Below the pieces are notes generated by a model that had not been told where the DNA came from, did not search any database, and saw only the letters and a list, made by a program, of their open reading frames with translations. Position numbers and translations under genes: made by a program. A DNA stretch of 64,000 bases. It comes from an uncultured virus (IMG/VR IMGVR_UViG_3300008113_011532) (taxonomy: Duplodnaviria > Heunggongvirae > Uroviricota > Caudoviricetes). The stretch lies in IMG/VR virus record IMGVR_UViG_3300008113_011532; one strand, written 5' to 3'. Numbering within the stretch: the stretch's first letter is position 1; every line of letters begins with the position of its first letter. Positions 1 to 64,000 of the stretch are shown one piece after another.

Positions 1-67
1 TATCGTACAACGGTTAGTACAGGGCACTTCCAATGCTCAGATGTCGGTTCGATTCCGGTTACCTGCA
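1..67 (+). tRNA. tRNA-Gly(TCC), 5' end cut by window edge
   Basis: Anticodon arm GGGCA-CTTCCAA-TGCTC, T arm with GGTTCGATTCC, 3' acceptor strand TACCTGC-A; no encoded CCA. Confidence 0.9.
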
Positions 68-127
68 CAAAAAGACTTAAAAGTCCTGCGTACACAGGAC
101 GCGAGAAGGTTAGTCTTCCTTCTATCC

Positions 128-201
128 GGGGCAGCATGTACCAAGGCAGGCGAGGAACACTTGCAATGTTCCTGTGGTGGGTTCGATTTCCACCTGCTCC
201 A
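128..201 (+). tRNA. tRNA-Ala(TGC), atypical D arm
   Basis: Acceptor GGGGCAG/CTGCTCC with G3:U70 and A73; anticodon arm GAACA-CTTGCAA-TGTTC; T loop TTCGATT. Confidence 0.85.
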
Positions 202-226
202 CGGAAACAAAAAATAAAAAGAAGAT

Positions 227-370
227 ATGAAGAAAAGGACAGTTATCGAGGGCACAATGAGATCCAGCAGGGAAACGATGAGAAGAGAAGTAGAAACCAA
301 CATCTCAATACTGGAGGCGATAAAAAAAATTGTGAGAAGGATTAAACAAAAGAGAAACGTAGAGATATAA
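227..370 (+). CDS. 47-aa basic hypothetical protein between tRNAs
   Basis: ATG after A-rich leader, [47 protein letters not shown]; fills the spacer; below the ORF-track cutoff. Confidence 0.5.
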
Positions 371-381
371 ACTTTACAAAC

Positions 382-454
382 GCGAGAATAGCTCAGTTGG
401 TAGAGCGCCACCTTGCCAAGGTGGAGGTCGCGGGTTCGAATCCCGTTTCTCGCT
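382..454 (+). tRNA. tRNA-Gly(GCC)
   Basis: Canonical cloverleaf: GCGAGAA/TTCTCGC, D arm GCTC-AGTTGGTA-GAGC, anticodon loop TTGCCAA, GGTTCGAATCC. Confidence 0.97.
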
Positions 455-456
455 CT

Positions 457-475
457 AAGCCCCGAAAGGGGCTTT
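457..475 (+). terminator. Intrinsic terminator after tRNA cluster
   Basis: AAGCCCC-GAAA-GGGGCTT followed by T-rich tract. Confidence 0.7.
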
Positions 476-563
476 CTCGTTTAGTAGCGTTTTGATAATG
501 CGGAAAATTTACTATTCGATTACCGGAAAAAATACATACATTTGTAAAAAAGAAACAAACCAA

Positions 564-926
564 ATGAAGAGCAGAAGAAAAGCAACGAAGGCAGAACTCA
601 TAAGAGAGAGCAAAGATCACCCAGGATACTTCAAATACAAAGTGACCATAGAGGAAGTCGACGGAACAATCCACGACGTCCCAGCGTACGGAAAAGACAT
701 GCAGGACGCAATCGAAAGACTCGTCTGGTCCGAGAGAATAGAGAAGGTGACGAACAAAAAAGGAATAATGCCGGTGTTCGCCGCACTGCTATTAGGTGTC
801 GTTGCGGTATCGGGCATGATTGGCGTCATAAAGAACAACCCGTTGTGGGTCTTAGGCGGTCTCGGCGTGGCCGGAGTCGCGATGGCCATAAGCAACCACG
901 TGAACAGCTACCTACACAAAGAATGA
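564..926 (+). CDS. Hypothetical membrane protein
   Basis: Two C-terminal hydrophobic helices; TACATTTG at 537-544 upstream. Confidence 0.75.
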   Translation: MKSRRKATKAELIRESKDHPGYFKYKVTIEEVDGTIHDVPAYGKDMQDAIERLVWSERIEKVTNKKGIMPVFAALLLGVVAVSGMIGVIKNNPLWVLGGLGVAGVAMAISNHVNSYLHKE

Positions 927-1549
927 GACTAATACTAACATATCTATCAGTAATGCTCTGCTTGACATCGTTCGGGCAGGGCATTTCTGCACGCCTGTTC
1001 CAGCCGTACGACGACACCGTGTTCGAAGGCCACCTTTACAAACTGGTGAGGATTGGAAACGTACACTACGAGAGCAATGGTTCGATGAACATACACTGGA
1101 AAATCTGGTTCCTGAACGACCTGAAACCCTACGAGAGGAACAACCTACTCGATATGAAGACGCAGAGAGACATGCCGGGCGTAGGTTTGTTCATCAATCC
1201 GAACTTCGACAGCATCTACTTCAACCCGACGGGCGCTATGAAGGCATGCCCAAACGGATGGAGAGTTCCAAGGATCAGTGAGTGGGACACGCTGTTCGAC
1301 CAGCTGAACATCGACATGAAGATGTACATGTTCAGAGAGTTACCAGGCTACATAAGCTACAACATAGTGAAGAGCGACACCGTGGCAATCAGGAAGGTCG
1401 AGAGACTGCACGGCGGCATTTGGTGGTCTTCCAACATAGACGGCGAAAGATGCGAGGGGATAGAGCTCGACAACAGCAGGAACAAGAACAAAGGCAAGGG
1501 ATCACTACACGACCGAGCCGCCGTTAGGTGCGTAAGGGACGAAGAATGA
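923..1549 (+). CDS. Secreted FISUMP (Fibrobacter succinogenes major paralogous) domain protein
   Basis: Signal peptide ending SFG-Q; ACPNGWRVPRISEWDTL and terminal AVRCVRD motifs; ATGA overlap. Confidence 0.8.
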   Translation: MRLILTYLSVMLCLTSFGQGISARLFQPYDDTVFEGHLYKLVRIGNVHYESNGSMNIHWKIWFLNDLKPYERNNLLDMKTQRDMPGVGLFINPNFDSIYFNPTGAMKACPNGWRVPRISEWDTLFDQLNIDMKMYMFRELPGYISYNIVKSDTVAIRKVERLHGGIWWSSNIDGERCEGIELDNSRNKNKGKGSLHDRAAVRCVRDEE

Positions 1550-1551
1550 GA

Positions 1552-1575
1552 AAAGGCACCCGTTTGGGTGCCTTT
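1552..1575. terminator. Bidirectional terminator
   Basis: AAAGGCACCC-GTTT-GGGTGCCTTT between convergent genes. Confidence 0.8.
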
Positions 1576-1577
1576 CT

Positions 1578-3863
1578 CTATTTCCTAAGGTGCCACTTCC
1601 TGGTGTCAGGAAGAGCGTCCCATGTCTCTGGTTCGTACTTCTGAGCCAACTCTATAAGCTTCATCGCCGTCTTCTTGTTGTCGTCCGACGTCCTCTTACG
1701 GGTCATCGCCATCCAGCAGTAAGCACCGACGTATCCTTGCTTAGCGTCCATATCGTTCTCTACGAAGTCAATTAGGTCAAGCCTTCCGTATTCGGCAGCC
1801 CACTTCAATATCCAGAAGTTGCCCTGCTCGTCACACATGCTCGCTCCGTACTCGAGAGCGATTTTGAATGAGTCCCAATAAACCTCGCCTGGCTCAGTGG
1901 CGCTCTTGTACGAGCCCTTACACGAAGCCCTAAGCGGAAGAGAGTTCTCGAAGTTAGGATCAAGACCGGACTTCAAGCAGAACTCGACGGTATTCTTGTC
2001 CTGACAAATGTTTCCGAAAACGTTAGGCGTAAGTATAGATCCTCTCGAAACAAGAAGCTTTACCATATCACTGGTCTTAGCGAAGCTGATCGGCGCGTTC
2101 CTTTTGTGGTCGTAGAGGTTCGGCATCGCGCCAAGGTTAAGCAACAAAGTTGCCTTCTCGATGGCAGCGGCGTGCTTCTCAGCGTCGTTCGGATCATCCT
2201 CAATGACCGCGTTGTAGAGCGCGGCAGAGTTCTTCTTGTCGGCGGACCTGTTGACGTCGGCACCACCAGACTTAGGGTCAATCTTCCCGTTCTCGTCCTT
2301 GCTACCGAGTATGAGCCACTTCAACCTGTCGATTGAAAGACCTGGCTTGACAATCTCGATGTTGTTCTGCCTCTGCGCTTTCTTCCTGTCGTACTCCTCG
2401 CCGGATATCGGCCTCATTATGGCATAGAGCGGGCCGTGCTTCTCAATCTCCTCACTGGTCGCGCCAAGCGCCTTCGCCCTTCTGGTGGCCTCCTCGACGA
2501 TGTCGTTCTCCTCTGCCCAGCCGTTGAGTATCCTGAAAAGGCTTCCGGCCACGTTCGTGTCAATCTTGTTGTGCGCAGCGCGCAGGTGGCCGTACTGCTC
2601 GCTAGGCTCGATAGTGACGCCGATTGTCCACATAGCGTCGGACGAGAGCAGGTTGAAGTTGTATATGTAGTACTGCTTGTTCTCCTCGGTGAAGTCGTTA
2701 GTGAACCTGTCCTTGTTCACGTAGTTGTTCCACTGCAAAAGCGAATCCTTGATACAGTGCGTAGTGTGCCCGTTGAGAACCCTGTTCGCACCGAACGACT
2801 TGACCTCGATTATGAAAATACCGTTCGCGTTGAACATCTCTTTCGCACCGGAGTCTCCGAACTGTAGGTTACACGCGTTGAACTTCTCGTAGAACGCCTC
2901 GAAGTTCGAGTTACCGAGTGCCTTCAGGTATCCGTTTGCATTATCGATCAGCTCGGTGATTGTCTTGTACCTGGATATAGGAGACATGAAAACAATCTGG
3001 CCAAAAGTCTTAGAACCCTCGCGAGTGTCCTTGTCCATCTTACCCCAGAACCCTTTGAAATCCTTGTCCGCCTTCTCAAGCTTGGCCTTGTCGGCCCACC
3101 TCTTCTCGGTCTGCGGGTCTATGAATAGATTCTCGAAACCTTCCGCTACCTCTGCGAACTTGTCCTTTATTACCTGAGGCTCCTTATCCAAATCCGCCCT
3201 CAGGTGCCTAGGAAGATCCTTGTAGTACTTCTTGTAGTTCCTCTGAAGCGGCAACCTGTTGAGTGCGTCGGTGAGCTTCTCTGCGTTGTTAGGTATCCTG
3301 ACGTTTATGAAGTTAATGTCGAAGGGCTTCTTGACCAGCTTGACTCCGTCCATTATCTGCAGTCCAGGGAGTAGGTCGCTGTTCTCGACGAGTCCCTTGT
3401 AAATCACCTTGAGTGAGTCGATGTCCTCGCCCTCTACATAGTAGAAGTACACGAAGTTGGAAAGCCATCCTATGTTGTCCTTGTCGAGGACAAAGTTCTT
3501 CTGCTTCCCGTCAGGACCGACCGCATCCACGCTCAATTCCCTAAGAGCCTTGAACTCTGGAGTCGTTATCAGATCGCGCACCTTGGCGTCGTCGACCTTC
3601 ACCGCCCTCATCTCGTCGGTGAGCAGCTTCTTCTTCTCAGCATCTATTCCTGCGAAGTCCGTAGGGCTGAGTGCCTTCTTGTTGCCCTCCTGCATGTCGT
3701 ACTTTATCTGGCCAGCCTTCTCAGCACCGAGTAGGTTCTCGAGACCGATTGTGTTCACCGCGGTGGTTAGAATGTAGTTGTCCTTCATGAACTTCTTGGA
3801 CTTCTCAAGGTTCTCGTTCACCATCTCGAGACCAACGAAGCTGTCATACCTTCTTAATTTCAT
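1578..3863 (-). CDS. Large N-tagged protein with possible PcfJ-like domain and C-terminal ankyrin-like repeats
   Basis: Starts MKLRRYDSFVGLE; THCIKDSLLQWNNY segment; GADVN, LLLNLGAMPN, MVKLLVSRG, WAAEYGRLDLI ankyrin-like units. Confidence 0.75.
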   Translation of the reverse strand: MKLRRYDSFVGLEMVNENLEKSKKFMKDNYILTTAVNTIGLENLLGAEKAGQIKYDMQEGNKKALSPTDFAGIDAEKKKLLTDEMRAVKVDDAKVRDLITTPEFKALRELSVDAVGPDGKQKNFVLDKDNIGWLSNFVYFYYVEGEDIDSLKVIYKGLVENSDLLPGLQIMDGVKLVKKPFDINFINVRIPNNAEKLTDALNRLPLQRNYKKYYKDLPRHLRADLDKEPQVIKDKFAEVAEGFENLFIDPQTEKRWADKAKLEKADKDFKGFWGKMDKDTREGSKTFGQIVFMSPISRYKTITELIDNANGYLKALGNSNFEAFYEKFNACNLQFGDSGAKEMFNANGIFIIEVKSFGANRVLNGHTTHCIKDSLLQWNNYVNKDRFTNDFTEENKQYYIYNFNLLSSDAMWTIGVTIEPSEQYGHLRAAHNKIDTNVAGSLFRILNGWAEENDIVEEATRRAKALGATSEEIEKHGPLYAIMRPISGEEYDRKKAQRQNNIEIVKPGLSIDRLKWLILGSKDENGKIDPKSGGADVNRSADKKNSAALYNAVIEDDPNDAEKHAAAIEKATLLLNLGAMPNLYDHKRNAPISFAKTSDMVKLLVSRGSILTPNVFGNICQDKNTVEFCLKSGLDPNFENSLPLRASCKGSYKSATEPGEVYWDSFKIALEYGASMCDEQGNFWILKWAAEYGRLDLIDFVENDMDAKQGYVGAYCWMAMTRKRTSDDNKKTAMKLIELAQKYEPETWDALPDTRKWHLRK

Positions 3864-3882
3864 ATTCGGTTTTTATGTTTTG

Positions 3883-4485
3883 CTATTTGTTTGAGATTGG
3901 CCTCCACTCGAAGTAGACGTCCTTGTCAGCCTGCCTCTCCACGTAACCCTCGGCGACGAACTGGTCCTCCCTGAGGTTCACCACGAACTCGTGGCCTACG
4001 TGAAATGACCTTATCCCCGGGTAGTCGTCGTTGTTCTCCACCTCCTTGCGGTTGTAGAAAGCGAACTGCGACGGATCGACCTGCAGGCCGAGCTCCTCCT
4101 CCATTCCGCGGACCAGAACCTCCTTAGGGTCCTCTCCGGTCTTGAACTTCTCCGCCGCCGAGTAGGGCATGTTCTCCCTGACCCTTGTCCTCCCGTCCTT
4201 GAACACCTGCCTGGCTTCGTAGAGCCTCAGCGTTCCCTCAGGCGCCCTGTATATAACCCTGGCACCGACGAACTCAACCCTCCTGACGAGACCTCCTTCC
4301 TCCTCGGTCAGCACAGTCTCGCCCTCCTCGACCTCCTTGTAGAGGTGGCCGACGGTCTTGAAGCCCTTCGTGCCGTAAACCTCGACAGGAACACCGTGCG
4401 ACACCAGGTAGTCCCTGAAGTCGATGTAGTCCGTCGGGATGTCTATAGACTCGGTAACGAAGTCGCTGAATCTCATCAATCTCAT
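3883..4485 (-). CDS. N-tagged NUDIX-like hydrolase
   Basis: Starts MRLMRFSDFVTES; GEDPKEVLVRGMEEELGL resembles a Nudix box. Confidence 0.7.
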   Translation of the reverse strand: MRLMRFSDFVTESIDIPTDYIDFRDYLVSHGVPVEVYGTKGFKTVGHLYKEVEEGETVLTEEEGGLVRRVEFVGARVIYRAPEGTLRLYEARQVFKDGRTRVRENMPYSAAEKFKTGEDPKEVLVRGMEEELGLQVDPSQFAFYNRKEVENNDDYPGIRSFHVGHEFVVNLREDQFVAEGYVERQADKDVYFEWRPISNK

Positions 4486-4564
4486 ACGGGTATATATTAT
4501 TTCCACATTCCGCATTTCCAACTTCAGGAAAAATTCCTTACTTTCGTAGAAACAGATAAGGATA

Positions 4565-5134
4565 ATGGAAAACGAACTACATAAGAACTCAGGCGTGAAG
4601 GCATTCGTGAAAAACGTGAAGTATGCCGACGAGTCAAAATACGAGAAAAGCCTAATCGGCTGGCTAGGGCCTCTACCAAAAAGCTTCAGGGAAACCATCG
4701 CACCAATAATAAACACAGGCGTATCCAGAGAGGCACTGATCAAGATACTCAAAGACATGAACCTGGACGTCGAGGAGGAAATCACTACAGCAGAGCCAAA
4801 GACCACTCCGAAGCCAACAGAGAAGGAATACCAACCATACACAAACAAGAAAAACCCCACAGAGTTCAGGCCAGGCGACGTGCTGATGCACCCAATCTTC
4901 AAGCACCCGTACGTGCTTTTCGAGGACAAAGGCGACTACTGGACCTGCGGACTACTCACGACAGATCCGACTTGCAGCGAGGTACTCGAATCCTGCCAGT
5001 CAAGGTTCTTCCCAGAGAGCCACTTCACCAGAGTGATACTGACGGTGAAGAAGCCGTACGGCAGCTTCATATTCCCATACGACAACGCAGAGCACCTAGA
5101 AGAAGTAAAGAACAAGCTAAAACAAATACTATGA
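4565..5134 (+). CDS. Hypothetical protein
   Basis: 189-aa ORF with typical codon usage; TACTTTCG upstream. Confidence 0.75.
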   Translation: MENELHKNSGVKAFVKNVKYADESKYEKSLIGWLGPLPKSFRETIAPIINTGVSREALIKILKDMNLDVEEEITTAEPKTTPKPTEKEYQPYTNKKNPTEFRPGDVLMHPIFKHPYVLFEDKGDYWTCGLLTTDPTCSEVLESCQSRFFPESHFTRVILTVKKPYGSFIFPYDNAEHLEEVKNKLKQIL

Positions 5135-5616
5135 AGACGATAATAATCATCACGCTGGCACTACTCTCACTTACGTCTTGCAAGAGATGGCAGATGCCGG
5201 ACTCCGACAACAAATACCTGAAGGTATTGAAGAGAGACGGCAACCTCATAAAGACAAAGGCTAGGATTGCAAACGACCTCAGAGTCGACGCCGCAAACCA
5301 GGACACGATGACCTCCTCGGTCTCGAACGGAAAGGCCACAATCACTACAACGATCCGAGAGGGCGTAACCGTGAAGGAAGGATCGAAAGGTAAAATCGTG
5401 GAAGAAGAAGGCAACTACTACTTCGTATTCAAAGACAAGGAGTACAGAAAGAAAGTTGGCAGACTACCGCTGAACGTTGAAAAGGACGCCATATTCATAA
5501 GAACGGTAAACCTGAAAATGACGGGAACAAACCTGGTAATCGACAACAACGACCCTGGCTTCGAACTAAGAATAAAAGAGAACGAGAGAACCGTTAGTAT
5601 AAACGCAACTAACTAA
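5131..5616 (+). CDS. Predicted lipoprotein
   Basis: MKTIIIITLALLSLTS-C lipobox; ATGA overlap. Confidence 0.75.
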   Translation: MKTIIIITLALLSLTSCKRWQMPDSDNKYLKVLKRDGNLIKTKARIANDLRVDAANQDTMTSSVSNGKATITTTIREGVTVKEGSKGKIVEEEGNYYFVFKDKEYRKKVGRLPLNVEKDAIFIRTVNLKMTGTNLVIDNNDPGFELRIKENERTVSINATN

Positions 5617-5617
5617 T

Positions 5618-5794
5618 ATGTCAAAGAAGAAAAAGAGCAAGAAACGCAAGATACTCCTGGCCGAGCTGGACTGGATGCTCGAACGCAACAAGCACTTCTG
5701 CATCAGGAACAGCATAGAGCCAACGCCTTACATCGAGGGCGTGAACGACACCGCCAAGAAGATGAAGAAGATCGTGAAGAAACTCTACAAATAA
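5618..5794 (+). CDS. 58-aa basic hypothetical protein
   Basis: MSKKKKSKKRKILLAELDWMLERNK...; fills the gap in an operon. Confidence 0.65.
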   Translation: MSKKKKSKKRKILLAELDWMLERNKHFCIRNSIEPTPYIEGVNDTAKKMKKIVKKLYK

Positions 5795-5848
5795 AGAAAA
5801 ACAAAGCAAGTGCCGAGCCCATATAATAATACAACCAAAAAATATCAT

Positions 5849-6349
5849 ATGGGCTGCGACATACACTGGTACGTTGATAGATTCACTACCGATCCACAGA
5901 ACGATACGGCACCTACAGCGAAGGTGCACAGGAGAGACGAAAGAGTAAACGAGCTGCTCGGCGAAAGGCCAGAGCCGAGATGGATCTCGGCGGACACCTG
6001 GGAGGTCGAGGACTACGGAGACGGCGACATGCACTGGTCGAACTATCCAAATGCCTTCTACAGCGGAAGGAACTACCATCTTTTCTCGAGGCTGGCCGAC
6101 GTAAGGTCTTACGGCGACGGCAGCGCAATCTCGGAACCGAGAGGCGTCCCGGAGGACGCTTCGGACGCTTACCTCTACGTCGTGAACCAATGGAAAGGAG
6201 ACGGCCACTCACACAGCTACTTCACGCTGACCGAGCTGCTCGAGCACGACTGGAGCGACTTCGACGAGTTCAGTGAAACGCTCGAAAGGATGAAGGAGCT
6301 CGACGAGAACACGGACAACGTCAGGGCGGTATTCTTCTTCGACAACTAA
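5849..6349 (+). CDS. Conserved phage hypothetical protein (MGCDIH family) with internal tag helix
   Basis: MGCDIH...RNYHLFSRLADVR...HSHSY...FFFDN; insert RRDERVNELLG. Confidence 0.8.
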   Translation: MGCDIHWYVDRFTTDPQNDTAPTAKVHRRDERVNELLGERPEPRWISADTWEVEDYGDGDMHWSNYPNAFYSGRNYHLFSRLADVRSYGDGSAISEPRGVPEDASDAYLYVVNQWKGDGHSHSYFTLTELLEHDWSDFDEFSETLERMKELDENTDNVRAVFFFDN

Positions 6350-6390
6350 AAAAGGCGGCTTTGCCGCCTTCGCCGATTAATATATACTCT

Positions 6391-6897
6391 ATGAATCGCA
6401 TAAAAAGCTGGAAGGTATTCGAGATGTCCCATTCGTCGGTGTACGAGAATTTCAAATCCTTTTCGATTAAGGAGTCTGTCTCCGAAGACATAAAATGGGC
6501 TCTGATAGACTTCATGGACCAGGGTTTCGACCTTAGTGTAAATAAATACGACAATCCCGAAGACATACAGGAGATGACGATTGCTATGAAAACCTATATG
6601 TCTGCAGATGAAGATGTGGTGACTGGCAACAACGAGATAAAAGGTGTCGTCGAAGACGGAAGAATGGAAGAATTGAAAGTGAGGACTATCTTCAATCCGA
6701 CCGAATTGAAGCGCGACATTTCGTGGATGAAAGGAAAGGACAGAGAGTGGACGGAAAGCCTCGAGTCGGCTTGCTTGAGGCTAATCGATTTGGAAGGATA
6801 CGACCATGCCTCGTTCAGAATTTACAAGACCAGGATTCCTTCTTCGGACAATGTCAGCGTCAACATACACATACATCTTATGAAAAACCCAGAATGA
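6391..6897 (+). CDS. N-tagged hypothetical protein, paralog of 22676..23203
   Basis: MNRIKSWKVFE; AATATATA at 6379-6386; IKWALIDFMDQG and KGVVEDGR shared with the paralog. Confidence 0.8.
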   Translation: MNRIKSWKVFEMSHSSVYENFKSFSIKESVSEDIKWALIDFMDQGFDLSVNKYDNPEDIQEMTIAMKTYMSADEDVVTGNNEIKGVVEDGRMEELKVRTIFNPTELKRDISWMKGKDREWTESLESACLRLIDLEGYDHASFRIYKTRIPSSDNVSVNIHIHLMKNPE

Positions 6898-8219
6898 CTA
6901 TGAGACATATATTGAATTTCGAGCTTTTCGAGAAGAAAGGACTACAGATGTCGCTCTTTCCAGACCTTGTGCCGCACGACGAGCCAGAGCCGGAGGCGCC
7001 GACTGGTCCGAACACTGACGCGATCGACAAGGATCTCCTGATGGAATACTTGATCGAGATGACGGACGCAGGCTGGAACATAGAGTTTTATGACCACATA
7101 GTCAAAAACTCGCCGCTCGACGCCAACGTCGAAGGAAACGACGCGGAGGTGACCGACGTCCTGCTGCCGGGAGAGAACAGAATATGCCTAGTGACCACGT
7201 TCACGAACGTGGAAGATAGCGAGGCACCGATAGCAGACACGCTGTACGCACTCGAGGGAGTGGCCGACGAGGCAGGTTACGTCACGTACTACTGCAAGGA
7301 GGATAACCTGGACACGCTGACGAAGAGAGAGGACTTCGAGGACTTCGAAGGAAGCCTGATGGCCAACGAGGTCTTCCACGCCGTCTCATTCTCGAAGAAA
7401 CCATTCATATCTAAGTGGCAGGACATCGCGGAATACTATGGCTGGAAGGTCAAGGAACAATCCGGCGGCCCGAGCTACGTAATAAAGGACGACGAGCTGT
7501 GGGTGAGGATGGACCAGATCGACCTGGCACACGTAATGCTCAGCAGCGACAAGGAGATAGACGACCTCATAGACGGGTTCGACTACTCGAACCACGACTA
7601 CGATCCGGACTACTTCCTGGACAGCGTGCTGGCCGACCTAGACAAGCAGGCACAGAAGGCGCTCTTCGACAAGATGGTCAACATACTCGGGCTGGAAAGG
7701 CTTCAGGATCTCATCGACGAAAGGACAAACCTGAAAACAAAGGGCAAGTCCGAGGAGCAGACGATGAAGGACCTTTTCTGGAGAGAAGACGCAGTCTTCA
7801 GGGTAACGAACGCGAATCACCTGCTCGAGGTGAAGGTGATACTGAAAGACCTATGCTCGATCTACACCGACATGGTCGCGGACTCCGCCGAGGAGCAGGA
7901 CAACGATACGATGCAGTACGAGTTCGACGACTTGATTGAGAAGTACTTCACGTTCGAGAAGAGCGACGAGAAGGTGACGTTCGCATCGGGTAAACAGGAG
8001 TTTACGACGTACATCTACCACATAAAGTTGACTAAGGACATACTTGTCTGGCTCGAGGACAACGGCTACGGAAAGTCGGACTTCGATTCGTCGCCGGAGG
8101 ACGTGATCTCATACTACTTCCAGAGGAGATACGACACCTGGACGCTCGACATACGCAAGAGCGAGGGCTGGGTAAGCTCGTCGAAGTTCTCCAGGGTGGC
8201 AGAGAAGATTATCAAGTAG
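6894..8219 (+). CDS. N-tagged acidic protein, paralog of 24590..25933
   Basis: MRHILNFELFE; YLIEMTDAG, EYYGW and WVRMDQIDL match the paralog. Confidence 0.8.
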   Translation: MTMRHILNFELFEKKGLQMSLFPDLVPHDEPEPEAPTGPNTDAIDKDLLMEYLIEMTDAGWNIEFYDHIVKNSPLDANVEGNDAEVTDVLLPGENRICLVTTFTNVEDSEAPIADTLYALEGVADEAGYVTYYCKEDNLDTLTKREDFEDFEGSLMANEVFHAVSFSKKPFISKWQDIAEYYGWKVKEQSGGPSYVIKDDELWVRMDQIDLAHVMLSSDKEIDDLIDGFDYSNHDYDPDYFLDSVLADLDKQAQKALFDKMVNILGLERLQDLIDERTNLKTKGKSEEQTMKDLFWREDAVFRVTNANHLLEVKVILKDLCSIYTDMVADSAEEQDNDTMQYEFDDLIEKYFTFEKSDEKVTFASGKQEFTTYIYHIKLTKDILVWLEDNGYGKSDFDSSPEDVISYYFQRRYDTWTLDIRKSEGWVSSSKFSRVAEKIIK

Positions 8220-8298
8220 CCCCGCTGGAAAATTAGCCTTATATTAATGCCGATACGCACTCGACAAAACAAGCACCGGCAATATATAACATAAGGTT

Positions 8299-9258
8299 AT
8301 GAGGGCACTATTCGGTATACAGCTAAACGGCAACGGTCACGCGACGAGATCGTCTATCCTCATAAAGGCACTCATCGATTCCGGCGTCGAAGTAGACGTT
8401 GTCACCTCAGGCAACAACTCGCAGGTCGAGATACCATTCCCTATACTAAGGCACTATGAAGGACTTACGATGCACCTCGACGGGAGGGGATCGGTGGACT
8501 GGTACAAAACACTCAAGAGTGCAAACGTCAAACAATTCCTGAAGGACATAAAGACAGACGTAAGCGGCTACGACTTCGTGGTATCGGACTTCGAGCCAAT
8601 CAGCGCGTGGTCCGCGAGGAAGTGCAGAGTCAAATCCTTCGGCTTCGGAAACCAGTACGCCATATCGATGGGAAAGACAGCCAAGCCGAGCAAGAAAGAC
8701 TACCTGTCGGAACTCTTCATAAAAAGGTTCGCAAGGTGCGAACACAACATACCACTGACATACGAGGGCATCGACGGTACATTCCAGCCAATCATAGAGA
8801 AGTCGCTATTCGAAATGCAGAACGACGGAGACTTTACGCTCGTCTACCTTCCGGCTATGAGCACTGAAACAATAATGCGCACAATATCGAGCAAAAGGTT
8901 CTCGCACAGAAAATTCAAGCTGTACTGTAGAGACTTCCAAGGAAAGCTCGATAACGTCGAGATGATAAGAGTCGGCACTCCGACGTTCAAGCAAGACCTA
9001 GCGAATTGTGAGTCTATAATAACCGCAGGCGGCTTCTCTACGACGTCCGAGGCACTGGCACTAGGCAAGAAACTCTGGTCAATTCCTATGAGAAAGCAGT
9101 ACGAGCAATTGTGCAACGCCATACAACTTAGAAAGATGGGTGTGATGACCGAGGGTTTCCACGAGGAAACACTAGCGGACTGGCTGGAAAACTGGAACCC
9201 AATCGGACTGGTCTGGAAGGATCCGACCGACGCGATAGTAAAAGAAATACTCAAATAA
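8299..9258 (+). CDS. GT-B glycosyltransferase (MJ1255/VC2487-like)
   Basis: GNGHATRS, VVSDFEPISAWSA, ITAGGFSTTSEAL, QYEQLCNA motifs. Confidence 0.85.
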   Translation: MRALFGIQLNGNGHATRSSILIKALIDSGVEVDVVTSGNNSQVEIPFPILRHYEGLTMHLDGRGSVDWYKTLKSANVKQFLKDIKTDVSGYDFVVSDFEPISAWSARKCRVKSFGFGNQYAISMGKTAKPSKKDYLSELFIKRFARCEHNIPLTYEGIDGTFQPIIEKSLFEMQNDGDFTLVYLPAMSTETIMRTISSKRFSHRKFKLYCRDFQGKLDNVEMIRVGTPTFKQDLANCESIITAGGFSTTSEALALGKKLWSIPMRKQYEQLCNAIQLRKMGVMTEGFHEETLADWLENWNPIGLVWKDPTDAIVKEILK

Positions 9259-9992
9259 TGGATAAGATAAGGACGCTGTTCATATCCGACGTGCACCTCG
9301 GAACAAAGAAGTGCCAGGCTAACAAACTTCTTGATGTGCTTAAGATGTACGAGTTCGAAAACCTCGTGATAATAGGCGACTTCATTGACCTGACATCGAT
9401 CAAAAGGAAGTTCTACTGGAACCAGGACCACTCGACAGTCATACAGAAGATACTACGTCTTTCGAGAAAAGGCGTAAACGTGACGTATGTCCTCGGAAAC
9501 CACGACCACTATCTAAGAGGACTCATAAAAGAAGAGAATATAAGTATAGGTGACATAGTAATTTGTGACGAACACATACACACAACATCGTTGGGAGAGA
9601 GAATATACATCTGCCACGGAGACAAATTCGACGGCTTCGTCAGACTACATCCGATGCTTTACCTTATCGGAGATATCGCATACGAACTGAGCTTCAAGAT
9701 AAACAAAGTCTACAACATAGTCAGAAAGATGTTCGGGCTAGAATACTGGTCACTATCAAAGTTCCTGAAGAGCAAAGTAAAAGACGCAGTATCATTCATA
9801 AACGACTTCAAACGTCTATCAATTATGGAAGTCGAGAGGATGGACTGCAACTCAATAATGATAGGACATATTCACACCCCCGAAATGGAATCAATAGGAA
9901 CGAAAGCCTACTACAACACCGGTGACTTTTGTGAAAGCTGCTCGTACATTATAGAAAATGTAAAAGGAACTCTCGAGCTAAAACACGTCTAA
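9258..9992 (+). CDS. LpxH-like metallophosphoesterase (UDP-2,3-diacylglucosamine diphosphatase family)
   Basis: ISDVHLG, GDFID, GNHD, HGD, GHIH, NTGDF calcineurin-like motifs. Confidence 0.85.
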   Translation: MDKIRTLFISDVHLGTKKCQANKLLDVLKMYEFENLVIIGDFIDLTSIKRKFYWNQDHSTVIQKILRLSRKGVNVTYVLGNHDHYLRGLIKEENISIGDIVICDEHIHTTSLGERIYICHGDKFDGFVRLHPMLYLIGDIAYELSFKINKVYNIVRKMFGLEYWSLSKFLKSKVKDAVSFINDFKRLSIMEVERMDCNSIMIGHIHTPEMESIGTKAYYNTGDFCESCSYIIENVKGTLELKHV

Positions 9993-10023
9993 ACAAACAA
10001 ACCGCTAAACGACTATAAAAGGC

Positions 10024-10566
10024 ATGAGAAAGCCTATAATAGTAAACCTCTTCGGTGGACCGTCGAGCGGAAAGAGCACAACCGCGGCCGGGATTTTCCA
10101 CAAACTCAAGATGCAGGGCATCAACTGCGAGATAGTCACCGAGTTCGCAAAGCACATGACCTGGAAGGAAGACTTCAACACGCTGAAGAACCAGGTATAC
10201 GTCCACGCCAAGCAGCACGACAGGATGTTCCACCTCGTCGACAAGGTAGACGTGATCATCACGGACAGCCCCACAATAATGGGCCTGATATACTGCGACT
10301 GGAACGTCTTCCCGAAGTCCTTCGAGAAGCTCGTCGTAGACCTGTTCAACACCCAAGGCGAGAACATGAACTACCTTCTCAGAAGGGCCAATCCATACCA
10401 GACCGCCGGTAGAAGCCAGACCGAGGATGAGGCCATAGAGAAGGACTGGCAGATAGTGGACCTCATCTCGAGACACGGAATAGAGTGCTGCATGGTACAG
10501 GGCGACGAATCCGCCGTAGACCGAATACTCTCACAAATCAATGAGAGACTGGAAGATAGGAGATAG
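10024..10566 (+). CDS. P-loop nucleotide kinase-like protein (NadR/Ttd14 AAA_28 type)
   Basis: GGPSSGKST Walker A; VIITDSP; GRSQTEDEA. Confidence 0.8.
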   Translation: MRKPIIVNLFGGPSSGKSTTAAGIFHKLKMQGINCEIVTEFAKHMTWKEDFNTLKNQVYVHAKQHDRMFHLVDKVDVIITDSPTIMGLIYCDWNVFPKSFEKLVVDLFNTQGENMNYLLRRANPYQTAGRSQTEDEAIEKDWQIVDLISRHGIECCMVQGDESAVDRILSQINERLEDRR

Positions 10567-10648
10567 GCACTTACAAAAACAGGTAAATTTACTTGTTTTT
10601 TCACGTGCCTTGCACGTGTTTTCTCACGTAATAGACCTATATTAGCGT

Positions 10649-11368
10649 ATGATACTTTTCGGAAGCCACATCATCAAGCAGGAGTACGACGACTTCAGGT
10701 CGCCGAACGACCGCGACTGGTACACCACGGATCCAGCCGAGGCACTACCGAAGTCCACGCCACAGGACGAGTACTACCTGATTGAGTGCATGCCGAACAG
10801 AACGCCAACAATGAGCGAGATGCTTACGCTGAAGACCTCGCACGCCATCTACGACATAAAGTGGCAGAAGACGATGTCCGACATCAGGTTCCTGCAGATA
10901 AAGGGCCGAGTCGTGATACCCGAACTACATGCAGAGCTCAGGATTTTCTGGGAAAAGGTACACGGGAAGCAGCACAGAACCAACTTCGACGTCGAGCCAG
11001 GAAAGTTCTTCGAGGATCGCGTGAAGAGGAAGACAGACCACGACGAGCTACACAGGCTCATAAACCCAACACCGATCTACCTGAAAATGATAAGAGACGG
11101 AGTAACGCCGGACGAGGAACTCTACAGGGCGATGCCGTACGCCGACCAGGTCGAGGCACTATTCGAGGAGGCGTTCGTGCTGGCGATAGAGAGGTTCAGC
11201 CACCTGCCGGACATGGCCGCTTACAACAAGGCACAGAACCTTCTCGTTACCGCGCTCCACCCGGTATGGCTCGCGGACATGGTGATAGGGCTTTGGAACT
11301 CGCACTACTGGACGCCGACGAAGTCAAAGCACTTCGAACAATACAGAAAGATAAAAAACAAAAAATAG
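10649..11368 (+). CDS. Phage protein with pol-beta-like nucleotidyltransferase signature
   Basis: LFGS...PNDRDW (GS plus DxD); DHDELH; FEEAFVLAIER. Confidence 0.6.
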   Translation: MILFGSHIIKQEYDDFRSPNDRDWYTTDPAEALPKSTPQDEYYLIECMPNRTPTMSEMLTLKTSHAIYDIKWQKTMSDIRFLQIKGRVVIPELHAELRIFWEKVHGKQHRTNFDVEPGKFFEDRVKRKTDHDELHRLINPTPIYLKMIRDGVTPDEELYRAMPYADQVEALFEEAFVLAIERFSHLPDMAAYNKAQNLLVTALHPVWLADMVIGLWNSHYWTPTKSKHFEQYRKIKNKK

Positions 11369-11371
11369 AAC

Positions 11372-11740
11372 ATGACAAAGGAACAACTGATTGAGAAGAC
11401 GGTCGACAACGACCACGACTTCTTCTGGGACATCTACTGCGACTGCCCCGAAGATTTGAAGATGGAGGTCGTCTACGAGCAGAGCTACGGAGACGGAAAC
11501 GAGTACGTAATAGCAATGGAATTCCCCGAACACGACATCTTCGTGCAGTTAGAAGGGACATACTCGTCTTGGGACTCGCCATACTGGAGCAGAGTCGTAC
11601 TGGCAATGCCATACGAGTTCAAGGAGACGCGCTACAAAGAGGCGGACAAGCAGTACCTGAGGGAAAAGAGTCTGAACGAGGTGCTGGGCGACTTCATACC
11701 CGGCTTCGACGATAACACCGACAAACCAGCGGACGAATGA
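11372..11740 (+). CDS. Hypothetical protein with near-C-terminal tag
   Basis: GTYSSWD; LREKSLNEVLG. Confidence 0.75.
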   Translation: MTKEQLIEKTVDNDHDFFWDIYCDCPEDLKMEVVYEQSYGDGNEYVIAMEFPEHDIFVQLEGTYSSWDSPYWSRVVLAMPYEFKETRYKEADKQYLREKSLNEVLGDFIPGFDDNTDKPADE

Positions 11741-11967
11741 GGCTCTACCCGAAGAAGGACCACTGGCTGAACATACCTGGCCAGAAGAAGGTGAAGCTGC
11801 TTACGAAAGGTAAGCCTTACGAGGCGGTAGTGTGGGATATGCACGGAGTGATAGAGGTCGTCATGATTACGAACGACCAAGGAATAGAGCAGACGTTCTA
11901 CAACAAATCCGACTTTTTGAAGTCGGATTCGATGAGGTGCCAAAGGCTAAAGCAGCTCGGCATCTAA
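11737..11967 (+). CDS. C-tagged small protein (LTxGKxY family)
   Basis: LTKGKPYEA...ITNDQG...MRCQRLKQLGI*. Confidence 0.75.
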   Translation: MRLYPKKDHWLNIPGQKKVKLLTKGKPYEAVVWDMHGVIEVVMITNDQGIEQTFYNKSDFLKSDSMRCQRLKQLGI

Positions 11968-12914
11968 TAGAAGTAACGGATAGAATTCATCACGTCCTCG
12001 TTCTCGAGAACCTGCTTTCTGACCAAAGACTTGATGTAATCGGCGGTACTCGGCCTAGAGTCCGCCATATCCTTCCTGTCCTCGTCGTGTATCTTCACCT
12101 GAACACGTACGTGCTTGCCGACTATGAATTCGCACTCGTACGCAGCAGCCGCGGATGTGCCGGCCATCATGACCTCGCTTATCGGCGCGGCCCACTGCAA
12201 CTTACCATAAGTCTCACTCTGCTCGAACTTCGGTGGATGTGTCCCGGTACCCAGCGACAACACCTCAATATCCGACGCCTTCACACCGTAGGTCTTAATG
12301 GCATCGGCAACCGCCGCCATAGAAGGGTTGTTCACGTATACGCCACCATCGACACACACCCTGTCCTTGCCACCGAAATCCATTTTGTAGGATCTCAAAT
12401 ACGTAGGCGCGGCGGATGTCGCACGACAGACCTTTCGAAGAAGTGCGTCGTATCCTTCCTCGTTAGACTTACGCGATTTGAACATCACCACCTCGTGGTT
12501 CTTTATGTCGTAAGAAGTCACTATACCCGGCTTCAGAAGATCCGACAACTTTAGTTCACCGAAATACTCGGTCAGATTTTTGTCAAGCCCACTCGGCGAA
12601 AACTTAGGCCGAATCCAGTTCCAAGCCCATCTCACCGATCGTGTTATGAAGTTGCCGTGCGGAAAAATATCGTCTGCCTTCGACGTATACAGGTTCATCA
12701 GCATTTCGACCGTAAGATTTGGCGATTTTCCGTCGGACGATCCTAAGAGGCCACATACTATGATGCCTCCGGTTGAAGTACCAACTACCATATCGAACAT
12801 CTCGTGTATTCTCTTTCCAGTCTCAACCTCTATCTGTCTGAGAACCATAAGCGGAACGATACCCCTCAGGCCACCACCGTCTATCGATAGTATCCTGAAC
12901 TTCTTCTTAGCCAT
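11964..12914 (-). CDS. Patatin-like phospholipase
   Basis: ILSIDGGGLRG, GTSTG nucleophile elbow, SAAPTY, DGG. Confidence 0.92.
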   Translation of the reverse strand: MAKKKFRILSIDGGGLRGIVPLMVLRQIEVETGKRIHEMFDMVVGTSTGGIIVCGLLGSSDGKSPNLTVEMLMNLYTSKADDIFPHGNFITRSVRWAWNWIRPKFSPSGLDKNLTEYFGELKLSDLLKPGIVTSYDIKNHEVVMFKSRKSNEEGYDALLRKVCRATSAAPTYLRSYKMDFGGKDRVCVDGGVYVNNPSMAAVADAIKTYGVKASDIEVLSLGTGTHPPKFEQSETYGKLQWAAPISEVMMAGTSAAAAYECEFIVGKHVRVQVKIHDEDRKDMADSRPSTADYIKSLVRKQVLENEDVMNSIRYFY

Positions 12915-13023
12915 TAGACTCGTACTTTTTTATTAACTCCTGGTTCTTAGCGATAACCCTAAGCTTCTTACACAGGTTACCCCTGTTCTTCTTAGGTTTT
13001 CCCTCTTTTCTAGCCTTTGCCAT
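12907..13023 (-). CDS. 38-aa basic peptide
   Basis: MAKARKEGKPKKNRGNLCKKLRVIAKNQELIKKYESNG*; follows TATATATA at 13037-13044; overlaps the patatin start. Confidence 0.5.
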   Translation of the reverse strand: MAKARKEGKPKKNRGNLCKKLRVIAKNQELIKKYESNG

Positions 13024-13139
13024 ACTGTTTTATTTTTATATATAAACTACGGAAAAGCAAAAAATAAACGACGGGGTGCTGTAGAGATAAAGTGAAGCGT
13101 CTTCGCCGAGATGGAAAAATTCAAAAAACAAAGATAGAG

Positions 13140-13469
13140 ATGAGAGAAAAGAACATCAAAAACTCGGACATCGCCGTTACATACTGCGCGATGAACCAGT
13201 ACACGGAAAACCCGTCGGATATAAAACTTCCGATATTCATACACTCCGAGATAACCGACGCACAGACCAAAGCCATCGCACCAAACTTCAGGTCGCCAAA
13301 CGCCGAGGACGGATACGTTTACAGGATAACCGTATCAGGCGCAACATACGAAGAGATAAGCCCGAAACTAAGCATACTGGTCTCAGGTGAAATTTCAATA
13401 CAGGAAATAGTGCAAGTCACCAGGAACGAAGACGGTACCCCACAGAGGGTGGCGAGGACCAGCATCTAG
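13140..13469 (+). CDS. Hypothetical protein
   Basis: 109-aa ORF with coding-like codon usage. Confidence 0.6.
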   Translation: MREKNIKNSDIAVTYCAMNQYTENPSDIKLPIFIHSEITDAQTKAIAPNFRSPNAEDGYVYRITVSGATYEEISPKLSILVSGEISIQEIVQVTRNEDGTPQRVARTSI

Positions 13470-14428
13470 TACCGGTTGAAGAAGTCCCTCTCCACGTCGA
13501 AGGTTGACTGTACGCCCAACTTCTTGAAATCAGACTGAAGCCATTTGTCGGCAGTCCTCCGCCCAGCGTTCTTCAACTTGTGGAGGAAGTTAAGGTCGGT
13601 GCTCATCTTCGTGCTGTAGTTCAGCTTACCTAGCGTCTCGTAGCCCGATATGAGGTGAACGAATATCTCCTTGCTACCATACTTACCGAGATCGAGACCC
13701 TGCCTTATAAGCTCGTTCCTGAGCTGTATTATCTTCATCTCGTTCATAAGCGACGAGTTGAAGCATATCTCGGTCACCCTGTCATTTATGTCCTTAGCGT
13801 TCGTCGGAAGGTAGTTTATGTTGATAGAGTTTAGCTTTACAAGTATCAAATCAGTCAGCCTCTTGTCCATAGCCAGCGGCGAAAGCGGAGGGTTTCCCAT
13901 ATAACCGCCATCCCAGTAGTAGTCATCTCCGATTCTTACGGCCTGGAACATAGTCGGCAGAGCGGTGGATGCCATCACCGAATCCAGCGTTATCTCATCC
14001 CTGGAAAAAAGCTTGCCCTGATTCGTCTTGACATTGGTCGCGTAGATGTGAAGGTCCATCCCACATTCCCTTAGAACTTCAAAGTCGACTATATCAGAAA
14101 CGATCGATCTCAATGGATTGTAGTTCAAAGGATTGAACTGGTATGGAGAAACTACCTGCGTGAAGTACTCAACGAACGGGTAGCTCATCTTGAAACCGTA
14201 CCTCGAAACGTCGGTCCAGAACTTCTCGAGTAGCTCTCGCGCCTTGAGCCTGCCACCAACGTGAAGGCCATACGCCATCACAACCGCGTTTATGGCGCCG
14301 GCAGAAGTGCCGCAAACCGAAAGCACGTTCAGATCCTCCTGCTTTAGCTCAAGCAGTCGGTCGAGAACGCCCCACGTGAAAGCTCCGTGAGAACCACCAC
14401 CCTGAAGAGCCAATCCAACGTTTTTCAT
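13466..14428 (-). CDS. Patatin-like esterase/phospholipase (second type)
   Basis: LALQGGGSHGAFTWGVLDRLL, GTSAG, YWDGGYMGNP. Confidence 0.92.
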   Translation of the reverse strand: MKNVGLALQGGGSHGAFTWGVLDRLLELKQEDLNVLSVCGTSAGAINAVVMAYGLHVGGRLKARELLEKFWTDVSRYGFKMSYPFVEYFTQVVSPYQFNPLNYNPLRSIVSDIVDFEVLRECGMDLHIYATNVKTNQGKLFSRDEITLDSVMASTALPTMFQAVRIGDDYYWDGGYMGNPPLSPLAMDKRLTDLILVKLNSININYLPTNAKDINDRVTEICFNSSLMNEMKIIQLRNELIRQGLDLGKYGSKEIFVHLISGYETLGKLNYSTKMSTDLNFLHKLKNAGRRTADKWLQSDFKKLGVQSTFDVERDFFNRY

Positions 14429-14431
14429 AAA

Positions 14432-16849
14432 TCAAACATTCTTTTCATCTAAAACAGAGTCGCCACTGAGTGCACGCAGCGTCTTCAGCAGAGAATCCGG
14501 TGTTACCGATATGCTATCGATGCCCTCGGAAACCAGGAACTCGGCGAAGTCCGGAAAGTCGCTAGGACCCTGGCCACAAATGCCGACCTTCACGCCCTTC
14601 TGCTTACCGACCCTAATGAGGTGAGAAATCGCTCTCTTGACAGCAAGGTTACGCTCGTCGTAGATGTGCGCGACCAACGCCGAGTCTCTGTCGAGACCAA
14701 GAGTCAACTGTGTCAGGTCGTTCGACCCGATAGAGAATCCGTCGATGTGATCTGCGAACTCCTCGGCCAAGAATATGTTGGACGGAAGCTCGGCCATCAG
14801 GTAGACCTCGAGACCGTTCTCGCCCCTCTTGAGCCCGTACTCCTCCATCACCGCATAAACCTTCAACAACTCGTCAACCGTACGACAGAAAGGTATCATA
14901 ACAACAACGTTGGAAAGACCCATCTTCTCTCGAACCCTCCTTATCGCCTTTAGCTCCATTGCGAACGCCTCCTTGTACTCCTCAGAGTAGTATCGGCTCG
15001 CTCCCCTCCAGCCAATCATAGGATTCTCCTCGCTCGGCTCGAAGTGGCAACCACCCAGGAGGTTATAGTACTCGTTAGACTTAAAGTCGGAAAGCCTGAC
15101 GATGACCTTGTTAGGGTAGAACGATGACGCGATCCTCGCTATGCCGTAGCTGAGCCTCTTCACGAAGAAAGTCTCCTCGTCCGGGTAGCCAGCAGTGATC
15201 TTCTCTATCTCGGCACTAAGCTCAGCATCACCAATCTCGCGGTGCCTGAGCAGAGCAAGAGGGTGGACCTTGATGTAGTTGTTTATGATGAACTCCTCCC
15301 TGGCCAGACCGACGCCGGAGTTCGGAAGATGAGAGAACTTGAAGGCTATGTCCGGACTGGCGACGTTAAGCATAATAGGCGTCGAGACCTTAGGTAGGTC
15401 ATCGAGCGACGTCTCCATCTTCGTGTTCGGAACCGCGCCCTCGTAGACGAAGCCAGTGTCGCCCTCCGCACAGGATATGGTGACGAGCTGACCCTCCTTC
15501 AGAAGATCCGTAGCGTTACGACAGCCGACAATCGCAGGAAGACCCATCTCACGAGCGACTATGGCGGCGTGGCAGGTACGTCCACCTTTGTTGGTAACGA
15601 TGGCGGACGCCTTCTTCATTATCGGCTCCCAGTCAGGATCCGTCATGTCGGTAACGAGCACCGAACCCTCTACGAACGAGGCCATATCAACATTACCATC
15701 AAGCGAGTTCATAACGGTCACCTCGCCGACCGCACAACCGTCACCGACCGCAATGCCCCTTACCAAAGGAGTCCTTCCCTCCGACTCCACGGCGTACTCA
15801 ACAAGCGACCTTCCACTCCTCTGAGAGTGTATCGTCTCTGGCCTGGCCTGAACTATACTGAGCTCACCCGTGATGCCGTCAATCGCCCACTCGACGTCCA
15901 TAGGACACCACCTGCCCTTCTCCTTACTATAGTACTTCTCTATCGAAGAGACCCACCTCGCTATCTCCAAAGCCTGCGCGTCGGTGATGCAGAAGCTCCT
16001 AACATCCTCCTCGGAAACGTTGACAATCTTAGTAAGCTTTCCGTGGTCCTCGCCGTACACCATCTTCTTGTCCTTGTGTCCCATCTTCTTGTCTATGATA
16101 GAGCTGTAACCCTTCTCGAGGGAAGGCCTGAAGACGATGAACTCGTCCGGCGAAACCGCGCCCTGAACGACCATCTCGCCGAGTCCGTAAGAACCATTGA
16201 TTACAACGACATCCTTGAATCCACTCTCCGGATCGAGAGAGAACGCAACGCCGGATGCCGCCTTGTCTGACCGGACCATCTTCTGAATACAAACGGAAAG
16301 ACCGACCAGGAAGTGGTCGTAGCCGAAGTTGTTCCTGTATGAAATCGCGCGATCCGTAAAAAGAGAAGCGAAGCAGTTCCTGACCGCCTCGAGTATCGAC
16401 TCGGAACCCCTCACGTTGAGGTATGTCTCCTGCTGGCCAGCAAAGCTAGCGTCAGGAAGGTCCTCCGCAGTGGCAGAACTCCTGACCGCCACGTCGACCA
16501 TGTCGACTCCATACTCATCGGACAGAGACTTGTACCTCACACCTATCTCACACCTCAGTTCCTCCGGGAACTCGCCGTTCCTTATGAGCTGCCTGACCTC
16601 TAGGCCCACCTGCTTGAGCTGTGCCACGTCGCCTTCCACGAGGCCGGAGACAAGCCCGCGTATCTTCTCGTCGAGAGAGTTGTACTTTATGAAGTCGTGA
16701 TAGGCGTCGGTCGTCACCGCGAATCCCGAAGGGACTCGTATGCCGAGCTCCTCGAGATTGGAAATCATCTCTCCGAGCGACGCGTTCTTGCCGCCCACTA
16801 AAGATATGTCGCCGAGCGACACGCTGCCTAGGTCAATAATGTACTTCAT
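14432..16849 (-). CDS. ppsA: Phosphoenolpyruvate synthase
   Basis: VGGKNASLGEM, VAVRSSATAEDLPDASFAGQQETYLN, GGRTCHAAIVARE phospho-His motif, EENPMIGWRG, SIGSNDLTQL. Confidence 0.97.
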   Translation of the reverse strand: MKYIIDLGSVSLGDISLVGGKNASLGEMISNLEELGIRVPSGFAVTTDAYHDFIKYNSLDEKIRGLVSGLVEGDVAQLKQVGLEVRQLIRNGEFPEELRCEIGVRYKSLSDEYGVDMVDVAVRSSATAEDLPDASFAGQQETYLNVRGSESILEAVRNCFASLFTDRAISYRNNFGYDHFLVGLSVCIQKMVRSDKAASGVAFSLDPESGFKDVVVINGSYGLGEMVVQGAVSPDEFIVFRPSLEKGYSSIIDKKMGHKDKKMVYGEDHGKLTKIVNVSEEDVRSFCITDAQALEIARWVSSIEKYYSKEKGRWCPMDVEWAIDGITGELSIVQARPETIHSQRSGRSLVEYAVESEGRTPLVRGIAVGDGCAVGEVTVMNSLDGNVDMASFVEGSVLVTDMTDPDWEPIMKKASAIVTNKGGRTCHAAIVAREMGLPAIVGCRNATDLLKEGQLVTISCAEGDTGFVYEGAVPNTKMETSLDDLPKVSTPIMLNVASPDIAFKFSHLPNSGVGLAREEFIINNYIKVHPLALLRHREIGDAELSAEIEKITAGYPDEETFFVKRLSYGIARIASSFYPNKVIVRLSDFKSNEYYNLLGGCHFEPSEENPMIGWRGASRYYSEEYKEAFAMELKAIRRVREKMGLSNVVVMIPFCRTVDELLKVYAVMEEYGLKRGENGLEVYLMAELPSNIFLAEEFADHIDGFSIGSNDLTQLTLGLDRDSALVAHIYDERNLAVKRAISHLIRVGKQKGVKVGICGQGPSDFPDFAEFLVSEGIDSISVTPDSLLKTLRALSGDSVLDEKNV

Positions 16850-16905
16850 AAGGGAATGGTGTGTTTTTTTCTAAGTTATATATCACACCACGTCCTTTCC
16901 TGCCG

Positions 16906-17412
16906 CTAGTTCGAGTAGTTTACGTAGATAGAGATGAGGCCAATCGAGATCAGGTTCTCTATGTCACCGCCGCGATCGTCCTTTATGTCGAGGTGCCTGT
17001 TAACGAAGTCGTCCTGGTCACCGGACTCGCCGCAGTCGTTGCACTCGTAGGACGCCCTGCCGCGTTCGTATTTGTAGTCGGTGCTGAAGTCGATGCTGCC
17101 GCAAGAAGGGCACATCTCCTCCTCCTGAACGAGCTCGACGTAGGACGCGTCGACCCCGTCGGTTATAACGTGGTATCCGCGGTCCTCGCAGAACGGCTCC
17201 ATCCTTGCGAAGGCCGAAAGAAGAGCCTCGCGCTCCTTCTCGTCGAAACCGTACATAGTGTCCTTCGCGACGATGCTGAGGTAGATCCTGTTGTCGACGA
17301 CGTCTATTCCAAACTCGCCCTCCAGGTCCGTGAAATCGCTAAAAATCATCCTTATCTCGGACTTTACAGACTCGGAACCGGAGTGGTCCTCGAACAGCTT
17401 TATGTACCTCAT
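16906..17412 (-). CDS. N-tagged protein with zinc ribbon
   Basis: MRYIKLFEDH; IRMIFSDFTD; CPSC...CNDC. Confidence 0.75.
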   Translation of the reverse strand: MRYIKLFEDHSGSESVKSEIRMIFSDFTDLEGEFGIDVVDNRIYLSIVAKDTMYGFDEKEREALLSAFARMEPFCEDRGYHVITDGVDASYVELVQEEEMCPSCGSIDFSTDYKYERGRASYECNDCGESGDQDDFVNRHLDIKDDRGGDIENLISIGLISIYVNYSN

Positions 17413-17458
17413 AACAAATATCGTCGTTTTCACTATATATAAAACAAATCAAACCGAA

Positions 17459-18664
17459 ATGATGAGAACACTAGAACTCTTCGCCGGCGTCGGCGGATTC
17501 AGGCTCGGGCTCGAGAAGGCAGGCCACAAGGTAGTATGGTCCAACCAGTGGGAGCCAGGAACATCCAAGCAGTGGGCGTCGCGCGTCTACGAGGCAAGGT
17601 TCGGCACCGAAGGCCACACAAACGAGGACATCGGCGAGGTCAGGACAGAGGACATACCCGACGCGGACCTGCTGGTGGGCGGCTTCCCGTGCCAGGACTA
17701 CTCAGTGGCGAGCACCTCGAGGAACTCGAAAGGCCTCGTCGGCAAGAAGGGCGTCCTTTGGTGGCAGATACACAGGATACTCGAGCAGAAAGGCGAAGCC
17801 AGGCCGAGCTACCTCCTACTAGAGAACGTTGACCGTCTGCTGAAGTCTCCTACCAAGCAAAGGGGAAGAGACTTCGCGGTGATACTGAAAAGCCTCGAGG
17901 AGCTCGGCTACGACGTCGAGTGGAGGGTCATAAACGCAGCGGACTACGGGATGCCGCAGAAGAGGAAACGCGTCTTCATACTCGGCTACCTGAAGGGAAG
18001 CAACATACAAAGAAGAGTCGAGCAGATGGGATCTGAGGAGTGGCTCGGGCAAGGAACGATGGCGAGCTCGTTCGAGGCCGACCTAAGTGATACGAAGACG
18101 TTCACCATCGAGGGCAGCCTTACGGACGTCACCAACGACTTCTCAGGCGAGTTCCTAACGTCAGGTATACTCACAGGCGGAAAGGTCACCACGGCTAAGA
18201 ACGCCGCCGTCTACGAAGGAAAGAGGACACTGCTGAGGGACATAATGGTGCAGGACGCGGAGGAGCGCTTCTACATACAGGACACGAGCAAATGGGAGCA
18301 CTACAAGAGCGGAAAGAAAGAACCGAGGACCACGAAGGAAGGGCACCAGTACATCTACTCGGAAGGGCCGCTTGCCTTCCCTGATCCGACCGACAGGCCA
18401 GCCAGGACGATACTCACGTCGGAAGGTGGAACGTCTGCGTCGAGGACCAAGCACGCGGGGAGGGACGAGAAGGGCATACGTAGGCTGACGCCGGTCGAGA
18501 TGGAGAGGGCGAACATGTTCCCGGACGACCACACCCTCATCGAGGGAATACCGGACGCGAAAAGGGGCTTCCTGATGGGCAACGCGCTCGTTGTAGGTTT
18601 AGTGGAGAGAATAGGCGAGGCGTTGATGGAACTCGACAGAGTGCCGGTCGGCGAGGAGTTTTAA
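17459..18664 (+). CDS. Orphan DNA (cytosine-5)-methyltransferase, Sau3AI-like
   Basis: ELFAGVGG, WSNQWEP, GGFPCQDYS, LLENV, QKRKRVF, MGNALV. Confidence 0.92.
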   Translation: MMRTLELFAGVGGFRLGLEKAGHKVVWSNQWEPGTSKQWASRVYEARFGTEGHTNEDIGEVRTEDIPDADLLVGGFPCQDYSVASTSRNSKGLVGKKGVLWWQIHRILEQKGEARPSYLLLENVDRLLKSPTKQRGRDFAVILKSLEELGYDVEWRVINAADYGMPQKRKRVFILGYLKGSNIQRRVEQMGSEEWLGQGTMASSFEADLSDTKTFTIEGSLTDVTNDFSGEFLTSGILTGGKVTTAKNAAVYEGKRTLLRDIMVQDAEERFYIQDTSKWEHYKSGKKEPRTTKEGHQYIYSEGPLAFPDPTDRPARTILTSEGGTSASRTKHAGRDEKGIRRLTPVEMERANMFPDDHTLIEGIPDAKRGFLMGNALVVGLVERIGEALMELDRVPVGEEF

Positions 18665-18689
18665 TATCTCTACTTTTATATATACCCTG

Positions 18690-20087
18690 ATGAGGATCAA
18701 GAAGACATACCACGCCTTCCTAATGAAGGAGGCGAAAATCAGCGTTACCGACGAGCTCGGCCAGGTCCTCGACATAATATCGACAGACACACCTACGGGC
18801 GAAACGAACTGGGCAGACCGAATGAAGTCGCTCATCGGTAACGAGGTAGAGACCAACATAAACTACCTGGACACCAGCGACAACCCAGACATGGTGAAGT
18901 GGAGGGCCGACGACAAGGCGAGCAAGACATACCTGGTATGGATGCCACAGAGGTACTACAAGGCCGCGACGACTGCGGTTGGCGGAAGGGTTCCGGAAGG
19001 CGAAACGACCGGAAGGCTCCTGAGGAGGCTGTCGATACAGGAGGCAGCAAGGCTGCTGAAAGGAGACATAAATGCGCTTCAACAGGCGCAGTACGAGTAC
19101 CAGGAAGGCCACCACATACTGCACCTCGCGTTCAAGGACCGAAAGGGTAGGTCTGAGTGCTTCATATCAGAGAAGTGGTGCAAGAAGTCGCCTTACAGGG
19201 CGACGCCGCAGGAGTTCAGGATGGGCAAGCTTTTCCAGTCGCTTATGACAGCCGCGGGCGAGAAGCCGACGGACGGCGAGGTCGAGAAGTTCCACACCGA
19301 GTACGTCAACGCGGTCAAGAAGCTGAAGAAGATGGACCTGGACAGGTTCGAGATAGTCGAAGGCGAGGAGATAAGGAATTACTACCTCGAGACCTCGTAC
19401 GACGGGCAGAAGCACACGCTGGGAACCAGCTGCATGAGACACACAAGGTGCCAGCCGTACTTCGACATATACACGCAGAACCCTAATCAGATAAAGCTAC
19501 TCATACTCAAATCAAAGGAGGATCCGAACAAGATAAGCGGAAGGGCACTGCTCTGGTACGGGCTGAACGCAAGGCCAGGCGACGACTTCGAATACAAATG
19601 GGGAATGAAAGAATGGCCAACGAAGGCGAACTTCATGGACAGGATATTCGTGTCTAACTCGAAGGACGAGAGGCTATTCAAGGAGTGGGCGATAAGCAAC
19701 AAATTCCTGTTCAAGAAGAACCAGGACCACCTGCCTCAGCCAATCTCCAGGGACATGAAATCAAGCGAGATCATGACATTCTGGATCGAGCTAAAATCGG
19801 GCACGCCCAAAAGCGGCCTGTTCCCGTACATAGACACGATGAAACACTACCAACCAGAGAAAGGAGTCCTGACCAACATAGACCAAGACTGGGGAGACTT
19901 CGACTGGTGGGAGCTGCAGGAGACGAACGGCGGAAACGGCCAGTGCCCGGAGTGCGGCGGGACTGGACAGGCGGAATGCCCCGAGTGCACGGGCGACGGA
20001 ACCATACAGGACGTCGAAGGAGTGGAGTGCGAGTGCAGCCTGTGCGCAGGATCGGGTGGCGTAGCGTGCACCAGGTGCGGAGGCTAA
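18690..20087 (+). CDS. N-tagged protein, SCMR/GRALLW/MDRI/PYxDT family, with DnaJ-type Zn finger
   Basis: Listed motifs plus terminal CxxCxGxG repeats; paralog of 21390..22667. Confidence 0.85.
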   Translation: MRIKKTYHAFLMKEAKISVTDELGQVLDIISTDTPTGETNWADRMKSLIGNEVETNINYLDTSDNPDMVKWRADDKASKTYLVWMPQRYYKAATTAVGGRVPEGETTGRLLRRLSIQEAARLLKGDINALQQAQYEYQEGHHILHLAFKDRKGRSECFISEKWCKKSPYRATPQEFRMGKLFQSLMTAAGEKPTDGEVEKFHTEYVNAVKKLKKMDLDRFEIVEGEEIRNYYLETSYDGQKHTLGTSCMRHTRCQPYFDIYTQNPNQIKLLILKSKEDPNKISGRALLWYGLNARPGDDFEYKWGMKEWPTKANFMDRIFVSNSKDERLFKEWAISNKFLFKKNQDHLPQPISRDMKSSEIMTFWIELKSGTPKSGLFPYIDTMKHYQPEKGVLTNIDQDWGDFDWWELQETNGGNGQCPECGGTGQAECPECTGDGTIQDVEGVECECSLCAGSGGVACTRCGG

Positions 20088-20131
20088 ACAACCAATAAAG
20101 GAAACACTATAATCAACAAAGAATTAGTTCA

Positions 20132-20749
20132 ATGATAGTAGGTTTCGAAGATTACAAACACGAATACGATTTCAAAGTCACCGGCGTGATACACGTAGGC
20201 GCTCACTACGGGCAGGAGTACGAAGACTACATAAAGAACTTCGGCGAGGGAATAAAGACACACTGGTTCGAGCCACTCGAAGAACCCTACAACAAACTGG
20301 TAGAGAAGCTATCTCACGACACAAACGCCAAAACCTACAAGCTAGCACTCGGAGACGAGATAGGAACCGCCACAATACACGTGGACTCGGGCAACGAGGG
20401 ACAAAGCTCGTCGCTGCTCAAGCCGGCTATGCACAGAGAGATTTTCCAGCACATAACGTTCGAAAACACAGAGACCGTCGACGTGGCCAGGCTGGACGAC
20501 TTCAACATAACAGACTGCAACGTGCTGGCGCTCGACGTGCAAGGCAACGAGCTTGCGGTGCTGGAAGGTGGCAGAAAGACACTCGAGAACATAGACTACG
20601 TGTTCACAGAGTTCAACACAGTGGAGATGTACGAGGGCTGCCCGTCACTAGACGACCTGGACGCGCTACTCATACCACTGGGCTTCGAGAGGGTCCAGAC
20701 CTGGTACACGCAGCACCACTGGGGCGACGCCTTCTACCTCAAGAGATAA
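20132..20749 (+). CDS. FkbM-family methyltransferase
   Basis: VIHVGAHYGQE, FEP, SSSLL, LDVQGNELAVLEG, WGDAFY. Confidence 0.9.
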   Translation: MIVGFEDYKHEYDFKVTGVIHVGAHYGQEYEDYIKNFGEGIKTHWFEPLEEPYNKLVEKLSHDTNAKTYKLALGDEIGTATIHVDSGNEGQSSSLLKPAMHREIFQHITFENTETVDVARLDDFNITDCNVLALDVQGNELAVLEGGRKTLENIDYVFTEFNTVEMYEGCPSLDDLDALLIPLGFERVQTWYTQHHWGDAFYLKR

Positions 20750-21302
20750 TACTCGAGATCCTCATATCACGCCACTCGGCAGGATAATCCTTACTCACGA
20801 AAAACACGTTCACCCAGATTGATTTGCCGGACTCGGCATCACTCACGTTCTGCCACCAGTTGTTGGGAACCCTACACAGAAAACCCGAGTAGAGGCAGTT
20901 CGCGAAGTCTACCTTCCTTCCCCAGTCGTTGTAGGTGCCACTCGGCCCGACTACCCACCACTCACCCCCGTGGAAAAGTACACCATCGACCACCTCTACC
21001 ATGGTAAGCGTCGCGACTTTGTGACGTTCCACCGTAACACCGGACTGGTAAGTACCCCACCTGGAAAACAACTTAAGATAAGCGACTGCCTGCTCCCGGC
21101 AAGTCCAGTCCACATGAACCTGTGGAGAGGAACGGTAAACAACTGGCGCTCCGGACTCCATCTCACGCAAGACGCGACGCCACGACTTCCTGGTACCGTC
21201 CTTGAAGAACACGTTGAAAACAGAGGTTCGACGGACTTCCTTACCGTCGAACAAGTCGCCAGGCTCGAGAAAATTTCTGTCGTTAATAGGTCTCAAAAAC
21301 AT
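20739..21302 (-). CDS. C-tagged hypothetical protein
   Basis: Ends WRDMRISSIIS; TAGCTTTG 5 nt upstream on the minus strand. Confidence 0.7.
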   Translation of the reverse strand: MFLRPINDRNFLEPGDLFDGKEVRRTSVFNVFFKDGTRKSWRRVLREMESGAPVVYRSSPQVHVDWTCREQAVAYLKLFSRWGTYQSGVTVERHKVATLTMVEVVDGVLFHGGEWWVVGPSGTYNDWGRKVDFANCLYSGFLCRVPNNWWQNVSDAESGKSIWVNVFFVSKDYPAEWRDMRISSIIS

Positions 21303-21389
21303 AAAGACAAAGCTAGCGAAAAATCCGGTCGTGACAAAGAGTGTGTATGTATATCATGATGTTGCATTAACCTTTTTATATATACTCGT

Positions 21390-22667
21390 ATGAGAAAGCT
21401 AAAGACGTACGAGATGTTCATGCTGAACGAGATGCACCTCATCTTCGAGGAGGACTTCTTCGACACCTTACAGATAATAAGCAAAAACCACCAGGACAAG
21501 GTCGCGGCGGCGCTTATGAAGCTAGGCGGAGGAGACTTCGAGAAGCTTAGACAGACCTACATCGGACTATCCCGGGAGCTAGGCAAGGCGAGCTTCACAA
21601 ACCACCCGGCAGGCGACAAGAAGCAGCTCGGAAACATCGGTAAGATAGTCAACTCGATCATCAAGGCGGTCAGGCACTGGATCGACGAGCACAGCCTGGA
21701 CGACCCGTTCGCGGACGTCACAGAGGAGGACGTCTACAAGTTCGTCACCAGGTACAAAGGAGAGCAGCAGCTCGCGCAGGACATGCAGAAGTACCTCGAG
21801 GTCGTAGACGGCGAGGAAATCAGGAAGTTCTACAACCTGAACAACTACTACAACCTCGAGGGCGATCTCGGAAAGTCGTGCATGAGGCACGCGCACAAGT
21901 CCGGCTACTTCGACCTTTACGCGGACAATCCAGACGTCTGCAAGATGCTCATACTCAAGTCACCGGAAGACGAGACTAAGATAGTCGGAAGGGCGATACT
22001 CTGGACCGACGCGGCAATCTACTCAAACAAGGGCTACCAGATGAAGTACGAGAAGCAGGGCAAGCTCATGGACAGGATCTACACCAACGAGGAGTCGCTC
22101 ATAAACGTCTTCAAGAACTGGGCAAACGACAACGGATACTACTACAAAGAAAACCAGGACAACGACGAAAGCTTCACTGCCATATACGACGGCAGGGAGG
22201 ATGAGACCGCCAAGTACTTCGTCGTCGAGGTCGGAAGCGAGCACTACAGCGAGTGGCCATACATGGACACGCTCAAGTATTTCTTCAAGGACAACATGAT
22301 CATAAGTAACAACGACGGCTACTTCGGCACCGAGTACGACATGAAAATCGAGGAGATGGACGGAAGCTGCGACTGCCGGCACTGCGAGGGAGGCAAAAAG
22401 CTCTGCCCGGACTGCCACAAAGGAATGCAGGAGTGTGGCGACTGCGACGGCAGAGGAGAACACCAGTGCGGAGTATGCGACGGAGACGGAGAGGTCGAGA
22501 TAGAGGACGGCGAGGGCCAGGCCGAGACGGTCGAGTGCGAGGAGTGCGGCGGCAGGGGCAGCATCGAGTGCGAGTACTGCAACGGAGACGGGAACGTAGA
22601 GTGCGACACATGCAGTGGAAACTACGACGACGAGAGCTGCGAGTACTGCGAGGGAACCGGAAAATAA
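21390..22667 (+). CDS. N-tagged protein, SCMR/GRAILW/MDRIY/PYMDT family, with extended Zn finger
   Basis: MRKLKTYEMF; eight CxxC pairs at the C-terminus. Confidence 0.85.
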   Translation: MRKLKTYEMFMLNEMHLIFEEDFFDTLQIISKNHQDKVAAALMKLGGGDFEKLRQTYIGLSRELGKASFTNHPAGDKKQLGNIGKIVNSIIKAVRHWIDEHSLDDPFADVTEEDVYKFVTRYKGEQQLAQDMQKYLEVVDGEEIRKFYNLNNYYNLEGDLGKSCMRHAHKSGYFDLYADNPDVCKMLILKSPEDETKIVGRAILWTDAAIYSNKGYQMKYEKQGKLMDRIYTNEESLINVFKNWANDNGYYYKENQDNDESFTAIYDGREDETAKYFVVEVGSEHYSEWPYMDTLKYFFKDNMIISNNDGYFGTEYDMKIEEMDGSCDCRHCEGGKKLCPDCHKGMQECGDCDGRGEHQCGVCDGDGEVEIEDGEGQAETVECEECGGRGSIECEYCNGDGNVECDTCSGNYDDESCEYCEGTGK

Positions 22668-22675
22668 CAAACGCA

Positions 22676-23203
22676 ATGAGGATAAGAAACTGGAAAGAGT
22701 TTATAAAAGAGGACCTTCAAGAAATCGAGGAAGACGGAAGGCTGCAGACGATAAAGTACGCATTCACCGAGTTCACCGACGAAGGCGAATGGACCGACTT
22801 CAACGTAGACCACGAGTACTTCCCTTACGGAAACGGTGAGGACGAACAGGATCCGTACGAGACCATCGAGATAACTTTGAACAAGCGCCTCAGCGTCTCG
22901 CACGACTTCAGCGAAAGAGACCTTACGATGGGCGAGAAGACCCAGATGATATCGTTCAAAGGCGTCATCGAAGACGGCCGTCCATTCCCGCCGAAGGTCT
23001 TCTACATAACAAACGTCAGCCACCGCAGGGAGGCGAACGTTAACGAGCAGGAGATATTCGACAACGAGCGTGAGATACTCGACATGCTAGAGGACGCGTG
23101 CGGCAAGATCTGCTCCGAGCTCGAAATGCAGTGCGCGTACCTTCTCACCGTACACCGTTCGATGTACTCAATCAATGCACACTTCTGGAAGTACGAAGAT
23201 TAA
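22676..23203 (+). CDS. N-tagged hypothetical protein, paralog of 6391..6897
   Basis: MRIRNWKEFIKE; IKYAFTEFTDEG; KGVIEDGR; LEDAC. Confidence 0.8.
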   Translation: MRIRNWKEFIKEDLQEIEEDGRLQTIKYAFTEFTDEGEWTDFNVDHEYFPYGNGEDEQDPYETIEITLNKRLSVSHDFSERDLTMGEKTQMISFKGVIEDGRPFPPKVFYITNVSHRREANVNEQEIFDNEREILDMLEDACGKICSELEMQCAYLLTVHRSMYSINAHFWKYED

Positions 23204-23213
23204 TTTAAACAAT

Positions 23214-23564
23214 ATGAGTAAGGAAATGCGAAAAATGATAGATAAAGTCAAAAACTATAAACAATTCATTAAGGAAGAATATGATGAAGAAAACGAACAT
23301 TACGGAATGTGGTTACATGGGGGGACTGGTAGTTTCAAAGATGGAAATTTTTTATACGTTACAGATGAATTAGATGAGGCGTTACATTATGCGAGATTGA
23401 AGGGCGGTAATGTATATAAATTAAAAGATGAATATAATTACATTGTTGATTGGGCGATGGGACAAAGTGAAGGTATGATTTCACAAGAAAAGTTAATTGA
23501 AAGCGGTGGGTTTAATAATGTGTTTGAATTGTTCATTGATTTAAAAGGGAAGGAAAAATTTTAA
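23214..23564 (+). CDS. AT-rich N-tagged protein, possible ADP-ribosyltransferase-like fold
   Basis: VKNYKQFIKEE; WLHGGT...LYVTDELDEALHYA. Confidence 0.6.
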   Translation: MSKEMRKMIDKVKNYKQFIKEEYDEENEHYGMWLHGGTGSFKDGNFLYVTDELDEALHYARLKGGNVYKLKDEYNYIVDWAMGQSEGMISQEKLIESGGFNNVFELFIDLKGKEKF

Positions 23565-23633
23565 AAAGTTTTACACGGAACTTAATTAGGAAGTAAATAT
23601 TTTATTCGTATATTTGTAGAAAAATACGAAGAG

Positions 23634-23885
23634 ATGAGCCTTACATTAGACAAAGTCAAGATCGGTCGCAAGGAGTACGACGTGAAATCAGGAGACTACA
23701 TACTTTACAACGGAGCTGTCTACCAGTTCTGCGCTGGAGACAAGAGAACGCTGAAGCAGCAAGGCTTCGACACGTTCAACTCACTGCAGCTTCCGGCAAC
23801 TATGGTGAAGAAACTGCCGTTCATCAGGATGGCGAAGGTCAGCTTCAGCCGAGACGGCGTCGACATGACGAAGTGGTACTTCTAA
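23634..23885 (+). CDS. Hypothetical protein
   Basis: 83-aa ORF; TATATTTG at 23609-23616. Confidence 0.75.
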   Translation: MSLTLDKVKIGRKEYDVKSGDYILYNGAVYQFCAGDKRTLKQQGFDTFNSLQLPATMVKKLPFIRMAKVSFSRDGVDMTKWYF

Positions 23886-23913
23886 ACAAACCGAAAAACA
23901 GGACTATAAATAC

Positions 23914-24004
23914 CGTTCTTTGTTAGAAAACAAAGTGGTGGATGGTAGCGCACGGAAATCCGTCGCGCGGCCCCTCGTGAAAAGGCACTTTTTAGTGTCT
24001 TTTC
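23914..24004 (+). ncRNA. Candidate small structured RNA
   Basis: TAAAC-N17-TATAA upstream, hairpins CTTTGTT/AACAAAG and GCGCACGGA/TCCGTCGCGC, terminator GAAAAGGCAC/GTGTCTTTTC; no ORF. Confidence 0.4.
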
Positions 24005-24029
24005 CGGTTTAAAGCGCTATATTTACACC

Positions 24030-24275
24030 ATGAAACTATCGGAGATATACAAAACAAAAGGCGTGCTGCTCGACTCGGAGCACGAAATAAGGGTCGTAAA
24101 GGAAAGCATGATACCCGAGAAATGGAAGAAAGAATTCAACCAGTTCATGTTCGGGCAGACCTGCGTTATGATGGCCGACGGAGACACCGCCTACTACTTC
24201 CTGGACTTCTTGATCTGGTACAACGAGAACAAGACGCGAATACTGCGAGACGAGGCCATAGATGACATATTGTGA
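24030..24275 (+). CDS. C-tagged hypothetical protein
   Basis: FNQFMFGQTC; ends LRDEAIDDIL. Confidence 0.75.
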   Translation: MKLSEIYKTKGVLLDSEHEIRVVKESMIPEKWKKEFNQFMFGQTCVMMADGDTAYYFLDFLIWYNENKTRILRDEAIDDIL

Positions 24276-24303
24276 AGTAGGTATAAAAAATAATTGAAAA
24301 GAT

Positions 24304-24540
24304 ATGAAACTGAAAAACTTAAAGAAAGAAAACTTTATAGAATTGTGTAAACTTAGGTTGAGACACGAAAGTAAAGATTTTACAGAAATAACTATTGAAG
24401 ATGATACATTTAGATACTTCAATGGTGTTTCTTTTATTGTAAAATCTGATAAATTTGCTGACTATCGTTTTTCAGTTTCTTTTGATATGTTTTATCCTGA
24501 TGAATTTATGTATTTGTTAGGATTAGGTGTTGAATTTTAA
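24304..24540 (+). CDS. AT-rich hypothetical protein
   Basis: 78-aa ORF, visibly lower GC than its flanks. Confidence 0.65.
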   Translation: MKLKNLKKENFIELCKLRLRHESKDFTEITIEDDTFRYFNGVSFIVKSDKFADYRFSVSFDMFYPDEFMYLLGLGVEF

Positions 24541-24589
24541 AATATTGAATATAATGGTTGCAAATATGAGAAGTAAATTTTACCTAAAC

Positions 24590-25933
24590 TTAGCTTAGGT
24601 ACTGCGATATGATTTCCTTCGAGAAGTCGTCGGTGTCAACGTCGCCGTGCTGGTCGCGCACGTAGATTCTGCTGGTCTCGACTTCCTTTTGAATCCACTC
24701 CAATGGCAGTCCTGACAACCCCAACCTCTTAATATCATCCAGCTCGTAGTCGTGGTTGTTGTGCAGATCGAGCAGGAACTTGTCATCAATCAGTATCCAG
24801 TAGAAGAAGATGTTGTACCATTTGCCGTTCCCACCCTTGAACTCGGATCTGTACTGATCTTTCTCGAACCAGAACACGTCATCCAGTTTATCGTCGAAGG
24901 CATCCTGTATGGCCTCGTCGTACTTGTCAGCCTGCGACTGGTCGGACCACGACTGCCAGTCCCTCCTTATATCATCGAACGTATCGCCACCGAAAGCTTC
25001 TGCAGCACTCACCAAAGTCGTTTCGAACCTCTCTCCAACAATCTCATCGACGACCTGCTCCTCGGTAAGGCCTTCCAGAACCAAATCAGTCTGAACCTCG
25101 GCCAGGAAAGGCTCGAGGCCTCCCGCCTCCTTGATGAGCCACTTGGCCAGCGCGCGCATGGCCTCATCGTTCAGGTGGTAGCGTATAAGCGAATCACCGT
25201 CTATTACGTAGTCGCTATGGTACATCTCAACCCCGCTCAGCAGCGAATCCGAGGAGACCTCGGAGCGGTCCCAGTCTATTATATTAGAAAGATCCTCTTG
25301 ATCGATCCTGACGTAGACAGATCCCTTCTCGGAAATCTTCACACCCGGCTTTCCGTCGTAGGATTTCCAGTCCTTGTCACATCCGTAGTATTCCAGGAAC
25401 TGCTCGCCCGTGAACTTTATTTTGTCCGTATACCAGCAGACGATGCAGACGTCGGTGAACTCCTCGACGTCCTCAACACGCGTAGAAAGCTGTCTGGTAA
25501 TCTCGCCGCCGTCGACCTTCACGTCCTCGCCATCGATCGCCCTGTACTCCTTCCAATCGTAGGAATTCGTATCGTTCAGCATTATCTCGCACTTCATGTC
25601 TAGCTCGGACTCGATCGTCGCCTTCGCGAAGTACAGCGCCTCGCTGATGTCTCCACCTGGCGCGTCCGGCGTCTCCGTAATCTGTATAACGTAGCACTCA
25701 TATGAGTCGTCGACAAGTATGTCGCTGAGAGCTTCTCGGGTCTTGTATCGCGGTCTCGACCACGATCCGACGTTCTCCGTTATCTCATTAATGAACATCC
25801 TGTGGAAATCTATGGTGTAGCCGTTGTCCGTGAACTCGGTCAGGTACCACTTGAAATCCTCGTCGCCGTGCCTCCACATCGACTTCTCCTCTGCCGACTC
25901 CCTTATGAAGTCAAAATACCTCTTCAGTCTCAT
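24590..25933 (-). CDS. N-tagged acidic protein, paralog of 6894..8219
   Basis: MRLKRYFDFIRES; YLTEFTDNG; EYYGC; YVRIDQEDL. Confidence 0.8.
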   Translation of the reverse strand: MRLKRYFDFIRESAEEKSMWRHGDEDFKWYLTEFTDNGYTIDFHRMFINEITENVGSWSRPRYKTREALSDILVDDSYECYVIQITETPDAPGGDISEALYFAKATIESELDMKCEIMLNDTNSYDWKEYRAIDGEDVKVDGGEITRQLSTRVEDVEEFTDVCIVCWYTDKIKFTGEQFLEYYGCDKDWKSYDGKPGVKISEKGSVYVRIDQEDLSNIIDWDRSEVSSDSLLSGVEMYHSDYVIDGDSLIRYHLNDEAMRALAKWLIKEAGGLEPFLAEVQTDLVLEGLTEEQVVDEIVGERFETTLVSAAEAFGGDTFDDIRRDWQSWSDQSQADKYDEAIQDAFDDKLDDVFWFEKDQYRSEFKGGNGKWYNIFFYWILIDDKFLLDLHNNHDYELDDIKRLGLSGLPLEWIQKEVETSRIYVRDQHGDVDTDDFSKEIISQYLS

Positions 25934-25934
25934 A

Positions 25935-26363
25935 TCATCTTATGTCAAATTTCGGGAACTCGTACCTGAGCGTGTCCTTTAGAACCTCAAGCATCTCGTC
26001 GCCCTCTGGAATCTCCTCGTCTCCATACCAGTCGCCTATCGAGTTGTTGGCGCCCTGCCTGAAAAGCATCACCGTGAAGTAAAGGCCGTAGTCCTCGACC
26101 TCGCCGTTAGCCGCCAGCTCGTCGACCAGGACGAAGAACCTGTCCTGGCTCTGATCCCTCTCGAAGTGCAGAACCTGGTGCACGTAGCCTTTATCAACAG
26201 CCGCGATGATTACAAGCTTCATACCACCCTCGACCTCCTCGTAGGTGCGCTCGACCGCCAGGTCCAGAAGCGAAACGACATCAGGAAACTCCTCGAGTGC
26301 CCCCCTGTACTCGTACTCGTGCGACTCCTTTATGTAATCGAAATACCTCTTCAGCCTCATCAT
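25935..26363 (-). CDS. N-tagged hypothetical protein
   Basis: MRLKRYFDYIKES; ERTY and YEFPKFDI shared with the neighbour. Confidence 0.8.
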   Translation of the reverse strand: MMRLKRYFDYIKESHEYEYRGALEEFPDVVSLLDLAVERTYEEVEGGMKLVIIAAVDKGYVHQVLHFERDQSQDRFFVLVDELAANGEVEDYGLYFTVMLFRQGANNSIGDWYGDEEIPEGDEMLEVLKDTLRYEFPKFDIR

Positions 26364-26770
26364 ATTATGTTGAATTTTGAAAACTCATAGTGCATCACGT
26401 CGTGCAGCTCCATCATCCTCGGATCCGAGGCCGGCAGGCTGTCGCCCCAGTTGTCACGCACGTCTATGTCGAAGACGAGCCTTTCGAGCACCGGTATGTC
26501 GACCCTCTTGCCCGATACGTAAGAGAAACCTATAATGTCTTTTGCACCGCTTCTTATTATGTACTCGAACACCTTCGCGAACATGCCCTCGTTCACACCA
26601 CCGAGCTTCCTCTTGACGAGGAGGAAAACGTTGTACCCGTCGTCGACGATGTCGTACGTCCTTTCTTTGAGGTGATTAATGAACTCAAGGATCTCTGGCC
26701 TTTCTGCCAAATCTGACTCACCCACGATAGATTCGCGTATGAACTGGTCGTATCTCGAAATTTTCTTCAT
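26360..26770 (-). CDS. N-tagged hypothetical protein, paralog of 25935..26363
   Basis: MKKISRYDQFIRES; ERTYDIVDDG; YEFSKFNI. Confidence 0.8.
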   Translation of the reverse strand: MKKISRYDQFIRESIVGESDLAERPEILEFINHLKERTYDIVDDGYNVFLLVKRKLGGVNEGMFAKVFEYIIRSGAKDIIGFSYVSGKRVDIPVLERLVFDIDVRDNWGDSLPASDPRMMELHDVMHYEFSKFNII

Positions 26771-26808
26771 ATATTCGTATATATATTAAAAGACAACCTT
26801 TAAAAACG

Positions 26809-27168
26809 ATGTGGTTCACAAGCAACAACAACATAGAGCTGAAGATGTACGAGGACTTCCCGTTCAGCGACAAGCACACCGTTGTCAGCACCTACGAGGA
26901 GGCCGACGTCATAACACTGCTCAAAGGTGAGGTGAACATTCCCGACGGCTCGATGGTCAAGATCAACTACATGCAAGCAAAGAAGTTCTTCACGATAGAC
27001 GGAGAGCTGGACGGCGGAGCCTCGTTCACGTCAGGAGAAGTTACATTGAATATCGATTACAGCGTAAACTACACACTAATAGGGCCGACGTACACCGTAT
27101 CGAACACGGACAGGATAGAAGACCTTCCGACGAAGCTAAGGGACATAAAGCTGAACAGGCTGATATAG
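26809..27168 (+). CDS. C-tagged hypothetical protein
   Basis: Ends LRDIKLNRLI. Confidence 0.7.
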   Translation: MWFTSNNNIELKMYEDFPFSDKHTVVSTYEEADVITLLKGEVNIPDGSMVKINYMQAKKFFTIDGELDGGASFTSGEVTLNIDYSVNYTLIGPTYTVSNTDRIEDLPTKLRDIKLNRLI

Positions 27169-27216
27169 TCAACAAAACAATTGCCAACATTTTCACTATC
27201 AGATAAAAAAACTACA

Positions 27217-27876
27217 GTGAAAACACTCGACCAAATTGCCATAGAAAACGGAACGGACAAAAGTTCTGCTATACACAACTACTGCGTCAAATATGAGAAG
27301 TATCTCAGATTCGACAGGCATCAACCAATAAAAATACTCGAAATAGGGGTATTGGACGGCGCATCATTGAGGACCTGGGCCGAGTTCTATCCGAACTCTA
27401 CGTTGATTGGTATAGACATTGACCCGCGCTGCAAAGCCTACGAGACAGACAGAATAAGAATAGAGATAGGGTCACAAGACGATCCAGACTTCCTCAGAGG
27501 TGTTGTCGAAAAATACGGAAACTTCGATATGATACTCGACGACGGATCGCATCTACAACGTCACGTCATAGCGTCATTTACACATCTTTTTGGTCACGTC
27601 GTTCCGGGCGGAAGCTACATAGTAGAGGACACGTGCTGCGCATACTGGCCGGACTCCGAAGGCGGATTTCGTATGCCAGGAACTTCAGTCGAGCTTTTCA
27701 AAAATCTCGTTGACGACGTAAACTTCTACGGATGTCTATCATCAAATCCAGAGATTTCACACGCACGACGAGAGGACCTGCTGGAAAATGCACCGTGTGT
27801 AAAAGCATCTAACTCACGAACAGACATTGAATCTATCAACTTCCTGAACTCGATAATAATAATAACGAAAAGATAA
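27217..27876 (+). CDS. Class I SAM-dependent (sugar O-)methyltransferase
   Basis: GTDKSS...HNY, ILEIGVLDGASL, GIDID, GSQDD, ILDDGSH, YIVED; GTG start inferred. Confidence 0.85.
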   Translation: MKTLDQIAIENGTDKSSAIHNYCVKYEKYLRFDRHQPIKILEIGVLDGASLRTWAEFYPNSTLIGIDIDPRCKAYETDRIRIEIGSQDDPDFLRGVVEKYGNFDMILDDGSHLQRHVIASFTHLFGHVVPGGSYIVEDTCCAYWPDSEGGFRMPGTSVELFKNLVDDVNFYGCLSSNPEISHARREDLLENAPCVKASNSRTDIESINFLNSIIIITKR

Positions 27877-27882
27877 AAAAAT

Positions 27883-27903
27883 GCCGACTAAGTCGGCTTT
27901 TTT
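27883..27903. terminator. Bidirectional terminator
   Basis: A-run, GCCGAC-TAA-GTCGGC, T-run between convergent genes. Confidence 0.7.
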
Positions 27904-28105
27904 ATTTCTGAAACTTCTCGAAGTAACCGATGTTTCTCATATACTCGAGGTAGTCCCTTTTACTGGTCATCTCGGACATAGCCTCGTTCAAACCCTGAAC
28001 GAACGCCTCGTACGATATTCTCTTCAACTTGAACTGACTCGTCAGATCCTCAATCTTCTTAGTCGACTTCTGTATAGCGACTACGTTTTTACTACCTGTG
28101 CTCAT
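27902..28105 (-). CDS. Hypothetical protein
   Basis: 67-aa ORF with TATATTTG upstream on the minus strand. Confidence 0.6.
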   Translation of the reverse strand: MSTGSKNVVAIQKSTKKIEDLTSQFKLKRISYEAFVQGLNEAMSEMTSKRDYLEYMRNIGYFEKFQK

Positions 28106-28139
28106 AATACCAATTTTCTACAAATATAAGCAAAATAAA

Positions 28140-28877
28140 TCACCTCACCACATAGTCCGCCATAGAAGCACCAGTGAAAGAAAAAACATACTGATCCTTC
28201 GTTGCGAAAAGTGTCGAATTACGGTCGTAGTTCCAGAAAAGCCAAATGTCCCAGCTGTGCCATCCGGTGGTCCTAATCTTCTCAAGCACGGTATCCCTTT
28301 CCGACTTCATAATAAGGTAGCAGTAGGCCGGCATGAAATGATCCACAAGCTTGTAGTCGCCCATATCAACCGCAGTGTCAGAATCCGCCGCGCGCGAAGT
28401 CCATCCATACCTGACGTCAGCGAAAGTGACCATCCTACCACCGTTCGAAAGTGCAAACTCGTATGCGTCATATATCTTGTCAGACATCTCAGACGGGGAA
28501 ACACGAAACTCGGTGTCACCCTCGATCAACAATATCGCGTCGAGATCATCAGAGAACTCTTCCAATATCGCCGAGCTGTGCGCCGTGTAGACACCGTAGT
28601 GTCCGTACGAAAGAGCCGGTGGCTGTCTCACCAGTTCGAGCGACGCGTCTATTATCGACGGGTCCGCACAAGTATCGACCGGAAGATCAGTCCTGTTCAC
28701 GAACGAGTACCTCTCGGTGTAAGCAGAAAACCTGCTGGATATCCTCCGCCAACAGTCGATGGAACCCTGCTGATTGTCCATTCTTGAAGTCCAAAGACTC
28801 TCGGGCAGGTCGGCACTCCACTCCGGCGCAAGTACCATATGAACGACCTTTATTCTCGGCCTTCTCGGCTTTTCCAT
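28140..28877 (-). CDS. Putative GT-A glycosyltransferase (GT25-like)
   Basis: GHYGVYTAHSSAI, ILLIEGD, AYCYLI, WDIWL. Confidence 0.6.
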   Translation of the reverse strand: MEKPRRPRIKVVHMVLAPEWSADLPESLWTSRMDNQQGSIDCWRRISSRFSAYTERYSFVNRTDLPVDTCADPSIIDASLELVRQPPALSYGHYGVYTAHSSAILEEFSDDLDAILLIEGDTEFRVSPSEMSDKIYDAYEFALSNGGRMVTFADVRYGWTSRAADSDTAVDMGDYKLVDHFMPAYCYLIMKSERDTVLEKIRTTGWHSWDIWLFWNYDRNSTLFATKDQYVFSFTGASMADYVVR

Positions 28878-28966
28878 AATAAAAACTTTTATCAATTATA
28901 TTCCGACAGAACGTGGTTGTTACACAAAACCAGTTTTTTATATATACTCAAAACGAACAAAACTAA

Positions 28967-29635
28967 ATGAGACACCTCAGGAAATTCAACGAAGACTTAG
29001 AGTCGAGTTCCAACCAGGACATTTCGGACCTCCAAGAAAGCCTTCTCGAGGTCAGCGACAGACTCGGCGAGGCGAAAATAAAAACGTTCCAAATAGGCAC
29101 CGAAACTGGATACGTCGTAACATACAACATACCAATCGCAACGATTGGCGAGATGACAACGGATGCCTTCTACGATGCAATCGACACGCTGTACTCAACC
29201 AAGGAGGACATACTACAGACCGCGGACAGGTTCGCGGACAGGTTCCAGACAACCCTATCGCAGACCGCTGGCAAGCTGAAGATCAGGCTCACGCCTACCA
29301 AGAAGCAGGAGGGCGGTTACAAGTTCATCGTGAAGGCAGAGGGCTGGGACGTCGAGATAAGCAAGTCCGAGCTGCGCAGGTGGGCGATGGACAACGCCAT
29401 TACGGTCACCAGAATAAAGCATGACGACGACGAGGGCAACGAAACTTGTGACCTGGAGATTAAGTTCTCAAGAAACCCAAGAGGACTCTTGGAACTACTT
29501 AGGGCAGAGAAAGAAGCGATACAGAGGAAACTAGGCGAGCTCGACAGGGAGTTCAACATAGACTACGCATACGGCGACGAAAACACAATATGGATAACGG
29601 CCGACGAAGAGAAAACGTTCATAACCGCCGTATGA
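28967..29635 (+). CDS. N-tagged hypothetical protein
   Basis: MRHLRKFNED; TATATATA at 28939-28946. Confidence 0.8.
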   Translation: MRHLRKFNEDLESSSNQDISDLQESLLEVSDRLGEAKIKTFQIGTETGYVVTYNIPIATIGEMTTDAFYDAIDTLYSTKEDILQTADRFADRFQTTLSQTAGKLKIRLTPTKKQEGGYKFIVKAEGWDVEISKSELRRWAMDNAITVTRIKHDDDEGNETCDLEIKFSRNPRGLLELLRAEKEAIQRKLGELDREFNIDYAYGDENTIWITADEEKTFITAV

Positions 29636-30387
29636 GAAAGTTCACGAAGATACTAGAGTCCGCGAACGATCCGGGCATCAGGCACATAAGAGACTGCGCA
29701 GTCGATCTCACCGACCTCGGCATCAGACTCGACAAGCTGAAAAGGCTACCATCCGGAAGGTACGACTTCTTCGCGACCAACGACGGTGACGTAGACACAC
29801 TTGAGGTCTACAACGCACTCACCGCACTCACCGATAGACTGGGTTCGGAGGGAATGAGCATAATCAGGATAGACGAGCTCACGATAAAGAAAAACTACGT
29901 CTGGATAAAATTGTTGATAGACGCACCGGGTAGCGGCATCGGTGAGAGTCAAGTCAAAGACTGGGCCTCGTTCAAGGATTACTGCGAGTCCGAGCTCGGC
30001 ATATCGGGAATAGAGGGGGAAACACCATGGTTCCGCATAAACGTGGTCGACAAGGACAACGGCTGGCCAAGTCTTCCAGAGGAAAAGTCGGGATGGTCGA
30101 TAGAGTGGGATGATGATAAGCTAACGGCAGAGGCCTTCGCCGCTCGGTTCCCAGGGTTCGAGGATCTTTTCCTGAAACTGGCGAAGAGGAAGATAGACTA
30201 CAATCTGGTATGGCATCTCGTCGCTGACGAAGGAGATTCCCATCGCATAAAGGATCCGGCCGAGCTGGAAGAGGCGAAGAGGTCGCACAACCCGATGAGG
30301 TTCGACCAGGAGGGCATCGACGCAGTCAAAGGACTTCTCGAGGCGGCCAAGAGATACCCAGAAAAGATAAAAGTAAAGAGCAGATGA
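29632..30387 (+). CDS. N-tagged hypothetical protein
   Basis: MRKFTKILES; IRDCAVDLTDLG; ATGA overlap. Confidence 0.8.
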   Translation: MRKFTKILESANDPGIRHIRDCAVDLTDLGIRLDKLKRLPSGRYDFFATNDGDVDTLEVYNALTALTDRLGSEGMSIIRIDELTIKKNYVWIKLLIDAPGSGIGESQVKDWASFKDYCESELGISGIEGETPWFRINVVDKDNGWPSLPEEKSGWSIEWDDDKLTAEAFAARFPGFEDLFLKLAKRKIDYNLVWHLVADEGDSHRIKDPAELEEAKRSHNPMRFDQEGIDAVKGLLEAAKRYPEKIKVKSR

Positions 30388-31181
30388 GACATATAAAAGA
30401 CTACAAGACATTCGAGGGTCTCATTCCAAAATACAACGAGCAGAAGTGGAAAGACTTCCTCGACGTGCTAAGGGCGGAGGACGTGCTCAGCGAATTCGGC
30501 ATCAGCGAGTCCGAGCTGGAACTAGACGACAACGGCCTGAGCATAAACGTCACCGACAAGGAGGAAGGCAAAAGACTATCAAAGGCCATAGAGGCGACCT
30601 GGGAAAGAACGAAGGAATACACAGGTAACTACCCGCACACCAGCATAGGCTACCTAAGGACGGACAGGAGCAAGGCTGCGGTGATGGTGACGCTCGAAGG
30701 CATTCCGACAATAACCGCCATCTACGGCGAGCTGGGCCTCGAGACTACCAAATACAAAGAGAACGGCTACACCGGAGACGTGACCTGCGGCGTACTGAAA
30801 TCGATAGACCACGCGTTCGAGGCCTTCAAATACCTCAACGGAAAGAGGAGATTCGCCTACGACAGCGACTTCGAGCCGCTCCGCGAGCTATGCGAAGGAC
30901 TCACGAGGATGCACGAAAAATCGAAAGAGTTGGTCGCACGAAATTTGCGCGATAAAACATCGCCAAAAATAAAAAGGCTGCTGCTCAACGTCGAGAGGTT
31001 CGCCGAAGAAAACTTCGGCCAGTACGTTGCCTTCATAGTCGAGCTCGAAGGCGTCACTGACAACCCAATCTACGTAATAAACTCTGCGAGGACAGACTCA
31101 CCATACGTATTCGTAAGATACGGTTCCACCTCATGGGATCACCTCAACATCAACAAAGCAATAGTGCACAACTACAGTTAG
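30384..31181 (+). CDS. N-tagged hypothetical protein
   Basis: MRHIKDYKTFEG; ATGA overlap. Confidence 0.8.
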   Translation: MRHIKDYKTFEGLIPKYNEQKWKDFLDVLRAEDVLSEFGISESELELDDNGLSINVTDKEEGKRLSKAIEATWERTKEYTGNYPHTSIGYLRTDRSKAAVMVTLEGIPTITAIYGELGLETTKYKENGYTGDVTCGVLKSIDHAFEAFKYLNGKRRFAYDSDFEPLRELCEGLTRMHEKSKELVARNLRDKTSPKIKRLLLNVERFAEENFGQYVAFIVELEGVTDNPIYVINSARTDSPYVFVRYGSTSWDHLNINKAIVHNYS

Positions 31182-31233
31182 CCGGAGGAAGTGATAATCA
31201 TTCCATATATAATGAAAAAACTAATCATTATTT

Positions 31234-31854
31234 ATGGAACTTTACGAGAGCATACTCAGACAACTGAAGGACCAGGAGCCAATGAACGACATAGATAATT
31301 CTATGGATCCTGAGGAATTCCAGCTGGCGGCGCTGAAGGCGGCGGCAAGGAAGCTCGAGCAGAGCATCAAGGACAGGAAGAAGCCCAAGACAATCACGAT
31401 CTCGGGCGACGCGCACAACAGGATAAAGACATACTGCGCGACGATGGGCCTCAACATAGGAAAGTGGACAGAGCAGGTACTTCTCAGGGAGATTACCGAC
31501 AACACATGCGTAGAGAAGGTACAGTCGAACTACGATGAGTACTTCAACGAGAGAGTTGAAGACATCAAGAACAAATACACCGCGAAGAGGACCAGGTACA
31601 AGACGGACAAGATGATCGTATGCGACGGACTTAGGCTGGTTGGCGAGTCCGCCACGACCGGAGATCCGGTGTACGAGCTGACGGACGATTCGCTGAACCC
31701 ACTCGACGTCGCTTACAACCTCGTGAAATGGGAGATTACCGTAGAGATAACGGACGAGGAAGTAGTTCCGCTCGCTCTCGAGAAGTACGAGCTCGAGACA
31801 GTCTTCGTTAGCAAGCACACAATTATGAAATCCAGGTTTGACAATAACAACTAG
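31234..31854 (+). CDS. Hypothetical protein with possible ribbon-helix-helix segment
   Basis: KTITISGDAHNRIKTYCATMGLNIGKWTEQVL. Confidence 0.6.
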   Translation: MELYESILRQLKDQEPMNDIDNSMDPEEFQLAALKAAARKLEQSIKDRKKPKTITISGDAHNRIKTYCATMGLNIGKWTEQVLLREITDNTCVEKVQSNYDEYFNERVEDIKNKYTAKRTRYKTDKMIVCDGLRLVGESATTGDPVYELTDDSLNPLDVAYNLVKWEITVEITDEEVVPLALEKYELETVFVSKHTIMKSRFDNNN

Positions 31855-31858
31855 AAAT

Positions 31859-32848
31859 ATGAAAAAATGCGTAATAATAGGTCATGTGGACAAGTCAAAG
31901 TACCGAATCGACCAACTAGACCGACTGATTGACTACTTCAACTCGAGAAATGTCGACGTCATACTCACCTCTTCAGAACACATCTCCGAAAGAAAAGGAG
32001 TAAAGAACTACATAACAACTAAAAACGTGACCGAAAAATTCTACACCTCAGAACTCTACCAAACTACTTGGGTCGGCGAGATTAAGCGTGCGTTCATGCA
32101 ACGTGACACCTACAACAACAACTACATCAATCCACGAAACTTCTTCATAAAACGTTTCAACATAACATCACAATACGCTTACTTACTGGACTATGATTAT
32201 GTATATCTGATGGAATCCGACGTAGAGATTAGAAAAGATTACTTTGATGAAATAACAAAGGAAGACTACGACTACGAAAATATGAAACTCTACTCATTCG
32301 GTTACGAAATTCACTTTTCTGCATCATTGCTACACGGTCCAACAAGCCTTGTGAAGGAGCTTTTCTCCGACAAAATGCTACAACACCTCGAAAAGATTGT
32401 ATCGGATGGCGTCACCGTTTGTGGAATAGAGCACGCGATTTCAAACATAAAAGACGGACTTGAGTCCCAAATCAGTGATCGAATAGACGTGATAACCGAC
32501 CCAGTGTCTATGTTCTTCGAAAAGTTCAACACAGCATCGTCGTCAAACATCGCCGATATATTCTTCGACAAAACTCAAGAAAAGTTCTTTTTCCTAATGA
32601 TGAAAGGAGACCGTATAGATAATACGTTCAGCTGCGAACTTTTCTCCGACGATACTATAATTCACTCACAAACTATTGAACAGATGGGAATCTGGTTCTC
32701 CTGGCAATTAGAAACAAACAGGTCCTACAAAATAAAATACTACGAGGGCCAAATAGACGAATACTACCTCTCTTACACGAAGGAAATATTCACAGATCCA
32801 CAAAACACCGAACTACACAACAACACCGTCGAGGACTACGTGGACTAA
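31859..32848 (+). CDS. Hypothetical protein, possibly glycosyltransferase-like
   Basis: DVILTS, YVYLMESD (DxD-like), GIEH; relatively AT-rich. Confidence 0.55.
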   Translation: MKKCVIIGHVDKSKYRIDQLDRLIDYFNSRNVDVILTSSEHISERKGVKNYITTKNVTEKFYTSELYQTTWVGEIKRAFMQRDTYNNNYINPRNFFIKRFNITSQYAYLLDYDYVYLMESDVEIRKDYFDEITKEDYDYENMKLYSFGYEIHFSASLLHGPTSLVKELFSDKMLQHLEKIVSDGVTVCGIEHAISNIKDGLESQISDRIDVITDPVSMFFEKFNTASSSNIADIFFDKTQEKFFFLMMKGDRIDNTFSCELFSDDTIIHSQTIEQMGIWFSWQLETNRSYKIKYYEGQIDEYYLSYTKEIFTDPQNTELHNNTVEDYVD

Positions 32849-32871
32849 TCAAAAAATAACTATATTAGCGT

Positions 32872-33030
32872 ATGGGAAATTTCAAAAGAAAAGACGGATA
32901 CGTAGGCGGCGTTTGCGCAGGCCTTGGAGACTACACAGGAATTGACGCAATCTTCTGGAGGATAGGCTTCGTGGTAACAGGCTGGATACTAATCTACGTA
33001 TTGATCTGGGCGTTCACGAAGTCGGAATAA
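32872..33030 (+). CDS. pspC: PspC-domain membrane protein (52 aa)
   Basis: MGNFKRKDGYVGGVCAGLGDYTGIDAIFWRIGF...YVLIW; absent from the ORF track. Confidence 0.85.
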   Translation: MGNFKRKDGYVGGVCAGLGDYTGIDAIFWRIGFVVTGWILIYVLIWAFTKSE

Positions 33031-33072
33031 CGGTTTCCTATTTGTAATATATACAGAAAACTAACTGAACAA

Positions 33073-33636
33073 ATGGCGATAGTAACAAACTTCAACGACT
33101 TCAGCATCAACGAGTCCGTGGAAAGTAAGCACCTTTACTGGAACGGGGAAGGTAAGCACCAAGACGAGTACGACAGACTCTACGCGGAGCTGGTCGGCAG
33201 CAGCGGATCATCCGAGACGCTCAACGGCGAGCTAATACGCGCGGCGTCAAGGCTATACCACGAGAACTTCAACAACGGCAACGGCAATGCCAAAGAAGAA
33301 GAATGGGAACACTGCGGACACTGCAGCGGTAGCGGCGAGGTCGAGAAGGACGACTACGACGAGGAGTACGACGACTACGAGTACGAGGAGTGCCCTGAGT
33401 GCTGGGGAGAAGGCAAGATCGAGGAAGGCGGAAAGGTAGATTCCTTCTACCAAAAGTTCATTCAACTGATAGGGGACAACGTGCCAGAAGCAAAGGACAC
33501 CGTCGACGCAATCGAGGTCTTCATCACAACCGGCAGAGGCGACGAGAGAAAGTACGACACGCTTATCGACCAGGTCGTCGAGCACGTACTCAAGACAGAG
33601 GACCAGCCGCTTCCGGCAGATTACGACAGAGACTAA
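33073..33636 (+). CDS. N-tagged protein with inserted Zn finger
   Basis: VTNFNDFSINES; GELIRAASRLYHENFNNGNGN; CGHCSGSG...CPECWGEG. Confidence 0.8.
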   Translation: MAIVTNFNDFSINESVESKHLYWNGEGKHQDEYDRLYAELVGSSGSSETLNGELIRAASRLYHENFNNGNGNAKEEEWEHCGHCSGSGEVEKDDYDEEYDDYEYEECPECWGEGKIEEGGKVDSFYQKFIQLIGDNVPEAKDTVDAIEVFITTGRGDERKYDTLIDQVVEHVLKTEDQPLPADYDRD

Positions 33637-33652
33637 AAAACACAACAAAATA

Positions 33653-33674
33653 AAAGCCGCAGAAATGCGGCTTT
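33653..33674 (+). terminator. Intrinsic terminator
   Basis: AAAGCCGCA-GAAA-TGCGGCTTT. Confidence 0.7.
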
Positions 33675-33712
33675 CTCGTTTAAATAAACTACATTTACGA
33701 AAAAACCTAGCT

Positions 33713-34585
33713 ATGCAAGTAATCTGTATAAAAATCGGCTCGCTCTCCGAGTTCGAGACATTCCTCCTGGCGGAAAGACTGAAATTGGACTATCTGGCAT
33801 TCAACGAAATCCGAGCGGACAGGACCGTGAAGAAGTACTGGCTAGACGCTGACACGGGCAGAGTTCTCGCGGTAGAGCGCGAAATCGACGGCGAAAGAGA
33901 GCTTGACCAGCTCACACTGCTGACATCCGAGGAGATTTCAGCGATCAGAAAGACCAAGCCGGTTCTAGCCGGTGAGCCAACACGAAAGTACAAAGGCGAC
34001 ATCGAGGAAGCAAGAGAGGATTTCAAACGACTCGTAGAGGAGGAAAAAGAACGCAGAAACGCGATGCTCAACAGAGACTACGACCCGAAAGACATCGTTT
34101 GCATAAACGCCAAGTCCACGCTGCAACAGGTCTTCGCAGCCTGCATAGACAACGATGTAGATCCGGTACCGACAATATCTTTCATATACGGCAACGGGCA
34201 CATCGAACTGACCAGGGTTTGGTTCGAGAAGAAGACCGGAGTTCTAGTGGCCTACAGCTACCAAGACTTCCACGAGGAAAGGTTCGAGACGGTCGACTGC
34301 CTGATACCGAAGAAAGCAATCCACAGGATGAGCCATACACCTGTGAAGACGCCCAAGCTGAAGGTCAACGAAGACGTAATCGAGGCCTACCAGAGACTCA
34401 AAGAGATCGGAGTGAACCTGGCCATCGAAAAGCTAGAGAACGTCCAACTGAAGCAGAAGAGAAGAGACTTCCTAGACAAGCTACAACAACAACTAACAGA
34501 CGCCATCGACCAAGAGGACTACGAAAAGGCGGCAACACTAAGGGACCGTATAAAGTCAATCGAAGAAGGGTCCGACGAAACATAA
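33713..34585 (+). CDS. Protein with duplicated N-terminal domain and C-terminal UVR motif
   Basis: YWLDADTGRVLA / VWFEKKTGVLVA repeat; LTDAIDQEDYEKAATLRDRIKSIE. Confidence 0.8.
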   Translation: MQVICIKIGSLSEFETFLLAERLKLDYLAFNEIRADRTVKKYWLDADTGRVLAVEREIDGERELDQLTLLTSEEISAIRKTKPVLAGEPTRKYKGDIEEAREDFKRLVEEEKERRNAMLNRDYDPKDIVCINAKSTLQQVFAACIDNDVDPVPTISFIYGNGHIELTRVWFEKKTGVLVAYSYQDFHEERFETVDCLIPKKAIHRMSHTPVKTPKLKVNEDVIEAYQRLKEIGVNLAIEKLENVQLKQKRRDFLDKLQQQLTDAIDQEDYEKAATLRDRIKSIEEGSDET

Positions 34586-34609
34586 AACTAAAAGCACGAT
34601 ATAAAGAGC

Positions 34610-36034
34610 ATGGTAAACTTCGAGGAACTAAAATCCGAATGCTACGGATACTTCAAGAAAAACAGCTCACGCGAATTCGAACTGACGCAACAGCTGGAGG
34701 AGGAAGGCTATGACACAATCTCTTTGACCTGGGGAATGACAAACTACGACTCACTCGTAGAAACATTCAAACAGCTAAAAAAACCAAAACGCTTCGTCGT
34801 GCTAGGATGCAGCATAGGATACCAGTGCTTCGTCTGGAACCAGATGTACCCGGACATCCCTTGCGTCGGAATAGACATATTCGAACATAGGGTAAACTGG
34901 GGCGCAAACATGATACAGAAGCACAGAATAAATAACGTCACGCTACTCTCTGGTGACTTGAACACTCTCGCAATAAACGACGGAGACCTCGTATGGCAAA
35001 ACAACCTGCTTTTCGATGAAGAGACGGTTGTCGACTACAACCAACGGCTACTACAACGAAGGGATGTAGAGATAGTTTCATTCCAGTCGATCGAGTCGTT
35101 CGAGGCCTCACTCATCAGGATCGGAATGATCTCGAACTCCAGAGACATACTCATACACAACGGCAGCGAATTCAAATCGATGAAGACCTGTGAGATCTAC
35201 GTAAACACAAGCTGGGCACCGGATCAGAACATATACTACTACTACCCGGACAGGCCGTGCGAAGGCGCCTTCGACGTCGACCATCTTCCCGAAGAGATAC
35301 TGCTCGACGAGGACGACGTATCGACATACGAGAAAATGCTCATGTCACGAAAGAGGATAGTCTCACAAACACTCAAAAGACTTAACAACAAGAACGAATC
35401 CAAAAAAATATTCGAGCAAGTCGGCTTCAACGTGCCACGACGGATACTCTACACGAACCAGAAAACGGACATCGAGCAGACACTCACGAAACTCGAGTCA
35501 TTCGTGGCCAAGCCGGCACACTGGTCTGAATCAGTCGACGTGCACATAAAAAGGCCAGGCCAATCCGTCGACGAACACGAGATCAGCAAAAAACTCAACG
35601 AAAGAATTTCGATGTCCGATCAGTTCAACTGGAGGAGACACCCGATATCAGGCGGAATACCTTTCAAAGAAACCGAAGCAGGAATTCTGGTGGAGGAATA
35701 CATAGACGTCGTGTACGAGCTCAAGGTCTTCGTCGTGTTCGGCGACCCGATGGTTTGCGACCTAAGAGACGGGCCTACAGAGCTACACAACATAGACTAC
35801 ATACGGAAGGAAAACAAATACCTCGACTGGGACAGAGAGCACGAACTGATAAAGAAACTGGCGAGAGAGATACGTGTCGACTTCTTCAGAATAGACTTCC
35901 TCTACGACGGAGAGAAACTGTACGCGAACGAGATTACGTTCATGCCAGGAACCACACTTCCCGAGGATGTCTCATACTCAATCGAGAGAAGAATGAGATC
36001 GACCTACACAAAACTATTCCACTCAAAAAAATAA
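34610..36034 (+). CDS. Methyltransferase fused to a TupA-like ATP-grasp domain
   Basis: TWG...VLGCSIG...GID; FVAKPAHWS, ILVEEYI, FFRIDF, NEITFMPG. Confidence 0.75.
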   Translation: MVNFEELKSECYGYFKKNSSREFELTQQLEEEGYDTISLTWGMTNYDSLVETFKQLKKPKRFVVLGCSIGYQCFVWNQMYPDIPCVGIDIFEHRVNWGANMIQKHRINNVTLLSGDLNTLAINDGDLVWQNNLLFDEETVVDYNQRLLQRRDVEIVSFQSIESFEASLIRIGMISNSRDILIHNGSEFKSMKTCEIYVNTSWAPDQNIYYYYPDRPCEGAFDVDHLPEEILLDEDDVSTYEKMLMSRKRIVSQTLKRLNNKNESKKIFEQVGFNVPRRILYTNQKTDIEQTLTKLESFVAKPAHWSESVDVHIKRPGQSVDEHEISKKLNERISMSDQFNWRRHPISGGIPFKETEAGILVEEYIDVVYELKVFVVFGDPMVCDLRDGPTELHNIDYIRKENKYLDWDREHELIKKLAREIRVDFFRIDFLYDGEKLYANEITFMPGTTLPEDVSYSIERRMRSTYTKLFHSKK

Positions 36035-36056
36035 AGTCCGTTTTTAGACGGACTTT
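36033..36056. terminator. Bidirectional terminator
   Basis: AAAGTCCGT...ACGGACTTT between convergent genes. Confidence 0.7.
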
Positions 36057-37543
36057 TTTGTTGAATAAATCTCTTTACCCGACTCGGTCATCCTAACTGG
36101 GAATCCCCAGAGGTACTCGACGTAAGGAACAACCTTCTTCAGCTCGTTGTAGTCGAGACCCTTACCACACTCAGGCGTGTATTCCAGCGTCAAGGTTCTG
36201 TCGCCGTAGACGTCGACGTCATAAACCTGTATCTCAGGAACGTACCTGCTACGGTTGTAGTGCTCGGAAAGCGCCTGCCTGACCTTTCTGTAACCTGCCT
36301 CATTGTGTATCGCCGCCACCTCGTAATAAGTGTTCTCCGCGTTGTCGTCGATCCTAAATAGCCTCATATCCCTGATGACCTTCGGCGAAAGGTACTGCAG
36401 CACGAATGTCTCATCCTTGAAGTTCTCTACTATGTAGCGGAACTGCTCGATCCAATCGCCCTTTCCAGCAAGGTTAGGAAACCATTCAATGTCTTCCTTG
36501 GTAGGGTTCAGCGACATCCTCTTCAGATCCTGGAATATGTTGAAACCCAAAGTATAGGGATTCAGACCAGAGTAGAACTTGCTGTCGAAGGCCGGCTGGA
36601 ATATGACGTTCGAGTGGTGGTGGTAGAACTCGAGCATGAAGTCCTCCGCCAGCCAACCCTCCTCGTACATCCTGTTTATTATCTCGTAATGCGAGTGTGT
36701 GGCGCAGCCCTCGTTGATTACCTTCGTCTGCCCCTGCGGGTAGAAGTACTGTGCAGTCTTACGGACTATCCTGACAATCTCCCTCTGCCAACCGCGTAGC
36801 TTAGGAGAGTTCTTCTCGATGAAATAGAGAATGTTCTCTTCCGGCGACTCAGGAAACCTCTTATCGAGCAGCCTTTCCTTCTCCTCCTTCGGAACGGTCC
36901 TCCAGAGGTCGTTGAGAAGGATCCTGTCGTCCTCAAGTCTCTTCCTTAGCCTCTCCTGCTCCTCGGCCGCCGAGATACGGCGCGGCTTCTTGTACTTGTC
37001 GACGCCGTAGTTCATAAGGGCGTGGCAAGCGTCCAGAACCTGCTCCACTTCTTCAAAGCCGTACTTCTCCTCGCACTTGTGTATGTAGTCCCTGGCGAAG
37101 ACCATATAGTCGACTATAGAGTCCGCCTGCGTCCACTGCTTGAAGAGGTAGTTGTTCTTGAAGAAGTGGTTGTGACCCATCGCGGCATGCGCGAGAACGA
37201 GAGTCATAAGACACGTAGTGTTGTCCTCCATGTTGTACGATATGCAGGGATTCGAGTTTATGACTAGCTCGTAAGCAAGCCCCATCCTCCCCTTCTTATA
37301 GTTGTTCTGGTTCATCACGAAGTCCTTTCCAAACTTCCAGTGGTTGTACGAGATAGGAAGACCAATCAGCGAGTAGGCGTCGAGCATCTGCTCGGAAGTC
37401 GTTATCTCGAACTGGTTTGGGTATATGCTGAGGCCCAGCCACTCGGTGGCAATCCTCTCGATTATCTCGTTGGCAACCTCTATTGTCTCGTGATCCCAAT
37501 CCGACTTAGAGAACATCGCCCGTATCTTTTCCTTATCCATCAT
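36044..37543 (-). CDS. spoVR: SpoVR/YcgB family protein
   Basis: YNHWKFGK, AYELVINSNPCISY, AHAAMGHNHFFKNN, YFYPQGQTKVINEG, NPYTLGF. Confidence 0.95.
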   Translation of the reverse strand: MMDKEKIRAMFSKSDWDHETIEVANEIIERIATEWLGLSIYPNQFEITTSEQMLDAYSLIGLPISYNHWKFGKDFVMNQNNYKKGRMGLAYELVINSNPCISYNMEDNTTCLMTLVLAHAAMGHNHFFKNNYLFKQWTQADSIVDYMVFARDYIHKCEEKYGFEEVEQVLDACHALMNYGVDKYKKPRRISAAEEQERLRKRLEDDRILLNDLWRTVPKEEKERLLDKRFPESPEENILYFIEKNSPKLRGWQREIVRIVRKTAQYFYPQGQTKVINEGCATHSHYEIINRMYEEGWLAEDFMLEFYHHHSNVIFQPAFDSKFYSGLNPYTLGFNIFQDLKRMSLNPTKEDIEWFPNLAGKGDWIEQFRYIVENFKDETFVLQYLSPKVIRDMRLFRIDDNAENTYYEVAAIHNEAGYRKVRQALSEHYNRSRYVPEIQVYDVDVYGDRTLTLEYTPECGKGLDYNELKKVVPYVEYLWGFPVRMTESGKEIYSTKKSV

Positions 37544-38805
37544 GCCGTCTTCTTTTTGAAGAAGTCCTGAAATACCTTCCATATCTCACCGACTCCATTT
37601 ATCTTACCAATCTCGAAGTTTTTGTGCTTGCCCGAGACCCTCTTGTAGCTGGTCCAGAGGTCGCCCTCGTTGTTCCTGCATATCTCTATGTATATCATGT
37701 ACTGAACCCTCTGAAGTATGTCAGAGTCGAGTATCTTCGCACAGTCGAGCGCGTCGGTCCTGTCCCAGACGTCGCCGTCCGACGCCTGAGCGGCGTAGAC
37801 GTTCCAACCCTCGGAATACCTCTCCTTTATAATCTTGGCCATAAGCTCCAGTGCCGTAATCACGACCGTGCCGCCGGACTCCTTCGAGTTGAAGAACTCC
37901 TCCTCCGTGACCTCCTTCGCTGTGGTGTGGTGCCTGATGAAGACCATCTCGATCCTCTCGTACTGCTTGGTCAAGAACATATAAAGAAGCATGAAGAACC
38001 TCTTAGCGATGTCCTTCTCCTTCTCACCCATCGAACCGGAGACGTCCATCACGCAGAACATCACCGCTGACGTGCTAGGAACGGGTATCTTCTCGAAGTT
38101 GTTGTACTGAAGGTCGACCTCCTCCATAAAGGAGACAGACATCTTCATCTTCCTCAGCTTGTCAAGCTCCTTCTCGAGCTCGGCGATAACAACATCGTCG
38201 GTCTCTGTCTTCAGCTTCTCCTCTATCTCCTTTATCTTCTTGTCGAAGAAGAGGCCAACCGCCATCCTCCTCGCCATTGAGTTCTTGTAGGAACGAGTGA
38301 CGTTCAGCCTGCTAGGGTTTCCGTAGTTCGAGTAGCCAGCGCGCTTCTGCTTGAAGTCTACAACAGAGTTCAAGTGCTTCTTCACCATATCGGGAAGCTC
38401 CAAGTCCGCGAAGAAGTAGTCCAGGAACTCCTCCCTGCTTATGGAAACCGTGAACTCGTCCTCGGTTACCGAAGGGTCGTTCGAACCCTTACCCTGGCCG
38501 CTTCCGCCACCTCCTCCACCCTTGGGCTTCTTGATGAGGTCGCCCTCGTCGTACTCCTTGTTACCAGGATGCACCCAGTGCTTCTCGCCAGTGTCCTTGT
38601 CGTAGGTGAACTGCGGCTCGCCTATACCTTTAACGGGTATCTTCACTCTTTCCTTTGAGGAAGTCAGATCCTTGACGTTCGTGCCCTTCACGATGTCCGG
38701 CAGGGCCTTCTTTATCTGGCCGTCAATCCTTTTGAGGAGTCTCTGCCTGTTCTCCGAGGACTTGCCTTTCGGACTCTTCCTCCTGTCCACTATGTTTATC
38801 GACAT
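37540..38805 (-). CDS. yeaH: YeaH/YhbH (DUF444) vWA-domain protein
   Basis: IVDRR, HPGNKEY, AVMFCVMDVSGSM MIDAS motif, FIRHHT, ESGGT, QASDGD. Confidence 0.95.
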   Translation of the reverse strand: MSINIVDRRKSPKGKSSENRQRLLKRIDGQIKKALPDIVKGTNVKDLTSSKERVKIPVKGIGEPQFTYDKDTGEKHWVHPGNKEYDEGDLIKKPKGGGGGGSGQGKGSNDPSVTEDEFTVSISREEFLDYFFADLELPDMVKKHLNSVVDFKQKRAGYSNYGNPSRLNVTRSYKNSMARRMAVGLFFDKKIKEIEEKLKTETDDVVIAELEKELDKLRKMKMSVSFMEEVDLQYNNFEKIPVPSTSAVMFCVMDVSGSMGEKEKDIAKRFFMLLYMFLTKQYERIEMVFIRHHTTAKEVTEEEFFNSKESGGTVVITALELMAKIIKERYSEGWNVYAAQASDGDVWDRTDALDCAKILDSDILQRVQYMIYIEICRNNEGDLWTSYKRVSGKHKNFEIGKINGVGEIWKVFQDFFKKKTA

Positions 38806-38926
38806 GTTCTAGTAAATTTTTGTTAGGCTTCGGCCTCCAGATCGCTATGTCCCAAAGCGACGCTATGCGCCACTTCCGTATAAACCTCTTGTTTGTGAAT
38901 AGGTAGTGCGGAAGCGGCATGGCGTC

Positions 38927-40846
38927 TTAGTTAGATTTCCTCACCCTCAGGTACCAGTCGGTCAAAAGCTTGATCTGACGAGTTGTGTAACCCCTATCCT
39001 TCATCCTGTTTATGAACTCAGAATGCTTCTTCTCGTCGTCCTTAGTGGCTTTGGTGGTGAAAGATATGACAGGAATGATGTCCTCGGTCTTAGAGAATAT
39101 CCTCTTCTCGATGACGTTCCTTATCTTCTCGTAAGAGTCCCATGTTGGAGCCTCACCAGCTCTCGCCCTATGCCTGAGGTAGAACTGAACGACGTCGTTC
39201 CTGAAGTCCTTAGGGTTAGCGATGCCCGCAGGCTTCTCAATCTTCTCGAGCTCCTCGTTGAGGGCGGCGCGGTCGAACTGCTGACCGGTCTCAGGATCGC
39301 GGTAGTCGTTGTCCTGGCACCAATGGTCAGCATACGTGATGTACCTCTCGAAGAGGTTCTGTCCGTACTCCTGGTAGGAGTCGACGTAAGCCTTCTGTAT
39401 CTCCTCACCGATGAACTCAGCGTACTTGGCGCTAATCTTAGACTTGAGTATGTTCAAGTAGTAGTCCTCGGTCTCCTTCGCCAGCTGAAGCTTGACAATC
39501 TCCTGCTCGAGCACGTAGAAAAGGTGAACCGGGTTAGCCGCGACCTCCTCGGAGTCGTGGTTGAAAACCTTCGACAGAACCTTGAAGGCGAAACGCGTAG
39601 AGATACCGTTCATACCCTCTGTGATACCAGCGTCGTCCTTGTACTCCTGAAGCGACTTCGCCTTAGGGTCGGACTCCTTCAGTGACTCGCCGTTATAGAT
39701 CCTCATCTTAGAGTAAAGATTGGAGTTCTCCGGGCTTTTAAGCCTCGTCATAACGCAGAACTTCGCGAGAAGGTCCAAAGTCTGAGGGGCACAAGGCGCA
39801 CCAGACAGAGACGAGTGCTTCAGAAGCTTTCCGTAGATCTCGACCTCCTCGTCGACGCGTAGGCAGTAAGGAACTCTCACGATGTAGACCCTGTCAAGGA
39901 ATGCCTCGTTCTTCTTATCGTTCGAGAAAGTCTCCCACTCGGACTCGTTGGAGTGAGCCAGAATGATTCCTTGGAAAGGAATGGCCGGAAGGTTCTCGGT
40001 GCCGTTGAAGTTGCCCTCCTGGGTAGCAGTCAACAAAGGATGGAGCACCTTTATAGGCGCCTTGAACATCTCTACGAACTCCATCATACCCTGGTTTGAA
40101 CGGCAAAGCGAGCCCGAGTAGTTGTAAGCGTCGGCGTCGTTCTGCGGGTACTCCGCGAGCTTCCTGATGTCGACCTTACCTACAAGCGCACTGATGTCCT
40201 GGTTGTTCTCGTCGCCAGGCTCGGTCTTCGCAATACCGATCTGAGAAGCTATTGAAAGCTTCATCTTCCTGACCTTGAACTTGGTCACGTCACCGCCGAA
40301 CTCGGCAAGCCTCTTGGTCGCCCACGGCGACGCGCAGGAAGGCACGTACCTCTTAGGTATGCCGTACTCAGCCTCGAGCTCCTCCCTGTGTGACGCGAAC
40401 AATCCGAGCGGGTTCTCGAAAACTGGAGACACCTCACCGTCCGCCACAAGTACGTAAACGGTGCTCTTCTCCATAAGCTGCTTCAGCCTCTCAGCGAGTG
40501 ATGACTTACCGCCACCAACCGGACCGAGAAGGTAAAGTATCTGCTTCTTCTCCTCGAGGCCCTGCGCCGCGTGCTTGAAGAACGAAACTATCTGCTCGAT
40601 GGTCTCCTCCATGCCATAAAACTCGGCGAACGACGGATATCTCTTGATAAGCTTGTTGGAGTAGATCCTACTCAGCCTCTCGTCCAACTTGGTGTCGACC
40701 ACCTCCGGCTGACCTATGGCATCAAGCATCCTCTCAGCAGGGCTGGAATAAGCCTTCTCGCTCTTGCAAAGCTCCAGGTACTCGACCAGTGTGAGGTCCT
40801 TGCCACCCTGGCTGAACTCCTTCTTGATTGCGGTTAGTAAACTCAT
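38927..40846 (-). CDS. prkA: PrkA/YeaG AAA+ serine kinase family protein
   Basis: LLGPVGGGKSSLAE, EPGDENNQDISALVGKVD, EFVEMFKAPIKVLHPLLTATQE, AHSNESEW, GISTRF. Confidence 0.97.
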   Translation of the reverse strand: MSLLTAIKKEFSQGGKDLTLVEYLELCKSEKAYSSPAERMLDAIGQPEVVDTKLDERLSRIYSNKLIKRYPSFAEFYGMEETIEQIVSFFKHAAQGLEEKKQILYLLGPVGGGKSSLAERLKQLMEKSTVYVLVADGEVSPVFENPLGLFASHREELEAEYGIPKRYVPSCASPWATKRLAEFGGDVTKFKVRKMKLSIASQIGIAKTEPGDENNQDISALVGKVDIRKLAEYPQNDADAYNYSGSLCRSNQGMMEFVEMFKAPIKVLHPLLTATQEGNFNGTENLPAIPFQGIILAHSNESEWETFSNDKKNEAFLDRVYIVRVPYCLRVDEEVEIYGKLLKHSSLSGAPCAPQTLDLLAKFCVMTRLKSPENSNLYSKMRIYNGESLKESDPKAKSLQEYKDDAGITEGMNGISTRFAFKVLSKVFNHDSEEVAANPVHLFYVLEQEIVKLQLAKETEDYYLNILKSKISAKYAEFIGEEIQKAYVDSYQEYGQNLFERYITYADHWCQDNDYRDPETGQQFDRAALNEELEKIEKPAGIANPKDFRNDVVQFYLRHRARAGEAPTWDSYEKIRNVIEKRIFSKTEDIIPVISFTTKATKDDEKKHSEFINRMKDRGYTTRQIKLLTDWYLRVRKSN

Positions 40847-40991
40847 ATTTCGTGTTTTAGTTTTTCGTTAGTAACGTGTTACCTATTCGTTATATATTCA
40901 CCTTTATACGTCCCAACGAGCCCAAAGTCGGTACGGACGAGCAAAATACGCGTTTTTTGGTACACTCGACATTTTTCACTACATTAGTGGC

Positions 40992-41231
40992 ATGAGCAAT
41001 GGCTGTAGAAGACCGTGCAAGGAATGCCCTTGGACAAACGAAAACAATCACAACGCGAAGTTCCGCGAGTGGAGCGATAAAATGTCTTCAATGGGCAAGA
41101 ACCAGGCGTGCCATATGGAGACTAGCGACGTCTGGGGCCAGAATACCGAGATAAACCGGACAAACGAGTGCGTCGGAAGGAAACTAATGCGTGAAACAAA
41201 CATAGTAAAAGACAAACCAAAAAACCAATGA
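40992..41231 (+). CDS. Small Cys/His metal-binding protein
   Basis: PCKECPW...ACH...ECVG. Confidence 0.7.
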   Translation: MSNGCRRPCKECPWTNENNHNAKFREWSDKMSSMGKNQACHMETSDVWGQNTEINRTNECVGRKLMRETNIVKDKPKNQ

Positions 41232-42301
41232 TGGAAAAAAAGGACCTAACATCGATACTCACAAGCCACGAGCCGTTGGCAATGAGGTATTTCGCACTAA
41301 AATACGGCACGTTTCCGAACGAGCTGAGCATAGACATAGACGTCGACTGCAAGAACTTCGACACTGAGCTGCAGCAAATACTCGGAGGAGAGCTTCTCGA
41401 GCGATACACAGAGGAGACCATGAACACGCTCGGCTTCGACGAGAACGGCCACAAAGGCGAGAACAGCACCGCGATCGACTACGTGCTGAGGAGGGAAACG
41501 CTGATGAGCATAAACTGGAGAGGCGACCAGATCAAGGTCTTCTTCAAGGCAGCGGAGTGCCCGTACATCGAACAAATAATGACGGCCATCAGGAACTCGA
41601 CCAAGAAGAACGAGGACGAGGCAAACTTCTACATGCTATCCAACGACGGCGGATACCTGTCGCTTCGCAGGATGAACTTCAAGTTCGACGACAAGTACTC
41701 GCTGGAGGACCTCTACAACGACGACCTGATAGAGAAGCAGGAGACAATCGACGACTTCATACACAACGCGAAGTCCGGCCTTATGCTGTTCCACGGAGAT
41801 CCTGGCACAGGAAAGACATCGTTCATAAAGAGCCTCATAAGACACAACGAAGTAACGAAGTTCATATACCTACCGAACCAGATGTTCGGTCAGCTCGAGG
41901 CACCCTCTTTCATAAACTTCTTCGCGAACCACCAGGACTCCATCATAGTAATCGAGGACGCAGAGGCGCTACTGACAGAGAGAAAAGAGGGCAACACTTC
42001 AATATCGACACTACTAAACCTCACTGACGGGATGCTCGGAGAGGCGCTGAGGATAAAGGTCATATGCACGTTCAACTGCGACATCAACCAAATCGACAGC
42101 GCGCTGAAAAGAAAGGGAAGGCTCAAGTTCTCTTACGACTTCAAAGAGCTCACTCTCGAGAAGACCAACGCGCTGCTGAAGAAGGCAGGACACGACCACG
42201 TCGCGAAAGAGCCGATGGTGCTCACCAACATCATCAACTTCGACATCGACCAGTACGAGAAGGAGGAAAAGCCAACAATCGGTTTCACTAACCGTAAATA
42301 G
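41228..42301 (+). CDS. AAA+ ATPase
   Basis: GDPGTGKT, IVIEDAE, LLNLTDG, TFN, ALKRKGRL, terminal IGF. Confidence 0.9.
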   Translation: MMEKKDLTSILTSHEPLAMRYFALKYGTFPNELSIDIDVDCKNFDTELQQILGGELLERYTEETMNTLGFDENGHKGENSTAIDYVLRRETLMSINWRGDQIKVFFKAAECPYIEQIMTAIRNSTKKNEDEANFYMLSNDGGYLSLRRMNFKFDDKYSLEDLYNDDLIEKQETIDDFIHNAKSGLMLFHGDPGTGKTSFIKSLIRHNEVTKFIYLPNQMFGQLEAPSFINFFANHQDSIIVIEDAEALLTERKEGNTSISTLLNLTDGMLGEALRIKVICTFNCDINQIDSALKRKGRLKFSYDFKELTLEKTNALLKKAGHDHVAKEPMVLTNIINFDIDQYEKEEKPTIGFTNRK

Positions 42302-42323
42302 AAGCCTTCGATAAATAGGCACT

Positions 42324-42397
42324 GGTCCCGTAGCTCAATTGTATAGAGCACTGGATTTCGGCTCCAGGGGCTGGGGGTTAGAATCCCTCCGGGACCA
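42324..42397 (+). tRNA. tRNA-Arg(TCG)
   Basis: GGTCCCG/CGGGACC acceptor, GCTC/GAGC D stem, CTGGA-TTTCGGC-TCCAG anticodon arm, T loop TTAGAAT. Confidence 0.88.
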
Positions 42398-42411
42398 CTA
42401 AAAAAGAAACA

Positions 42412-42729
42412 ATGGAAGGACTCGAGATAAGCACCAAGACGACCGGGTTCGGATCGCCAGCCAGGGCGTACACCACCAAAAGGCTCGACCCTAACGACCT
42501 CATAATAGAGGATCCGCTGACGACGTTCTTCTTCCAATGGGACGGTGAGGAGAAGCTCGGCCTTAGAAAAGGCGAGTACCTCGTCGTGGACCGCGCGAAG
42601 GAGCCAGATCCGGAAGACCTGGTGATACACGAGCTAGACGGAAGGCTGACCGCAGCGAAGTTCGAAGAGATAGAACCCGCCTCGCTATGGGGCACAATAA
42701 CCTGGAAGATATGCAAGGCAAGAGGATAG
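42412..42729 (+). CDS. umuD: UmuD-like S24 protein lacking the catalytic dyad
   Basis: TGFGSPARAY, LDPNDLII, YLVVDRA, LWGTITW; directly upstream of umuC. Confidence 0.8.
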   Translation: MEGLEISTKTTGFGSPARAYTTKRLDPNDLIIEDPLTTFFFQWDGEEKLGLRKGEYLVVDRAKEPDPEDLVIHELDGRLTAAKFEEIEPASLWGTITWKICKARG

Positions 42730-43892
42730 CGATAGTCGACTGTAACAACTTCTACGTGTCGTGCGAGAGGCTGTTCAACCCGGCGCTGAAGACCGTACCG
42801 ACCGTCGTGCTATCAAACAACGACGGCTGCATCATCGCGCGCAGCCAGGAGATAAAGGATATGGGCATCAGGATGGGACAGCCGCTGTTCCAGCTCGAGG
42901 AACCCGTGCAGCAGGAGATGGTGAAGTTCTCTTCGAACTACGAGCTGTACGGCGACATCTCGGACAGGATAGCTAAGATACTGGCCAGGTTCACCGACCA
43001 CATAGAGGTCTACTCAATCGACGAGTCGTTCCTGGACCTCACCCACATACCCGAGAGCGAGCTAAGGAACTACATGTCGATGATACGCGATGAGGTGCTA
43101 AGGCTTACAGGCATACCCGTTTCAATCGGCGCGGGCCCGAACAAGACACTCGCGAAGCTGACGAACGCGATCGCGAAGAAGGACAAGAGTAGAAACGGCG
43201 TCTGCCACACCGGAGAGGTCGAGACTTTCGACAAGACGCCGGTCGAGGACGTCTGGGGAATAGGAAGCCGCTGGGCCAAAAAGCTCGCGAAGGTCGGAAC
43301 ACACAACGTCGGCGACTTCAAGAGGATGCAGGCAGCACAGGTCAAGAGAATGCTGACCGTCGTCGGTCTAAGGACCTGGATGGAACTGAACGGCCATATG
43401 GTCCACGAGATAAAGACAGACTTCAAGAGGCCCGCGACGGTCACGTCCTCGAGGAGCTTCGGCAAGACAACTTGGCAGAAGGAACAGGTCGGCGACGCGA
43501 TATGGACGTTCCTCGAGGACGCCAACTCGAAGATGAGAAACGAGGGGCTGAAGGCGAGGAGGCTGACGGTGTTCGCCGTGACGAACAGGTTCAGCGACGA
43601 CAGGACGTACTGGTCGCGAACCGTGACGCTACACACTCCTACCAACGACACGCAGTCGATGTGGAACGAGGTCGGACACTACATCGAGGATCTTCCTCTC
43701 AGGCTTTGGGCCAGGGCAGGCGTGGCGATGAACGACCTGGTGCCGGAAGGCCTCGAGACGCCGAAGCTTTTCGACGAGGAACACCCGCACAGGGAAAGGC
43801 CAAAGGTCGATGCACAGCTCTGGATGACTAGGCGCGAGTTCATGTCCGAGAAGAGGACCACGGACTGGTCGGACGTTCCGAAGATTTGGTGA
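42711..43892 (+). CDS. umuC: Y-family translesion DNA polymerase (UmuC-like)
   Basis: VDCNNFYVSCER, VLSNNDGC, FSSNYELYGD, YSIDES, VWGIG, terminal W..RRE.MS...TTDW. Confidence 0.95.
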   Translation: MQGKRIAIVDCNNFYVSCERLFNPALKTVPTVVLSNNDGCIIARSQEIKDMGIRMGQPLFQLEEPVQQEMVKFSSNYELYGDISDRIAKILARFTDHIEVYSIDESFLDLTHIPESELRNYMSMIRDEVLRLTGIPVSIGAGPNKTLAKLTNAIAKKDKSRNGVCHTGEVETFDKTPVEDVWGIGSRWAKKLAKVGTHNVGDFKRMQAAQVKRMLTVVGLRTWMELNGHMVHEIKTDFKRPATVTSSRSFGKTTWQKEQVGDAIWTFLEDANSKMRNEGLKARRLTVFAVTNRFSDDRTYWSRTVTLHTPTNDTQSMWNEVGHYIEDLPLRLWARAGVAMNDLVPEGLETPKLFDEEHPHRERPKVDAQLWMTRREFMSEKRTTDWSDVPKIW

Positions 43893-43920
43893 TTACTCGA
43901 AAAATAGCTATCTTGGCAAT

Positions 43921-44325
43921 ATGAAACTGCACATCGGAGACATATCAATCGACCACTTCGGCGAAACTCACAGCGAGAGCGTCAAGAAGCTCAACAAGGT
44001 AAAGAAGGCGACTATCAAGATCAACTTCTACATCTACGATGACGACGATAAAGGAGGATCCAAAGACTTAGAAATGCTGGAGAAATACAAGGACATCTGC
44101 GAAAACAGAATGCCCAGCAGCATAATATCGTCAAAGCACAACTACAACTGGGTCTTCGAAGGCGTCAGGTTGGTTGATTTCACAATCACAAACAAAAAAA
44201 GAAGCAAGTTCTTCGAAGGAGACATAGTCGAGACTACGCTGAACTTCGAGTTCGACAGCTGCCACGGGACGAACGACCTGAAGTCCGCGCAGAGGCACAT
44301 ACAACTAAACAGCATAGGACTATGA
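43921..44325 (+). CDS. C-tagged hypothetical protein
   Basis: Ends QRHIQLNSIGL; TATCTTGG 4 nt upstream. Confidence 0.75.
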   Translation: MKLHIGDISIDHFGETHSESVKKLNKVKKATIKINFYIYDDDDKGGSKDLEMLEKYKDICENRMPSSIISSKHNYNWVFEGVRLVDFTITNKKRSKFFEGDIVETTLNFEFDSCHGTNDLKSAQRHIQLNSIGL

Positions 44326-44843
44326 GAAAGATGTGGAGGATAAAGCCGCAGTATTACGACGAGATCATAGTAAACAGCGAGGAGGAGCTAAACGAATGGT
44401 GCCTGAACAAGTTCATGTCGAACAACTACTCATTCATGGGAAAAATCGAGATAAACGAGTACGTGATCGCAAGCGAGACAACCACCGACTTCGAGGCGTA
44501 CGTGGACTCGATGGTACGTGACATCAGGATAGAAACCGTACTAGACAACGGCAGTGCCGATACGCAGTACCGTAAGGACCTTAACAATCTGTTCGTCATG
44601 GTCGAGAAGTCCGGACACAACCCAGAAAGGCTCGACTTCATAAGGAAGTGCCTGGTCCTGAACGGATGGAAGGAAAGCAACTGCAGGGAGATACTCGGCA
44701 GGAACAAAAGATTTTTCGTCAGATCGGTGCCAGAAAAGCTGGACGAGCAGGACAGGGAGGAGTACTTCGAAAAGCTGGCCAAGGTGAAGAACTTCGAAAT
44801 CGAGAAGCACAAAAGACAACTCGTAACCATAAAGATAAAATGA
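44322..44843 (+). CDS. Hypothetical protein with internal tag-like helix
   Basis: VRDIRIETVLD; ATGA overlaps. Confidence 0.75.
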   Translation: MRKMWRIKPQYYDEIIVNSEEELNEWCLNKFMSNNYSFMGKIEINEYVIASETTTDFEAYVDSMVRDIRIETVLDNGSADTQYRKDLNNLFVMVEKSGHNPERLDFIRKCLVLNGWKESNCREILGRNKRFFVRSVPEKLDEQDREEYFEKLAKVKNFEIEKHKRQLVTIKIK

Positions 44844-45043
44844 ACGCGAAAGACCTAGTAAAAGAAATAGTGGGCGACCTTCCCGGCGTCGACACCTGGA
44901 TGGACGGGCTCGAGTACGGGTGCGAGCAGTCGCTGGCCAGGTTCCCCTTCAGCGAAGACGACCTAATAAAGGCCATAAACCTCGCTAAGGAGAACCCAGT
45001 GCTGACGACAGAGGAAATACTAACACAGATAAAACAGAGATGA
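44840..45043 (+). CDS. Hypothetical protein
   Basis: ATGA-coupled 67-aa ORF. Confidence 0.7.
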   Translation: MNAKDLVKEIVGDLPGVDTWMDGLEYGCEQSLARFPFSEDDLIKAINLAKENPVLTTEEILTQIKQR

Positions 45044-45252
45044 TGGACGCAATAGAGCACAACAACAGAGAAAGACTGAAGGCGTTCGCCAACGCACCGG
45101 CGAGCGAGATGAGCATCAGGGACAAAATCGCGACCGACGCGATGTCCAGCCTCATCAAGACCATGAACATACACAGCGAGGCAAACCTCGACAAGGTCGC
45201 AGACATCGCAGCTAAGATGGCGGACGAGATGATAAACAGGCTAAGCAAATGA
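45040..45252 (+). CDS. Hypothetical phage protein
   Basis: MSIRDKIATDAM...AAKMADEMI. Confidence 0.7.
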   Translation: MMDAIEHNNRERLKAFANAPASEMSIRDKIATDAMSSLIKTMNIHSEANLDKVADIAAKMADEMINRLSK

Positions 45253-45503
45253 AAGACCAAATAAGCTTCGAGGCCGACGAGGTTCTCGTCGGTCCAGGTT
45301 CCTACCGAAAGGTGGCCGTCGAGATAAAGGCCCACCCCAGGGACGTACTCGACAACTTCACGATTGAGGAGATATTCGAGATAAAAGATCCTGATATTGA
45401 TGACGTGCTAGACAGATGGACGATGGAGCAAGTGCTGGAGCACTACGACGTAGACGACGTGCTGCAGTGGTGTCGTGAAAAGAGGCTCGACGGAATCGTC
45501 TAA
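45249..45503 (+). CDS. C-tagged hypothetical protein
   Basis: Internal DVLD repeats; ends CREKRLDGIV. Confidence 0.7.
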   Translation: MKDQISFEADEVLVGPGSYRKVAVEIKAHPRDVLDNFTIEEIFEIKDPDIDDVLDRWTMEQVLEHYDVDDVLQWCREKRLDGIV

Positions 45504-46120
45504 AATGAGACGCAGTCCTCTACATCCAAAGTAGAGTACCAACACCACCACGCACCGTTCGTCTTGTACATAGTCGCGAAGTGTCTGGTCTTCGTCTTAG
45601 GCTGCCACTCGAACTTTCCGTCCTTCCATTCCACAGAGCCTTGGTTCAGCGTCACGAACTGCGACTCCTTCTCGCCGATGAAATACGTCTCGTTCCCGAG
45701 AACGACGTGCTCGTAATTCTTAATCATATCCGCGTATATCTCCTCGGACTTCTCAGGTACGGATCCGACCAGGAGAGTCCTCCTCCGGCTCAGGTCGCGC
45801 GCGAAGTCATCGTCCATGTAGTCGACCAGGACGCAGTCCTTCCTATAGACCATCACACAATGAAAAGCGTGTATCCACTTCACCTTCTGTGCGAAGTATC
45901 CAATCTCGTCGAGCCTAGCAATCGCCTCGTGTACGGACTCTACATCGGGTCCTTCTTCGAGACGGAAAATGAACACCGAATCGGTCTCCTTCCCGTCCTT
46001 CACGCTCGTCGTCTCGAGTGAGAAGTCAATTCCGTCGTTCTCGCACATTGACGCGATAACCTGCATCACATATCCCCTGTCTCCTTCGAGGAAGCTCTCA
46101 AATGTCCTTACGTATCTCAT
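45500..46120 (-). CDS. N-tagged hypothetical protein
   Basis: MRYVRTFESFLE; TATATATA at 46125-46132. Confidence 0.8.
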   Translation of the reverse strand: MRYVRTFESFLEGDRGYVMQVIASMCENDGIDFSLETTSVKDGKETDSVFIFRLEEGPDVESVHEAIARLDEIGYFAQKVKWIHAFHCVMVYRKDCVLVDYMDDDFARDLSRRRTLLVGSVPEKSEEIYADMIKNYEHVVLGNETYFIGEKESQFVTLNQGSVEWKDGKFEWQPKTKTRHFATMYKTNGAWWCWYSTLDVEDCVSF

Positions 46121-46135
46121 ACACTATATATAAAA

Positions 46136-47545
46136 TCACTCCATCGGAATTCCCCAACTGTGGTAGACGTCAATCTTCCCGGCGATGCCGTTCTCGTTCA
46201 GCACCTTGCCATGCCCGTTGTCCTTGAACAGCCAGTCGCAGAGCTCCTTAGAAGCGTGCCCGCCGTTCTCGTCGACGAGGTAGTAGTGGTGCAGCCTGAT
46301 GCCCCTGTAGGCCCTGCCCCAGTGGAAGATGTCGTACGAGTCGTACTCCCAGTCGATGGCACAGTTCTTATCGAGCAGAGTGTACTCGCGCTTGTCGTTT
46401 ATTATCTCGACCGTCTCGTTCGGCTTCCTGGTCCTGTACCAAAGGAGGTAAGAAGGCTTGTTAGGGAAACCGTCCTCCTCGGACCACTGGCCGTACCCGA
46501 AGTACTTCCCGTCTAGTATGTCCTGAATCAGATCAAGGAAAGACATGCCAGATAGGATGTCGAGCTTGTCGTTCACGTTCTGCTGCCTTTCGCCGGACCA
46601 GTACATCCACCGGTTGTCGCCGTTGCCAGACCAGTGGTAGTCCTTGCAGTAGCCGCTGTAGCCCAGGAACCTCTGCCACTCCTCGCCTTTCTGCGAGCGC
46701 TCGATGTACTGGAAAGGACCCTGAACATCATCACCCAGGTCGCCCGGTATCGCCGGAAACTCAGCCCTGCTCGACCAGTCGTTCCACTTTTTCCTGCTGT
46801 AGACCTTGTAGAACTCCGTCTGCCATCCCTTCAAGAAGTTGGATATCCCGTCGGACGGGAAAGCCCTGTGATCGCGTATCCTCCACTTCACCGGAAGAAG
46901 GCTCTTCGCCGCCTCGTAGGTCGTGAACCTGTTCAGCATCTGTCTGGCGAGGACGTAGTCGGTCGAAGGCTTCTTCGGGAAGTACCTGTCGTTAGGCTCT
47001 TCCTGCGTTCCTGCGAGCTCGGCTATGCGTGTTATGCCCCTGAGCTCAGGAATGCGGCTGCCCGGACACTTGTACTCGTAGAGCCACATCCCCTGAAGGT
47101 CCTCGAGGCACCTCGTTATCTCAAGCTGTATCTGAACTCCCATCTCCTCGACCATCGCCTTCAGGTCGTTCGCCTTCGCCTGCACAGCGTTGTACGAGTC
47201 GTGGTTCTCAGGAGTCGTCACCTTAGTCACGATGCCGCTGGTTATCTTGCAAACCAACGTCGCTATTATGGCAGCCGGCGTTCCTGCCTTGAATACCACG
47301 CCCAGGCCCTCGATTATCTTTGAGAACCAGAAACCCGCAGCCTGCGCGGTCGAGTCCCTCATCGTCTTGGTGTTCACCGTGTTCTGCACGTAGAGTATGT
47401 TTATCTTGGCGTCCTCGACGACGTCGTCGACCAGCTGGTAGACCGTCCTCAGGTTCTCGCAGACGACGTTCAGAACCTCGTCGTCGAATACTATCACCCC
47501 GGAAACCTTCTTCGAGTTCCAGGACTTAGGCATGTATGTGCTCAT
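46136..47545 (-). CDS. Large hypothetical protein with hydrophobic hairpin
   Basis: 469 aa; FWFSKIIEGLGVVFKAGTPAAIIATLVCKITSGIV; Trp-rich C-terminal half. Confidence 0.75.
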   Translation of the reverse strand: MSTYMPKSWNSKKVSGVIVFDDEVLNVVCENLRTVYQLVDDVVEDAKINILYVQNTVNTKTMRDSTAQAAGFWFSKIIEGLGVVFKAGTPAAIIATLVCKITSGIVTKVTTPENHDSYNAVQAKANDLKAMVEEMGVQIQLEITRCLEDLQGMWLYEYKCPGSRIPELRGITRIAELAGTQEEPNDRYFPKKPSTDYVLARQMLNRFTTYEAAKSLLPVKWRIRDHRAFPSDGISNFLKGWQTEFYKVYSRKKWNDWSSRAEFPAIPGDLGDDVQGPFQYIERSQKGEEWQRFLGYSGYCKDYHWSGNGDNRWMYWSGERQQNVNDKLDILSGMSFLDLIQDILDGKYFGYGQWSEEDGFPNKPSYLLWYRTRKPNETVEIINDKREYTLLDKNCAIDWEYDSYDIFHWGRAYRGIRLHHYYLVDENGGHASKELCDWLFKDNGHGKVLNENGIAGKIDVYHSWGIPME

Positions 47546-47606
47546 AAAACAAAATCTTTTTTTGTATATATCGATATCAATTATTATCTTGGCAAAAAAG
47601 AAGACC

Positions 47607-47963
47607 ATGTACAAAGGAAAGATGCTATACACGACACACCCGAAGGACTACAAGACCAACTCGAACGACATACACCTGGGCGTCTACGGGATATTCCACA
47701 CCGAGAAGGTGCTCTGGACGTACCACGTAATATCCTACTACAACAAGGCCAACGGCAGCATGCAGCTCACAGACGACATCTGCGGAAGGTACCTCGACGC
47801 GACATACGACAGCGTGAAATCCTACGGCAAGAGATTCGACACCGTCGAGGACGGCCGCAAGTTCATCGAGGAGTACAAGGTGAAGTGGGAGACAGGGTCA
47901 AACAACACCGCGCAGGAGATTAGAGACAAGAAGATAGACGAACTACTAGACGAGGATCAATGA
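47607..47963 (+). CDS. C-tagged hypothetical protein
   Basis: Ends IRDKKIDELLDEDQ. Confidence 0.75.
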   Translation: MYKGKMLYTTHPKDYKTNSNDIHLGVYGIFHTEKVLWTYHVISYYNKANGSMQLTDDICGRYLDATYDSVKSYGKRFDTVEDGRKFIEEYKVKWETGSNNTAQEIRDKKIDELLDEDQ

Positions 47964-48319
47964 GCACGTTCGGAAAGAGGGCGCTGAAGAAGTGGGACTA
48001 CAACGCCGACAAGTTCCAGGCGAACAGGTTCAACAAGTCCCCGAAGGAGATACAGCTCGCCATACTCGAGAAGTGGTACCCTATCGGCATGACCTGCGAG
48101 AGGAAGGACTACTTCGGAAAATGGGAAGCGGGATACACCATAACGGGCTACTCGGAGCACCTGACATACTACACCGTCGAGACGCGCCGGGAATGGCTCA
48201 TCGTCAACATGAAGTCTGTACAGGAAGGAACTTTCCCACCGCTGGCGCTGAAGCCGGACCAAAACTGGCTGAAGGTACAGAGACGTGACGACAAACTCAA
48301 CAAGCTTGGCATAGATTAG
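47960..48319 (+). CDS. C-tagged hypothetical protein
   Basis: Ends RRDDKLNKLGID. Confidence 0.8.
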   Translation: MSTFGKRALKKWDYNADKFQANRFNKSPKEIQLAILEKWYPIGMTCERKDYFGKWEAGYTITGYSEHLTYYTVETRREWLIVNMKSVQEGTFPPLALKPDQNWLKVQRRDDKLNKLGID

Positions 48320-48462
48320 ATTTTTACTCGCCGTGATTTTCATTTTATTTTACAAACAATTTGTATAAAAAAACAATTTTAGATATATAAAAGTATAATC
48401 CGACCTGCCCATGGAAGATGGGGGTTTCTTCAAGTGGATTCATTTATTTTATAAATAAGTCG

Positions 48463-50058
48463 ATGAACATGAAGAAATTTTTAGCAGTGACGGTATCTTT
48501 TTTGATAAGTATCCTTTCATTTTCACAAATTACGACCATTTACACCGAAGATTTTTCGAACGATTGGAAAAAGGGTGCCATAACTTATGGCGGCGTGACA
48601 CCAGCACAGCCAACCGATGCAAACTGGAGTTATACTAATGTCGGCTCACCCGACAACGACGGCGGCTCCGCATCATCGTGGAACGACATGTCATTCATCG
48701 ACGGGGCCGCAGTTATGTCGACAAACGGCGCGACAAGCAGTACGCTTGCATTCAGATGGAACGACGTCAACAACGGAAGCACGGCAAACAGGGTAGACTG
48801 GTATTCCAAATCGATGGCAGGAGCCTACACGACAATAACAGCATCATTATCTTATGCAATAGGTAACGGTAGCGGCGCTAACTCTGTTTGGGCATATTAT
48901 CAAATTGATGGTGGCGCATGGACTTTGTTCGGCTCTAGCGTCAATCAAAGCACGGCATCAGGGACATTCACGTCAGCATCATTATCGTGTTCGAGTTCAT
49001 TCAGGATAAAAGTTGAGGCGTTGACAAGAGACGCCAATTCCGCCTACGTACTGATAGACAATGTGCAAGTGACCGCTTGTCCAGTTGTGGTGCCATCGGT
49101 TTCTATCGTCACAAGTTCTAGCACCATATGCCTCGGAAATTCGGTGACATTCACCGCGACACCGACGAACGGTGGTGCCGCGCCAAGCTACCAATGGAGA
49201 TTGAATGGCGCAAACGTTGGAACGAATTCGAGTACATATACTAACTCCGGGTTGGCAAACAACGACGTCGTTTCGTGTGTCCTTACATCAAATGCCGATT
49301 GTGCTAGCCCAACCATCGCGACAAGCAACTCGGTCACGACGCAAGTAGACCAACCATCGGCCGGCGGAACGGCCGCCAGCGACCAGACGGTCTACTCGGG
49401 ACAGAACCCGGCCGACGTCTCGGTATCGGGCACAACAGGCTCGGTCACGAAATGGCAGAGCTCCCTCGACAACCTGTTCACCACGTACTCCGACATCGCG
49501 GTGTCGAACTCTACGCTACTCGGGACGCAGATAGGCGTACTGACGCAGACAACCTACCTCAGGGCAGTGGTACAGAACGGCACTTGCCCAAGCGCGAACT
49601 CGGCCTACCTCACGCTGACCGTGGCACAGCCGCTGCCAATCGAGCTACTGTACCTAAAGGGCAAGGCGGTCGAAAAAGGAAACCTGATCGAATGGGCCAC
49701 GGCGACGGAGCAGAACAACGACTACTTCACTCTGCTCTGGTCCGACAACGGCCACAACTTCGCGGCAATAACCAGGATCCCAGGCGCAGGAAACTCTGTC
49801 AGGACACTTGAGTACCAGTACGTCGACGAGACGCCAAGCAAGGGAGTGAACTACTACAAGCTCAGGCAGACAGACTACGACGGGAAATTCGAGGACAGCG
49901 AGATAATCTCAGTATTCTCGGACAAAGACTCGACACCGACAATCGTTGACTGCAGGAACGTGCTAGGCCAGAAGGTCAGCCCTGACGAGACAGGCGTCGT
50001 CATACTCACACTAAGCAAGGGAAATACCGTCTACGTAGTCAAAAAGGTCAACTATTAA
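48463..50058 (+). CDS. Secreted beta-sandwich protein resembling Bacteroidota T9SS cargo
   Basis: Signal peptide ending FS-Q; PSYQWRLNG Ig-like unit; PLPIELL...WATATEQNNDYF...GAGNS...YYKLRQTDYDGK; NVLGQKV tail. Confidence 0.85.
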   Translation: MNMKKFLAVTVSFLISILSFSQITTIYTEDFSNDWKKGAITYGGVTPAQPTDANWSYTNVGSPDNDGGSASSWNDMSFIDGAAVMSTNGATSSTLAFRWNDVNNGSTANRVDWYSKSMAGAYTTITASLSYAIGNGSGANSVWAYYQIDGGAWTLFGSSVNQSTASGTFTSASLSCSSSFRIKVEALTRDANSAYVLIDNVQVTACPVVVPSVSIVTSSSTICLGNSVTFTATPTNGGAAPSYQWRLNGANVGTNSSTYTNSGLANNDVVSCVLTSNADCASPTIATSNSVTTQVDQPSAGGTAASDQTVYSGQNPADVSVSGTTGSVTKWQSSLDNLFTTYSDIAVSNSTLLGTQIGVLTQTTYLRAVVQNGTCPSANSAYLTLTVAQPLPIELLYLKGKAVEKGNLIEWATATEQNNDYFTLLWSDNGHNFAAITRIPGAGNSVRTLEYQYVDETPSKGVNYYKLRQTDYDGKFEDSEIISVFSDKDSTPTIVDCRNVLGQKVSPDETGVVILTLSKGNTVYVVKKVNY

Positions 50059-50072
50059 CCGTACATTGCGAT

Positions 50073-50258
50073 ATGACGGTAGAGGTATACACATCGGAGG
50101 AATGGGAATCGATCAGCGCGGTCGTAAAAGGCGAGTACGAACACCTCGAGAAGGACGCGGTCCTGCTCAGGACAATCGAAGGCGAGGACTGGAACGACTG
50201 CATGAGGCAGCACCACGAGCTTATGGGCTGGGAGCCCTACAAGCCCTGGACCGATTAG
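50073..50258 (+). CDS. Hypothetical protein
   Basis: 61 aa, MGWEPYKP. Confidence 0.7.
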   Translation: MTVEVYTSEEWESISAVVKGEYEHLEKDAVLLRTIEGEDWNDCMRQHHELMGWEPYKPWTD

Positions 50259-50290
50259 GATAACCGGGTTTTTCTCCTTATATTAGCCTT

Positions 50291-50698
50291 ATGGAACTTA
50301 AGGAACTCGCAAGGAGAATAGAATACGTGAACATCAGGGTTAAGAACATCAACCTCGGAGGCTGCGGCATATTCGCGCTCGAGCTCTACCGAATAATGAG
50401 GTTCGAGTTCGGGATGGAGACCGAAATCGTCTTCACCGGCTGGAGAGCCGGAAGGTCAATCGACTTCGAGCACATCATGCTAAGATACAAAGACACCTGG
50501 ATAGACAGCAGGGGACTACACAACGACGGCCCTACCAAGACCATGGACGTACACGAGCTGACCGAACTGGTCGAGGACAAAAGACGCTGGAACCACGCGT
50601 TCCACTTCTACTTCGAGAACCCTTACGGTGTCGTTACAAGCAACGCAAACCACCTGGTAAGGCAGATGAGGAACTACATCAGCGACAGGGTAAACTGA
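50291..50698 (+). CDS. Hypothetical protein with possible Cys-His-Asp (papain/transglutaminase-like) triad
   Basis: GGCGIFA...EHIML...WIDSRG. Confidence 0.6.
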   Translation: MELKELARRIEYVNIRVKNINLGGCGIFALELYRIMRFEFGMETEIVFTGWRAGRSIDFEHIMLRYKDTWIDSRGLHNDGPTKTMDVHELTELVEDKRRWNHAFHFYFENPYGVVTSNANHLVRQMRNYISDRVN

Positions 50699-50703
50699 AC
50701 ATT

Positions 50704-51063
50704 ATGGACTCGAAACAAAGAATAGAAAGATGGGACTGCGTGGCGGTCGTATGCACGGCACCTTTCGAGGGCCTTCAAAAAGGATACACATACAGGGTAA
50801 ACGGATCCGGCTGGCTCGACAACAACTCGGCCACCGAAAAGAAGGGCTGGGGAGTATGCCTGGAGGACGAATGGGTGGGCCTGATTGACGAAGACGGCAA
50901 ATTCATAAAAGGTGGCTGGAAGAAGATGAGAAACAAGCCTTACTCCGAAAGGGTGAGATGGGTCTACGCGACTCTGCAAGAGCTAGAAGAGCACTTCATA
51001 ACAGACCAAGAGAACTACGAGATACACGTGAGAGACGAAAGGCTAAAATCGCTGGGCATATGA
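50704..51063 (+). CDS. C-tagged hypothetical protein
   Basis: LQKGYTYRV; ends VRDERLKSLGI. Confidence 0.8.
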   Translation: MDSKQRIERWDCVAVVCTAPFEGLQKGYTYRVNGSGWLDNNSATEKKGWGVCLEDEWVGLIDEDGKFIKGGWKKMRNKPYSERVRWVYATLQELEEHFITDQENYEIHVRDERLKSLGI

Positions 51064-51323
51064 AAGTGGTCTGCGCGAACCTGGGAGAGGATTTGGGATA
51101 CGAAACCCACAACGAGGCGATTACAATCGGAAAGACGTACCATGTCCATTCACAATGGCAGACATACGATTTAATTCGTTTGAAGGATGGACGTGCAACC
51201 GTAGAGAACGTCATATTGTATTCGATAATCAACGACGAAGGCAAAAGCGTAAAATACAACAAGAGGCTCTTCGTTAACCGCGATGAATGGAGGAATAAAA
51301 GAATAAACGAGCTAGGAATATGA
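51060..51323 (+). CDS. C-tagged small protein (LTxGKxY family)
   Basis: MKVVC...ITIGKTYHV...IINDEG...WRNKRINELGI. Confidence 0.8.
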   Translation: MKVVCANLGEDLGYETHNEAITIGKTYHVHSQWQTYDLIRLKDGRATVENVILYSIINDEGKSVKYNKRLFVNRDEWRNKRINELGI

Positions 51324-51574
51324 GAGTGATGTGCATAAAGAACGAGGACGTAATGCGCATCTTCGGCACCCTTCCGCTCACACCAGGAAAGGTGTAAGAG
51401 GTAATCGCCTTTATGGAAATACCGTTCTCCGCGAACAGACCACTCGACTCCAGAGACACCGTTTACACCGTGATCAACGACGAGGGCGAGGCGAGAATCT
51501 ACTCTGCCGACATACTCAGAAGGCTCAGCAAGCAAGAGGAAAGAGAGCTAAGGCTTAAAAAGATAGGGATATAA
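51320..51574 (+). pseudogene. C-tagged LTxGKxY family gene with in-frame TAA at 51395-51397
   Basis: MRVMC...LTPGKV*EV...VINDEG...ERELRLKKIGI*; the stop replaces the conserved Tyr. Confidence 0.8.
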
Positions 51575-51607
51575 TCACTATATTTAGAACAACCAAAACC
51601 AAACGAC

Positions 51608-52039
51608 ATGAAGATTGACGGACAAAGACTACTATCGTCGCAAGACGCGCACCCGCTGAAGATGCAGACATGGATTGTCTCATTCTCGACAGACGAGGCA
51701 GAGGACCAAGCAGACGTGTTCGGCGTCAGGCTAGCGGACATACCGAAAAGGCCAAACGCAATAAAAGGCGAGCCGGATCTCGTCTCGTGCAAGATCACCT
51801 TCATACTCGATATGAAAAAAGAAGCGATAACGTTCGAGAGGCTACAGTTCGGATGCGACGTATACGGCGAGAACCCGGTCGCGGAGGCGGACGATGAGAA
51901 GATAGGCCAATGGCTACCGATGAAGAAGATAGCGTTCAGGAAATACGAGATAAACGAGGAGCTGGTCGAGGGCACATACCCGAGGAACGCCATCGTCGAC
52001 GCGCTCAAGCAGACAATGTTCAAATCTGGCAGACTATGA
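51608..52039 (+). CDS. Hypothetical protein
   Basis: 143-aa ORF. Confidence 0.75.
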   Translation: MKIDGQRLLSSQDAHPLKMQTWIVSFSTDEAEDQADVFGVRLADIPKRPNAIKGEPDLVSCKITFILDMKKEAITFERLQFGCDVYGENPVAEADDEKIGQWLPMKKIAFRKYEINEELVEGTYPRNAIVDALKQTMFKSGRL

Positions 52040-52413
52040 GATACAACGACAGGAACTTCTCAAAGTTCCAGGAAAGGCAGAGGAACGGAGACGAACTGGA
52101 AAACTGGTTAAGAGTAAGCGAGAGAAAGATACGAAGGGAAAGAGACCACAGGCACGCCACCTTCTACATGCAGTGCCTCACCAAATTCTTCGAGAAGGAA
52201 TGGTGGCTGGCGCTCGAGACGAGGGACAAAGAGCAAGTGTACACATCTTACTACAACCAGGAGGAGATGCGGAAGGAGGAAGACGATGCACATATGTGGT
52301 CAAACTTCGAGTGGTTCGACACATGGGACGAGTGGAGGCAGCACATCCTCGACACGGTAAAGCCAAACAAGGCAAAGCTAAGAGAGCTCAGGGTCAAGAA
52401 GCTGGGACTTTAA
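52036..52413 (+). CDS. C-tagged hypothetical protein
   Basis: Ends LRELRVKKLGL. Confidence 0.8.
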   Translation: MRYNDRNFSKFQERQRNGDELENWLRVSERKIRRERDHRHATFYMQCLTKFFEKEWWLALETRDKEQVYTSYYNQEEMRKEEDDAHMWSNFEWFDTWDEWRQHILDTVKPNKAKLRELRVKKLGL

Positions 52414-52443
52414 ACTTCGTTCGAAACCTGCCGTATAAAAAGC

Positions 52444-53178
52444 ATGAACACAGAAGACAAACTCAAGGCGATCTGTAACTATAGTCACAAAGATATGGCT
52501 ACACCGTCAGCGCAGATGATAAGTTACATAGACTTCGAGACATACGACACACAGAAGAAGAAACAAGCCAAGCGAAACCTGCTCATAAACGAGCTACTGG
52601 ACATCGAGGAGGAGAGTAACTACTCCGATTCAGAAATAAATCTGGACTCGAAGTATGATGTTACTGCACCGAAGGTGATGCAAACAGCCGTACAAGGTAA
52701 CAGACACACATCAGTAGACTACGGAAAGGATCTACTACTCAATGACGTAATAACAAAGTTGGTCACGGACACCACAACGCCGGACCCGATGTTACCGAAA
52801 CTCACGCTTAGCACCGACGACACAAAGCCACACTTCGAGAACATGCAGACTATGGCTAGACGGATTATTACACGAATAATGCACGCCAACAACAAGATTG
52901 CAATAGAAGGAAGAATAGGTCCAGGTAATGCAATACTACTATCACCAAAGACCGAATTCGATTTACAAAATGTGGACATCGACCAGTATATGACCGGATT
53001 TACGATAACCAGAGTAGTAGACCAAAGGATACCAGACGGAAGGATAATAGTTTGCCGTGGCGGAAATCCGACAGATGCAGGCCTTATAGCTATGACAACA
53101 CAGACTTACTCATATATGCACGCAACAGACAAATACCTGTCACAGTATGCTTGGTTCGAAATAGATTTACAATACTGA
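52444..53178 (+). CDS. Hypothetical protein with internal tag-like helix
   Basis: KRNLLINELLD; NKIAIEGRIGPGN. Confidence 0.75.
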   Translation: MNTEDKLKAICNYSHKDMATPSAQMISYIDFETYDTQKKKQAKRNLLINELLDIEEESNYSDSEINLDSKYDVTAPKVMQTAVQGNRHTSVDYGKDLLLNDVITKLVTDTTTPDPMLPKLTLSTDDTKPHFENMQTMARRIITRIMHANNKIAIEGRIGPGNAILLSPKTEFDLQNVDIDQYMTGFTITRVVDQRIPDGRIIVCRGGNPTDAGLIAMTTQTYSYMHATDKYLSQYAWFEIDLQY

Positions 53179-53201
53179 CAAACAAATAAACAAAATATTA
53201 G

Positions 53202-54071
53202 ATGGAACAAAGTAGACCAATCAACGTACTTTCACTATTCGACGGAATGTCGTGTGGACAGATTGCAATCAACAAACTCGGAATAAAATACGACAACTAC
53301 TTCGCGTCAGAGATTGACAAATGGGCAATGCAGATAACGAAGAAGAACTACCCGAACACGATCCACATCGGAGACGTAAGGGACGTCAAAGGAGAAGACC
53401 TTCCCCAGATAGACCTTCTGATTGGTGGAAGTCCGTGTCAATCTTTCTCGAACGCCGGTAACGGAAAAGGATTCGAGGGTAAGAGTGGAATCTTCTGGGA
53501 GTACGTCAGGCTGCTCAAAGAGGTCAAGCCTAAGTACTTCATGCTCGAGAACGTCAGGATGAAGAAGGAGTGGCAGGACGTCATCACGGAGGCGCTCGGC
53601 GTCGAGCCCATCATGATAAACTCTAGCCTCGTGAGCGCGCAGAACCGCCCGAGGTTCTACTGGACCAACATACCGGGCATAACGCAGCCTGAGGACAAAG
53701 GGCTCGTTACGCGCGACGTTCTCGAGAAGGACGAGGACGTAGACCCGGCTTACCAGCTCACGCCAACGGCGTACGCGTACATGGACCGCGAGAGGAACGG
53801 CAAGTCGAGGTGGAACTACCACAAGAACCCGCTCGACGGAAAGGCGGCGTGCGTCGTCGCAGGATACGCAAAGATGGCGGGCTTCGCTGTACTCGACTAC
53901 AGAAACCTCGGAAAGCCGTGCAGAAGACTGACGCCGAGGGAATGCGAGAGACTTCAGACCGTGCCAGACGACTACACGGAAGGCGTGTCAAAGACGCAAC
54001 GCTATTTGATGATCGGCAACGGATGGACCGTCGACGTCATCGCGCACATTCTATCACATATGGAACTATGA
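53202..54071 (+). CDS. Orphan DNA (cytosine-5)-methyltransferase
   Basis: LSLFDGMSCG, GGSPCQ, MLENV, SAQNRPRFYW, ECERLQT, GNGWTV. Confidence 0.93.
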   Translation: MEQSRPINVLSLFDGMSCGQIAINKLGIKYDNYFASEIDKWAMQITKKNYPNTIHIGDVRDVKGEDLPQIDLLIGGSPCQSFSNAGNGKGFEGKSGIFWEYVRLLKEVKPKYFMLENVRMKKEWQDVITEALGVEPIMINSSLVSAQNRPRFYWTNIPGITQPEDKGLVTRDVLEKDEDVDPAYQLTPTAYAYMDRERNGKSRWNYHKNPLDGKAACVVAGYAKMAGFAVLDYRNLGKPCRRLTPRECERLQTVPDDYTEGVSKTQRYLMIGNGWTVDVIAHILSHMEL

Positions 54072-54244
54072 CAGAAGACGACGAAAACATGAGAGAGGCC
54101 GAGAAGTGGTTCGAAGACTATATGGAACTCGCGGGCCACACAAACCCTACGATAAGAGACGCCTTCATAACCGGTTGGAACCAACACAGAGCGAAGTGCA
54201 AGAACCTTTACTCGATGGAGGATATAAAGAATATAATAAACTAA
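54068..54244 (+). CDS. Hypothetical protein
   Basis: 58 aa, ATGA-coupled, AFITGW. Confidence 0.65.
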   Translation: MTEDDENMREAEKWFEDYMELAGHTNPTIRDAFITGWNQHRAKCKNLYSMEDIKNIIN

Positions 54245-54254
54245 AAAGAACAAC

Positions 54255-54794
54255 ATGGCAAATTACTGTTCATTCAGCACAGACATCAGCGGCGCGCCAG
54301 AAAAGCTGGCAGAGCTCTACAAAAGACTAGGCGAAGACGGAAGGATCGGATACGACGACTACAACAAGATCTTCGACGAGGCCGCACCTGAGGGATTCGA
54401 GTGGGGAACCAAATGGGTCGAGTACAGCGTAAGCTACGACGAAGGCCACGATTGGATGTCAATCACCGGAGACACGGCATGGTATCCGGCGTCAGGACTT
54501 TGGCAGAGGATATCCGAGAAGTACGAAACATCGGTCGAAACTACTTACTCCGAGCCTGGAGGAGACTTCGCTGGTAGAGACGAGTGGGAAAACGGCGAGA
54601 AGACGTTCAGCGAGGAGACAACCTACAACGAGCACCTCTACTACAACGACAACGAGTACTTCTGGGACAACATCACCAACGACTGCGCAGACCTAGAGCT
54701 TGACGAGGTGATTGACGGTCTCGGCGAGCTCTACGAAAAGATGAGCGACAACGAGAAGCAAAGACTCGCAGAGATACACGAAAGAGAGAACTAG
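54255..54794 (+). CDS. YubB/DUF1281-like ferredoxin-fold protein
   Basis: MANYC, WGTKW, DTAWYP, YSEPGGDFAG. Confidence 0.75.
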   Translation: MANYCSFSTDISGAPEKLAELYKRLGEDGRIGYDDYNKIFDEAAPEGFEWGTKWVEYSVSYDEGHDWMSITGDTAWYPASGLWQRISEKYETSVETTYSEPGGDFAGRDEWENGEKTFSEETTYNEHLYYNDNEYFWDNITNDCADLELDEVIDGLGELYEKMSDNEKQRLAEIHEREN

Positions 54795-54823
54795 AAAAGG
54801 CAGTCGAAAGACTGCCTTTTTTT
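54795..54823 (+). terminator. Intrinsic terminator
   Basis: AAAAGGCAGTC-GAAA-GACTGCCTTTTTTT. Confidence 0.85.
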
Positions 54824-54896
54824 GTTCAACTGAACTGAGTGTTCATTGTCACTGAACGCCTTCGTAAACTGAACGCGAGGAGTTAATATATAAGTG

Positions 54897-55514
54897 ATGA
54901 GATACGTATTGACCTTCGAGAAGTTCGACAAAGTCGCCTTCCACGGATACCAGATGACGCCGCAGGACATGCGCCTGCCCGACTGCGAAGTGGAATGGAA
55001 AGGGCCCGACCAAGAGACCGGGTGTCCGATGTTCTCGAACGAGAAGAGGATAACACAGGAGGATCTCGAGAAGGCAATCACTTTCCTTAACGAGGAAGAC
55101 GTAAGGACAATCATAGGATACTCAAGAGGCGGCGCGATACTTCTGAGCGCACTCGCCAGCGGCGCGAGGATACCAGAAGAGATTTATCTCGTAGCACCGG
55201 CGTGGGCAAGGCAGTGGGCCGACATAAAGCCGATGCCTATAAGAAAGAAGGGCTGCATAATACACGGCGGGCTTGACGACAAGGTTCCGTTGAGGCACTC
55301 CGCCATCCTGGCCAAGTCGACAGGGCTGCCGCTGTACGTATTTCCTGACCGCAACCACGTCAACATACTCAAGCACAAAGACGACACGACCGGCGGAATA
55401 ATGGTGAACCACCTAGACGAGGCAATCTCTAGCCTTCCCGACTGGGGCAAGTCCGACACCGGAAGCAAGGAGCAGATCAAGCAGCAACGAGACTGGTGCT
55501 CGCGGCTGGGCTAG
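54897..55514 (+). CDS. N-tagged alpha/beta hydrolase
   Basis: MRYVLTFEKF; FHGY, GYSRGG, IHGGLDDKVP, RNH. Confidence 0.85.
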   Translation: MRYVLTFEKFDKVAFHGYQMTPQDMRLPDCEVEWKGPDQETGCPMFSNEKRITQEDLEKAITFLNEEDVRTIIGYSRGGAILLSALASGARIPEEIYLVAPAWARQWADIKPMPIRKKGCIIHGGLDDKVPLRHSAILAKSTGLPLYVFPDRNHVNILKHKDDTTGGIMVNHLDEAISSLPDWGKSDTGSKEQIKQQRDWCSRLG

Positions 55515-55560
55515 ATCCCGAGCTCTTCCAGCTTGCCTTTCCTGTTCATGGACTTTGTCT

Positions 55561-55806
55561 TCAGTTATTCATTTCAGATTCTATTGTGTTTGCCCCACCA
55601 TGAGAATAACAAGCCAATGTTTCTTCACGTTCAAAATCCTTTGCAGTTACTTGCTCACATTCTTCTAATGATTTGCAAAGTTTTGAATCTCCATTAATAG
55701 TAACTACAAACCCTCTTTTAGTTTGTGTTCCATTTGAGTTTAAAAACATCATGCCAGCCCCAAGTTGCTTAGAGTTGTATTCTTTTACTGTTTGGATAGT
55801 TTTCAT
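55561..55806 (-). CDS. AT-rich hypothetical protein
   Basis: MKTIQTVKEY...; TATATTCG upstream on the minus strand. Confidence 0.65.
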   Translation of the reverse strand: MKTIQTVKEYNSKQLGAGMMFLNSNGTQTKRGFVVTINGDSKLCKSLEECEQVTAKDFEREETLACYSHGGANTIESEMNN

Positions 55807-55878
55807 AACCTTTATTTTTGTTTTTTTTCGACGAATATAACAAAAATACCGCAGAAACATATAAAGAACAAAGCTAAT

Positions 55879-56112
55879 ATGGCAAAAAACATGGCGAACA
55901 CCTTCATTCCACCCGGACAGGCAACCATTGGTAATATCCAACCCGACGCGATAGTAGCCAACGGCAAGTGCGTCCTCGGAAACCTCGTGCTCCACGACAG
56001 GAAGACCGGCAAGGAGTGGGAGATATTCATAGAGGACGGCGTCATCTACGCCGAGCCATGGGACAAGGAAGAGCGCCGCGACCACCGCATCGGTAAAGTG
56101 CTTGGTGAATAG
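55879..56112 (+). CDS. C-tagged hypothetical protein
   Basis: Ends RRDHRIGKVLGE. Confidence 0.7.
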   Translation: MAKNMANTFIPPGQATIGNIQPDAIVANGKCVLGNLVLHDRKTGKEWEIFIEDGVIYAEPWDKEERRDHRIGKVLGE

Positions 56113-56148
56113 GATTTCTTTCGCTACCTTCGTAGAAAATATACTATT

Positions 56149-56622
56149 ATGAACGACGTCGAAGAAATCTACCAGTGCCTTCTCGAGAAGACATACCAGG
56201 ACGCTATCCAGCTTGACATACTAATATCGAAAGTCTCCGACAGAGACCTCATACTCGGCTTCTTGGTCGACCTGGCGATCAGGCACGAGGAGTACGAGTC
56301 GGACGAGGAGACAATAAAAGCCGCGATCGCGAACCTCACCGACAGCGACGGATTGGATCCCGTCTACGCCACCGAGTGCCACACGAGGTACATAGATCTT
56401 CTAAAGACGAAGAACGAGGAGAGCTTGGAGATAAACAAATTCTCAATCGACACGCTATTCCTACTACTCGCGGAGGACACAGAAGGATACGAGACGACCG
56501 TCAACGCCTGCAACAACACCAAGGCACTTGATAAGCTCAAGGAGCAGCTGCTGGACGCCGAGGTCTACGAGAACATCGCGATAATCGACAAAAGAATAAA
56601 AGAGATAGAAGATGGACGATAA
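56149..56622 (+). CDS. Hypothetical protein with UVR-like C-terminus
   Basis: LKEQLLDAEVYENIAIIDKRIKEIE. Confidence 0.7.
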   Translation: MNDVEEIYQCLLEKTYQDAIQLDILISKVSDRDLILGFLVDLAIRHEEYESDEETIKAAIANLTDSDGLDPVYATECHTRYIDLLKTKNEESLEINKFSIDTLFLLLAEDTEGYETTVNACNNTKALDKLKEQLLDAEVYENIAIIDKRIKEIEDGR

Positions 56623-56818
56623 GAAGTTCAGGCAGGCGCTAGACGAGATATCGGCGGGCCTGCTCACCGTAAAGTACACAGGCGACGCGTCGGACATCGG
56701 CAACGAGTTCGGCATACTAATCGGAAAGTTCCTCGACGGCGAGATGGGCTGGGACAAAGACGCGGTCATATCCGGCGTCAAGCACGGCATCTCACTAACC
56801 GACGGTACTCATGGATAG
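56612..56818 (+). CDS. Hypothetical protein
   Basis: GDASDIGNEFG...GVKHGISLTDGTHG. Confidence 0.7.
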   Translation: MDDKKFRQALDEISAGLLTVKYTGDASDIGNEFGILIGKFLDGEMGWDKDAVISGVKHGISLTDGTHG

Positions 56819-57092
56819 CCTTCAGAAGGAGGCGCTGATGCGCAGCGCACAACAGATAATCGACGAGAATACAGCATTCGGTGGCAGCATCGTGACCGAC
56901 GCCACGCCACAAGGGAATCACGAAAAGGCTTTCGACAAAATGGGAAAGACCGACATAGTATGGGCGAACGTCTGGATCAATAACGAGGCACAACCCCACG
57001 ATTATGCCATAACCGGCTGGAGATACCTGAAGAACCTGAACGAATTGATTAAAGAGCACCGCGAGGAAAGAATGAAAGAGCTAGGGATATGA
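56811..57092 (+). CDS. C-tagged hypothetical protein
   Basis: Ends HREERMKELGI. Confidence 0.8.
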   Translation: MDSLQKEALMRSAQQIIDENTAFGGSIVTDATPQGNHEKAFDKMGKTDIVWANVWINNEAQPHDYAITGWRYLKNLNELIKEHREERMKELGI

Positions 57093-57430
57093 TGGAAATC
57101 ATGGAAGTACTTAAAGTAAAGTTTTTAAAGCCTGGTGATTATATATCAACTGCCGGCGAAGAAATTATAGAGCGAGATATTGATTTTGAATATTTATTGA
57201 AAATAATCAGTGATATAGAAACTCAAAAAGCTGGCTTTGGCAAAAGCCTACACAAGGAAGCTTTTACAGGAGTAGACTATCTTGGCAATTTAGTTAAGTT
57301 TTCTTCTTATGTTATTTGGACAGATAATAATAAAATCTATAAGTATAACTTTGATGAAAATTGGATGCCCTTTGATGATGAGTTACTAAGAAGAAATAGA
57401 GAAGAACGGCTTAAAGTGCTAGGGATATGA
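57089..57430 (+). CDS. C-tagged AT-rich hypothetical protein
   Basis: Ends NREERLKVLGI. Confidence 0.8.
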   Translation: MMEIMEVLKVKFLKPGDYISTAGEEIIERDIDFEYLLKIISDIETQKAGFGKSLHKEAFTGVDYLGNLVKFSSYVIWTDNNKIYKYNFDENWMPFDDELLRRNREERLKVLGI

Positions 57431-57666
57431 ACGAGACGATGATATCGAAGCACGACATGATTGACGTCGACGGGGTCTGGCTGCTTAAGGCCGGAAGGAC
57501 ATACGAGACATCGGACTGCCCGACAACACACACACCCAACCTTGAGATAGGACCAAAACTCGTCATCGTCACCTGCGAGGACGGCAAAGACAGGATACGA
57601 CAAAAATCGGACTTCAAGCACATTTACGAGCACAGAGAAGAAAGGCTTAAGGAGATTGGAATATGA
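57427..57666 (+). CDS. C-tagged small protein (LTxGKxY-like)
   Basis: LKAGRTYET; ends HREERLKEIGI. Confidence 0.8.
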   Translation: MNETMISKHDMIDVDGVWLLKAGRTYETSDCPTTHTPNLEIGPKLVIVTCEDGKDRIRQKSDFKHIYEHREERLKEIGI

Positions 57667-57950
57667 TTAAAAAGAGGGAACAAGGTTCGTATTATCATAG
57701 TCTGATGACAAAAGATATGCAAGAGGAATGGCTACAGGAATTCAATAGGTCATATCATGTGAAACAGGGAACAAGTTTAGAAACATTTTTTACTTGGTGG
57801 CGTCATGACTTCCAAGATTTCATTTCGGGCTCGTTTAACTGGAATGAGAAGAAGAGAGGAATCGAATGGTGGGAAGACTATGCCAATACCGACGAATCTA
57901 CAATATTGGCATGGAAGAGAGATGAAACGTTAAAAAATCTCGGAATATGA
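57663..57950 (+). CDS. C-tagged AT-rich hypothetical protein
   Basis: ISGSFNW...GIEWW; ends KRDETLKNLGI. Confidence 0.8.
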   Translation: MIKKREQGSYYHSLMTKDMQEEWLQEFNRSYHVKQGTSLETFFTWWRHDFQDFISGSFNWNEKKRGIEWWEDYANTDESTILAWKRDETLKNLGI

Positions 57951-57985
57951 GAAAAGAACAAACAATCGATGTACTAGGAATATGA
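57947..57985 (+). CDS. 12-aa tag-only mini-ORF MRKEQTIDVLGI
   Basis: ATGA overlap at both ends, exactly bridging its neighbours. Confidence 0.6.
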   Translation: MRKEQTIDVLGI

Positions 57986-58266
57986 AACACATACTTAACC
58001 TCATACGAAACAGCGCCATCTACATCACAATCACGAACCTGGTGGATGTATACCGAGCAGCGACACACAGGCACGACTGGGTGTACTCGAGCCAAGAAGA
58101 GGAAATAGCCTTTGGAAACCAGAGACACCGTATAAAGCTGAACTTCAAAACAAGATACTGTAATAAGTGCGGCACAAAGGAAAGAAAAATACGCGAGACT
58201 TGGGCTCCGTGCTCACTCACAAAAGAAGAGCAAAGAGACAAGAAACTTAGTGACCTGGGCATATGA
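57982..58266 (+). CDS. C-tagged His/Cys zinc-ribbon protein
   Basis: HRHDW...RYCNKCG; ends QRDKKLSDLGI. Confidence 0.8.
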   Translation: MKHILNLIRNSAIYITITNLVDVYRAATHRHDWVYSSQEEEIAFGNQRHRIKLNFKTRYCNKCGTKERKIRETWAPCSLTKEEQRDKKLSDLGI

Positions 58267-58282
58267 CCAGGTTTTTTTGTGG

Positions 58283-58603
58283 CTAGATGCCGAGCTCGTC
58301 GAGCTTCCTGTCCCTCTCCTCGGTCAAGACCCACAGCATAGACTCGTGACCGGCCTCTGCCTCCTCCCAGGTGCAGTACCTCTGCTGAAGACCGTCGCGC
58401 GGACCGCCGAAGACCATCGTCTCGAAAAGTATAGGCCTGCCAAGCTCGTCACTGCCGTGCTCCATCGCGAGGAAGACCGTAGACAACTCCACGCCGTTGT
58501 GCTTAGCACGGCCTACGCTCAATCCCATATATTTGGAAAGGACCGCAAAGTCATCGCACGGCACTGCCCGCCTTTCATCGTCCAGTTTGTAGTAGCCAAT
58601 CAT
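58283..58603 (-). CDS. C-tagged conserved phage protein
   Basis: STVFL...PILFETMVFGG...QRYCTWEEAEAGH; ends ERDRKLDELGI; TACATTTG 4 nt upstream. Confidence 0.85.
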   Translation of the reverse strand: MIGYYKLDDERRAVPCDDFAVLSKYMGLSVGRAKHNGVELSTVFLAMEHGSDELGRPILFETMVFGGPRDGLQQRYCTWEEAEAGHESMLWVLTEERDRKLDELGI

Positions 58604-58634
58604 AATGCAAATGTAGTTATTTTATATATACGGA

Positions 58635-59087
58635 ATGAAGAGAATAAAGTCCTACGCACTTTTCGAGTCAAATCACGAAAGGCTTGAGAAGATGGAGAGC
58701 GACCTGAGGGCGCTCACCAGGCAGGTGTTCGAGCTCAGCCTGGAGCACATAGACGAGGGCGGGTACCTCGGCTACGCGATGACGATACCATCGCCCCAAG
58801 AGGGCGGGCTATACCACGAGGACACACTGAGTGTGAAAATCGCCAGCGGGATGATCGACAGCGAGAACCAGGAGATAAACTTCGAGTACGACAGCGTCGA
58901 CTGGGTCGAGCAGTCGCTGGCGGAGGGAATGAAGCCCGCCGTGTGGTTCTACCTGCTGACGGAGAACACGAACTCCAGGTTCGGCAAGGATATAAACTTC
59001 GACCAAGAGAAGACTGAGGAGCTGCAGCAGAGGGCGCTGGACGAGCTCAAAGAGCAATGGAAAGGAATAACGATATGGATAGGATAA
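58635..59087 (+). CDS. N-tagged hypothetical protein
   Basis: MKRIKSYALFES; VFELSLEHIDEGG. Confidence 0.8.
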   Translation: MKRIKSYALFESNHERLEKMESDLRALTRQVFELSLEHIDEGGYLGYAMTIPSPQEGGLYHEDTLSVKIASGMIDSENQEINFEYDSVDWVEQSLAEGMKPAVWFYLLTENTNSRFGKDINFDQEKTEELQQRALDELKEQWKGITIWIG

Positions 59088-59551
59088 GGAGGATAAAGAG
59101 CTGGAAGGCATTCGAGTCCGCACAATCTAAGAGCGCGGCCGACGTGCTGGCCGACATACTAGCCGTGGCACAGGACGTATACGACCTGTCGCTCGACAAC
59201 ATAGACAAGGAAGGATCGCTTAAGGTAATGGCTACGGTAGACAACCCGGCGAGCCAGAGCGGTGGCGGCGAGTACATATTCAGCGCGTCGTTCGACAGTT
59301 CATCCAGGCCGGAGGACTACACGTTCAGCCTGAACAACCTTGACGTTATACAGCAGGCAATAGACGCGGGCGGCGAGCCTGAGGTCGGCGTGTGCCTAAG
59401 CATGATCGACGAGGACGGCACTGAGCTGATGGACATAGAGGCCACGTACCTTCTCGAGGAGAGCCTCGACGAGCTCAACAGGCTCTGGCCCGGACTACAC
59501 GGAAAGGCGCTTGGCCCGTACGACTACCAAGAAAACTTCGACTACTTTTAG
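59075..59551 (+). CDS. N-tagged hypothetical protein, tandem paralog
   Basis: RRIKSWKAFES; VYDLSLDNIDKEG; LDELNRLWPG vs LDELKEQWKG. Confidence 0.8.
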   Translation: MDRIRRIKSWKAFESAQSKSAADVLADILAVAQDVYDLSLDNIDKEGSLKVMATVDNPASQSGGGEYIFSASFDSSSRPEDYTFSLNNLDVIQQAIDAGGEPEVGVCLSMIDEDGTELMDIEATYLLEESLDELNRLWPGLHGKALGPYDYQENFDYF

Positions 59552-59553
59552 AT

Positions 59554-60246
59554 ATGGCATCAGCATTAGGACCGAACGGCACCACAGAAGGGCTTGCGAT
59601 GATGTACGACGCAGGAAACACAAAGAGCTACCCCGGTGGCACACTGGTCTGGACCGACCTAATCAACGGATACAAAAAGACAAACGGCGACGACACACGG
59701 CTGTTTCTAAACAACGGCGCGCAGCTGGACAATGAAAGCGGAGGAAACCTCGTCTTCAACGGATCCGACATGTGGGCAAACCACGGTGCAGGCCTCGGAA
59801 ACGTTGTAAACCTAGGAAGCGCCGGGACGATAAACGTTTGGTTCAAGCAGACGGCGGCAACGCTCAACAAAGGACTGGTATCGATAGGCAACACTGTTTT
59901 CTACATAGGAGGAACCACAACAACACTATTGGCTATCTGGGATGGTAATGTAGGCTACTTCAACGGGCAGATTATACCGGACGACAGAAAGACGTTATGG
60001 AACATGGCGACCTACACCTGGTACGGACAAAACGTGGCCACCTACCTGAACGGAGCGGGGCCAGATAACGGAACACTACCAAACATAACGACCAGCGGTT
60101 TAGTTTACGTAGGCGTCTACGGAAACCTGAGCTTCTCATCCTACTTCAACGGAAAGATTACAAACATATCGGTGTACAACAGGGTTCTTAGCTCGCAGGA
60201 GGTGGCAGCCAACTACACGGCGATGAGGAAAAGGCACAACGTATAA
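59554..60246 (+). CDS. LamG-like jelly-roll protein
   Basis: YDAGNTKSYPG, WTDL, TINVWFK, YLNG, FNGKITNISVYNRVLS. Confidence 0.85.
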   Translation: MASALGPNGTTEGLAMMYDAGNTKSYPGGTLVWTDLINGYKKTNGDDTRLFLNNGAQLDNESGGNLVFNGSDMWANHGAGLGNVVNLGSAGTINVWFKQTAATLNKGLVSIGNTVFYIGGTTTTLLAIWDGNVGYFNGQIIPDDRKTLWNMATYTWYGQNVATYLNGAGPDNGTLPNITTSGLVYVGVYGNLSFSSYFNGKITNISVYNRVLSSQEVAANYTAMRKRHNV

Positions 60247-60253
60247 ATAGTAT

Positions 60254-61660
60254 ATGGGAGCATACGAAGGACCAAACATAGTGACAGCGAGCATGTCATT
60301 TTACGTAGACGCGGCCAACACGAAGTCGTACACCGAAATCGCAAACGGCTGGAAGGACCTCACAGGCAACGTACAGACGCCACTTTCAATGACCGGTACA
60401 AAATTCGTCCCGGTAAACGAAGGCATAGTCAACTTCGACGGCAACCAAGGAAGCTCGGCATCGAACGGTGAGAGCTTCTTCTCAACAAGCTCGAGGACCT
60501 TCGACGTCTGGGTAAGGAGGGAACAGGACGTAAGCACCTACAACATGGTCTGGGGTCTCTGGTTACCTTACCTGGCGATGATGAACACCGAAAAGTTCCT
60601 ATTCTCATATAACATGAACCAAGGATCCGGAAACAATCAAGCGACGCACAACTCTATCCAAAGCTTCGTGGACAACAGGTGGTACCACGTGACCTGTACT
60701 GTCGAATACAACATAGGCGTTTCCACCGTATCGAATATGTACATAGACGGTGAGTTAGACTCCACGATTACAACAGCAAATGTATTAACCACGACAATAA
60801 CACCTACGGATGTTCCTGCAGCACACAACCTCATACTCGGAAACTGGCACCCATCAAACACAAACACGAGGTTCAATGGCTCGATATCCAACTTCAAAAT
60901 ATACGAAAGAGTTTTGAGTGCAGAAGAAGTAAGAAGAAACTACCAGGCACACGTGACCAGGTTCTTGCAAGATATTCCATGGAAGGATATGATATTCTTC
61001 GTAGATGCTGGAAGGAGTAGATCATTCACCAAAATCGAGAACGGCTGGACGGACCTAACACAGAACCAATCAACGCTGCCAATATCAGGTGCATACTACG
61101 ACTCAAGCGGCGGCGGCTCGATCGCGTTCAACGGAATTGCCGGATCGGCATCCACATCGGTAGCCTTCGTCCAGTACGCGGAAATGACCTTCGACGTATG
61201 GTTTAATAGGACTTCCAGCGTTTCACTGAATTGCATCTGGAGCATCGGCAACACCCTACTGCAGTTCGAGGGAACTGGCCAATTCAGGTTCACCTGGGTC
61301 ACGAGATTGGGTGCGGCGTCTACAGGTGCAGGAAGAGAGGTGCTCTCACCTCTGTTCACCTACGTCGACGGGGTTTGGTACAACGTCACAACTACCCTGG
61401 TCCAGAACCTTGTGACCGGACTCTCGACGGCCAAGATGTACGTCAACGGAGAGTTGGTGGCAACAAACACTCCGACGTCGCCTTTGCTTGACCAGGTATG
61501 GCAGTCCACCTCCGGGATAAAAATAGGTTTATTAGGCGTTAACGCGTTCAGGCCCTTCAACGGTAAAGTTTCAAACTTCAAAATTTTCAGGCGCGTTCTA
61601 ACCGACGCCGAAGTCCTTAAGAACTACTTAGCAATGAAGGACCGATTTGGTCATCCATAG
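60254..61660 (+). CDS. Tandem LamG-like jelly-roll protein (two domains)
   Basis: Two repeats of DA..KS...W.DL...TFDVW...WY.VT...FNG.ISNFKI..RVL. Confidence 0.85.
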   Translation: MGAYEGPNIVTASMSFYVDAANTKSYTEIANGWKDLTGNVQTPLSMTGTKFVPVNEGIVNFDGNQGSSASNGESFFSTSSRTFDVWVRREQDVSTYNMVWGLWLPYLAMMNTEKFLFSYNMNQGSGNNQATHNSIQSFVDNRWYHVTCTVEYNIGVSTVSNMYIDGELDSTITTANVLTTTITPTDVPAAHNLILGNWHPSNTNTRFNGSISNFKIYERVLSAEEVRRNYQAHVTRFLQDIPWKDMIFFVDAGRSRSFTKIENGWTDLTQNQSTLPISGAYYDSSGGGSIAFNGIAGSASTSVAFVQYAEMTFDVWFNRTSSVSLNCIWSIGNTLLQFEGTGQFRFTWVTRLGAASTGAGREVLSPLFTYVDGVWYNVTTTLVQNLVTGLSTAKMYVNGELVATNTPTSPLLDQVWQSTSGIKIGLLGVNAFRPFNGKVSNFKIFRRVLTDAEVLKNYLAMKDRFGHP

Positions 61661-61681
61661 AATTCTCCTTACCTTCGTCCT

Positions 61682-62098
61682 ATGGACAAGGAAAGACTAG
61701 AACAGATGATGCTCAGGCTGCAGATGGCAGTGATTGAGATTGGAAGAGGCGAAGGCTTCGACATAAGACTATCGGAACCCGATCAACTATTCTCGGGAAG
61801 CCAGAACACACTCATCGCCAAGATGACAATCACCGAGACAAAACCGGAAGACCACATAGCCAACGAAGCGCTTTGCAGGAAGGTCGGCTTCACACAGAAC
61901 GTAATCGGCCAGTCGTTCACGCAGAACGGATCGCTCTACCGTATCGTCAACATAAAGACCAGGAACAGAAAGTACCCCGTGATCGCCTCTTCCAGACTGG
62001 GAGGGCTGTACAAGTTCTCCGTCGCGACCGTGAAGAGGAACCTCGGCGGCGACCAGCTCATAAACAGAAACGCGAACCTAGACAAACTCATATCATGA
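61682..62098 (+). CDS. C-tagged hypothetical protein
   Basis: KTRNRKYPVI; ends NRNANLDKLIS. Confidence 0.75.
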   Translation: MDKERLEQMMLRLQMAVIEIGRGEGFDIRLSEPDQLFSGSQNTLIAKMTITETKPEDHIANEALCRKVGFTQNVIGQSFTQNGSLYRIVNIKTRNRKYPVIASSRLGGLYKFSVATVKRNLGGDQLINRNANLDKLIS

Positions 62099-62541
62099 CA
62101 ATAGCAATAGTGGCGCTCGCGCTGACGACGCTCATATTCGGTATCTACATCATACACCTACACTCGAAGCTGTCGGACGCGATAGCGGACAAGAACAACG
62201 CAGAGACGCTCACGGCAGCGATGAAGAAAAAGACGACCGTCGAGGTGTCGCCAGGCGACACGGGACTAATACACAACTACGAACTTCAACACAATGGGAA
62301 GGATGGAGAAAAGTATGTATTTAGTGTAGACTTCGAGGTGAGCATAATCGAGATATCCGAGAAGCGACTCAAGGTGAGCGCCATCGACTACACGACCAAC
62401 GACGCATGGGCGAAGGACTCTACAAAGAGGCAGGGGATAATCAACTTCTTCCAGAACCAATGGGTTAAAAGAGACGAGGTAGAGATAATCTTCGACGACA
62501 GGAAGCGCAGGAACGACAAACTAAACGAACTTGGAATATGA
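62095..62541 (+). CDS. C-tagged membrane-anchored protein
   Basis: N-terminal TM helix; ends RRNDKLNELGI. Confidence 0.8.
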   Translation: MTIAIVALALTTLIFGIYIIHLHSKLSDAIADKNNAETLTAAMKKKTTVEVSPGDTGLIHNYELQHNGKDGEKYVFSVDFEVSIIEISEKRLKVSAIDYTTNDAWAKDSTKRQGIINFFQNQWVKRDEVEIIFDDRKRRNDKLNELGI

Positions 62542-62911
62542 TAGTTCCAACGTTCGAGGAGTTCGCACGCGACATCGGGATGCACCGCAAGGATGCGATA
62601 AAGCGCGAAATCCGCGAGATGAAGATAAACATACTCGAGGGCAAGTACATGTGCACCGACGCTTACTCTATACCCGAAAAGCCGATGATGTGGGAACCCT
62701 GCCCCACGGCAGGTCCACGGCGTGCGGGTGCGGCGACAGCCGGTACGACCACCACTCGATACACGCTGAGAGTGTCATGTCCGTAGTCGAGAGGTGCGGC
62801 GGCTCCGCGATGGAATACGAAACCGACGAGCTCAGGAAGAACTGGAACGAGTGGACGAAGACCAGAAAGGCCGTGACACACCAGTCGCTAAGGCAACAAG
62901 GAAAGTGGTAG
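62538..62911 (+). pseudogene. Frameshifted Cys-rich hypothetical gene
   Basis: Coding-like frame to WEPCP (about 62705), then continues in another frame as GRSTACGCG...HAESVMSV...NWNEW to the stop at 62911. Confidence 0.6.
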
Positions 62912-62948
62912 AACAAAAATAATATATATGGAAAACCAACAAGAAAAA

Positions 62949-63458
62949 ATGAGATACCTGAAATTCTACGAAGACTTCTCGGACAACAAGCTGGTCTTCG
63001 AAGCAGCGCTTCTCCTGAAACTGGAAGACTCGATGAAAGCCAAAATACTGGAACTTCTAAAGTCCGAAACAGGAGCAGAGGGACTTTTCCCGCTTCCTGA
63101 CGAGAAGCTGCACATCACGCTTACGAGCATAAAGAACTGCAAGGCGAACAAGGACACACTTAAGTCGAGCCTTCCGCAAGTCCCGTCGCCTGAGATCGAG
63201 TACCCGGCAATAGAGCTCGGAAGGACCACAATCGCCGAGAGAGCCGAAACAGGAAAGAAAAGCTTCGTGGTCGAGATAGCGAACCAGGAAGATCTGAAGT
63301 CGTTCGTCGACAAGGTTTACGCCGCGATGGGCGTCGAGAACCCTGAGCCGGAGAGACACTTCCACATAACGATTGCAAACAACGTCGAGAACAAGAAGGC
63401 GCCAGGGATGGCTGACCCGTTCGGCTCGATCGGAGACATAACAAAAGAAGATTTCTAA
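62949..63458 (+). CDS. N-tagged 2H phosphoesterase
   Basis: MRYLKFYEDF; two HxT motifs, LHITL and FHITI. Confidence 0.85.
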   Translation: MRYLKFYEDFSDNKLVFEAALLLKLEDSMKAKILELLKSETGAEGLFPLPDEKLHITLTSIKNCKANKDTLKSSLPQVPSPEIEYPAIELGRTTIAERAETGKKSFVVEIANQEDLKSFVDKVYAAMGVENPEPERHFHITIANNVENKKAPGMADPFGSIGDITKEDF

Positions 63459-64000
63459 TGAACGAAGTAAGAATATTTTTCGACCTAGACGGCGTGCTCG
63501 CCGACATGGAGGGAGGGCTGAGACAGAACCCAATCATACTAGAGCTCAGGGCGGTCGTGGACGAGCTGATCGACACGAAGTTCAACGACTACAAAGGCCT
63601 CGTGGACGACGACATCAAGACGAAGTTCAAGGCAGAGCTCGAAGCAAACCCGGAAAGCCCGGTGAAGGAACTCAAGAAAGCGTTCCAGAAGTACACATCG
63701 AAGGTGTTCAGCATCGCGGCCAAGCCAGGCTTCTACAGGAACCTGCCACTAATGCCGGGCGCACAGGAGATGGTGAAGAAGGCGGCCGAGCTGACCGGCA
63801 AGCTACCTAACATACTCTCTGCGCCGGTAGGCGACGAGAACGACGCAAACAACCCTTCAGTAATAGAGAAGAGAGAGTGGGTCGAGGAGCACTTCGGCGG
63901 AATGGTCGGTGATGTAATCATCACAATCGACAAAGGCAGCGTCGTTGAGAGCAAGAACGACATCCTTATAGACGACAGGCCAAAGTACGTCGAGAAGTTC
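63458..64000 (+). CDS. HAD-family 5'(3')-deoxyribonucleotidase (NT5C-like), 3' end cut by window edge
   Basis: IFFDLDGVLAD, FYRNLPLMPGA, ILSAP, EKREWV, ILIDDR. Confidence 0.88.
   Translation, partial: MNEVRIFFDLDGVLADMEGGLRQNPIILELRAVVDELIDTKFNDYKGLVDDDIKTKFKAELEANPESPVKELKKAFQKYTSKVFSIAAKPGFYRNLPLMPGAQEMVKKAAELTGKLPNILSAPVGDENDANNPSVIEKREWVEEHFGGMVGDVIITIDKGSVVESKNDILIDDRPKYVEKF

Follow-up and report, generated by a model that had tools for sequence, protein, structure and literature searches.

Clp degrons and adaptor tails, such as ssrA, the MuA-type C-motif and the ClpX-binding tail of SspB, are short portable peptides at the extreme C-terminus of a protein that are recognized by a single AAA+ machine. 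The T4 capsid-targeting signal and the cargo-loading and encapsulation peptides of encapsulins and microcompartments are likewise portable and terminal, amphipathic, about 10-18 residues long and attached to unrelated proteins; in T4 the signal sits at the N-terminus and is removed by cleavage, whereas in the latter two systems a flexible linker comes before the peptide and the genes concerned lie beside shell genes. Sliding-clamp motifs (QL[SD]LF, the PIP box, the tails of T4 gp43, gp55 and gp33) are short, often C-terminal, and gather many proteins on one hub. Docking to ClpP is mediated by hydrophobic tripeptides, IGF in ClpX, IGL in ClpA and VGF in ClpC, and proteasomal ATPases carry HbYX tails. 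Finally, the poxviral ankyrin-PRANC/F-box modules, oomycete RxLR motifs and C-terminal signals of Dot/Icm effectors place a short module on a repertoire that turns over while the core genes lack it.

Here we describe a 9-10 residue C-terminal peptide, R-[DEN]-x-[KR]-[LI]-x-x-[LI]-G-[IL]-COOH, with a second form lacking the glycine, R-[DN]-x-K-[IL]-x-x-[IL]-[IL], in a phage lineage represented by 64,000 nucleotides of an uncultured Caudoviricetes virus (IMGVR_UViG_3300008113_011532; hereafter the window). About one fifth of the proteins of the window end in this one peptide, resembling an address label read by one machine, and our literature search found no paper on it. As in the Clp systems, the tag is short and portable, is proposed here to have one AAA+ reader, and occurs in a clade that encodes the machinery (ClpP, ClpS and a ClpC-like protein with a VGF loop). 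Its sequence differs from ssrA, and the clade's own tmRNA tag ends in AVAA. It also differs from Clp degrons in that its amphipathic helix is patterned, has an invariant arginine and is found on 10-23 % of the proteome, and from SspB-type tails in lacking their long flexible linker. With the capsid and compartment signals it shares portability and, in the case of T4, a T4-like phage lineage; however, it has neither the linker nor the neighboring shell genes, and it has hundreds of carriers, some of which look membrane-anchored. Tags of the LGI dialect end hydrophobic-Gly-hydrophobic like the ClpP-docking tripeptides, but the Gly-less tags contain no such tripeptide, which rules out mimicry of a ClpP-pocket ligand as the tag's general function. 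Known IGF motifs lie in internal loops and not at the C-terminus. The effector modules are directed at eukaryotes or belong to secretion systems with known readers, and the likeness is one of logic only. The glutamine and the aromatic pair of clamp motifs are absent from the tag, and the replication proteins of the relatives are untagged.

All 21 peptides quoted in the original prediction are present, each ending 0-4 residues from the end of its ORF; the coordinates listed there mark where the tagged ORFs start and not where the tags lie. Enrichment was measured on our own gene calls for the window (93 genes, 19,731 aa). A strict regular expression, R[DENH].[KRQT][LIVM]..[LIVM]G[LIVM], matched 13 times at most 3 aa from a C-terminus and never internally, against means of 0.000 terminal and 0.03 internal matches in 500 within-protein shuffles. 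A general expression, R-x3-[LIVM]-x2-[LIVM]-(G[LIVM]|[LIVM]), required to end no more than 5 aa before the protein end, was found in 21 of the 93 proteins (shuffle mean 0.41, maximum 4). By distance from the end, 21 matches lie at 0-5 aa (0.5 expected), 2 at 6-20 aa (1.1 expected) and 12 deeper inside (11.7 expected). The tag is therefore real, and internal copies in the window stand at chance level. The original prediction had used internal copies to argue against a C-terminal degron; the strings at 5849, 11372, 44322 and 52444 do exist and the one at 62538 was not found, but a class at chance level cannot carry the argument.

The tagged ORFs are spread over the window, on the plus strand unless stated, and are tightly packed. 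In the left half, RCQRLKQLGI (11935..11964) ends ORF 11737-11967, the Gly-less variant RDMRISSII(S) (20745..20771, minus strand) ends ORF 20739-21302, and a second Gly-less variant, RDEAIDDIL (24246..24272), ends ORF 24030-24275, eight close homologs of which retain RDEAIDDTLA. RDIKLNRLI (27139..27165) ends ORF 26809-27168. A tag-like REKSLNEVLG also lies near the terminus of the product of 11372..11740, followed by a 17-residue acidic extension; the homolog in the related phage LR756502.1 (W01) was flagged as tagged. Further along are RHIQLNSIGL (44293..44322, ORF 43921-44325), REKRLDGIV (45474..45500, ORF 45249-45503), RDKKIDELL followed by DEDQ (47922..47948, ORF 47607-47963, with a W01 homolog that is tagged too) and RDDKLNKLGI followed by D (48284..48313, ORF 47960-48319). 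RDERLKSLGI (51031..51060, ORF 50704-51063), RNKRINELGI (51291..51320, ORF 51060-51323, with a tagged homolog in W01), RELRLKKIGI (51542..51571, ORF 51413-51574) and RELRVKKLGL (52381..52410, ORF 52036-52413) form the next group; ORF 51413-51574 is the remainder of a paralog interrupted by an in-frame TAA at 51395-51397. A weak tag, RDHRIGKVL followed by GE (56077..56103, ORF 55879-56112), has a W01 homolog without the tag. It precedes REERMKELGI (57060..57089, ORF 56811-57092), REERLKVLGI (57398..57427, ORF 57089-57430), REERLKEIGI (57634..57663, ORF 57427-57666), RDETLKNLGI (57918..57947, ORF 57663-57950) and RDKKLSDLGI (58234..58263, ORF 57982-58266). On the minus strand, RDRKLDELGI (58286..58315) ends ORF 58283-58603, which has a FETMVFGG-family body. 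The last two are RNANLDKLI(S) (62066..62092, ORF 61682-62098), whose W01 homolog ends in RNANIERLIG, and RNDKLNELGI (62509..62538, ORF 62095-62541), on a body with an N-terminal membrane-anchor-like segment at residues 1-24.

The estimate of about 22 tagged proteins in one region proved too small, since tags occur on 10-23 % of the proteome across a clade of 630-640 kb phages. A looser form of the tag is carried by 168 of 971 proteins in W01 (shuffle mean 4.0) and by 94 of 922 in LR756504.1 (W03; shuffle mean 3.5), a share of 10-17 % in these relatives, and LR745206.1 gave 15 profile matches. Two unrelated huge phages used as controls, LR756511.1 (5/1080, 4.4 expected) and RsoM2USA (4/480, 1.9 expected), showed no such excess. 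The tag comes in lineage-specific dialects: the Gly-less form accounts for 118 of the 168 W01 tags and 93 of the 94 in W03, where the dialect is R-K-x-x-I-x-E-L-L. Between 1 and 5 residues are tolerated behind tags, and in W01 tags also lie 6-20 residues from the end (35 against 10.1 expected); a free carboxylate is thus not strictly required.

Tags are confined to small, fast-turnover accessory proteins, and the carriers are replaced completely between lineages. None of the 168 conserved core pairs of W01 and W03 has both members tagged, and there is no genuine homolog pair among the tagged proteins of the two lineages. The restriction holds at matched size in W01, where tagged core and non-core proteins number 0/16 and 64/243 below 100 aa, 1/44 and 89/364 at 100-200 aa, and 0/59 and 13/149 at 200-400 aa. 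The bodies had been described as unrelated. This stands at the BLAST level, with no match among tagged bodies at E<0.01, although four or five share LTxGKxY by eye. Portability is borne out by the widespread FETMVFGG family, in which the tag is present on 12 of the 120 best homologs and missing from 108; beyond this clade the family's members have untagged ends, and the tag must have been added onto a body that already existed. Similarly, P0241 and P0247, homologs of the ORF 57427-57666 protein, are tagged, while P0244 has only the N-terminal 38 residues in common with it, differs in the other half of the body and ends in a variant tag.

The predicted helix is compatible with structural modeling. 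In an AlphaFold model of the FETMVFGG-family protein (58283-58603), the body (pLDDT >90) ends in a helix at residues 79-93 and a kink, behind which the tag is predicted as its own short helix (residues 95-103, pLDDT ~75) that is not packed into the body; no flexible linker precedes the tag in this single model. Judging by the spacing, one face of this helix would present R1, L5, L8 and the last residue. Membrane-anchor-like segments occur in 1 of 21 tagged proteins of the window, 12 of 168 in W01 and 9 of 94 in W03, a frequency similar to that of untagged W01 proteins (74/803), and so the reader should be cytoplasmic and general.

Such a pattern calls for one conserved reader that co-evolves with the tag, and this reader is most likely encoded by the phage. 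We tentatively propose, at less than an even chance, that Clp machinery encoded by the phage, namely a ClpC-like unfoldase together with ClpP and an IGF-ending AAA ATPase, uses the tag as a C-terminal handle. The relatives encode ClpP, a ClpP-like paralog, ClpS and a 707-aa ClpC-like protein with AAA, AAA_lid_9, AAA_2, ClpB_D2-small and UVR domains and no Clp_N match, along with DnaK/J/GrpE and SmpB; this inventory is read from the relatives, the window's own genome being represented by 64 kb. VGF is present in the ClpC-like proteins of W01 and W03, and that of a further relative, W02, is 81 % identical to its W01 counterpart. This double-ring protein, which lacks the usual N-terminal adaptor domain but retains the VGF ClpP-docking loop, is a candidate reader. 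An AAA ATPase with an unassigned N-domain of ~180 residues is also encoded in the window (41228..42301, plus strand; PF00004, classic clade); its predicted disordered C-terminal tail (42266..42298, pLDDT ~46-55) contains I351-G352-F353. Single-ring ATPases of this kind with a flexible IGF/IGL tail occur in the window, W01, W02 and W03; the I and G are invariant in three orthologs, and [ILVM]G[FLIM] lies within the last 14 residues of 78 of 80 homologs. Proteasomal ATPases dock via C-terminal tails, and the IGF tail is placed likewise. It may act as a ClpX/ClpA-type ClpP-docking tripeptide, and the ATPase is a candidate ClpP partner, a candidate tag reader and a putative member of the tag system. 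The binding of such tripeptides by ClpP pockets is stated in PMC8745299. The family is, however, widespread in phage contigs, and its 16-kb neighborhoods there contain tags in 3 of 1463 genes (4.3 expected), so that it is not specific to the tag.

If the tag does address Clp, it would allow the phage to clear a whole accessory or host-takeover proteome through one switch, or tagged proteins might instead be tethered to the protease as adaptors. Against a Clp handle, destroying 10-23 % of the proteome is costly, known degrons are usually less patterned at charged positions, the tag works without a strictly free carboxylate to judge by the residues found behind it, and the classical AVAA-ending tag encoded by the W03 tmRNA is a different degron, whose likeness to the W03 tag falls short of significance (equaled by 8 % of random 24-mers). 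In favor of a Clp handle, the two tag-free phages have no convincing ClpC-like or ClpS homolog (one weak AAA-domain match to the ClpC-like protein, E 2.6e-4, in W04 only), but this presence/absence profile is weak, as 112 of 168 core genes are likewise absent from these very distant phages. Of the hub or AAA+ machine first suggested, a single reader is the natural explanation, and an AAA+ machine is a candidate with circumstantial support.

A docking helix for a non-proteolytic hub of phage or host (RNA polymerase, ribosome, replisome, membrane machinery or chaperones) is possible but rather unlikely. Such a helix, which corresponds to the general idea of the original prediction, would concentrate many small modulators at one place. 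It shares the single-reader evidence with the Clp handle, the amphipathic pattern with its invariant arginine resembles docking motifs such as LxxLL boxes and the ESCRT-III MIM1, and the relatives offer possible hubs in a phage sigma factor, NusG, S21, EF-G and DnaK/J/GrpE. None of these stands out, however, and MIT and PDZ_2 domains were not found in W01-W03. The absence of tags from replication enzymes (polymerase, nuclease and other replication proteins) and from the core argues against a clamp-type tool-belt motif, and a very conserved host hub fits poorly with the change of dialect from one lineage to another.

We consider it unlikely that the tag is a packaging or sorting signal, by which accessory proteins would be loaded into the procapsid or virion for injection, or into another phage-built compartment. 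The relatives are T4-like (Portal_T4, Gp23, T4-type terminase, sheath), and the internal proteins of T4 carry a portable targeting peptide. Delivery signals of effectors likewise stay conserved while their carriers turn over completely, and a share of 10-23 % of the proteome would be typical of sorting. ORF 52444-53178 contains a weak Gp23-like stretch (E 8.8e-4, under the Pfam cut-off). On the other side, 168 cargo species in one genome far exceed any known virion, the frequency of anchor-like segments equals that of untagged proteins and is unlike capsid cargo, and the linker is absent from the one model. Head genes are untagged, and the head module has no tagged genes at its flanks.

That there is no reader at all is quite improbable. 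The tag would then be a self-capping terminal helix that gives stability to small orphan proteins or protects their C-termini against proteases of the host, or the relic of one huge paralog family. Many tagged genes do lie in tandem paralog arrays, including seven ~141-aa W03 proteins at 624.7-629.9 kb and the LTxGKxY genes of the window, and the N-cap-like D/N at position 2 and the glycine before the last hydrophobic residue fit helix-capping rules. But the FETMVFGG body predates its tag, and tagged bodies lack mutual similarity. Stability alone hardly explains an invariant arginine at fixed spacing in three genomes of differing GC, or the near-absence from size-matched core proteins, and the tag helix is modeled with lower confidence than the body and unpacked.

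Codon usage inside the tags follows the neutral expectation, and it is the peptide, not the DNA, that is conserved, as had been predicted. Among the 14 LGI-type tags, R is encoded by AGA, AGG, CGT or CGC, L by CTA, CTT, CTC, CTG or TTA, and G by GGA, GGC or GGG; the same codon is used for the same amino acid at a rate of 0.402, against 0.372 expected from window codon usage, and third-position identity is 0.42. A DNA or RNA signal, of which the peptide would be a by-product (a ribosome-binding site, translational coupling or a cassette-boundary recombination site), would suit the tight gene packing and the nine of 14 LGI tags that end in TGA, mostly ATA TGA read as overlapping the next ATG, but we regard it as already refuted by this codon usage, by the other tags that stop at TAA or TAG, by tags at convergent gene ends (11967, 58283), and by the lack of any nucleotide similarity found between the window and its relatives. 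The tag is kept across GC contents of 0.50 in the window, 0.315 in W01 and, as a dialect, 0.264 in W03, from which we infer selection on the peptide. In eight homolog pairs between the window and W01, tag identity is 0.57 and body identity 0.34.

The C-terminal peptide of about ten residues, R[DEN]x[KR][LI]xxLG[IL] or, in its Gly-less form, R[DN]xK[IL]xx[IL][IL], is a real, strongly selected and clade-wide C-terminal feature of a megaphage accessory proteome. All 21 peptides quoted in the original prediction are present in the window and all lie at the ends of ORFs; the positions listed with them mark the starts of those ORFs and not of the tags. A strict pattern (R[DENH]x[KRQT][LIVM]xx[LIVM]G[LIVM], terminal when no more than three residues from the C-terminus) occurs 13 times at C-termini and never internally, against means of 0.000 and 0.03 in 500 within-protein shuffles, and the predicted enrichment over shuffled C-termini is thus borne out. 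With a more general pattern, R-x3-h-x2-h-(G-h or h) ending no more than five residues from the C-terminus, 21 of the 93 window proteins are tagged (shuffle mean 0.41), 14 of them in the Gly-containing LGI dialect. Copies of this pattern number 21 at the protein end for 0.5 expected; at a distance of 6-20 residues there are 2 for 1.1 expected, and deeper in the proteins 12 for 11.7 expected. Internal copies had been taken to argue against a simple free-C-terminus degron; because the counts away from the protein end match expectation, they are at chance level in the window and do not carry that argument. The tag ends at the exact C-terminus in 16 of the 21 proteins and is followed by one to four residues in the other five. 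In the closest relative of the window, 35 tag-like copies lie 6-20 residues inside for 10.1 expected, so that a free C-terminus is not an absolute requirement.

Nucleotide searches of phage records with the window returned no match. The PrkA protein of the window is 83%, 82% and 67% identical to those of three 'uncultured phage' records (642,428; 634,780; 636,363 bp). Three tag-bearing relatives, LR756502.1, LR745206.1 and LR756504.1, are referred to here as W01, W02 and W03. W01 is the closest record, and BLAST finds a homolog there for just 26 of the 93 window gene calls. The pattern R[DENHC]xx[LIVM]xx[LIVM]G[LIVM] terminates 40 W01 proteins and has five non-terminal copies, three of them 4-5 residues from the end. 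By the general pattern 168 of the 971 W01 proteins are tagged (shuffle mean 4.0); 50 of these tags contain Gly and 118 have the form R[DN]xK[IL]xx[IL][IL], often followed by S. A profile search with the tag alignment gave 15 matches in W02. The general pattern tags 94 of 922 proteins in W03 (shuffle mean 3.5); 93 of the 94 are Gly-less, and the strict pattern finds no LGI tag in that genome. The W03 dialect is a sister form, R-K-x-[KI]-I-x-[END]-L-[LI]-COOH, exemplified by ..YRKSIIEELL, ..LRKNKIDELL and ..IRIEKIENLL. Two tag-free huge phages served as controls for both motif and pipeline, with 5 of 1080 proteins tagged for 4.4 expected in LR756511.1 (W04) and 4 of 480 for 1.9 expected in Ralstonia phage RsoM2USA (MG752970.1; W05). 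The GC content is about 0.50 in the window, 0.315 in W01 and 0.264 in W03; base composition thus varies widely within the clade, as presumably do the hosts.

Two further observations concern protein ends in other genomes. An IMG/VR contig of 270,756 bp encodes a 76-aa protein (L122:12036-12266, + strand) ending ..EIRDIKINQILEDEQ, a Gly-less tag with an acidic extension as in window ORF 47607-47963, and this resemblance suggests that the contig belongs to the tag-bearing clade. In the unrelated jumbo phage RsoM2USA, 6 of the 480 proteins of our own gene calls end in DLV and 12 of 480 in LV, which may be another terminal motif.

The portability of the tag is best seen in ORF 58283-58603, whose body belongs to a widespread family (the FETMVFGG family, 1115 matches). 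Among the best 120 of these 1115 homologs, 108 end untagged and stop soon after a conserved ..TWEEAEAGH.. helix, in keeping with the suggestion that homologs of tagged bodies would lack the tag elsewhere. The tagged ones comprise ten close relatives, at 69-99% identity, plus two further homologs at 46-48%, with ends such as ..RDAKIRSLGI and ..RDEKLKQLGL. Another protein, P0244, has its first 38 residues in common with ORF 57427, differs in the rest and still ends ..KRDARIELIL. The families of ORF 24030 (8 close matches) and ORF 57427 (8 matches) add no portability case because they are confined to the clade and show no untagged relatives. An AlphaFold2 model of the 58283 protein, the one protein modelled for the tag, was built from 60 sequences with a pLDDT of 91; the last body helix (residues 79-93) is followed by a break at residue 94 and by the tag as a helix of its own (95-103, pLDDT about 75). 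On our reading of the spacing, one face of this helix would carry R1, h5, h8 and the final residue, and the D or N at position 2 and the penultimate Gly may be helix caps. Searched against the PDB with Foldseek, the model gave no match at E<=0.001.

The carriers of the tag are accessory proteins that change rapidly. That their bodies are unrelated, as originally proposed, holds insofar as no BLAST similarity exists among the tagged bodies of the window, and Pfam and PHROGs assign none of the tagged bodies to a family above curated cut-offs. Ten tagged window proteins have a W01 homolog, which is also tagged in nine cases; across eight tagged pairs the tag is 57% identical versus 34% for the body. 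Among 283 tagged proteins there is no genuine homolog pair between the window/W01 and W03 lineages: judged by sequence similarity, the tagged repertoire turns over completely between lineages while the tag persists. The 168 reciprocal-best-hit pairs between W01 and W03 (the core; median identity 37.6%), which include DNA polymerase B pieces, a 5'-3' exonuclease, a topoisomerase and helicases, contain no pair with both members tagged; the tag pattern is limited there to two weak matches, each in one member alone. This absence is not a size effect, because the same contrast between core and non-core W01 proteins recurs in three size classes: 0/16 versus 64/243 tagged below 100 aa (Fisher p 0.014), 1/44 versus 89/364 at 100-200 aa (p 0.00018) and 0/59 versus 13/149 at 200-400 aa (p 0.022). 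Tagged genes crowd the junction of the W01 record, where they cluster at 585-642 kb and in the first 40 kb; they make up 40 of 57 genes between 620 and 640 kb and 21 of 55 between 0 and 20 kb. The portal and Gp23 genes are found at 222-229 kb.

Because the tag occurs in dialects and is restricted to one clade, the data point to a reader that is phage-encoded, co-evolves with the tag and should be found among the 168 core genes. Pfam was run on 158 of these, the ten straddling 20-kb pieces being left out, and returned T4-like head and tail genes together with a striking protein-turnover set: ClpP (224 aa), a second ClpP-like protein, ClpS, DnaK/DnaJ/GrpE, SmpB, an M16 peptidase and a ClpC-like protein. 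The latter (707 aa) has a double AAA, AAA_lid_9, a UVR motif and ClpB_D2-small, with no Pfam match to Clp_N. A VGF tripeptide is kept in its W01 and W03 versions (..TGVGFMT.., ..SVGFAKD..), which we take to be the ClpC-type ClpP-docking loop. The W02 protein is 81% identical to that of W01, and the matches listed include more than 120 metagenome cluster representatives of about 705-712 aa at 82-91% identity, none listed with Clp_N. Docking tripeptides of the IGF/IGL/VGF kind bind pockets on ClpP, according to the abstract of PMC8745299. A hydrophobic-Gly-hydrophobic tripeptide of this type is matched by the LGI dialect (14/21 tags in the window, 50/168 in W01) and missing from the Gly-less tags (118/168 in W01, 93/94 in W03).

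Such a tripeptide clearly stands on a flexible element in an AAA ATPase of the window (41228-42301, + strand; PF00004, classic clade; phrog_14322, 'unknown function'), whose AAA domain is by sequence nearest to Afg2, Cdc48/p97, Bcs1 and Rpt3. Its structure model has a confident core and a disordered C-terminal tail with IGF (42266-42298, + strand), ..EKEEKPTIGFTNRK. The orthologs end ..EKDIIEIGL in W01, ..DDSDVEIGFKI in W03 and ..ENKKIGF in W02, and [ILVM]G[FLIM] occurs in the last 14 residues at 78 of the 80 IMG/VR loci that encode a relative of this ATPase, mostly as ..KIGF ends. The tail looks like an undescribed way to dock an unfoldase on ClpP, and the clade appears to encode two unusually built partners for ClpP, the ClpC-like protein and the IGF-tailed ATPase. 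The N-domain of the window ATPase finds no support as a reader; it is poorly modelled and poorly conserved, BLAST to W01 aligning the AAA domain alone, and the family is also found where the surrounding genes bear no tags.

That the phage's own Clp machinery reads the tag is our leading but tentative proposal, one we would sooner bet against than for. Several results hold it at this level. The absence profile is unspecific: neither ClpS nor the ClpC-like protein has a convincing homolog in the tag-free phages (one weak AAA-domain match for the latter, in W04 only), but 112 of the 168 core genes are likewise missing from these very distant phages. With few core genes shared (43/168 by W04, 38/168 by W05), phylogenetic profiling is uninformative. 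The neighbourhoods of the IGF-tailed ATPase family carry tags at chance (3 of 1463 genes in 72 distinct neighbourhoods, 4.3 expected), PrkA occurs in tag-free phages too, and W01-W03 have no MIT domain (PF04212; none at E<=0.01, with matches in the control genomes) and, among phage proteins, no match to PF13180 (PDZ_2, the sole PDZ model used for a PDZ ligand reader). Complex predictions of the 58283-58603 protein with the ClpC-like unfoldase scored 0.17 and 0.18 against a mark of 0.32 and are evidence for neither side.

The Clp reading is further held back by the tmRNA of W03, whose tag is unlike the shared one. This RNA (LR756504.1 280507-280863, - strand; L071:1501-1857) was found by Rfam (65 bits) and missed by ARAGORN, and reading from the aligned resume codon gives a tag of 24 residues, DNVNSFEQSILNELFAPVEMAVAA, with the AVAA end of a classical degron. 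A likeness to the W03 dialect seen by eye is attributable to chance, as 1686 of 20000 random 24-mers reach the same PSSM similarity. No tmRNA scores above cut-off in W01 (ARAGORN) or in W01 and W02 (Rfam), and BLAST found no second phage tmRNA; SmpB is present in W01 although no tmRNA was found there.

The main rival, that the tag is a packaging signal, fits the T4-like background of these phages and the logic of effectors bearing a delivery signal, but it is weakened by the sheer number of carriers, by the missing linker before the tag, and by membrane-anchor-like segments that are equally frequent in tagged and untagged proteins (1/21 versus 4/72 in the window, 12/168 versus 74/803 in W01, 9/94 versus 93/828 in W03). 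The known targeting peptides differ as well. The T4 capsid-targeting sequence is N-terminal and cut off by the prohead protease, whereas the tag is C-terminal in 21 of 21 proteins. Encapsulin and microcompartment cargo peptides follow a flexible linker and are encoded next to a shell gene, whereas the 58283 model has no such linker and the tagged genes of W01 are far from portal and Gp23. More generally, terminal peptides that can be carried by unrelated proteins have precedents (degrons, tethering tails, capsid or encapsulin targeting), and the tag departs from each in its testable features, C-terminal position aside. It shares with ssrA-type degrons of ClpXP/ClpAP an extreme C-terminal position with a free carboxylate, exact in 16 of 21 cases and not absolute, but ends in LGI or ELL instead of a small nonpolar end such as LAA. 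SspB-type tethering tails have a long flexible linker, whereas in the one protein modelled the tag helix 95-103 comes after a single kink residue. Clamp-binding (PIP) motifs are borne by polymerases, nucleases and ligases, whereas both members are tagged in none of the 168 core pairs. The tag motif may also resemble MIM1 of ESCRT-III, which is read by MIT domains. We found no published account of such a tag, including in the available text of PMC7162821 and of PMC7824862; that of the latter, by Iyer et al., mentions phage ClpP and ClpS alone.

An extension of the Clp reading, which by analogy is conceivable and in our estimation improbable, is that the phage encodes, in its tagged proteins, a collection of substrate receptors, with every rapidly evolving body specific for its own host target, such as a defence factor or a housekeeping hub. 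Through the common tail, receptor and target would be held at ClpP working with either the IGF-tailed AAA ATPase or the ClpC-like unfoldase that lacks an N-domain, tag and reader co-evolving as lineage-specific dialects. The result would be programmable targeted degradation by the phage Clp protease, analogous to the use of F-box/PRANC receptors by eukaryotes and poxviruses.

Three resemblances or associations were set aside. PrkA/YeaH/SpoVR as specific reader is rejected, being 73-83% identical to W01 but present in both tag-free phages as well. The likeness of the tag to the ClpP C-terminal helix (..ELGVVDEIL) was judged an ordinary part of the ClpP fold, and that to the UVR motif (RDxIxxL) is, by eye, off register by one residue.

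A DNA-level or RBS-level explanation is out, the decisive fact being that the same peptide is retained in relatives of other GC, such as W01. Among the 14 LGI-type window tags, nucleotide identity at positions with the same amino acid is 0.91, 1.00 and 0.42 for codon positions 1, 2 and 3, and the same-codon fraction is 0.402 compared with 0.372 expected from window codon usage. Together with the persistence of the tag across differing GC, this agrees with the earlier proposal that codons vary and selection acts on the peptide. The stop codon after these tags is TGA in 9 of 14, mostly as ATA TGA, which we read as a probable overlap with the start codon of the next gene; the remaining tagged ORFs have TAA or TAG stops or a convergent neighbour gene.

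Most huge-phage genes are small orphans without a handle for study. A tag common to a quarter of the small accessory proteins provides a direct experimental entry and is worth bench work; an identified reader would show how these phages arrange, schedule or clear away their accessory proteins. Should the reader be the phage Clp machinery, no earlier case of a general degron or adaptor system encoded by a virus of bacteria would precede it, and a new coupling of an AAA ATPase to ClpP via a C-terminal IGF tail would come with it; should the tag instead direct packaging or sorting, it would establish a protein-targeting route of a new kind. In practice the tag serves as a classifier that flags accessory genes and separates lineages by dialect, and it could find engineering use as a portable tag.

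The coding strand of the window is A-rich, and its genes include DNA methylases and host-like metabolic and repair genes: two patatin-like phospholipases, an 805-aa PEP synthase/PPDK-type enzyme and a Y-family (IMS) polymerase (11964-16849, - strand; 42687-43892, + strand). The SpoVR, DUF444 (YeaH-like) and PrkA triad (36044-40846, - strand) is 75%, 73% and 83% identical to that of W01, the other 23 shared proteins being at 23-53%; PrkA is also found in Thermus phages, Ralstonia phage RsoM2USA and LR756511.1. Two paralogs of 465 and 425 aa (18690-20087 and 21390-22667, both + strand), 32% identical, have Cys-rich C-termini, presumably of the CxxCxGxG type; each has 6-8 BLAST matches in W01 and neither has a Pfam or PHROG family. 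An LTxGKxY-family paralog (51320-51574, + strand) carries an in-frame TAA (51395-51397; ..LTPGKV*EV..) at a position that is Tyr in its relatives; ORF 51413-51574 retains the tagged C-terminal part, and the locus may be a pseudogene or a restart. The 244-aa protein of ORF 52444-53178 (+ strand), with a tag-like RNLLINELLD near its N-terminus, has a weak, below-cut-off Gp23 match (E 8.8e-4, residues 101-178) and could represent a partial copy of the capsid protein. In the relatives, an untagged mini-protein of 51 aa in LR756502.1 (107771-107926, - strand; L007:7774-7926) and 43 aa in LR756504.1 (568631-568762), 50% identical, matches only part of the PCRF domain of release factors (E 5.2e-7). 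LR756502.1 also carries a full-length GOLLD RNA adjoining tRNA arrays at about 434.7 kb (L023:14685-15091, + strand), with 275 bits for a gathering score of 150.

Follow-up and report, generated by a model that had tools for sequence, protein, structure and literature searches.

Arrays of small accessory genes joined at a coding C-terminal tag in a huge phage genome

To our knowledge, little has been established about how huge phages acquire and rearrange their small genes of unknown function, which number in the hundreds. Phage genomes as a rule have mosaic joints at gene boundaries, with or without repeats, and for the lambdoid phages there is the idea of a 'linker' or boundary sequence for mosaic boundaries at gene borders. 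The arrays described here resemble lambdoid mosaicism in that the units of exchange are single genes with joints at gene ends, and differ from it in that the joint is a conserved, dual-coding 30-nt element found at more than 100 genes in at least four genomes. The closest analogue is PeSL (promoter-early stem-loop) shuffling in T4-type phages, and modular shuffling by PeSLs in these phages was reportedly also the subject of Comeau et al. in 2014. As described by Arbiol et al. (2010, PMC2839356), the PeSL of T4-type phages is an intergenic regulatory unit with a sigma70-like promoter and a terminator hairpin, and PeSL mini-circles were physically demonstrated in these phages.

As with PeSLs, the small non-essential genes in plastic regions of large lytic phages are bordered by copies of one short motif, which is where the insertions, deletions and replacements that distinguish relatives fall (here at 12 of 13 endpoints), and no dedicated integrase is seen. 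Unlike PeSLs, the tag arrays have no intergenic space, with genes overlapping by 4 nt, and no consensus hairpin, and the repeat is coding, specifying a C-terminal peptide together with an overlapping stop and start. The arrays also resemble those of integrons, being compact, mostly co-oriented runs of unrelated small genes with the same short 3' joint, of variable content, with single cassettes found in different arrays.

The tag and the genes that carry it

The window, by which we mean the entire stretch of 64,000 nt that was analysed (IMG/VR record IMGVR_UViG_3300008113_011532), is part of the genome of a huge freshwater phage. Its closest named records are Bacteroidetes "Mahaphage" genomes of 634-642 kb, and the host probably belongs to the Bacteroidota. 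Thirteen small ORFs in the window have the C-terminal tag R-[DEN]-x-[RK]-L-x-x-[LI]-G-I, and there are two further tag-only remnants. A search of the window's six-frame ORFs for the core motif gave 13 occurrences, 12 of them exactly C-terminal, compared with none in 50 triplet shuffles. By regex scan there are 34 tags on the IMG/VR contig G001 (58.6 kb examined), 32 in the loci of LR756502 (132 kb examined; all lie within 90 kb) and 13 in the loci of LR745206 that were examined. The Leu codons of the tag vary (CTA, CTG, CTC, CTT, TTA and TTG), as do the Arg codons (AGA, AGG, CGC and CGG), and the retention of the residues despite synonymous codon change points to selection on the peptide.

The proteins to which the tag is attached are diverse. 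Clustering the bodies of 105 tagged proteins gave 77 groups, of which 64 contain one protein each, a count that is an upper bound on their unrelatedness because BLASTP is insensitive on short proteins. Searches with curated profiles placed neither the tag nor its carriers in a known protein family. None of 14 proteins matched Pfam above the curated cut-off, 11 proteins had no match in NCBIfam, and PHROGs gave a single weak match (E 0.004). A model of one protein (cassette A, below) compared with the PDB using Foldseek returned nothing at E ≤ 0.001.

Coordinates given here are on the plus strand unless the minus strand is stated. An isolated tagged small gene lies at 11737..11967, ending ...RCQRLKQLGI and ATC TAA, and its body has a homologue in LR756502 (locus L008, 11991-12212) with unrelated flanks. 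The gene at 47924..48319 has one extra residue past its tag (...RRDDKLNKLGID). The first array comprises three cassettes, at 50704..51063 (...RDERLKSLGI), 51060..51323 (...RNKRINELGI) and 51320..51574 (...RELRLKKIGI). The first two end in ATATGA, the ATG of the first starting the next gene, and the third starts at an ATATGA ATG and ends in ATA TAA; either it carries an in-frame stop at 51395-51397, or else the gene starts at 51413. The tagged gene at 52036..52413, with an LGL variant of the tag and a TAA stop, begins at an ATGA that it shares with the end of the untagged gene 51608-52039. On the minus strand a tag remnant (...NRKGKLEELGI, 55511..55564) no longer ends a full-length gene; its orthologues in loci L016 and L025 are the 3' ends of full-length tagged genes. 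The body of the tagged gene is replaced by an AT-rich ORF of 81 aa (55561..55806, minus strand), with GC3 of about 0.24 measured over 55561-55812, which is read in a different frame from the remnant tag and carries none of its own. It is a caveat that this AT-rich replacement (segment 55554-55892) adjoins a tag while being out of frame and tagless.

The array at 56811-58266 begins with cassette F (56811..57092, ...REERMKELGI, ATATGA), and continues with the AT-rich cassette A (57089..57430, GC 0.32), for which there are 86 homologues. Cassette A is flanked by a 12-nt direct repeat, CTAGGGATATGA, at 57081..57092 and 57419..57430. Among 91 tag pairs, no 3' run in common is longer than the 13 nt formed by the left copy and the G before it. 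There follow cassette B (57427..57666, ...REERLKEIGI), which has paralogues elsewhere in G001, cassette C (57663..57950, ...RDETLKNLGI), a tag-only mini-ORF MRKEQTIDVLGI between two ATATGA joints (57947..57985), and cassette D (57982..58266, ...RDKKLSDLGI), which ends in ATATGA with no gene after it. Cassette E lies on the minus strand (58283..58603, ...RDRKLDELGI, ATC TAG), convergent with D. Further downstream, a tagged gene with a hydrophobic N-terminal stretch (62095..62541, ...RNDKLNELGI, ATATGA) has an orthologue in locus L028 (3273-3716), and the ATG of its end starts the ORF 62538-62786.

The array at 56811-58266 is a mosaic of composition. Its GC3 values are 0.64 for F, 0.26 for A, 0.65 for B, 0.41 for C, 0.15 for the mini-ORF and 0.55 for D, confirming the alternation noted in the initial annotation; neighbouring genes vary in GC3 from 0.26 to 0.76, and the long ORFs of the window (n = 52) have a mean of 0.69 with sd 0.074. 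Two-breakpoint GC segmentation places the AT-rich stretch at 57067-57406. Both edges therefore lie inside tags, about 24-25 nt before a stop, in agreement with the proposal that the composition switches near the tag.

The stop-start joint

The ATGA overlap of stop and start is an established arrangement for translational coupling in bacteria and phages. The tagged genes have this four-base overlap of a stop with the next start. They differ from an ordinary ATGA overlap in that the overlap is set by the peptide's terminal residue, Ile encoded as ATA, and in that the ATATGA is kept even where there is no downstream gene. The sequence YTNGGNATATGA occurs eight times in the window, always on the plus strand, compared with 0.09 expected from shuffles, with site ends at 51063, 51323, 57092, 57430, 57950, 57985, 58266 and 62541. 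A further joint at 57663, ATTGGAATATGA, has Ile for Leu and so falls outside the pattern, yet is real. All the joints listed in the initial annotation were thus borne out, but 58266, where no gene follows, had been missed.

ATA-TGA ends 10 of the 13 tagged ORFs, and at six of these ten the ATG opens the next gene, an ORF of 79-113 codons (51060, 57089, 57427, 57663, 57982 and 62538). The suggestion that each joint opens the next gene holds for these six. From the ATG at 51320 an in-frame stop is met after 25 codons, the frame continuing to the tagged end, and that at 57947 opens an ORF of 12 codons, Met-Arg plus the tag and nothing else. The ATATGA is retained at 58266 with no following gene and at 57950 where only the tag-only ORF follows.

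ATATGA is found at 9 of 15 tags in the window (tags and remnants together), 19/34 in G001, 17/32 in LR756502 and 11/13 in LR745206. From background codon and stop use 6-16% would be expected, and the excess has P = 1e-4 to 5e-12 across the four genomes. The Gly codon of the tag is GGA or GGG in 24/34 and 27/32 tags against a background of about 0.4, and ATGA ends 8/11 tagged compared with 17/87 untagged genes of the window. Predicted starts coincide with the joint ATG in 11 of 12 aligned cassette C proteins, that of the window included, and in several homologues of cassette A. The gene overlaps suggest that successive cassettes may be translationally coupled.

Cassette turnover between relatives

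The main comparison is with a 344-kb IMG/VR relative that carries loci L020 and L025 on the same contig. In the syntenic locus L025, F is joined straight to B and cassette A is absent; relative to it cassette A is an insertion in the window, with CTAGGGATATGA on both sides. The relative has its copy of cassette A 28 kb away, in another tagged array (L020), which matches the window over 57063-57430 with 88% identity in 368 nt, from the interior of the upstream tag to the end of cassette A's own tag. Besides this, the whole window has only two matches to L020, both tag-sized (28 and 35 nt). Array content therefore differs as had been anticipated, a whole cassette being present or absent exactly between two tags, and the same cassette is found in different arrays of two genomes. 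In L020 the two 12-mers flanking cassette A differ at 2 positions. The 3' half of its right tag in the window matches neither the tag of the empty site in L025 nor the cassette tag in L020, so that a simple single-crossover history does not fit.

Nucleotide identity to L025 changes in steps along the array, from 0.66 in the body of F to 0.92 in its tag, 0.935 in the body of B, 0.992 in that of C, 1.0 in the mini-ORF (35/35 nt) and 0.776 in D, with which the synteny ends, the sequence beyond being unrelated. Up to 57052, and once more from 57994 (8 nt past an ATATGA), mismatches are closely spaced. The near-identical tract has its left edge at 57539-57585, inside the body of B. In G001, where the tags of B and C are identical to those of the window at 36/36 nt, synteny blocks stop at 58264 and resume at 58283, the two convergent tag ends. 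Other block ends in the window lie at untagged gene starts (53202 and 61681) or in gene interiors (51957 and 62854). A lake contig from run X1 tracks the window to 57093 and then diverges, giving a third cassette at the same joint, and its divergent first codons resemble those of the cassette preceding B' in G001. X1 may be the source sample of the window.

Of 14 comparisons of cassette pairs, 8 showed no relationship in either flank. Of the 13 mapped endpoints, twelve are inside a tag or no more than 10 nt from its stop and one lies in a body, although these are not all independent, the mapping resting on one close syntenic relative with several endpoints at the same site, and the similarity of tags to one another tends to draw alignment ends into them. 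With alignment and GC segmentation together, steps of identity and GC are found in or beside the tags. The arrays thus consist of compact, co-oriented cassettes that are unrelated to each other, and relatives differ in which cassettes they carry. The initial annotation had proposed that the tag serves as recombination microhomology. The turnover predicted from this is seen, but that tag DNA would be the crossover substrate, not merely a place tolerating joints, we infer from the pattern, with tags 57-65% identical over 33 nt and one boundary lying in a gene body. Most exact 3' runs common to tags measure 6-9 nt, and the longest 13-15. Such runs are short for ordinary homologous recombination, which counts against the tag as a substrate. 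No excised circle or tag-tag junction was present among the assembled contigs listed from four runs.

The arrays had been suggested to be integrase-free, and this agrees with our searches. Pfam revealed no integrase, recombinase or nuclease in 18 neighbouring proteins (47.9-64 kb), and PHROGs none of these in 29 long ORFs of the window. RNAalifold predicted 0 consensus pairs at 24 joints from three genomes. These sets contain neither the IntI-type integrase nor the attC-like folded imperfect inverted repeat of integrons. The arrays differ from integrons further in that the joint is translated, and in that the cassettes would be read by translational overlap, whereas those of integrons are read from one Pc promoter.

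Possible origins of the arrays

On balance we lean towards arrays of small accessory genes in which a portable C-terminal tag is also the gene joint, and in which recombination between tags shuffles single genes. Each cassette gene ends in the ten-residue C-terminal tag, on this reading a portable helix, with GGR-ATA-TGA used twice, as Gly-Ile-stop and as a purine-rich GGR and ATG for the next gene; the tag would therefore constitute a complete gene joint. The same joint of ~30 nt recurs at cassette ends in many relatives, with GC from 0.28 to 0.50, and recombination between tags would therefore leave both the tagged protein and the coupled start intact. Short homology or microhomology might guide the crossover, which would take place between relatives infecting the same cell or by way of an excised tag-to-tag circle, and single genes could be inserted, lost, replaced or relocated with no dedicated integrase. 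The peptide may dock all its carriers to one shared partner.

It is possible, though we rather doubt it, that ordinary mosaicism and selection suffice, the tag being purely a protein motif, the ATATGA serving purely for the overlapping start and the tag DNA being no substrate. Random illegitimate joints would then survive only at gene ends, which here are always tags. This would accommodate the low identity and short exact runs between tags, the boundary within a gene body, the out-of-frame AT-rich replacement beside a tag, the block ends at untagged gene boundaries elsewhere in the window, and the tag residues kept through synonymous codon change. It sits less well with 4-nt overlaps that leave no intergenic room, so that a random joint must be base-exact, with the 12-nt direct repeat bounding the cassette A insert, with endpoints at 57053, 57063 and 57645 that lie 21-40 nt inside upstream coding sequence, at the 5' edge of tags, and with the ATATGA kept at 58266 and 57950. 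Because every array tag is also a gene boundary, selection among random joints is not fully separable from homology-guided joining. Tandem paralogues that arose by duplication and divergence, with the tag as the conserved end of one old family, seem improbable. Body motifs are common to the first array (...IINDEGK..., ...VINDEGE... and ...LIDEDGK...), a series of MKIGD-type paralogues is present in L020 (four in one cluster), and the cassette A family keeps the tag helix down to 42% identity, but this origin is difficult to reconcile with the number of body clusters (an upper bound from BLASTP), the span of GC3 between neighbours, the same cassette in different arrays with unrelated flanks, and the presence or absence of one cassette at one joint.

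The identical 12-nt repeats flanking cassette A, and a tag 3' end much more uniform than codon use predicts, could be explained if these genomes of 340-640 kb encoded, at another location, a site-specific enzyme such as a homing nuclease, transposase or recombinase that recognised GGNATATGA and moved the cassettes, the repeat being a target-site duplication. We consider such an enzyme very unlikely, given that no such domain was found in the 18 neighbouring proteins or 29 long ORFs, that the cassettes encode unrelated small proteins lacking known domains, and that the flanking 12-mers in L020 differ. Least likely of all is an assembly artefact, in which contigs of co-occurring strains were joined via repeated tags to create false mosaics. 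The identity of the B and C tags between the window and G001 makes strain switching by an assembler conceivable, and among the contigs listed from four runs none bridges 57092/57093 into cassette A. Yet the repeat flanking cassette A, at 12-13 nt, is below usual assembly words, and the tag-to-A joint GGGATATGATGGAAAT is also present in an independent IMG/VR assembly. Moreover, a 688-nt X1 contig with 4 differences from the window extends over 57451-58138, and so takes in the two edges of the near-identical tract, an X4 contig spans 58131-58458 across the convergent tags, and tag arrays are present in curated complete genomes.

Returning to recombination between tags, a more ambitious form of it can be offered only tentatively, namely an integrase-free, dual-coding cassette system with unrelated cargo in a clade of huge Bacteroidota phages. 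One module of ~30 nt would provide a C-terminal docking helix, a stop, a purine-rich initiation signal and a start. Any two tags could recombine, possibly via tag-to-tag circles, inserting unrelated genes in frame within arrays of coupled genes, and cassettes would be traded between phages differing by 20 points of GC. Every cargo protein would be sent by the peptide to one common partner, and the clade-specific Gly-Ile ending would be imposed on the peptide by the needs of the joint at the RNA level.

If true, the coding joint would represent a new way of meeting the need served by PeSLs and integrons, with peptide tag, stop and start in one element that tolerates or promotes the exchange of single genes. 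The tag signature would pick out the plastic accessory gene set of uncultured huge phages, with more than 100 members in the sampled loci, and gene flow in lakes is documented between phage lineages of 0.28-0.50 GC. Following the ten-residue tag should reveal a shared partner and, through it, what the whole gene set does.

The tag and the joint between genes

Thirteen ORFs of the window end in the ten-residue tag R-[DEN]-x-[RK]-L-x-x-[LI]-G-I, among them a variant ending in LGL and an ORF with an additional Asp. The core motif is found 13 times in all six-frame ORFs of the window, lying exactly at the C-terminus in 12 of these, and is absent from 50 shuffles. At the nucleotide level, YTNGGNATATGA occurs eight times where 0.09 occurrences are expected. 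A remnant at 55511-55564 (-) consists of the tag alone, the second such case besides the mini-ORF at 57947. The conserved residues are retained despite synonymous codon change, and selection therefore acts on the protein. The possibility that the tag serves solely as an RNA initiation region was rejected, because its residues survive synonymous change and tags are present where no gene follows.

The DNA of the tag is also a gene joint. Ten of the 13 tagged ORFs end in ATA-TGA, and the contention of the initial annotation that these codons hold the start of the next gene is borne out at six window sites, where the ATG within ATATGA begins what looks like a real gene. The ATG at 51320 starts a gene that is interrupted by an in-frame stop, that at 57947 a 12-codon ORF consisting of the tag alone, and that at 58263 nothing, the next gene being a convergent tagged one. 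Retention of ATATGA at these three sites lacking a real downstream gene suggests that the joint is inherited as a unit.

As background, 54% of the Ile codons in the window are ATA, and TGA makes up 25-29% of the stop codons. ATATGA is found at 9 of 15 tags in the window (remnants included), 19 of 34 in G001 (a 344 kb IMG/VR contig), and 17 of 32 and 11 of 13 in the megaphage records LR756502 and LR745206, respectively. It is thus commoner than background codon and stop use in all four genomes, with P from 1e-4 to 5e-12. The Gly codon of the tag is GGA or GGG above background in two genomes, and ATGA endings occur in 8 of 11 tagged genes versus 17 of 87 untagged. These excesses indicate that the last three codons are constrained beyond the peptide, and on sequence grounds the simplest reading is that the additional constraint would be the start of the next gene, perhaps with a short purine-rich initiation signal. 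No RNA consensus structure was found across 24 joints.

The in-frame stop of the otherwise single tagged cassette 51320-51574 lies at 51395-51397. This cassette looks paralogous to 51060-51323, the motif INDEG being present in both, and it may be a pseudogene, the product of a sequencing error, or a gene that starts later at 51413.

Turnover of cassettes

The array at 56811-58266 has a syntenic counterpart in G001, locus L025, where window 55818-57092 is matched at 73% and 57413-58264 directly after it at 89%. There cassette F (56811-57092 in the window) is joined straight to cassette B (57427-57666), and cassette A (57089-57430) is absent. The extra 338 nt of the window are bordered on both sides by CTAGGGATATGA, and the empty site in L025 reads CTGGGAATATGA. 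Together with the preceding G the repeat comes to 13 nt, the longest shared 3' run among 91 tag pairs, of which only three have a run that reaches 12 nt. Cassette A is present elsewhere in G001, 28 kb away at L020 within another array of LGI-tagged genes, so that array content is not identical among relatives. In L020 it forms an AT-rich island with a GC content of 0.28 between neighbors of 0.41-0.48. The whole window shares only 57063-57430 with L020 (88% over 368 nt), besides tag-sized matches of 28 and 35 nt. Where a window cassette was compared with a homologue elsewhere, both flanks were unrelated in 8 of 14 comparisons.

By successive segments, identity to L025 runs 0.66, 0.92 (the F tag), 0.935, 0.992, 1.0 and 0.776, and then there is nothing. 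A 408-nt tract with two mismatches to L025 stops within 8 nt past the ATATGA at 57985. The next block shared with G001 begins at 58283, where the convergent tagged gene has its stop, and lies in G001 about 70 kb from the previous block. In both L025 and L016 (a related locus) a full-length tagged gene occupies the position where the window retains the last ~17 codons beside an unrelated AT-rich ORF. A 1433-nt contig from metagenome run X1 tracks the window over 55711-57093 and diverges beyond that point. The first codons of its divergent end, translated by hand from 30 letters, resemble the cassette preceding a paralogue of B in G001 locus L026, with agreement by eye at about 23 of 29 nt. If this likeness holds, it gives a weak hint that the F/B joint may have three states, containing A, empty, or X-like.

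Twelve of the 13 endpoints mapped in this array, its surroundings and the remnant are located inside a tag or no more than 10 nt from its stop, a count to be read in the light of three facts: the endpoints are not independent, several concerning the joint at 57092; the mutual resemblance of the tags pulls alignment ends into them; and every tag is a gene boundary. The remaining endpoint, where the near-identical tract begins on its left (57539-57585), is inside the body of cassette B. A further caution is that shared blocks in the untagged parts of the window likewise end where genes start (53202, 61681) or within genes (51957, 62854).

The composition switches near the tags as had been proposed. 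The GC3 of 52 long window ORFs is 0.69 ± 0.074, with a minimum of 0.49, and three segments are far outside this range: cassette A (0.26), cassette C (57663-57950) with the mini-ORF (0.41 and 0.15), and ORF 55561-55806 (-) at about 0.24, a value obtained for 55561-55812. By segmentation the first AT-rich stretch spans 57067-57406; its edges precede the two stops by about 25 and 24 nt, and the A-richness of the tags may draw the left edge inward. The third, 55554-55892, has its start about 10 nt upstream of the remnant tag's core.

Several further features of these loci were observed. The stops of two convergent tagged genes at 58261-58288 are separated by only 16 nt (CCAGGTTTTTTTGTGG), and in G001 locus L027 the orthologue of 58283-58603 (-) converges on a different tagged gene, the stop codons overlapping. 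ORF 62538-62786 encodes 82 aa, versus 134 aa in its G001 homologue (L028, 3713-4117), which ends as the window's other frame does (GKW), and contigs of runs X1, X4 and X6 have the same 37 extra letters at 62705-62706. For these reasons the window copy appears to have lost its frame through a 37-nt deletion or a gap in the assembly. At 52050, which is 11 nt past an ATGA joint, and at 55461, contigs of three runs each fit the window only from that position, with the same GC-rich unrelated sequence before it; these ends could be variant contexts or other organisms.

How the joints may arise

On balance we lean toward a mechanism in which the tag plus ATATGA would serve as a portable joint, with recombination between two tags giving viable products. 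The crossover would be guided by short homology or microhomology, possibly by way of excised tag-to-tag circles. A role for the tag itself is favored by the positions of the endpoints 57053, 57063 and 57645 and of the boundary between window and L016 near 55554-55564, each 20-50 nt within the coding sequence upstream, and by the four-base overlap of the genes, because of which a joint preserving both reading frames must be exact. We regard as possible, if rather doubtful, the main alternative, that joints are random and that selection alone retains those at tags. The homology model is weakened by the low identity of tag DNA (57-65%, exact runs being mostly 6-9 nt long), by the AT-rich replacement beside the remnant tag, which is out of frame, and by the failure of a single-crossover model at the right tag of cassette A. 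The initial proposal that tag DNA acts as recombination microhomology is partly supported. In the window, adjacent tags resemble one another slightly more than non-adjacent tags do (0.63 vs 0.57), and LR745206 shows no difference.

The closest working likeness to tag-to-tag joining is the shuffling mediated by promoter-early stem-loops (PeSLs) in T4-type phages (PMC2839356), for which excised circles have been shown; the tag joint is without the intergenic promoter-terminator of the PeSL. Integron cassettes are a looser likeness, from which the arrays differ in having no hairpin across 24 joints and no integrase found in 18 neighboring proteins or 29 long window ORFs, in agreement with the integrase-free array first proposed. 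The tag arrays thus fail defining features of both systems. Movement of cassettes by a site-specific enzyme is less likely. Pure duplication and divergence is also less likely. When the last 12 residues are trimmed, 105 tagged proteins fall into 77 BLASTP clusters with 64 singletons, BLASTP being weak on short proteins; Pfam, PHROG and NCBIfam gave no usable family match to the tagged proteins, and the array at 56811-58266 clearly mixes different kinds of body. An artefact of metagenome assembly is a further less likely explanation of the joints. A search of the open literature (PeSL papers, Mahaphage, C-terminal motifs of small huge-phage proteins), with subscription journals and supplements outside its scope, gave no account of such a tag or joint.

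The phage, its relatives and a possible role for the tag

Long ORFs of the window match phage families, including a DNA polymerase, two C5 methyltransferases and lectin-fold fibre-like proteins. The PrkA/YeaG-like kinase at 38927-40846 (-) is 82-83% identical to uncultured phage records of 642,428 and 634,780 bases, and 67% identical to one of 636,363 bases. In length these records fit the Mahaphage genomes of 634, 636 and 642 kb for which Al-Shayeb et al. 2020 predicted replication in Bacteroidetes (PMC7162821). The GC content of the window is 0.46-0.55, versus 0.27-0.31 in loci from the 634-642 kb relatives; in the fetched loci of G001, which has a CheckV completeness estimate of 91%, it is 0.36-0.42. 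Three adjoining genes at 36044-40846 (-) have strong PHROG matches, with products of 639 aa (phrog_22605; the genes it matches by tblastn in phage records are labeled YeaG, serine kinase or AAA ATPase), 421 aa (phrog_19072 and a 'sporulation protein' PHROG) and 512 aa (phrog_35217). The trio looks like a phage-borne PrkA/YeaG-type kinase operon, such as occurs also in Ralstonia phage RsoM2USA and Thermus phages. Locus L017 of a metagenome relative has a tandem double copy (17-565 and 601-1143) of gene 54255-54794, which has a DUF1281_C ferredoxin-like domain; the copies are 79% and 59% identical to that of the window.

Megablast and blastn of the arrays against 50,697 phage records matched the methyltransferase only, and when cassette A and the AT-rich ORF 55564-55812 (-) were queried by tblastn, the phage records gave no match. 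IMG/VR scans with two neighboring proteins gave none, nor did a strict degenerate tag pattern, which is so narrow that it misses the window's own tags. A 15-base joint pattern gave at least 120 chance loci, and among the matches listed none encodes cassette A.

A profile of 12 window tags matches 18 times in one megaphage record and 13 times in another, and not at all in the third, LR756504.1 (636 kb); a regular-expression scan of fetched parts of the two tag-bearing records found 32 and 13 tags. The profile matches of the 642 kb record lie at 4-20 kb and 586-639 kb, which would be one region if the genome is circular, and curated huge-phage genomes are described as circular in PMC7162821. G001 has 34 tags in 58.6 kb sampled, and its neighboring small genes have endings that include LGIE, LLD, ILK and VLK. 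Both tagged genes of the AT-rich contig L019 (202-1234 (-)) end in LGL, a variant found also at window 52413 and L020 9835. The relative L018 has 76-77% protein identity around the methyltransferase, and its tagged genes match no window cassette outside the tag.

In the AlphaFold model of cassette A the body has a pLDDT of about 80-92 and the tag forms a separate C-terminal helix (residues 98-110, pLDDT 49-64); Foldseek found no fold match in the PDB at E <= 0.001. Among 86 homologues the helix R-[DN]-R-[DE]-x-K-[LI]-x-x-[LI] is retained down to about 42% identity. A GI-type tail is present in 18, nearly all among the closest, and the others end in IIK, IMR, IID, SII and similar. The core of the tag is thus old, with its last two residues specific to the clade. 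Genes neighboring cassette A homologues in AT-rich contigs bear a looser form of the tag.

The tag forms a short, amphipathic helix in which Arg, Asp/Asn and Lys/Arg are fixed and a hydrophobic stripe is present, and it may resemble basic-then-hydrophobic C-terminal protease recognition signals. A predicted complex of cassettes A and C scored 0.23 against a mark of 0.32, which gives no verdict either way. The carriers are many unrelated small proteins in apparent accessory regions, and one helix shared by such proteins suggests that it docks them to a single partner, for example in packaging, timed degradation or assembly. LR756504.1, in which the tag profile has no match where its size-mates have 18 and 13, is a useful natural negative control for finding that partner.
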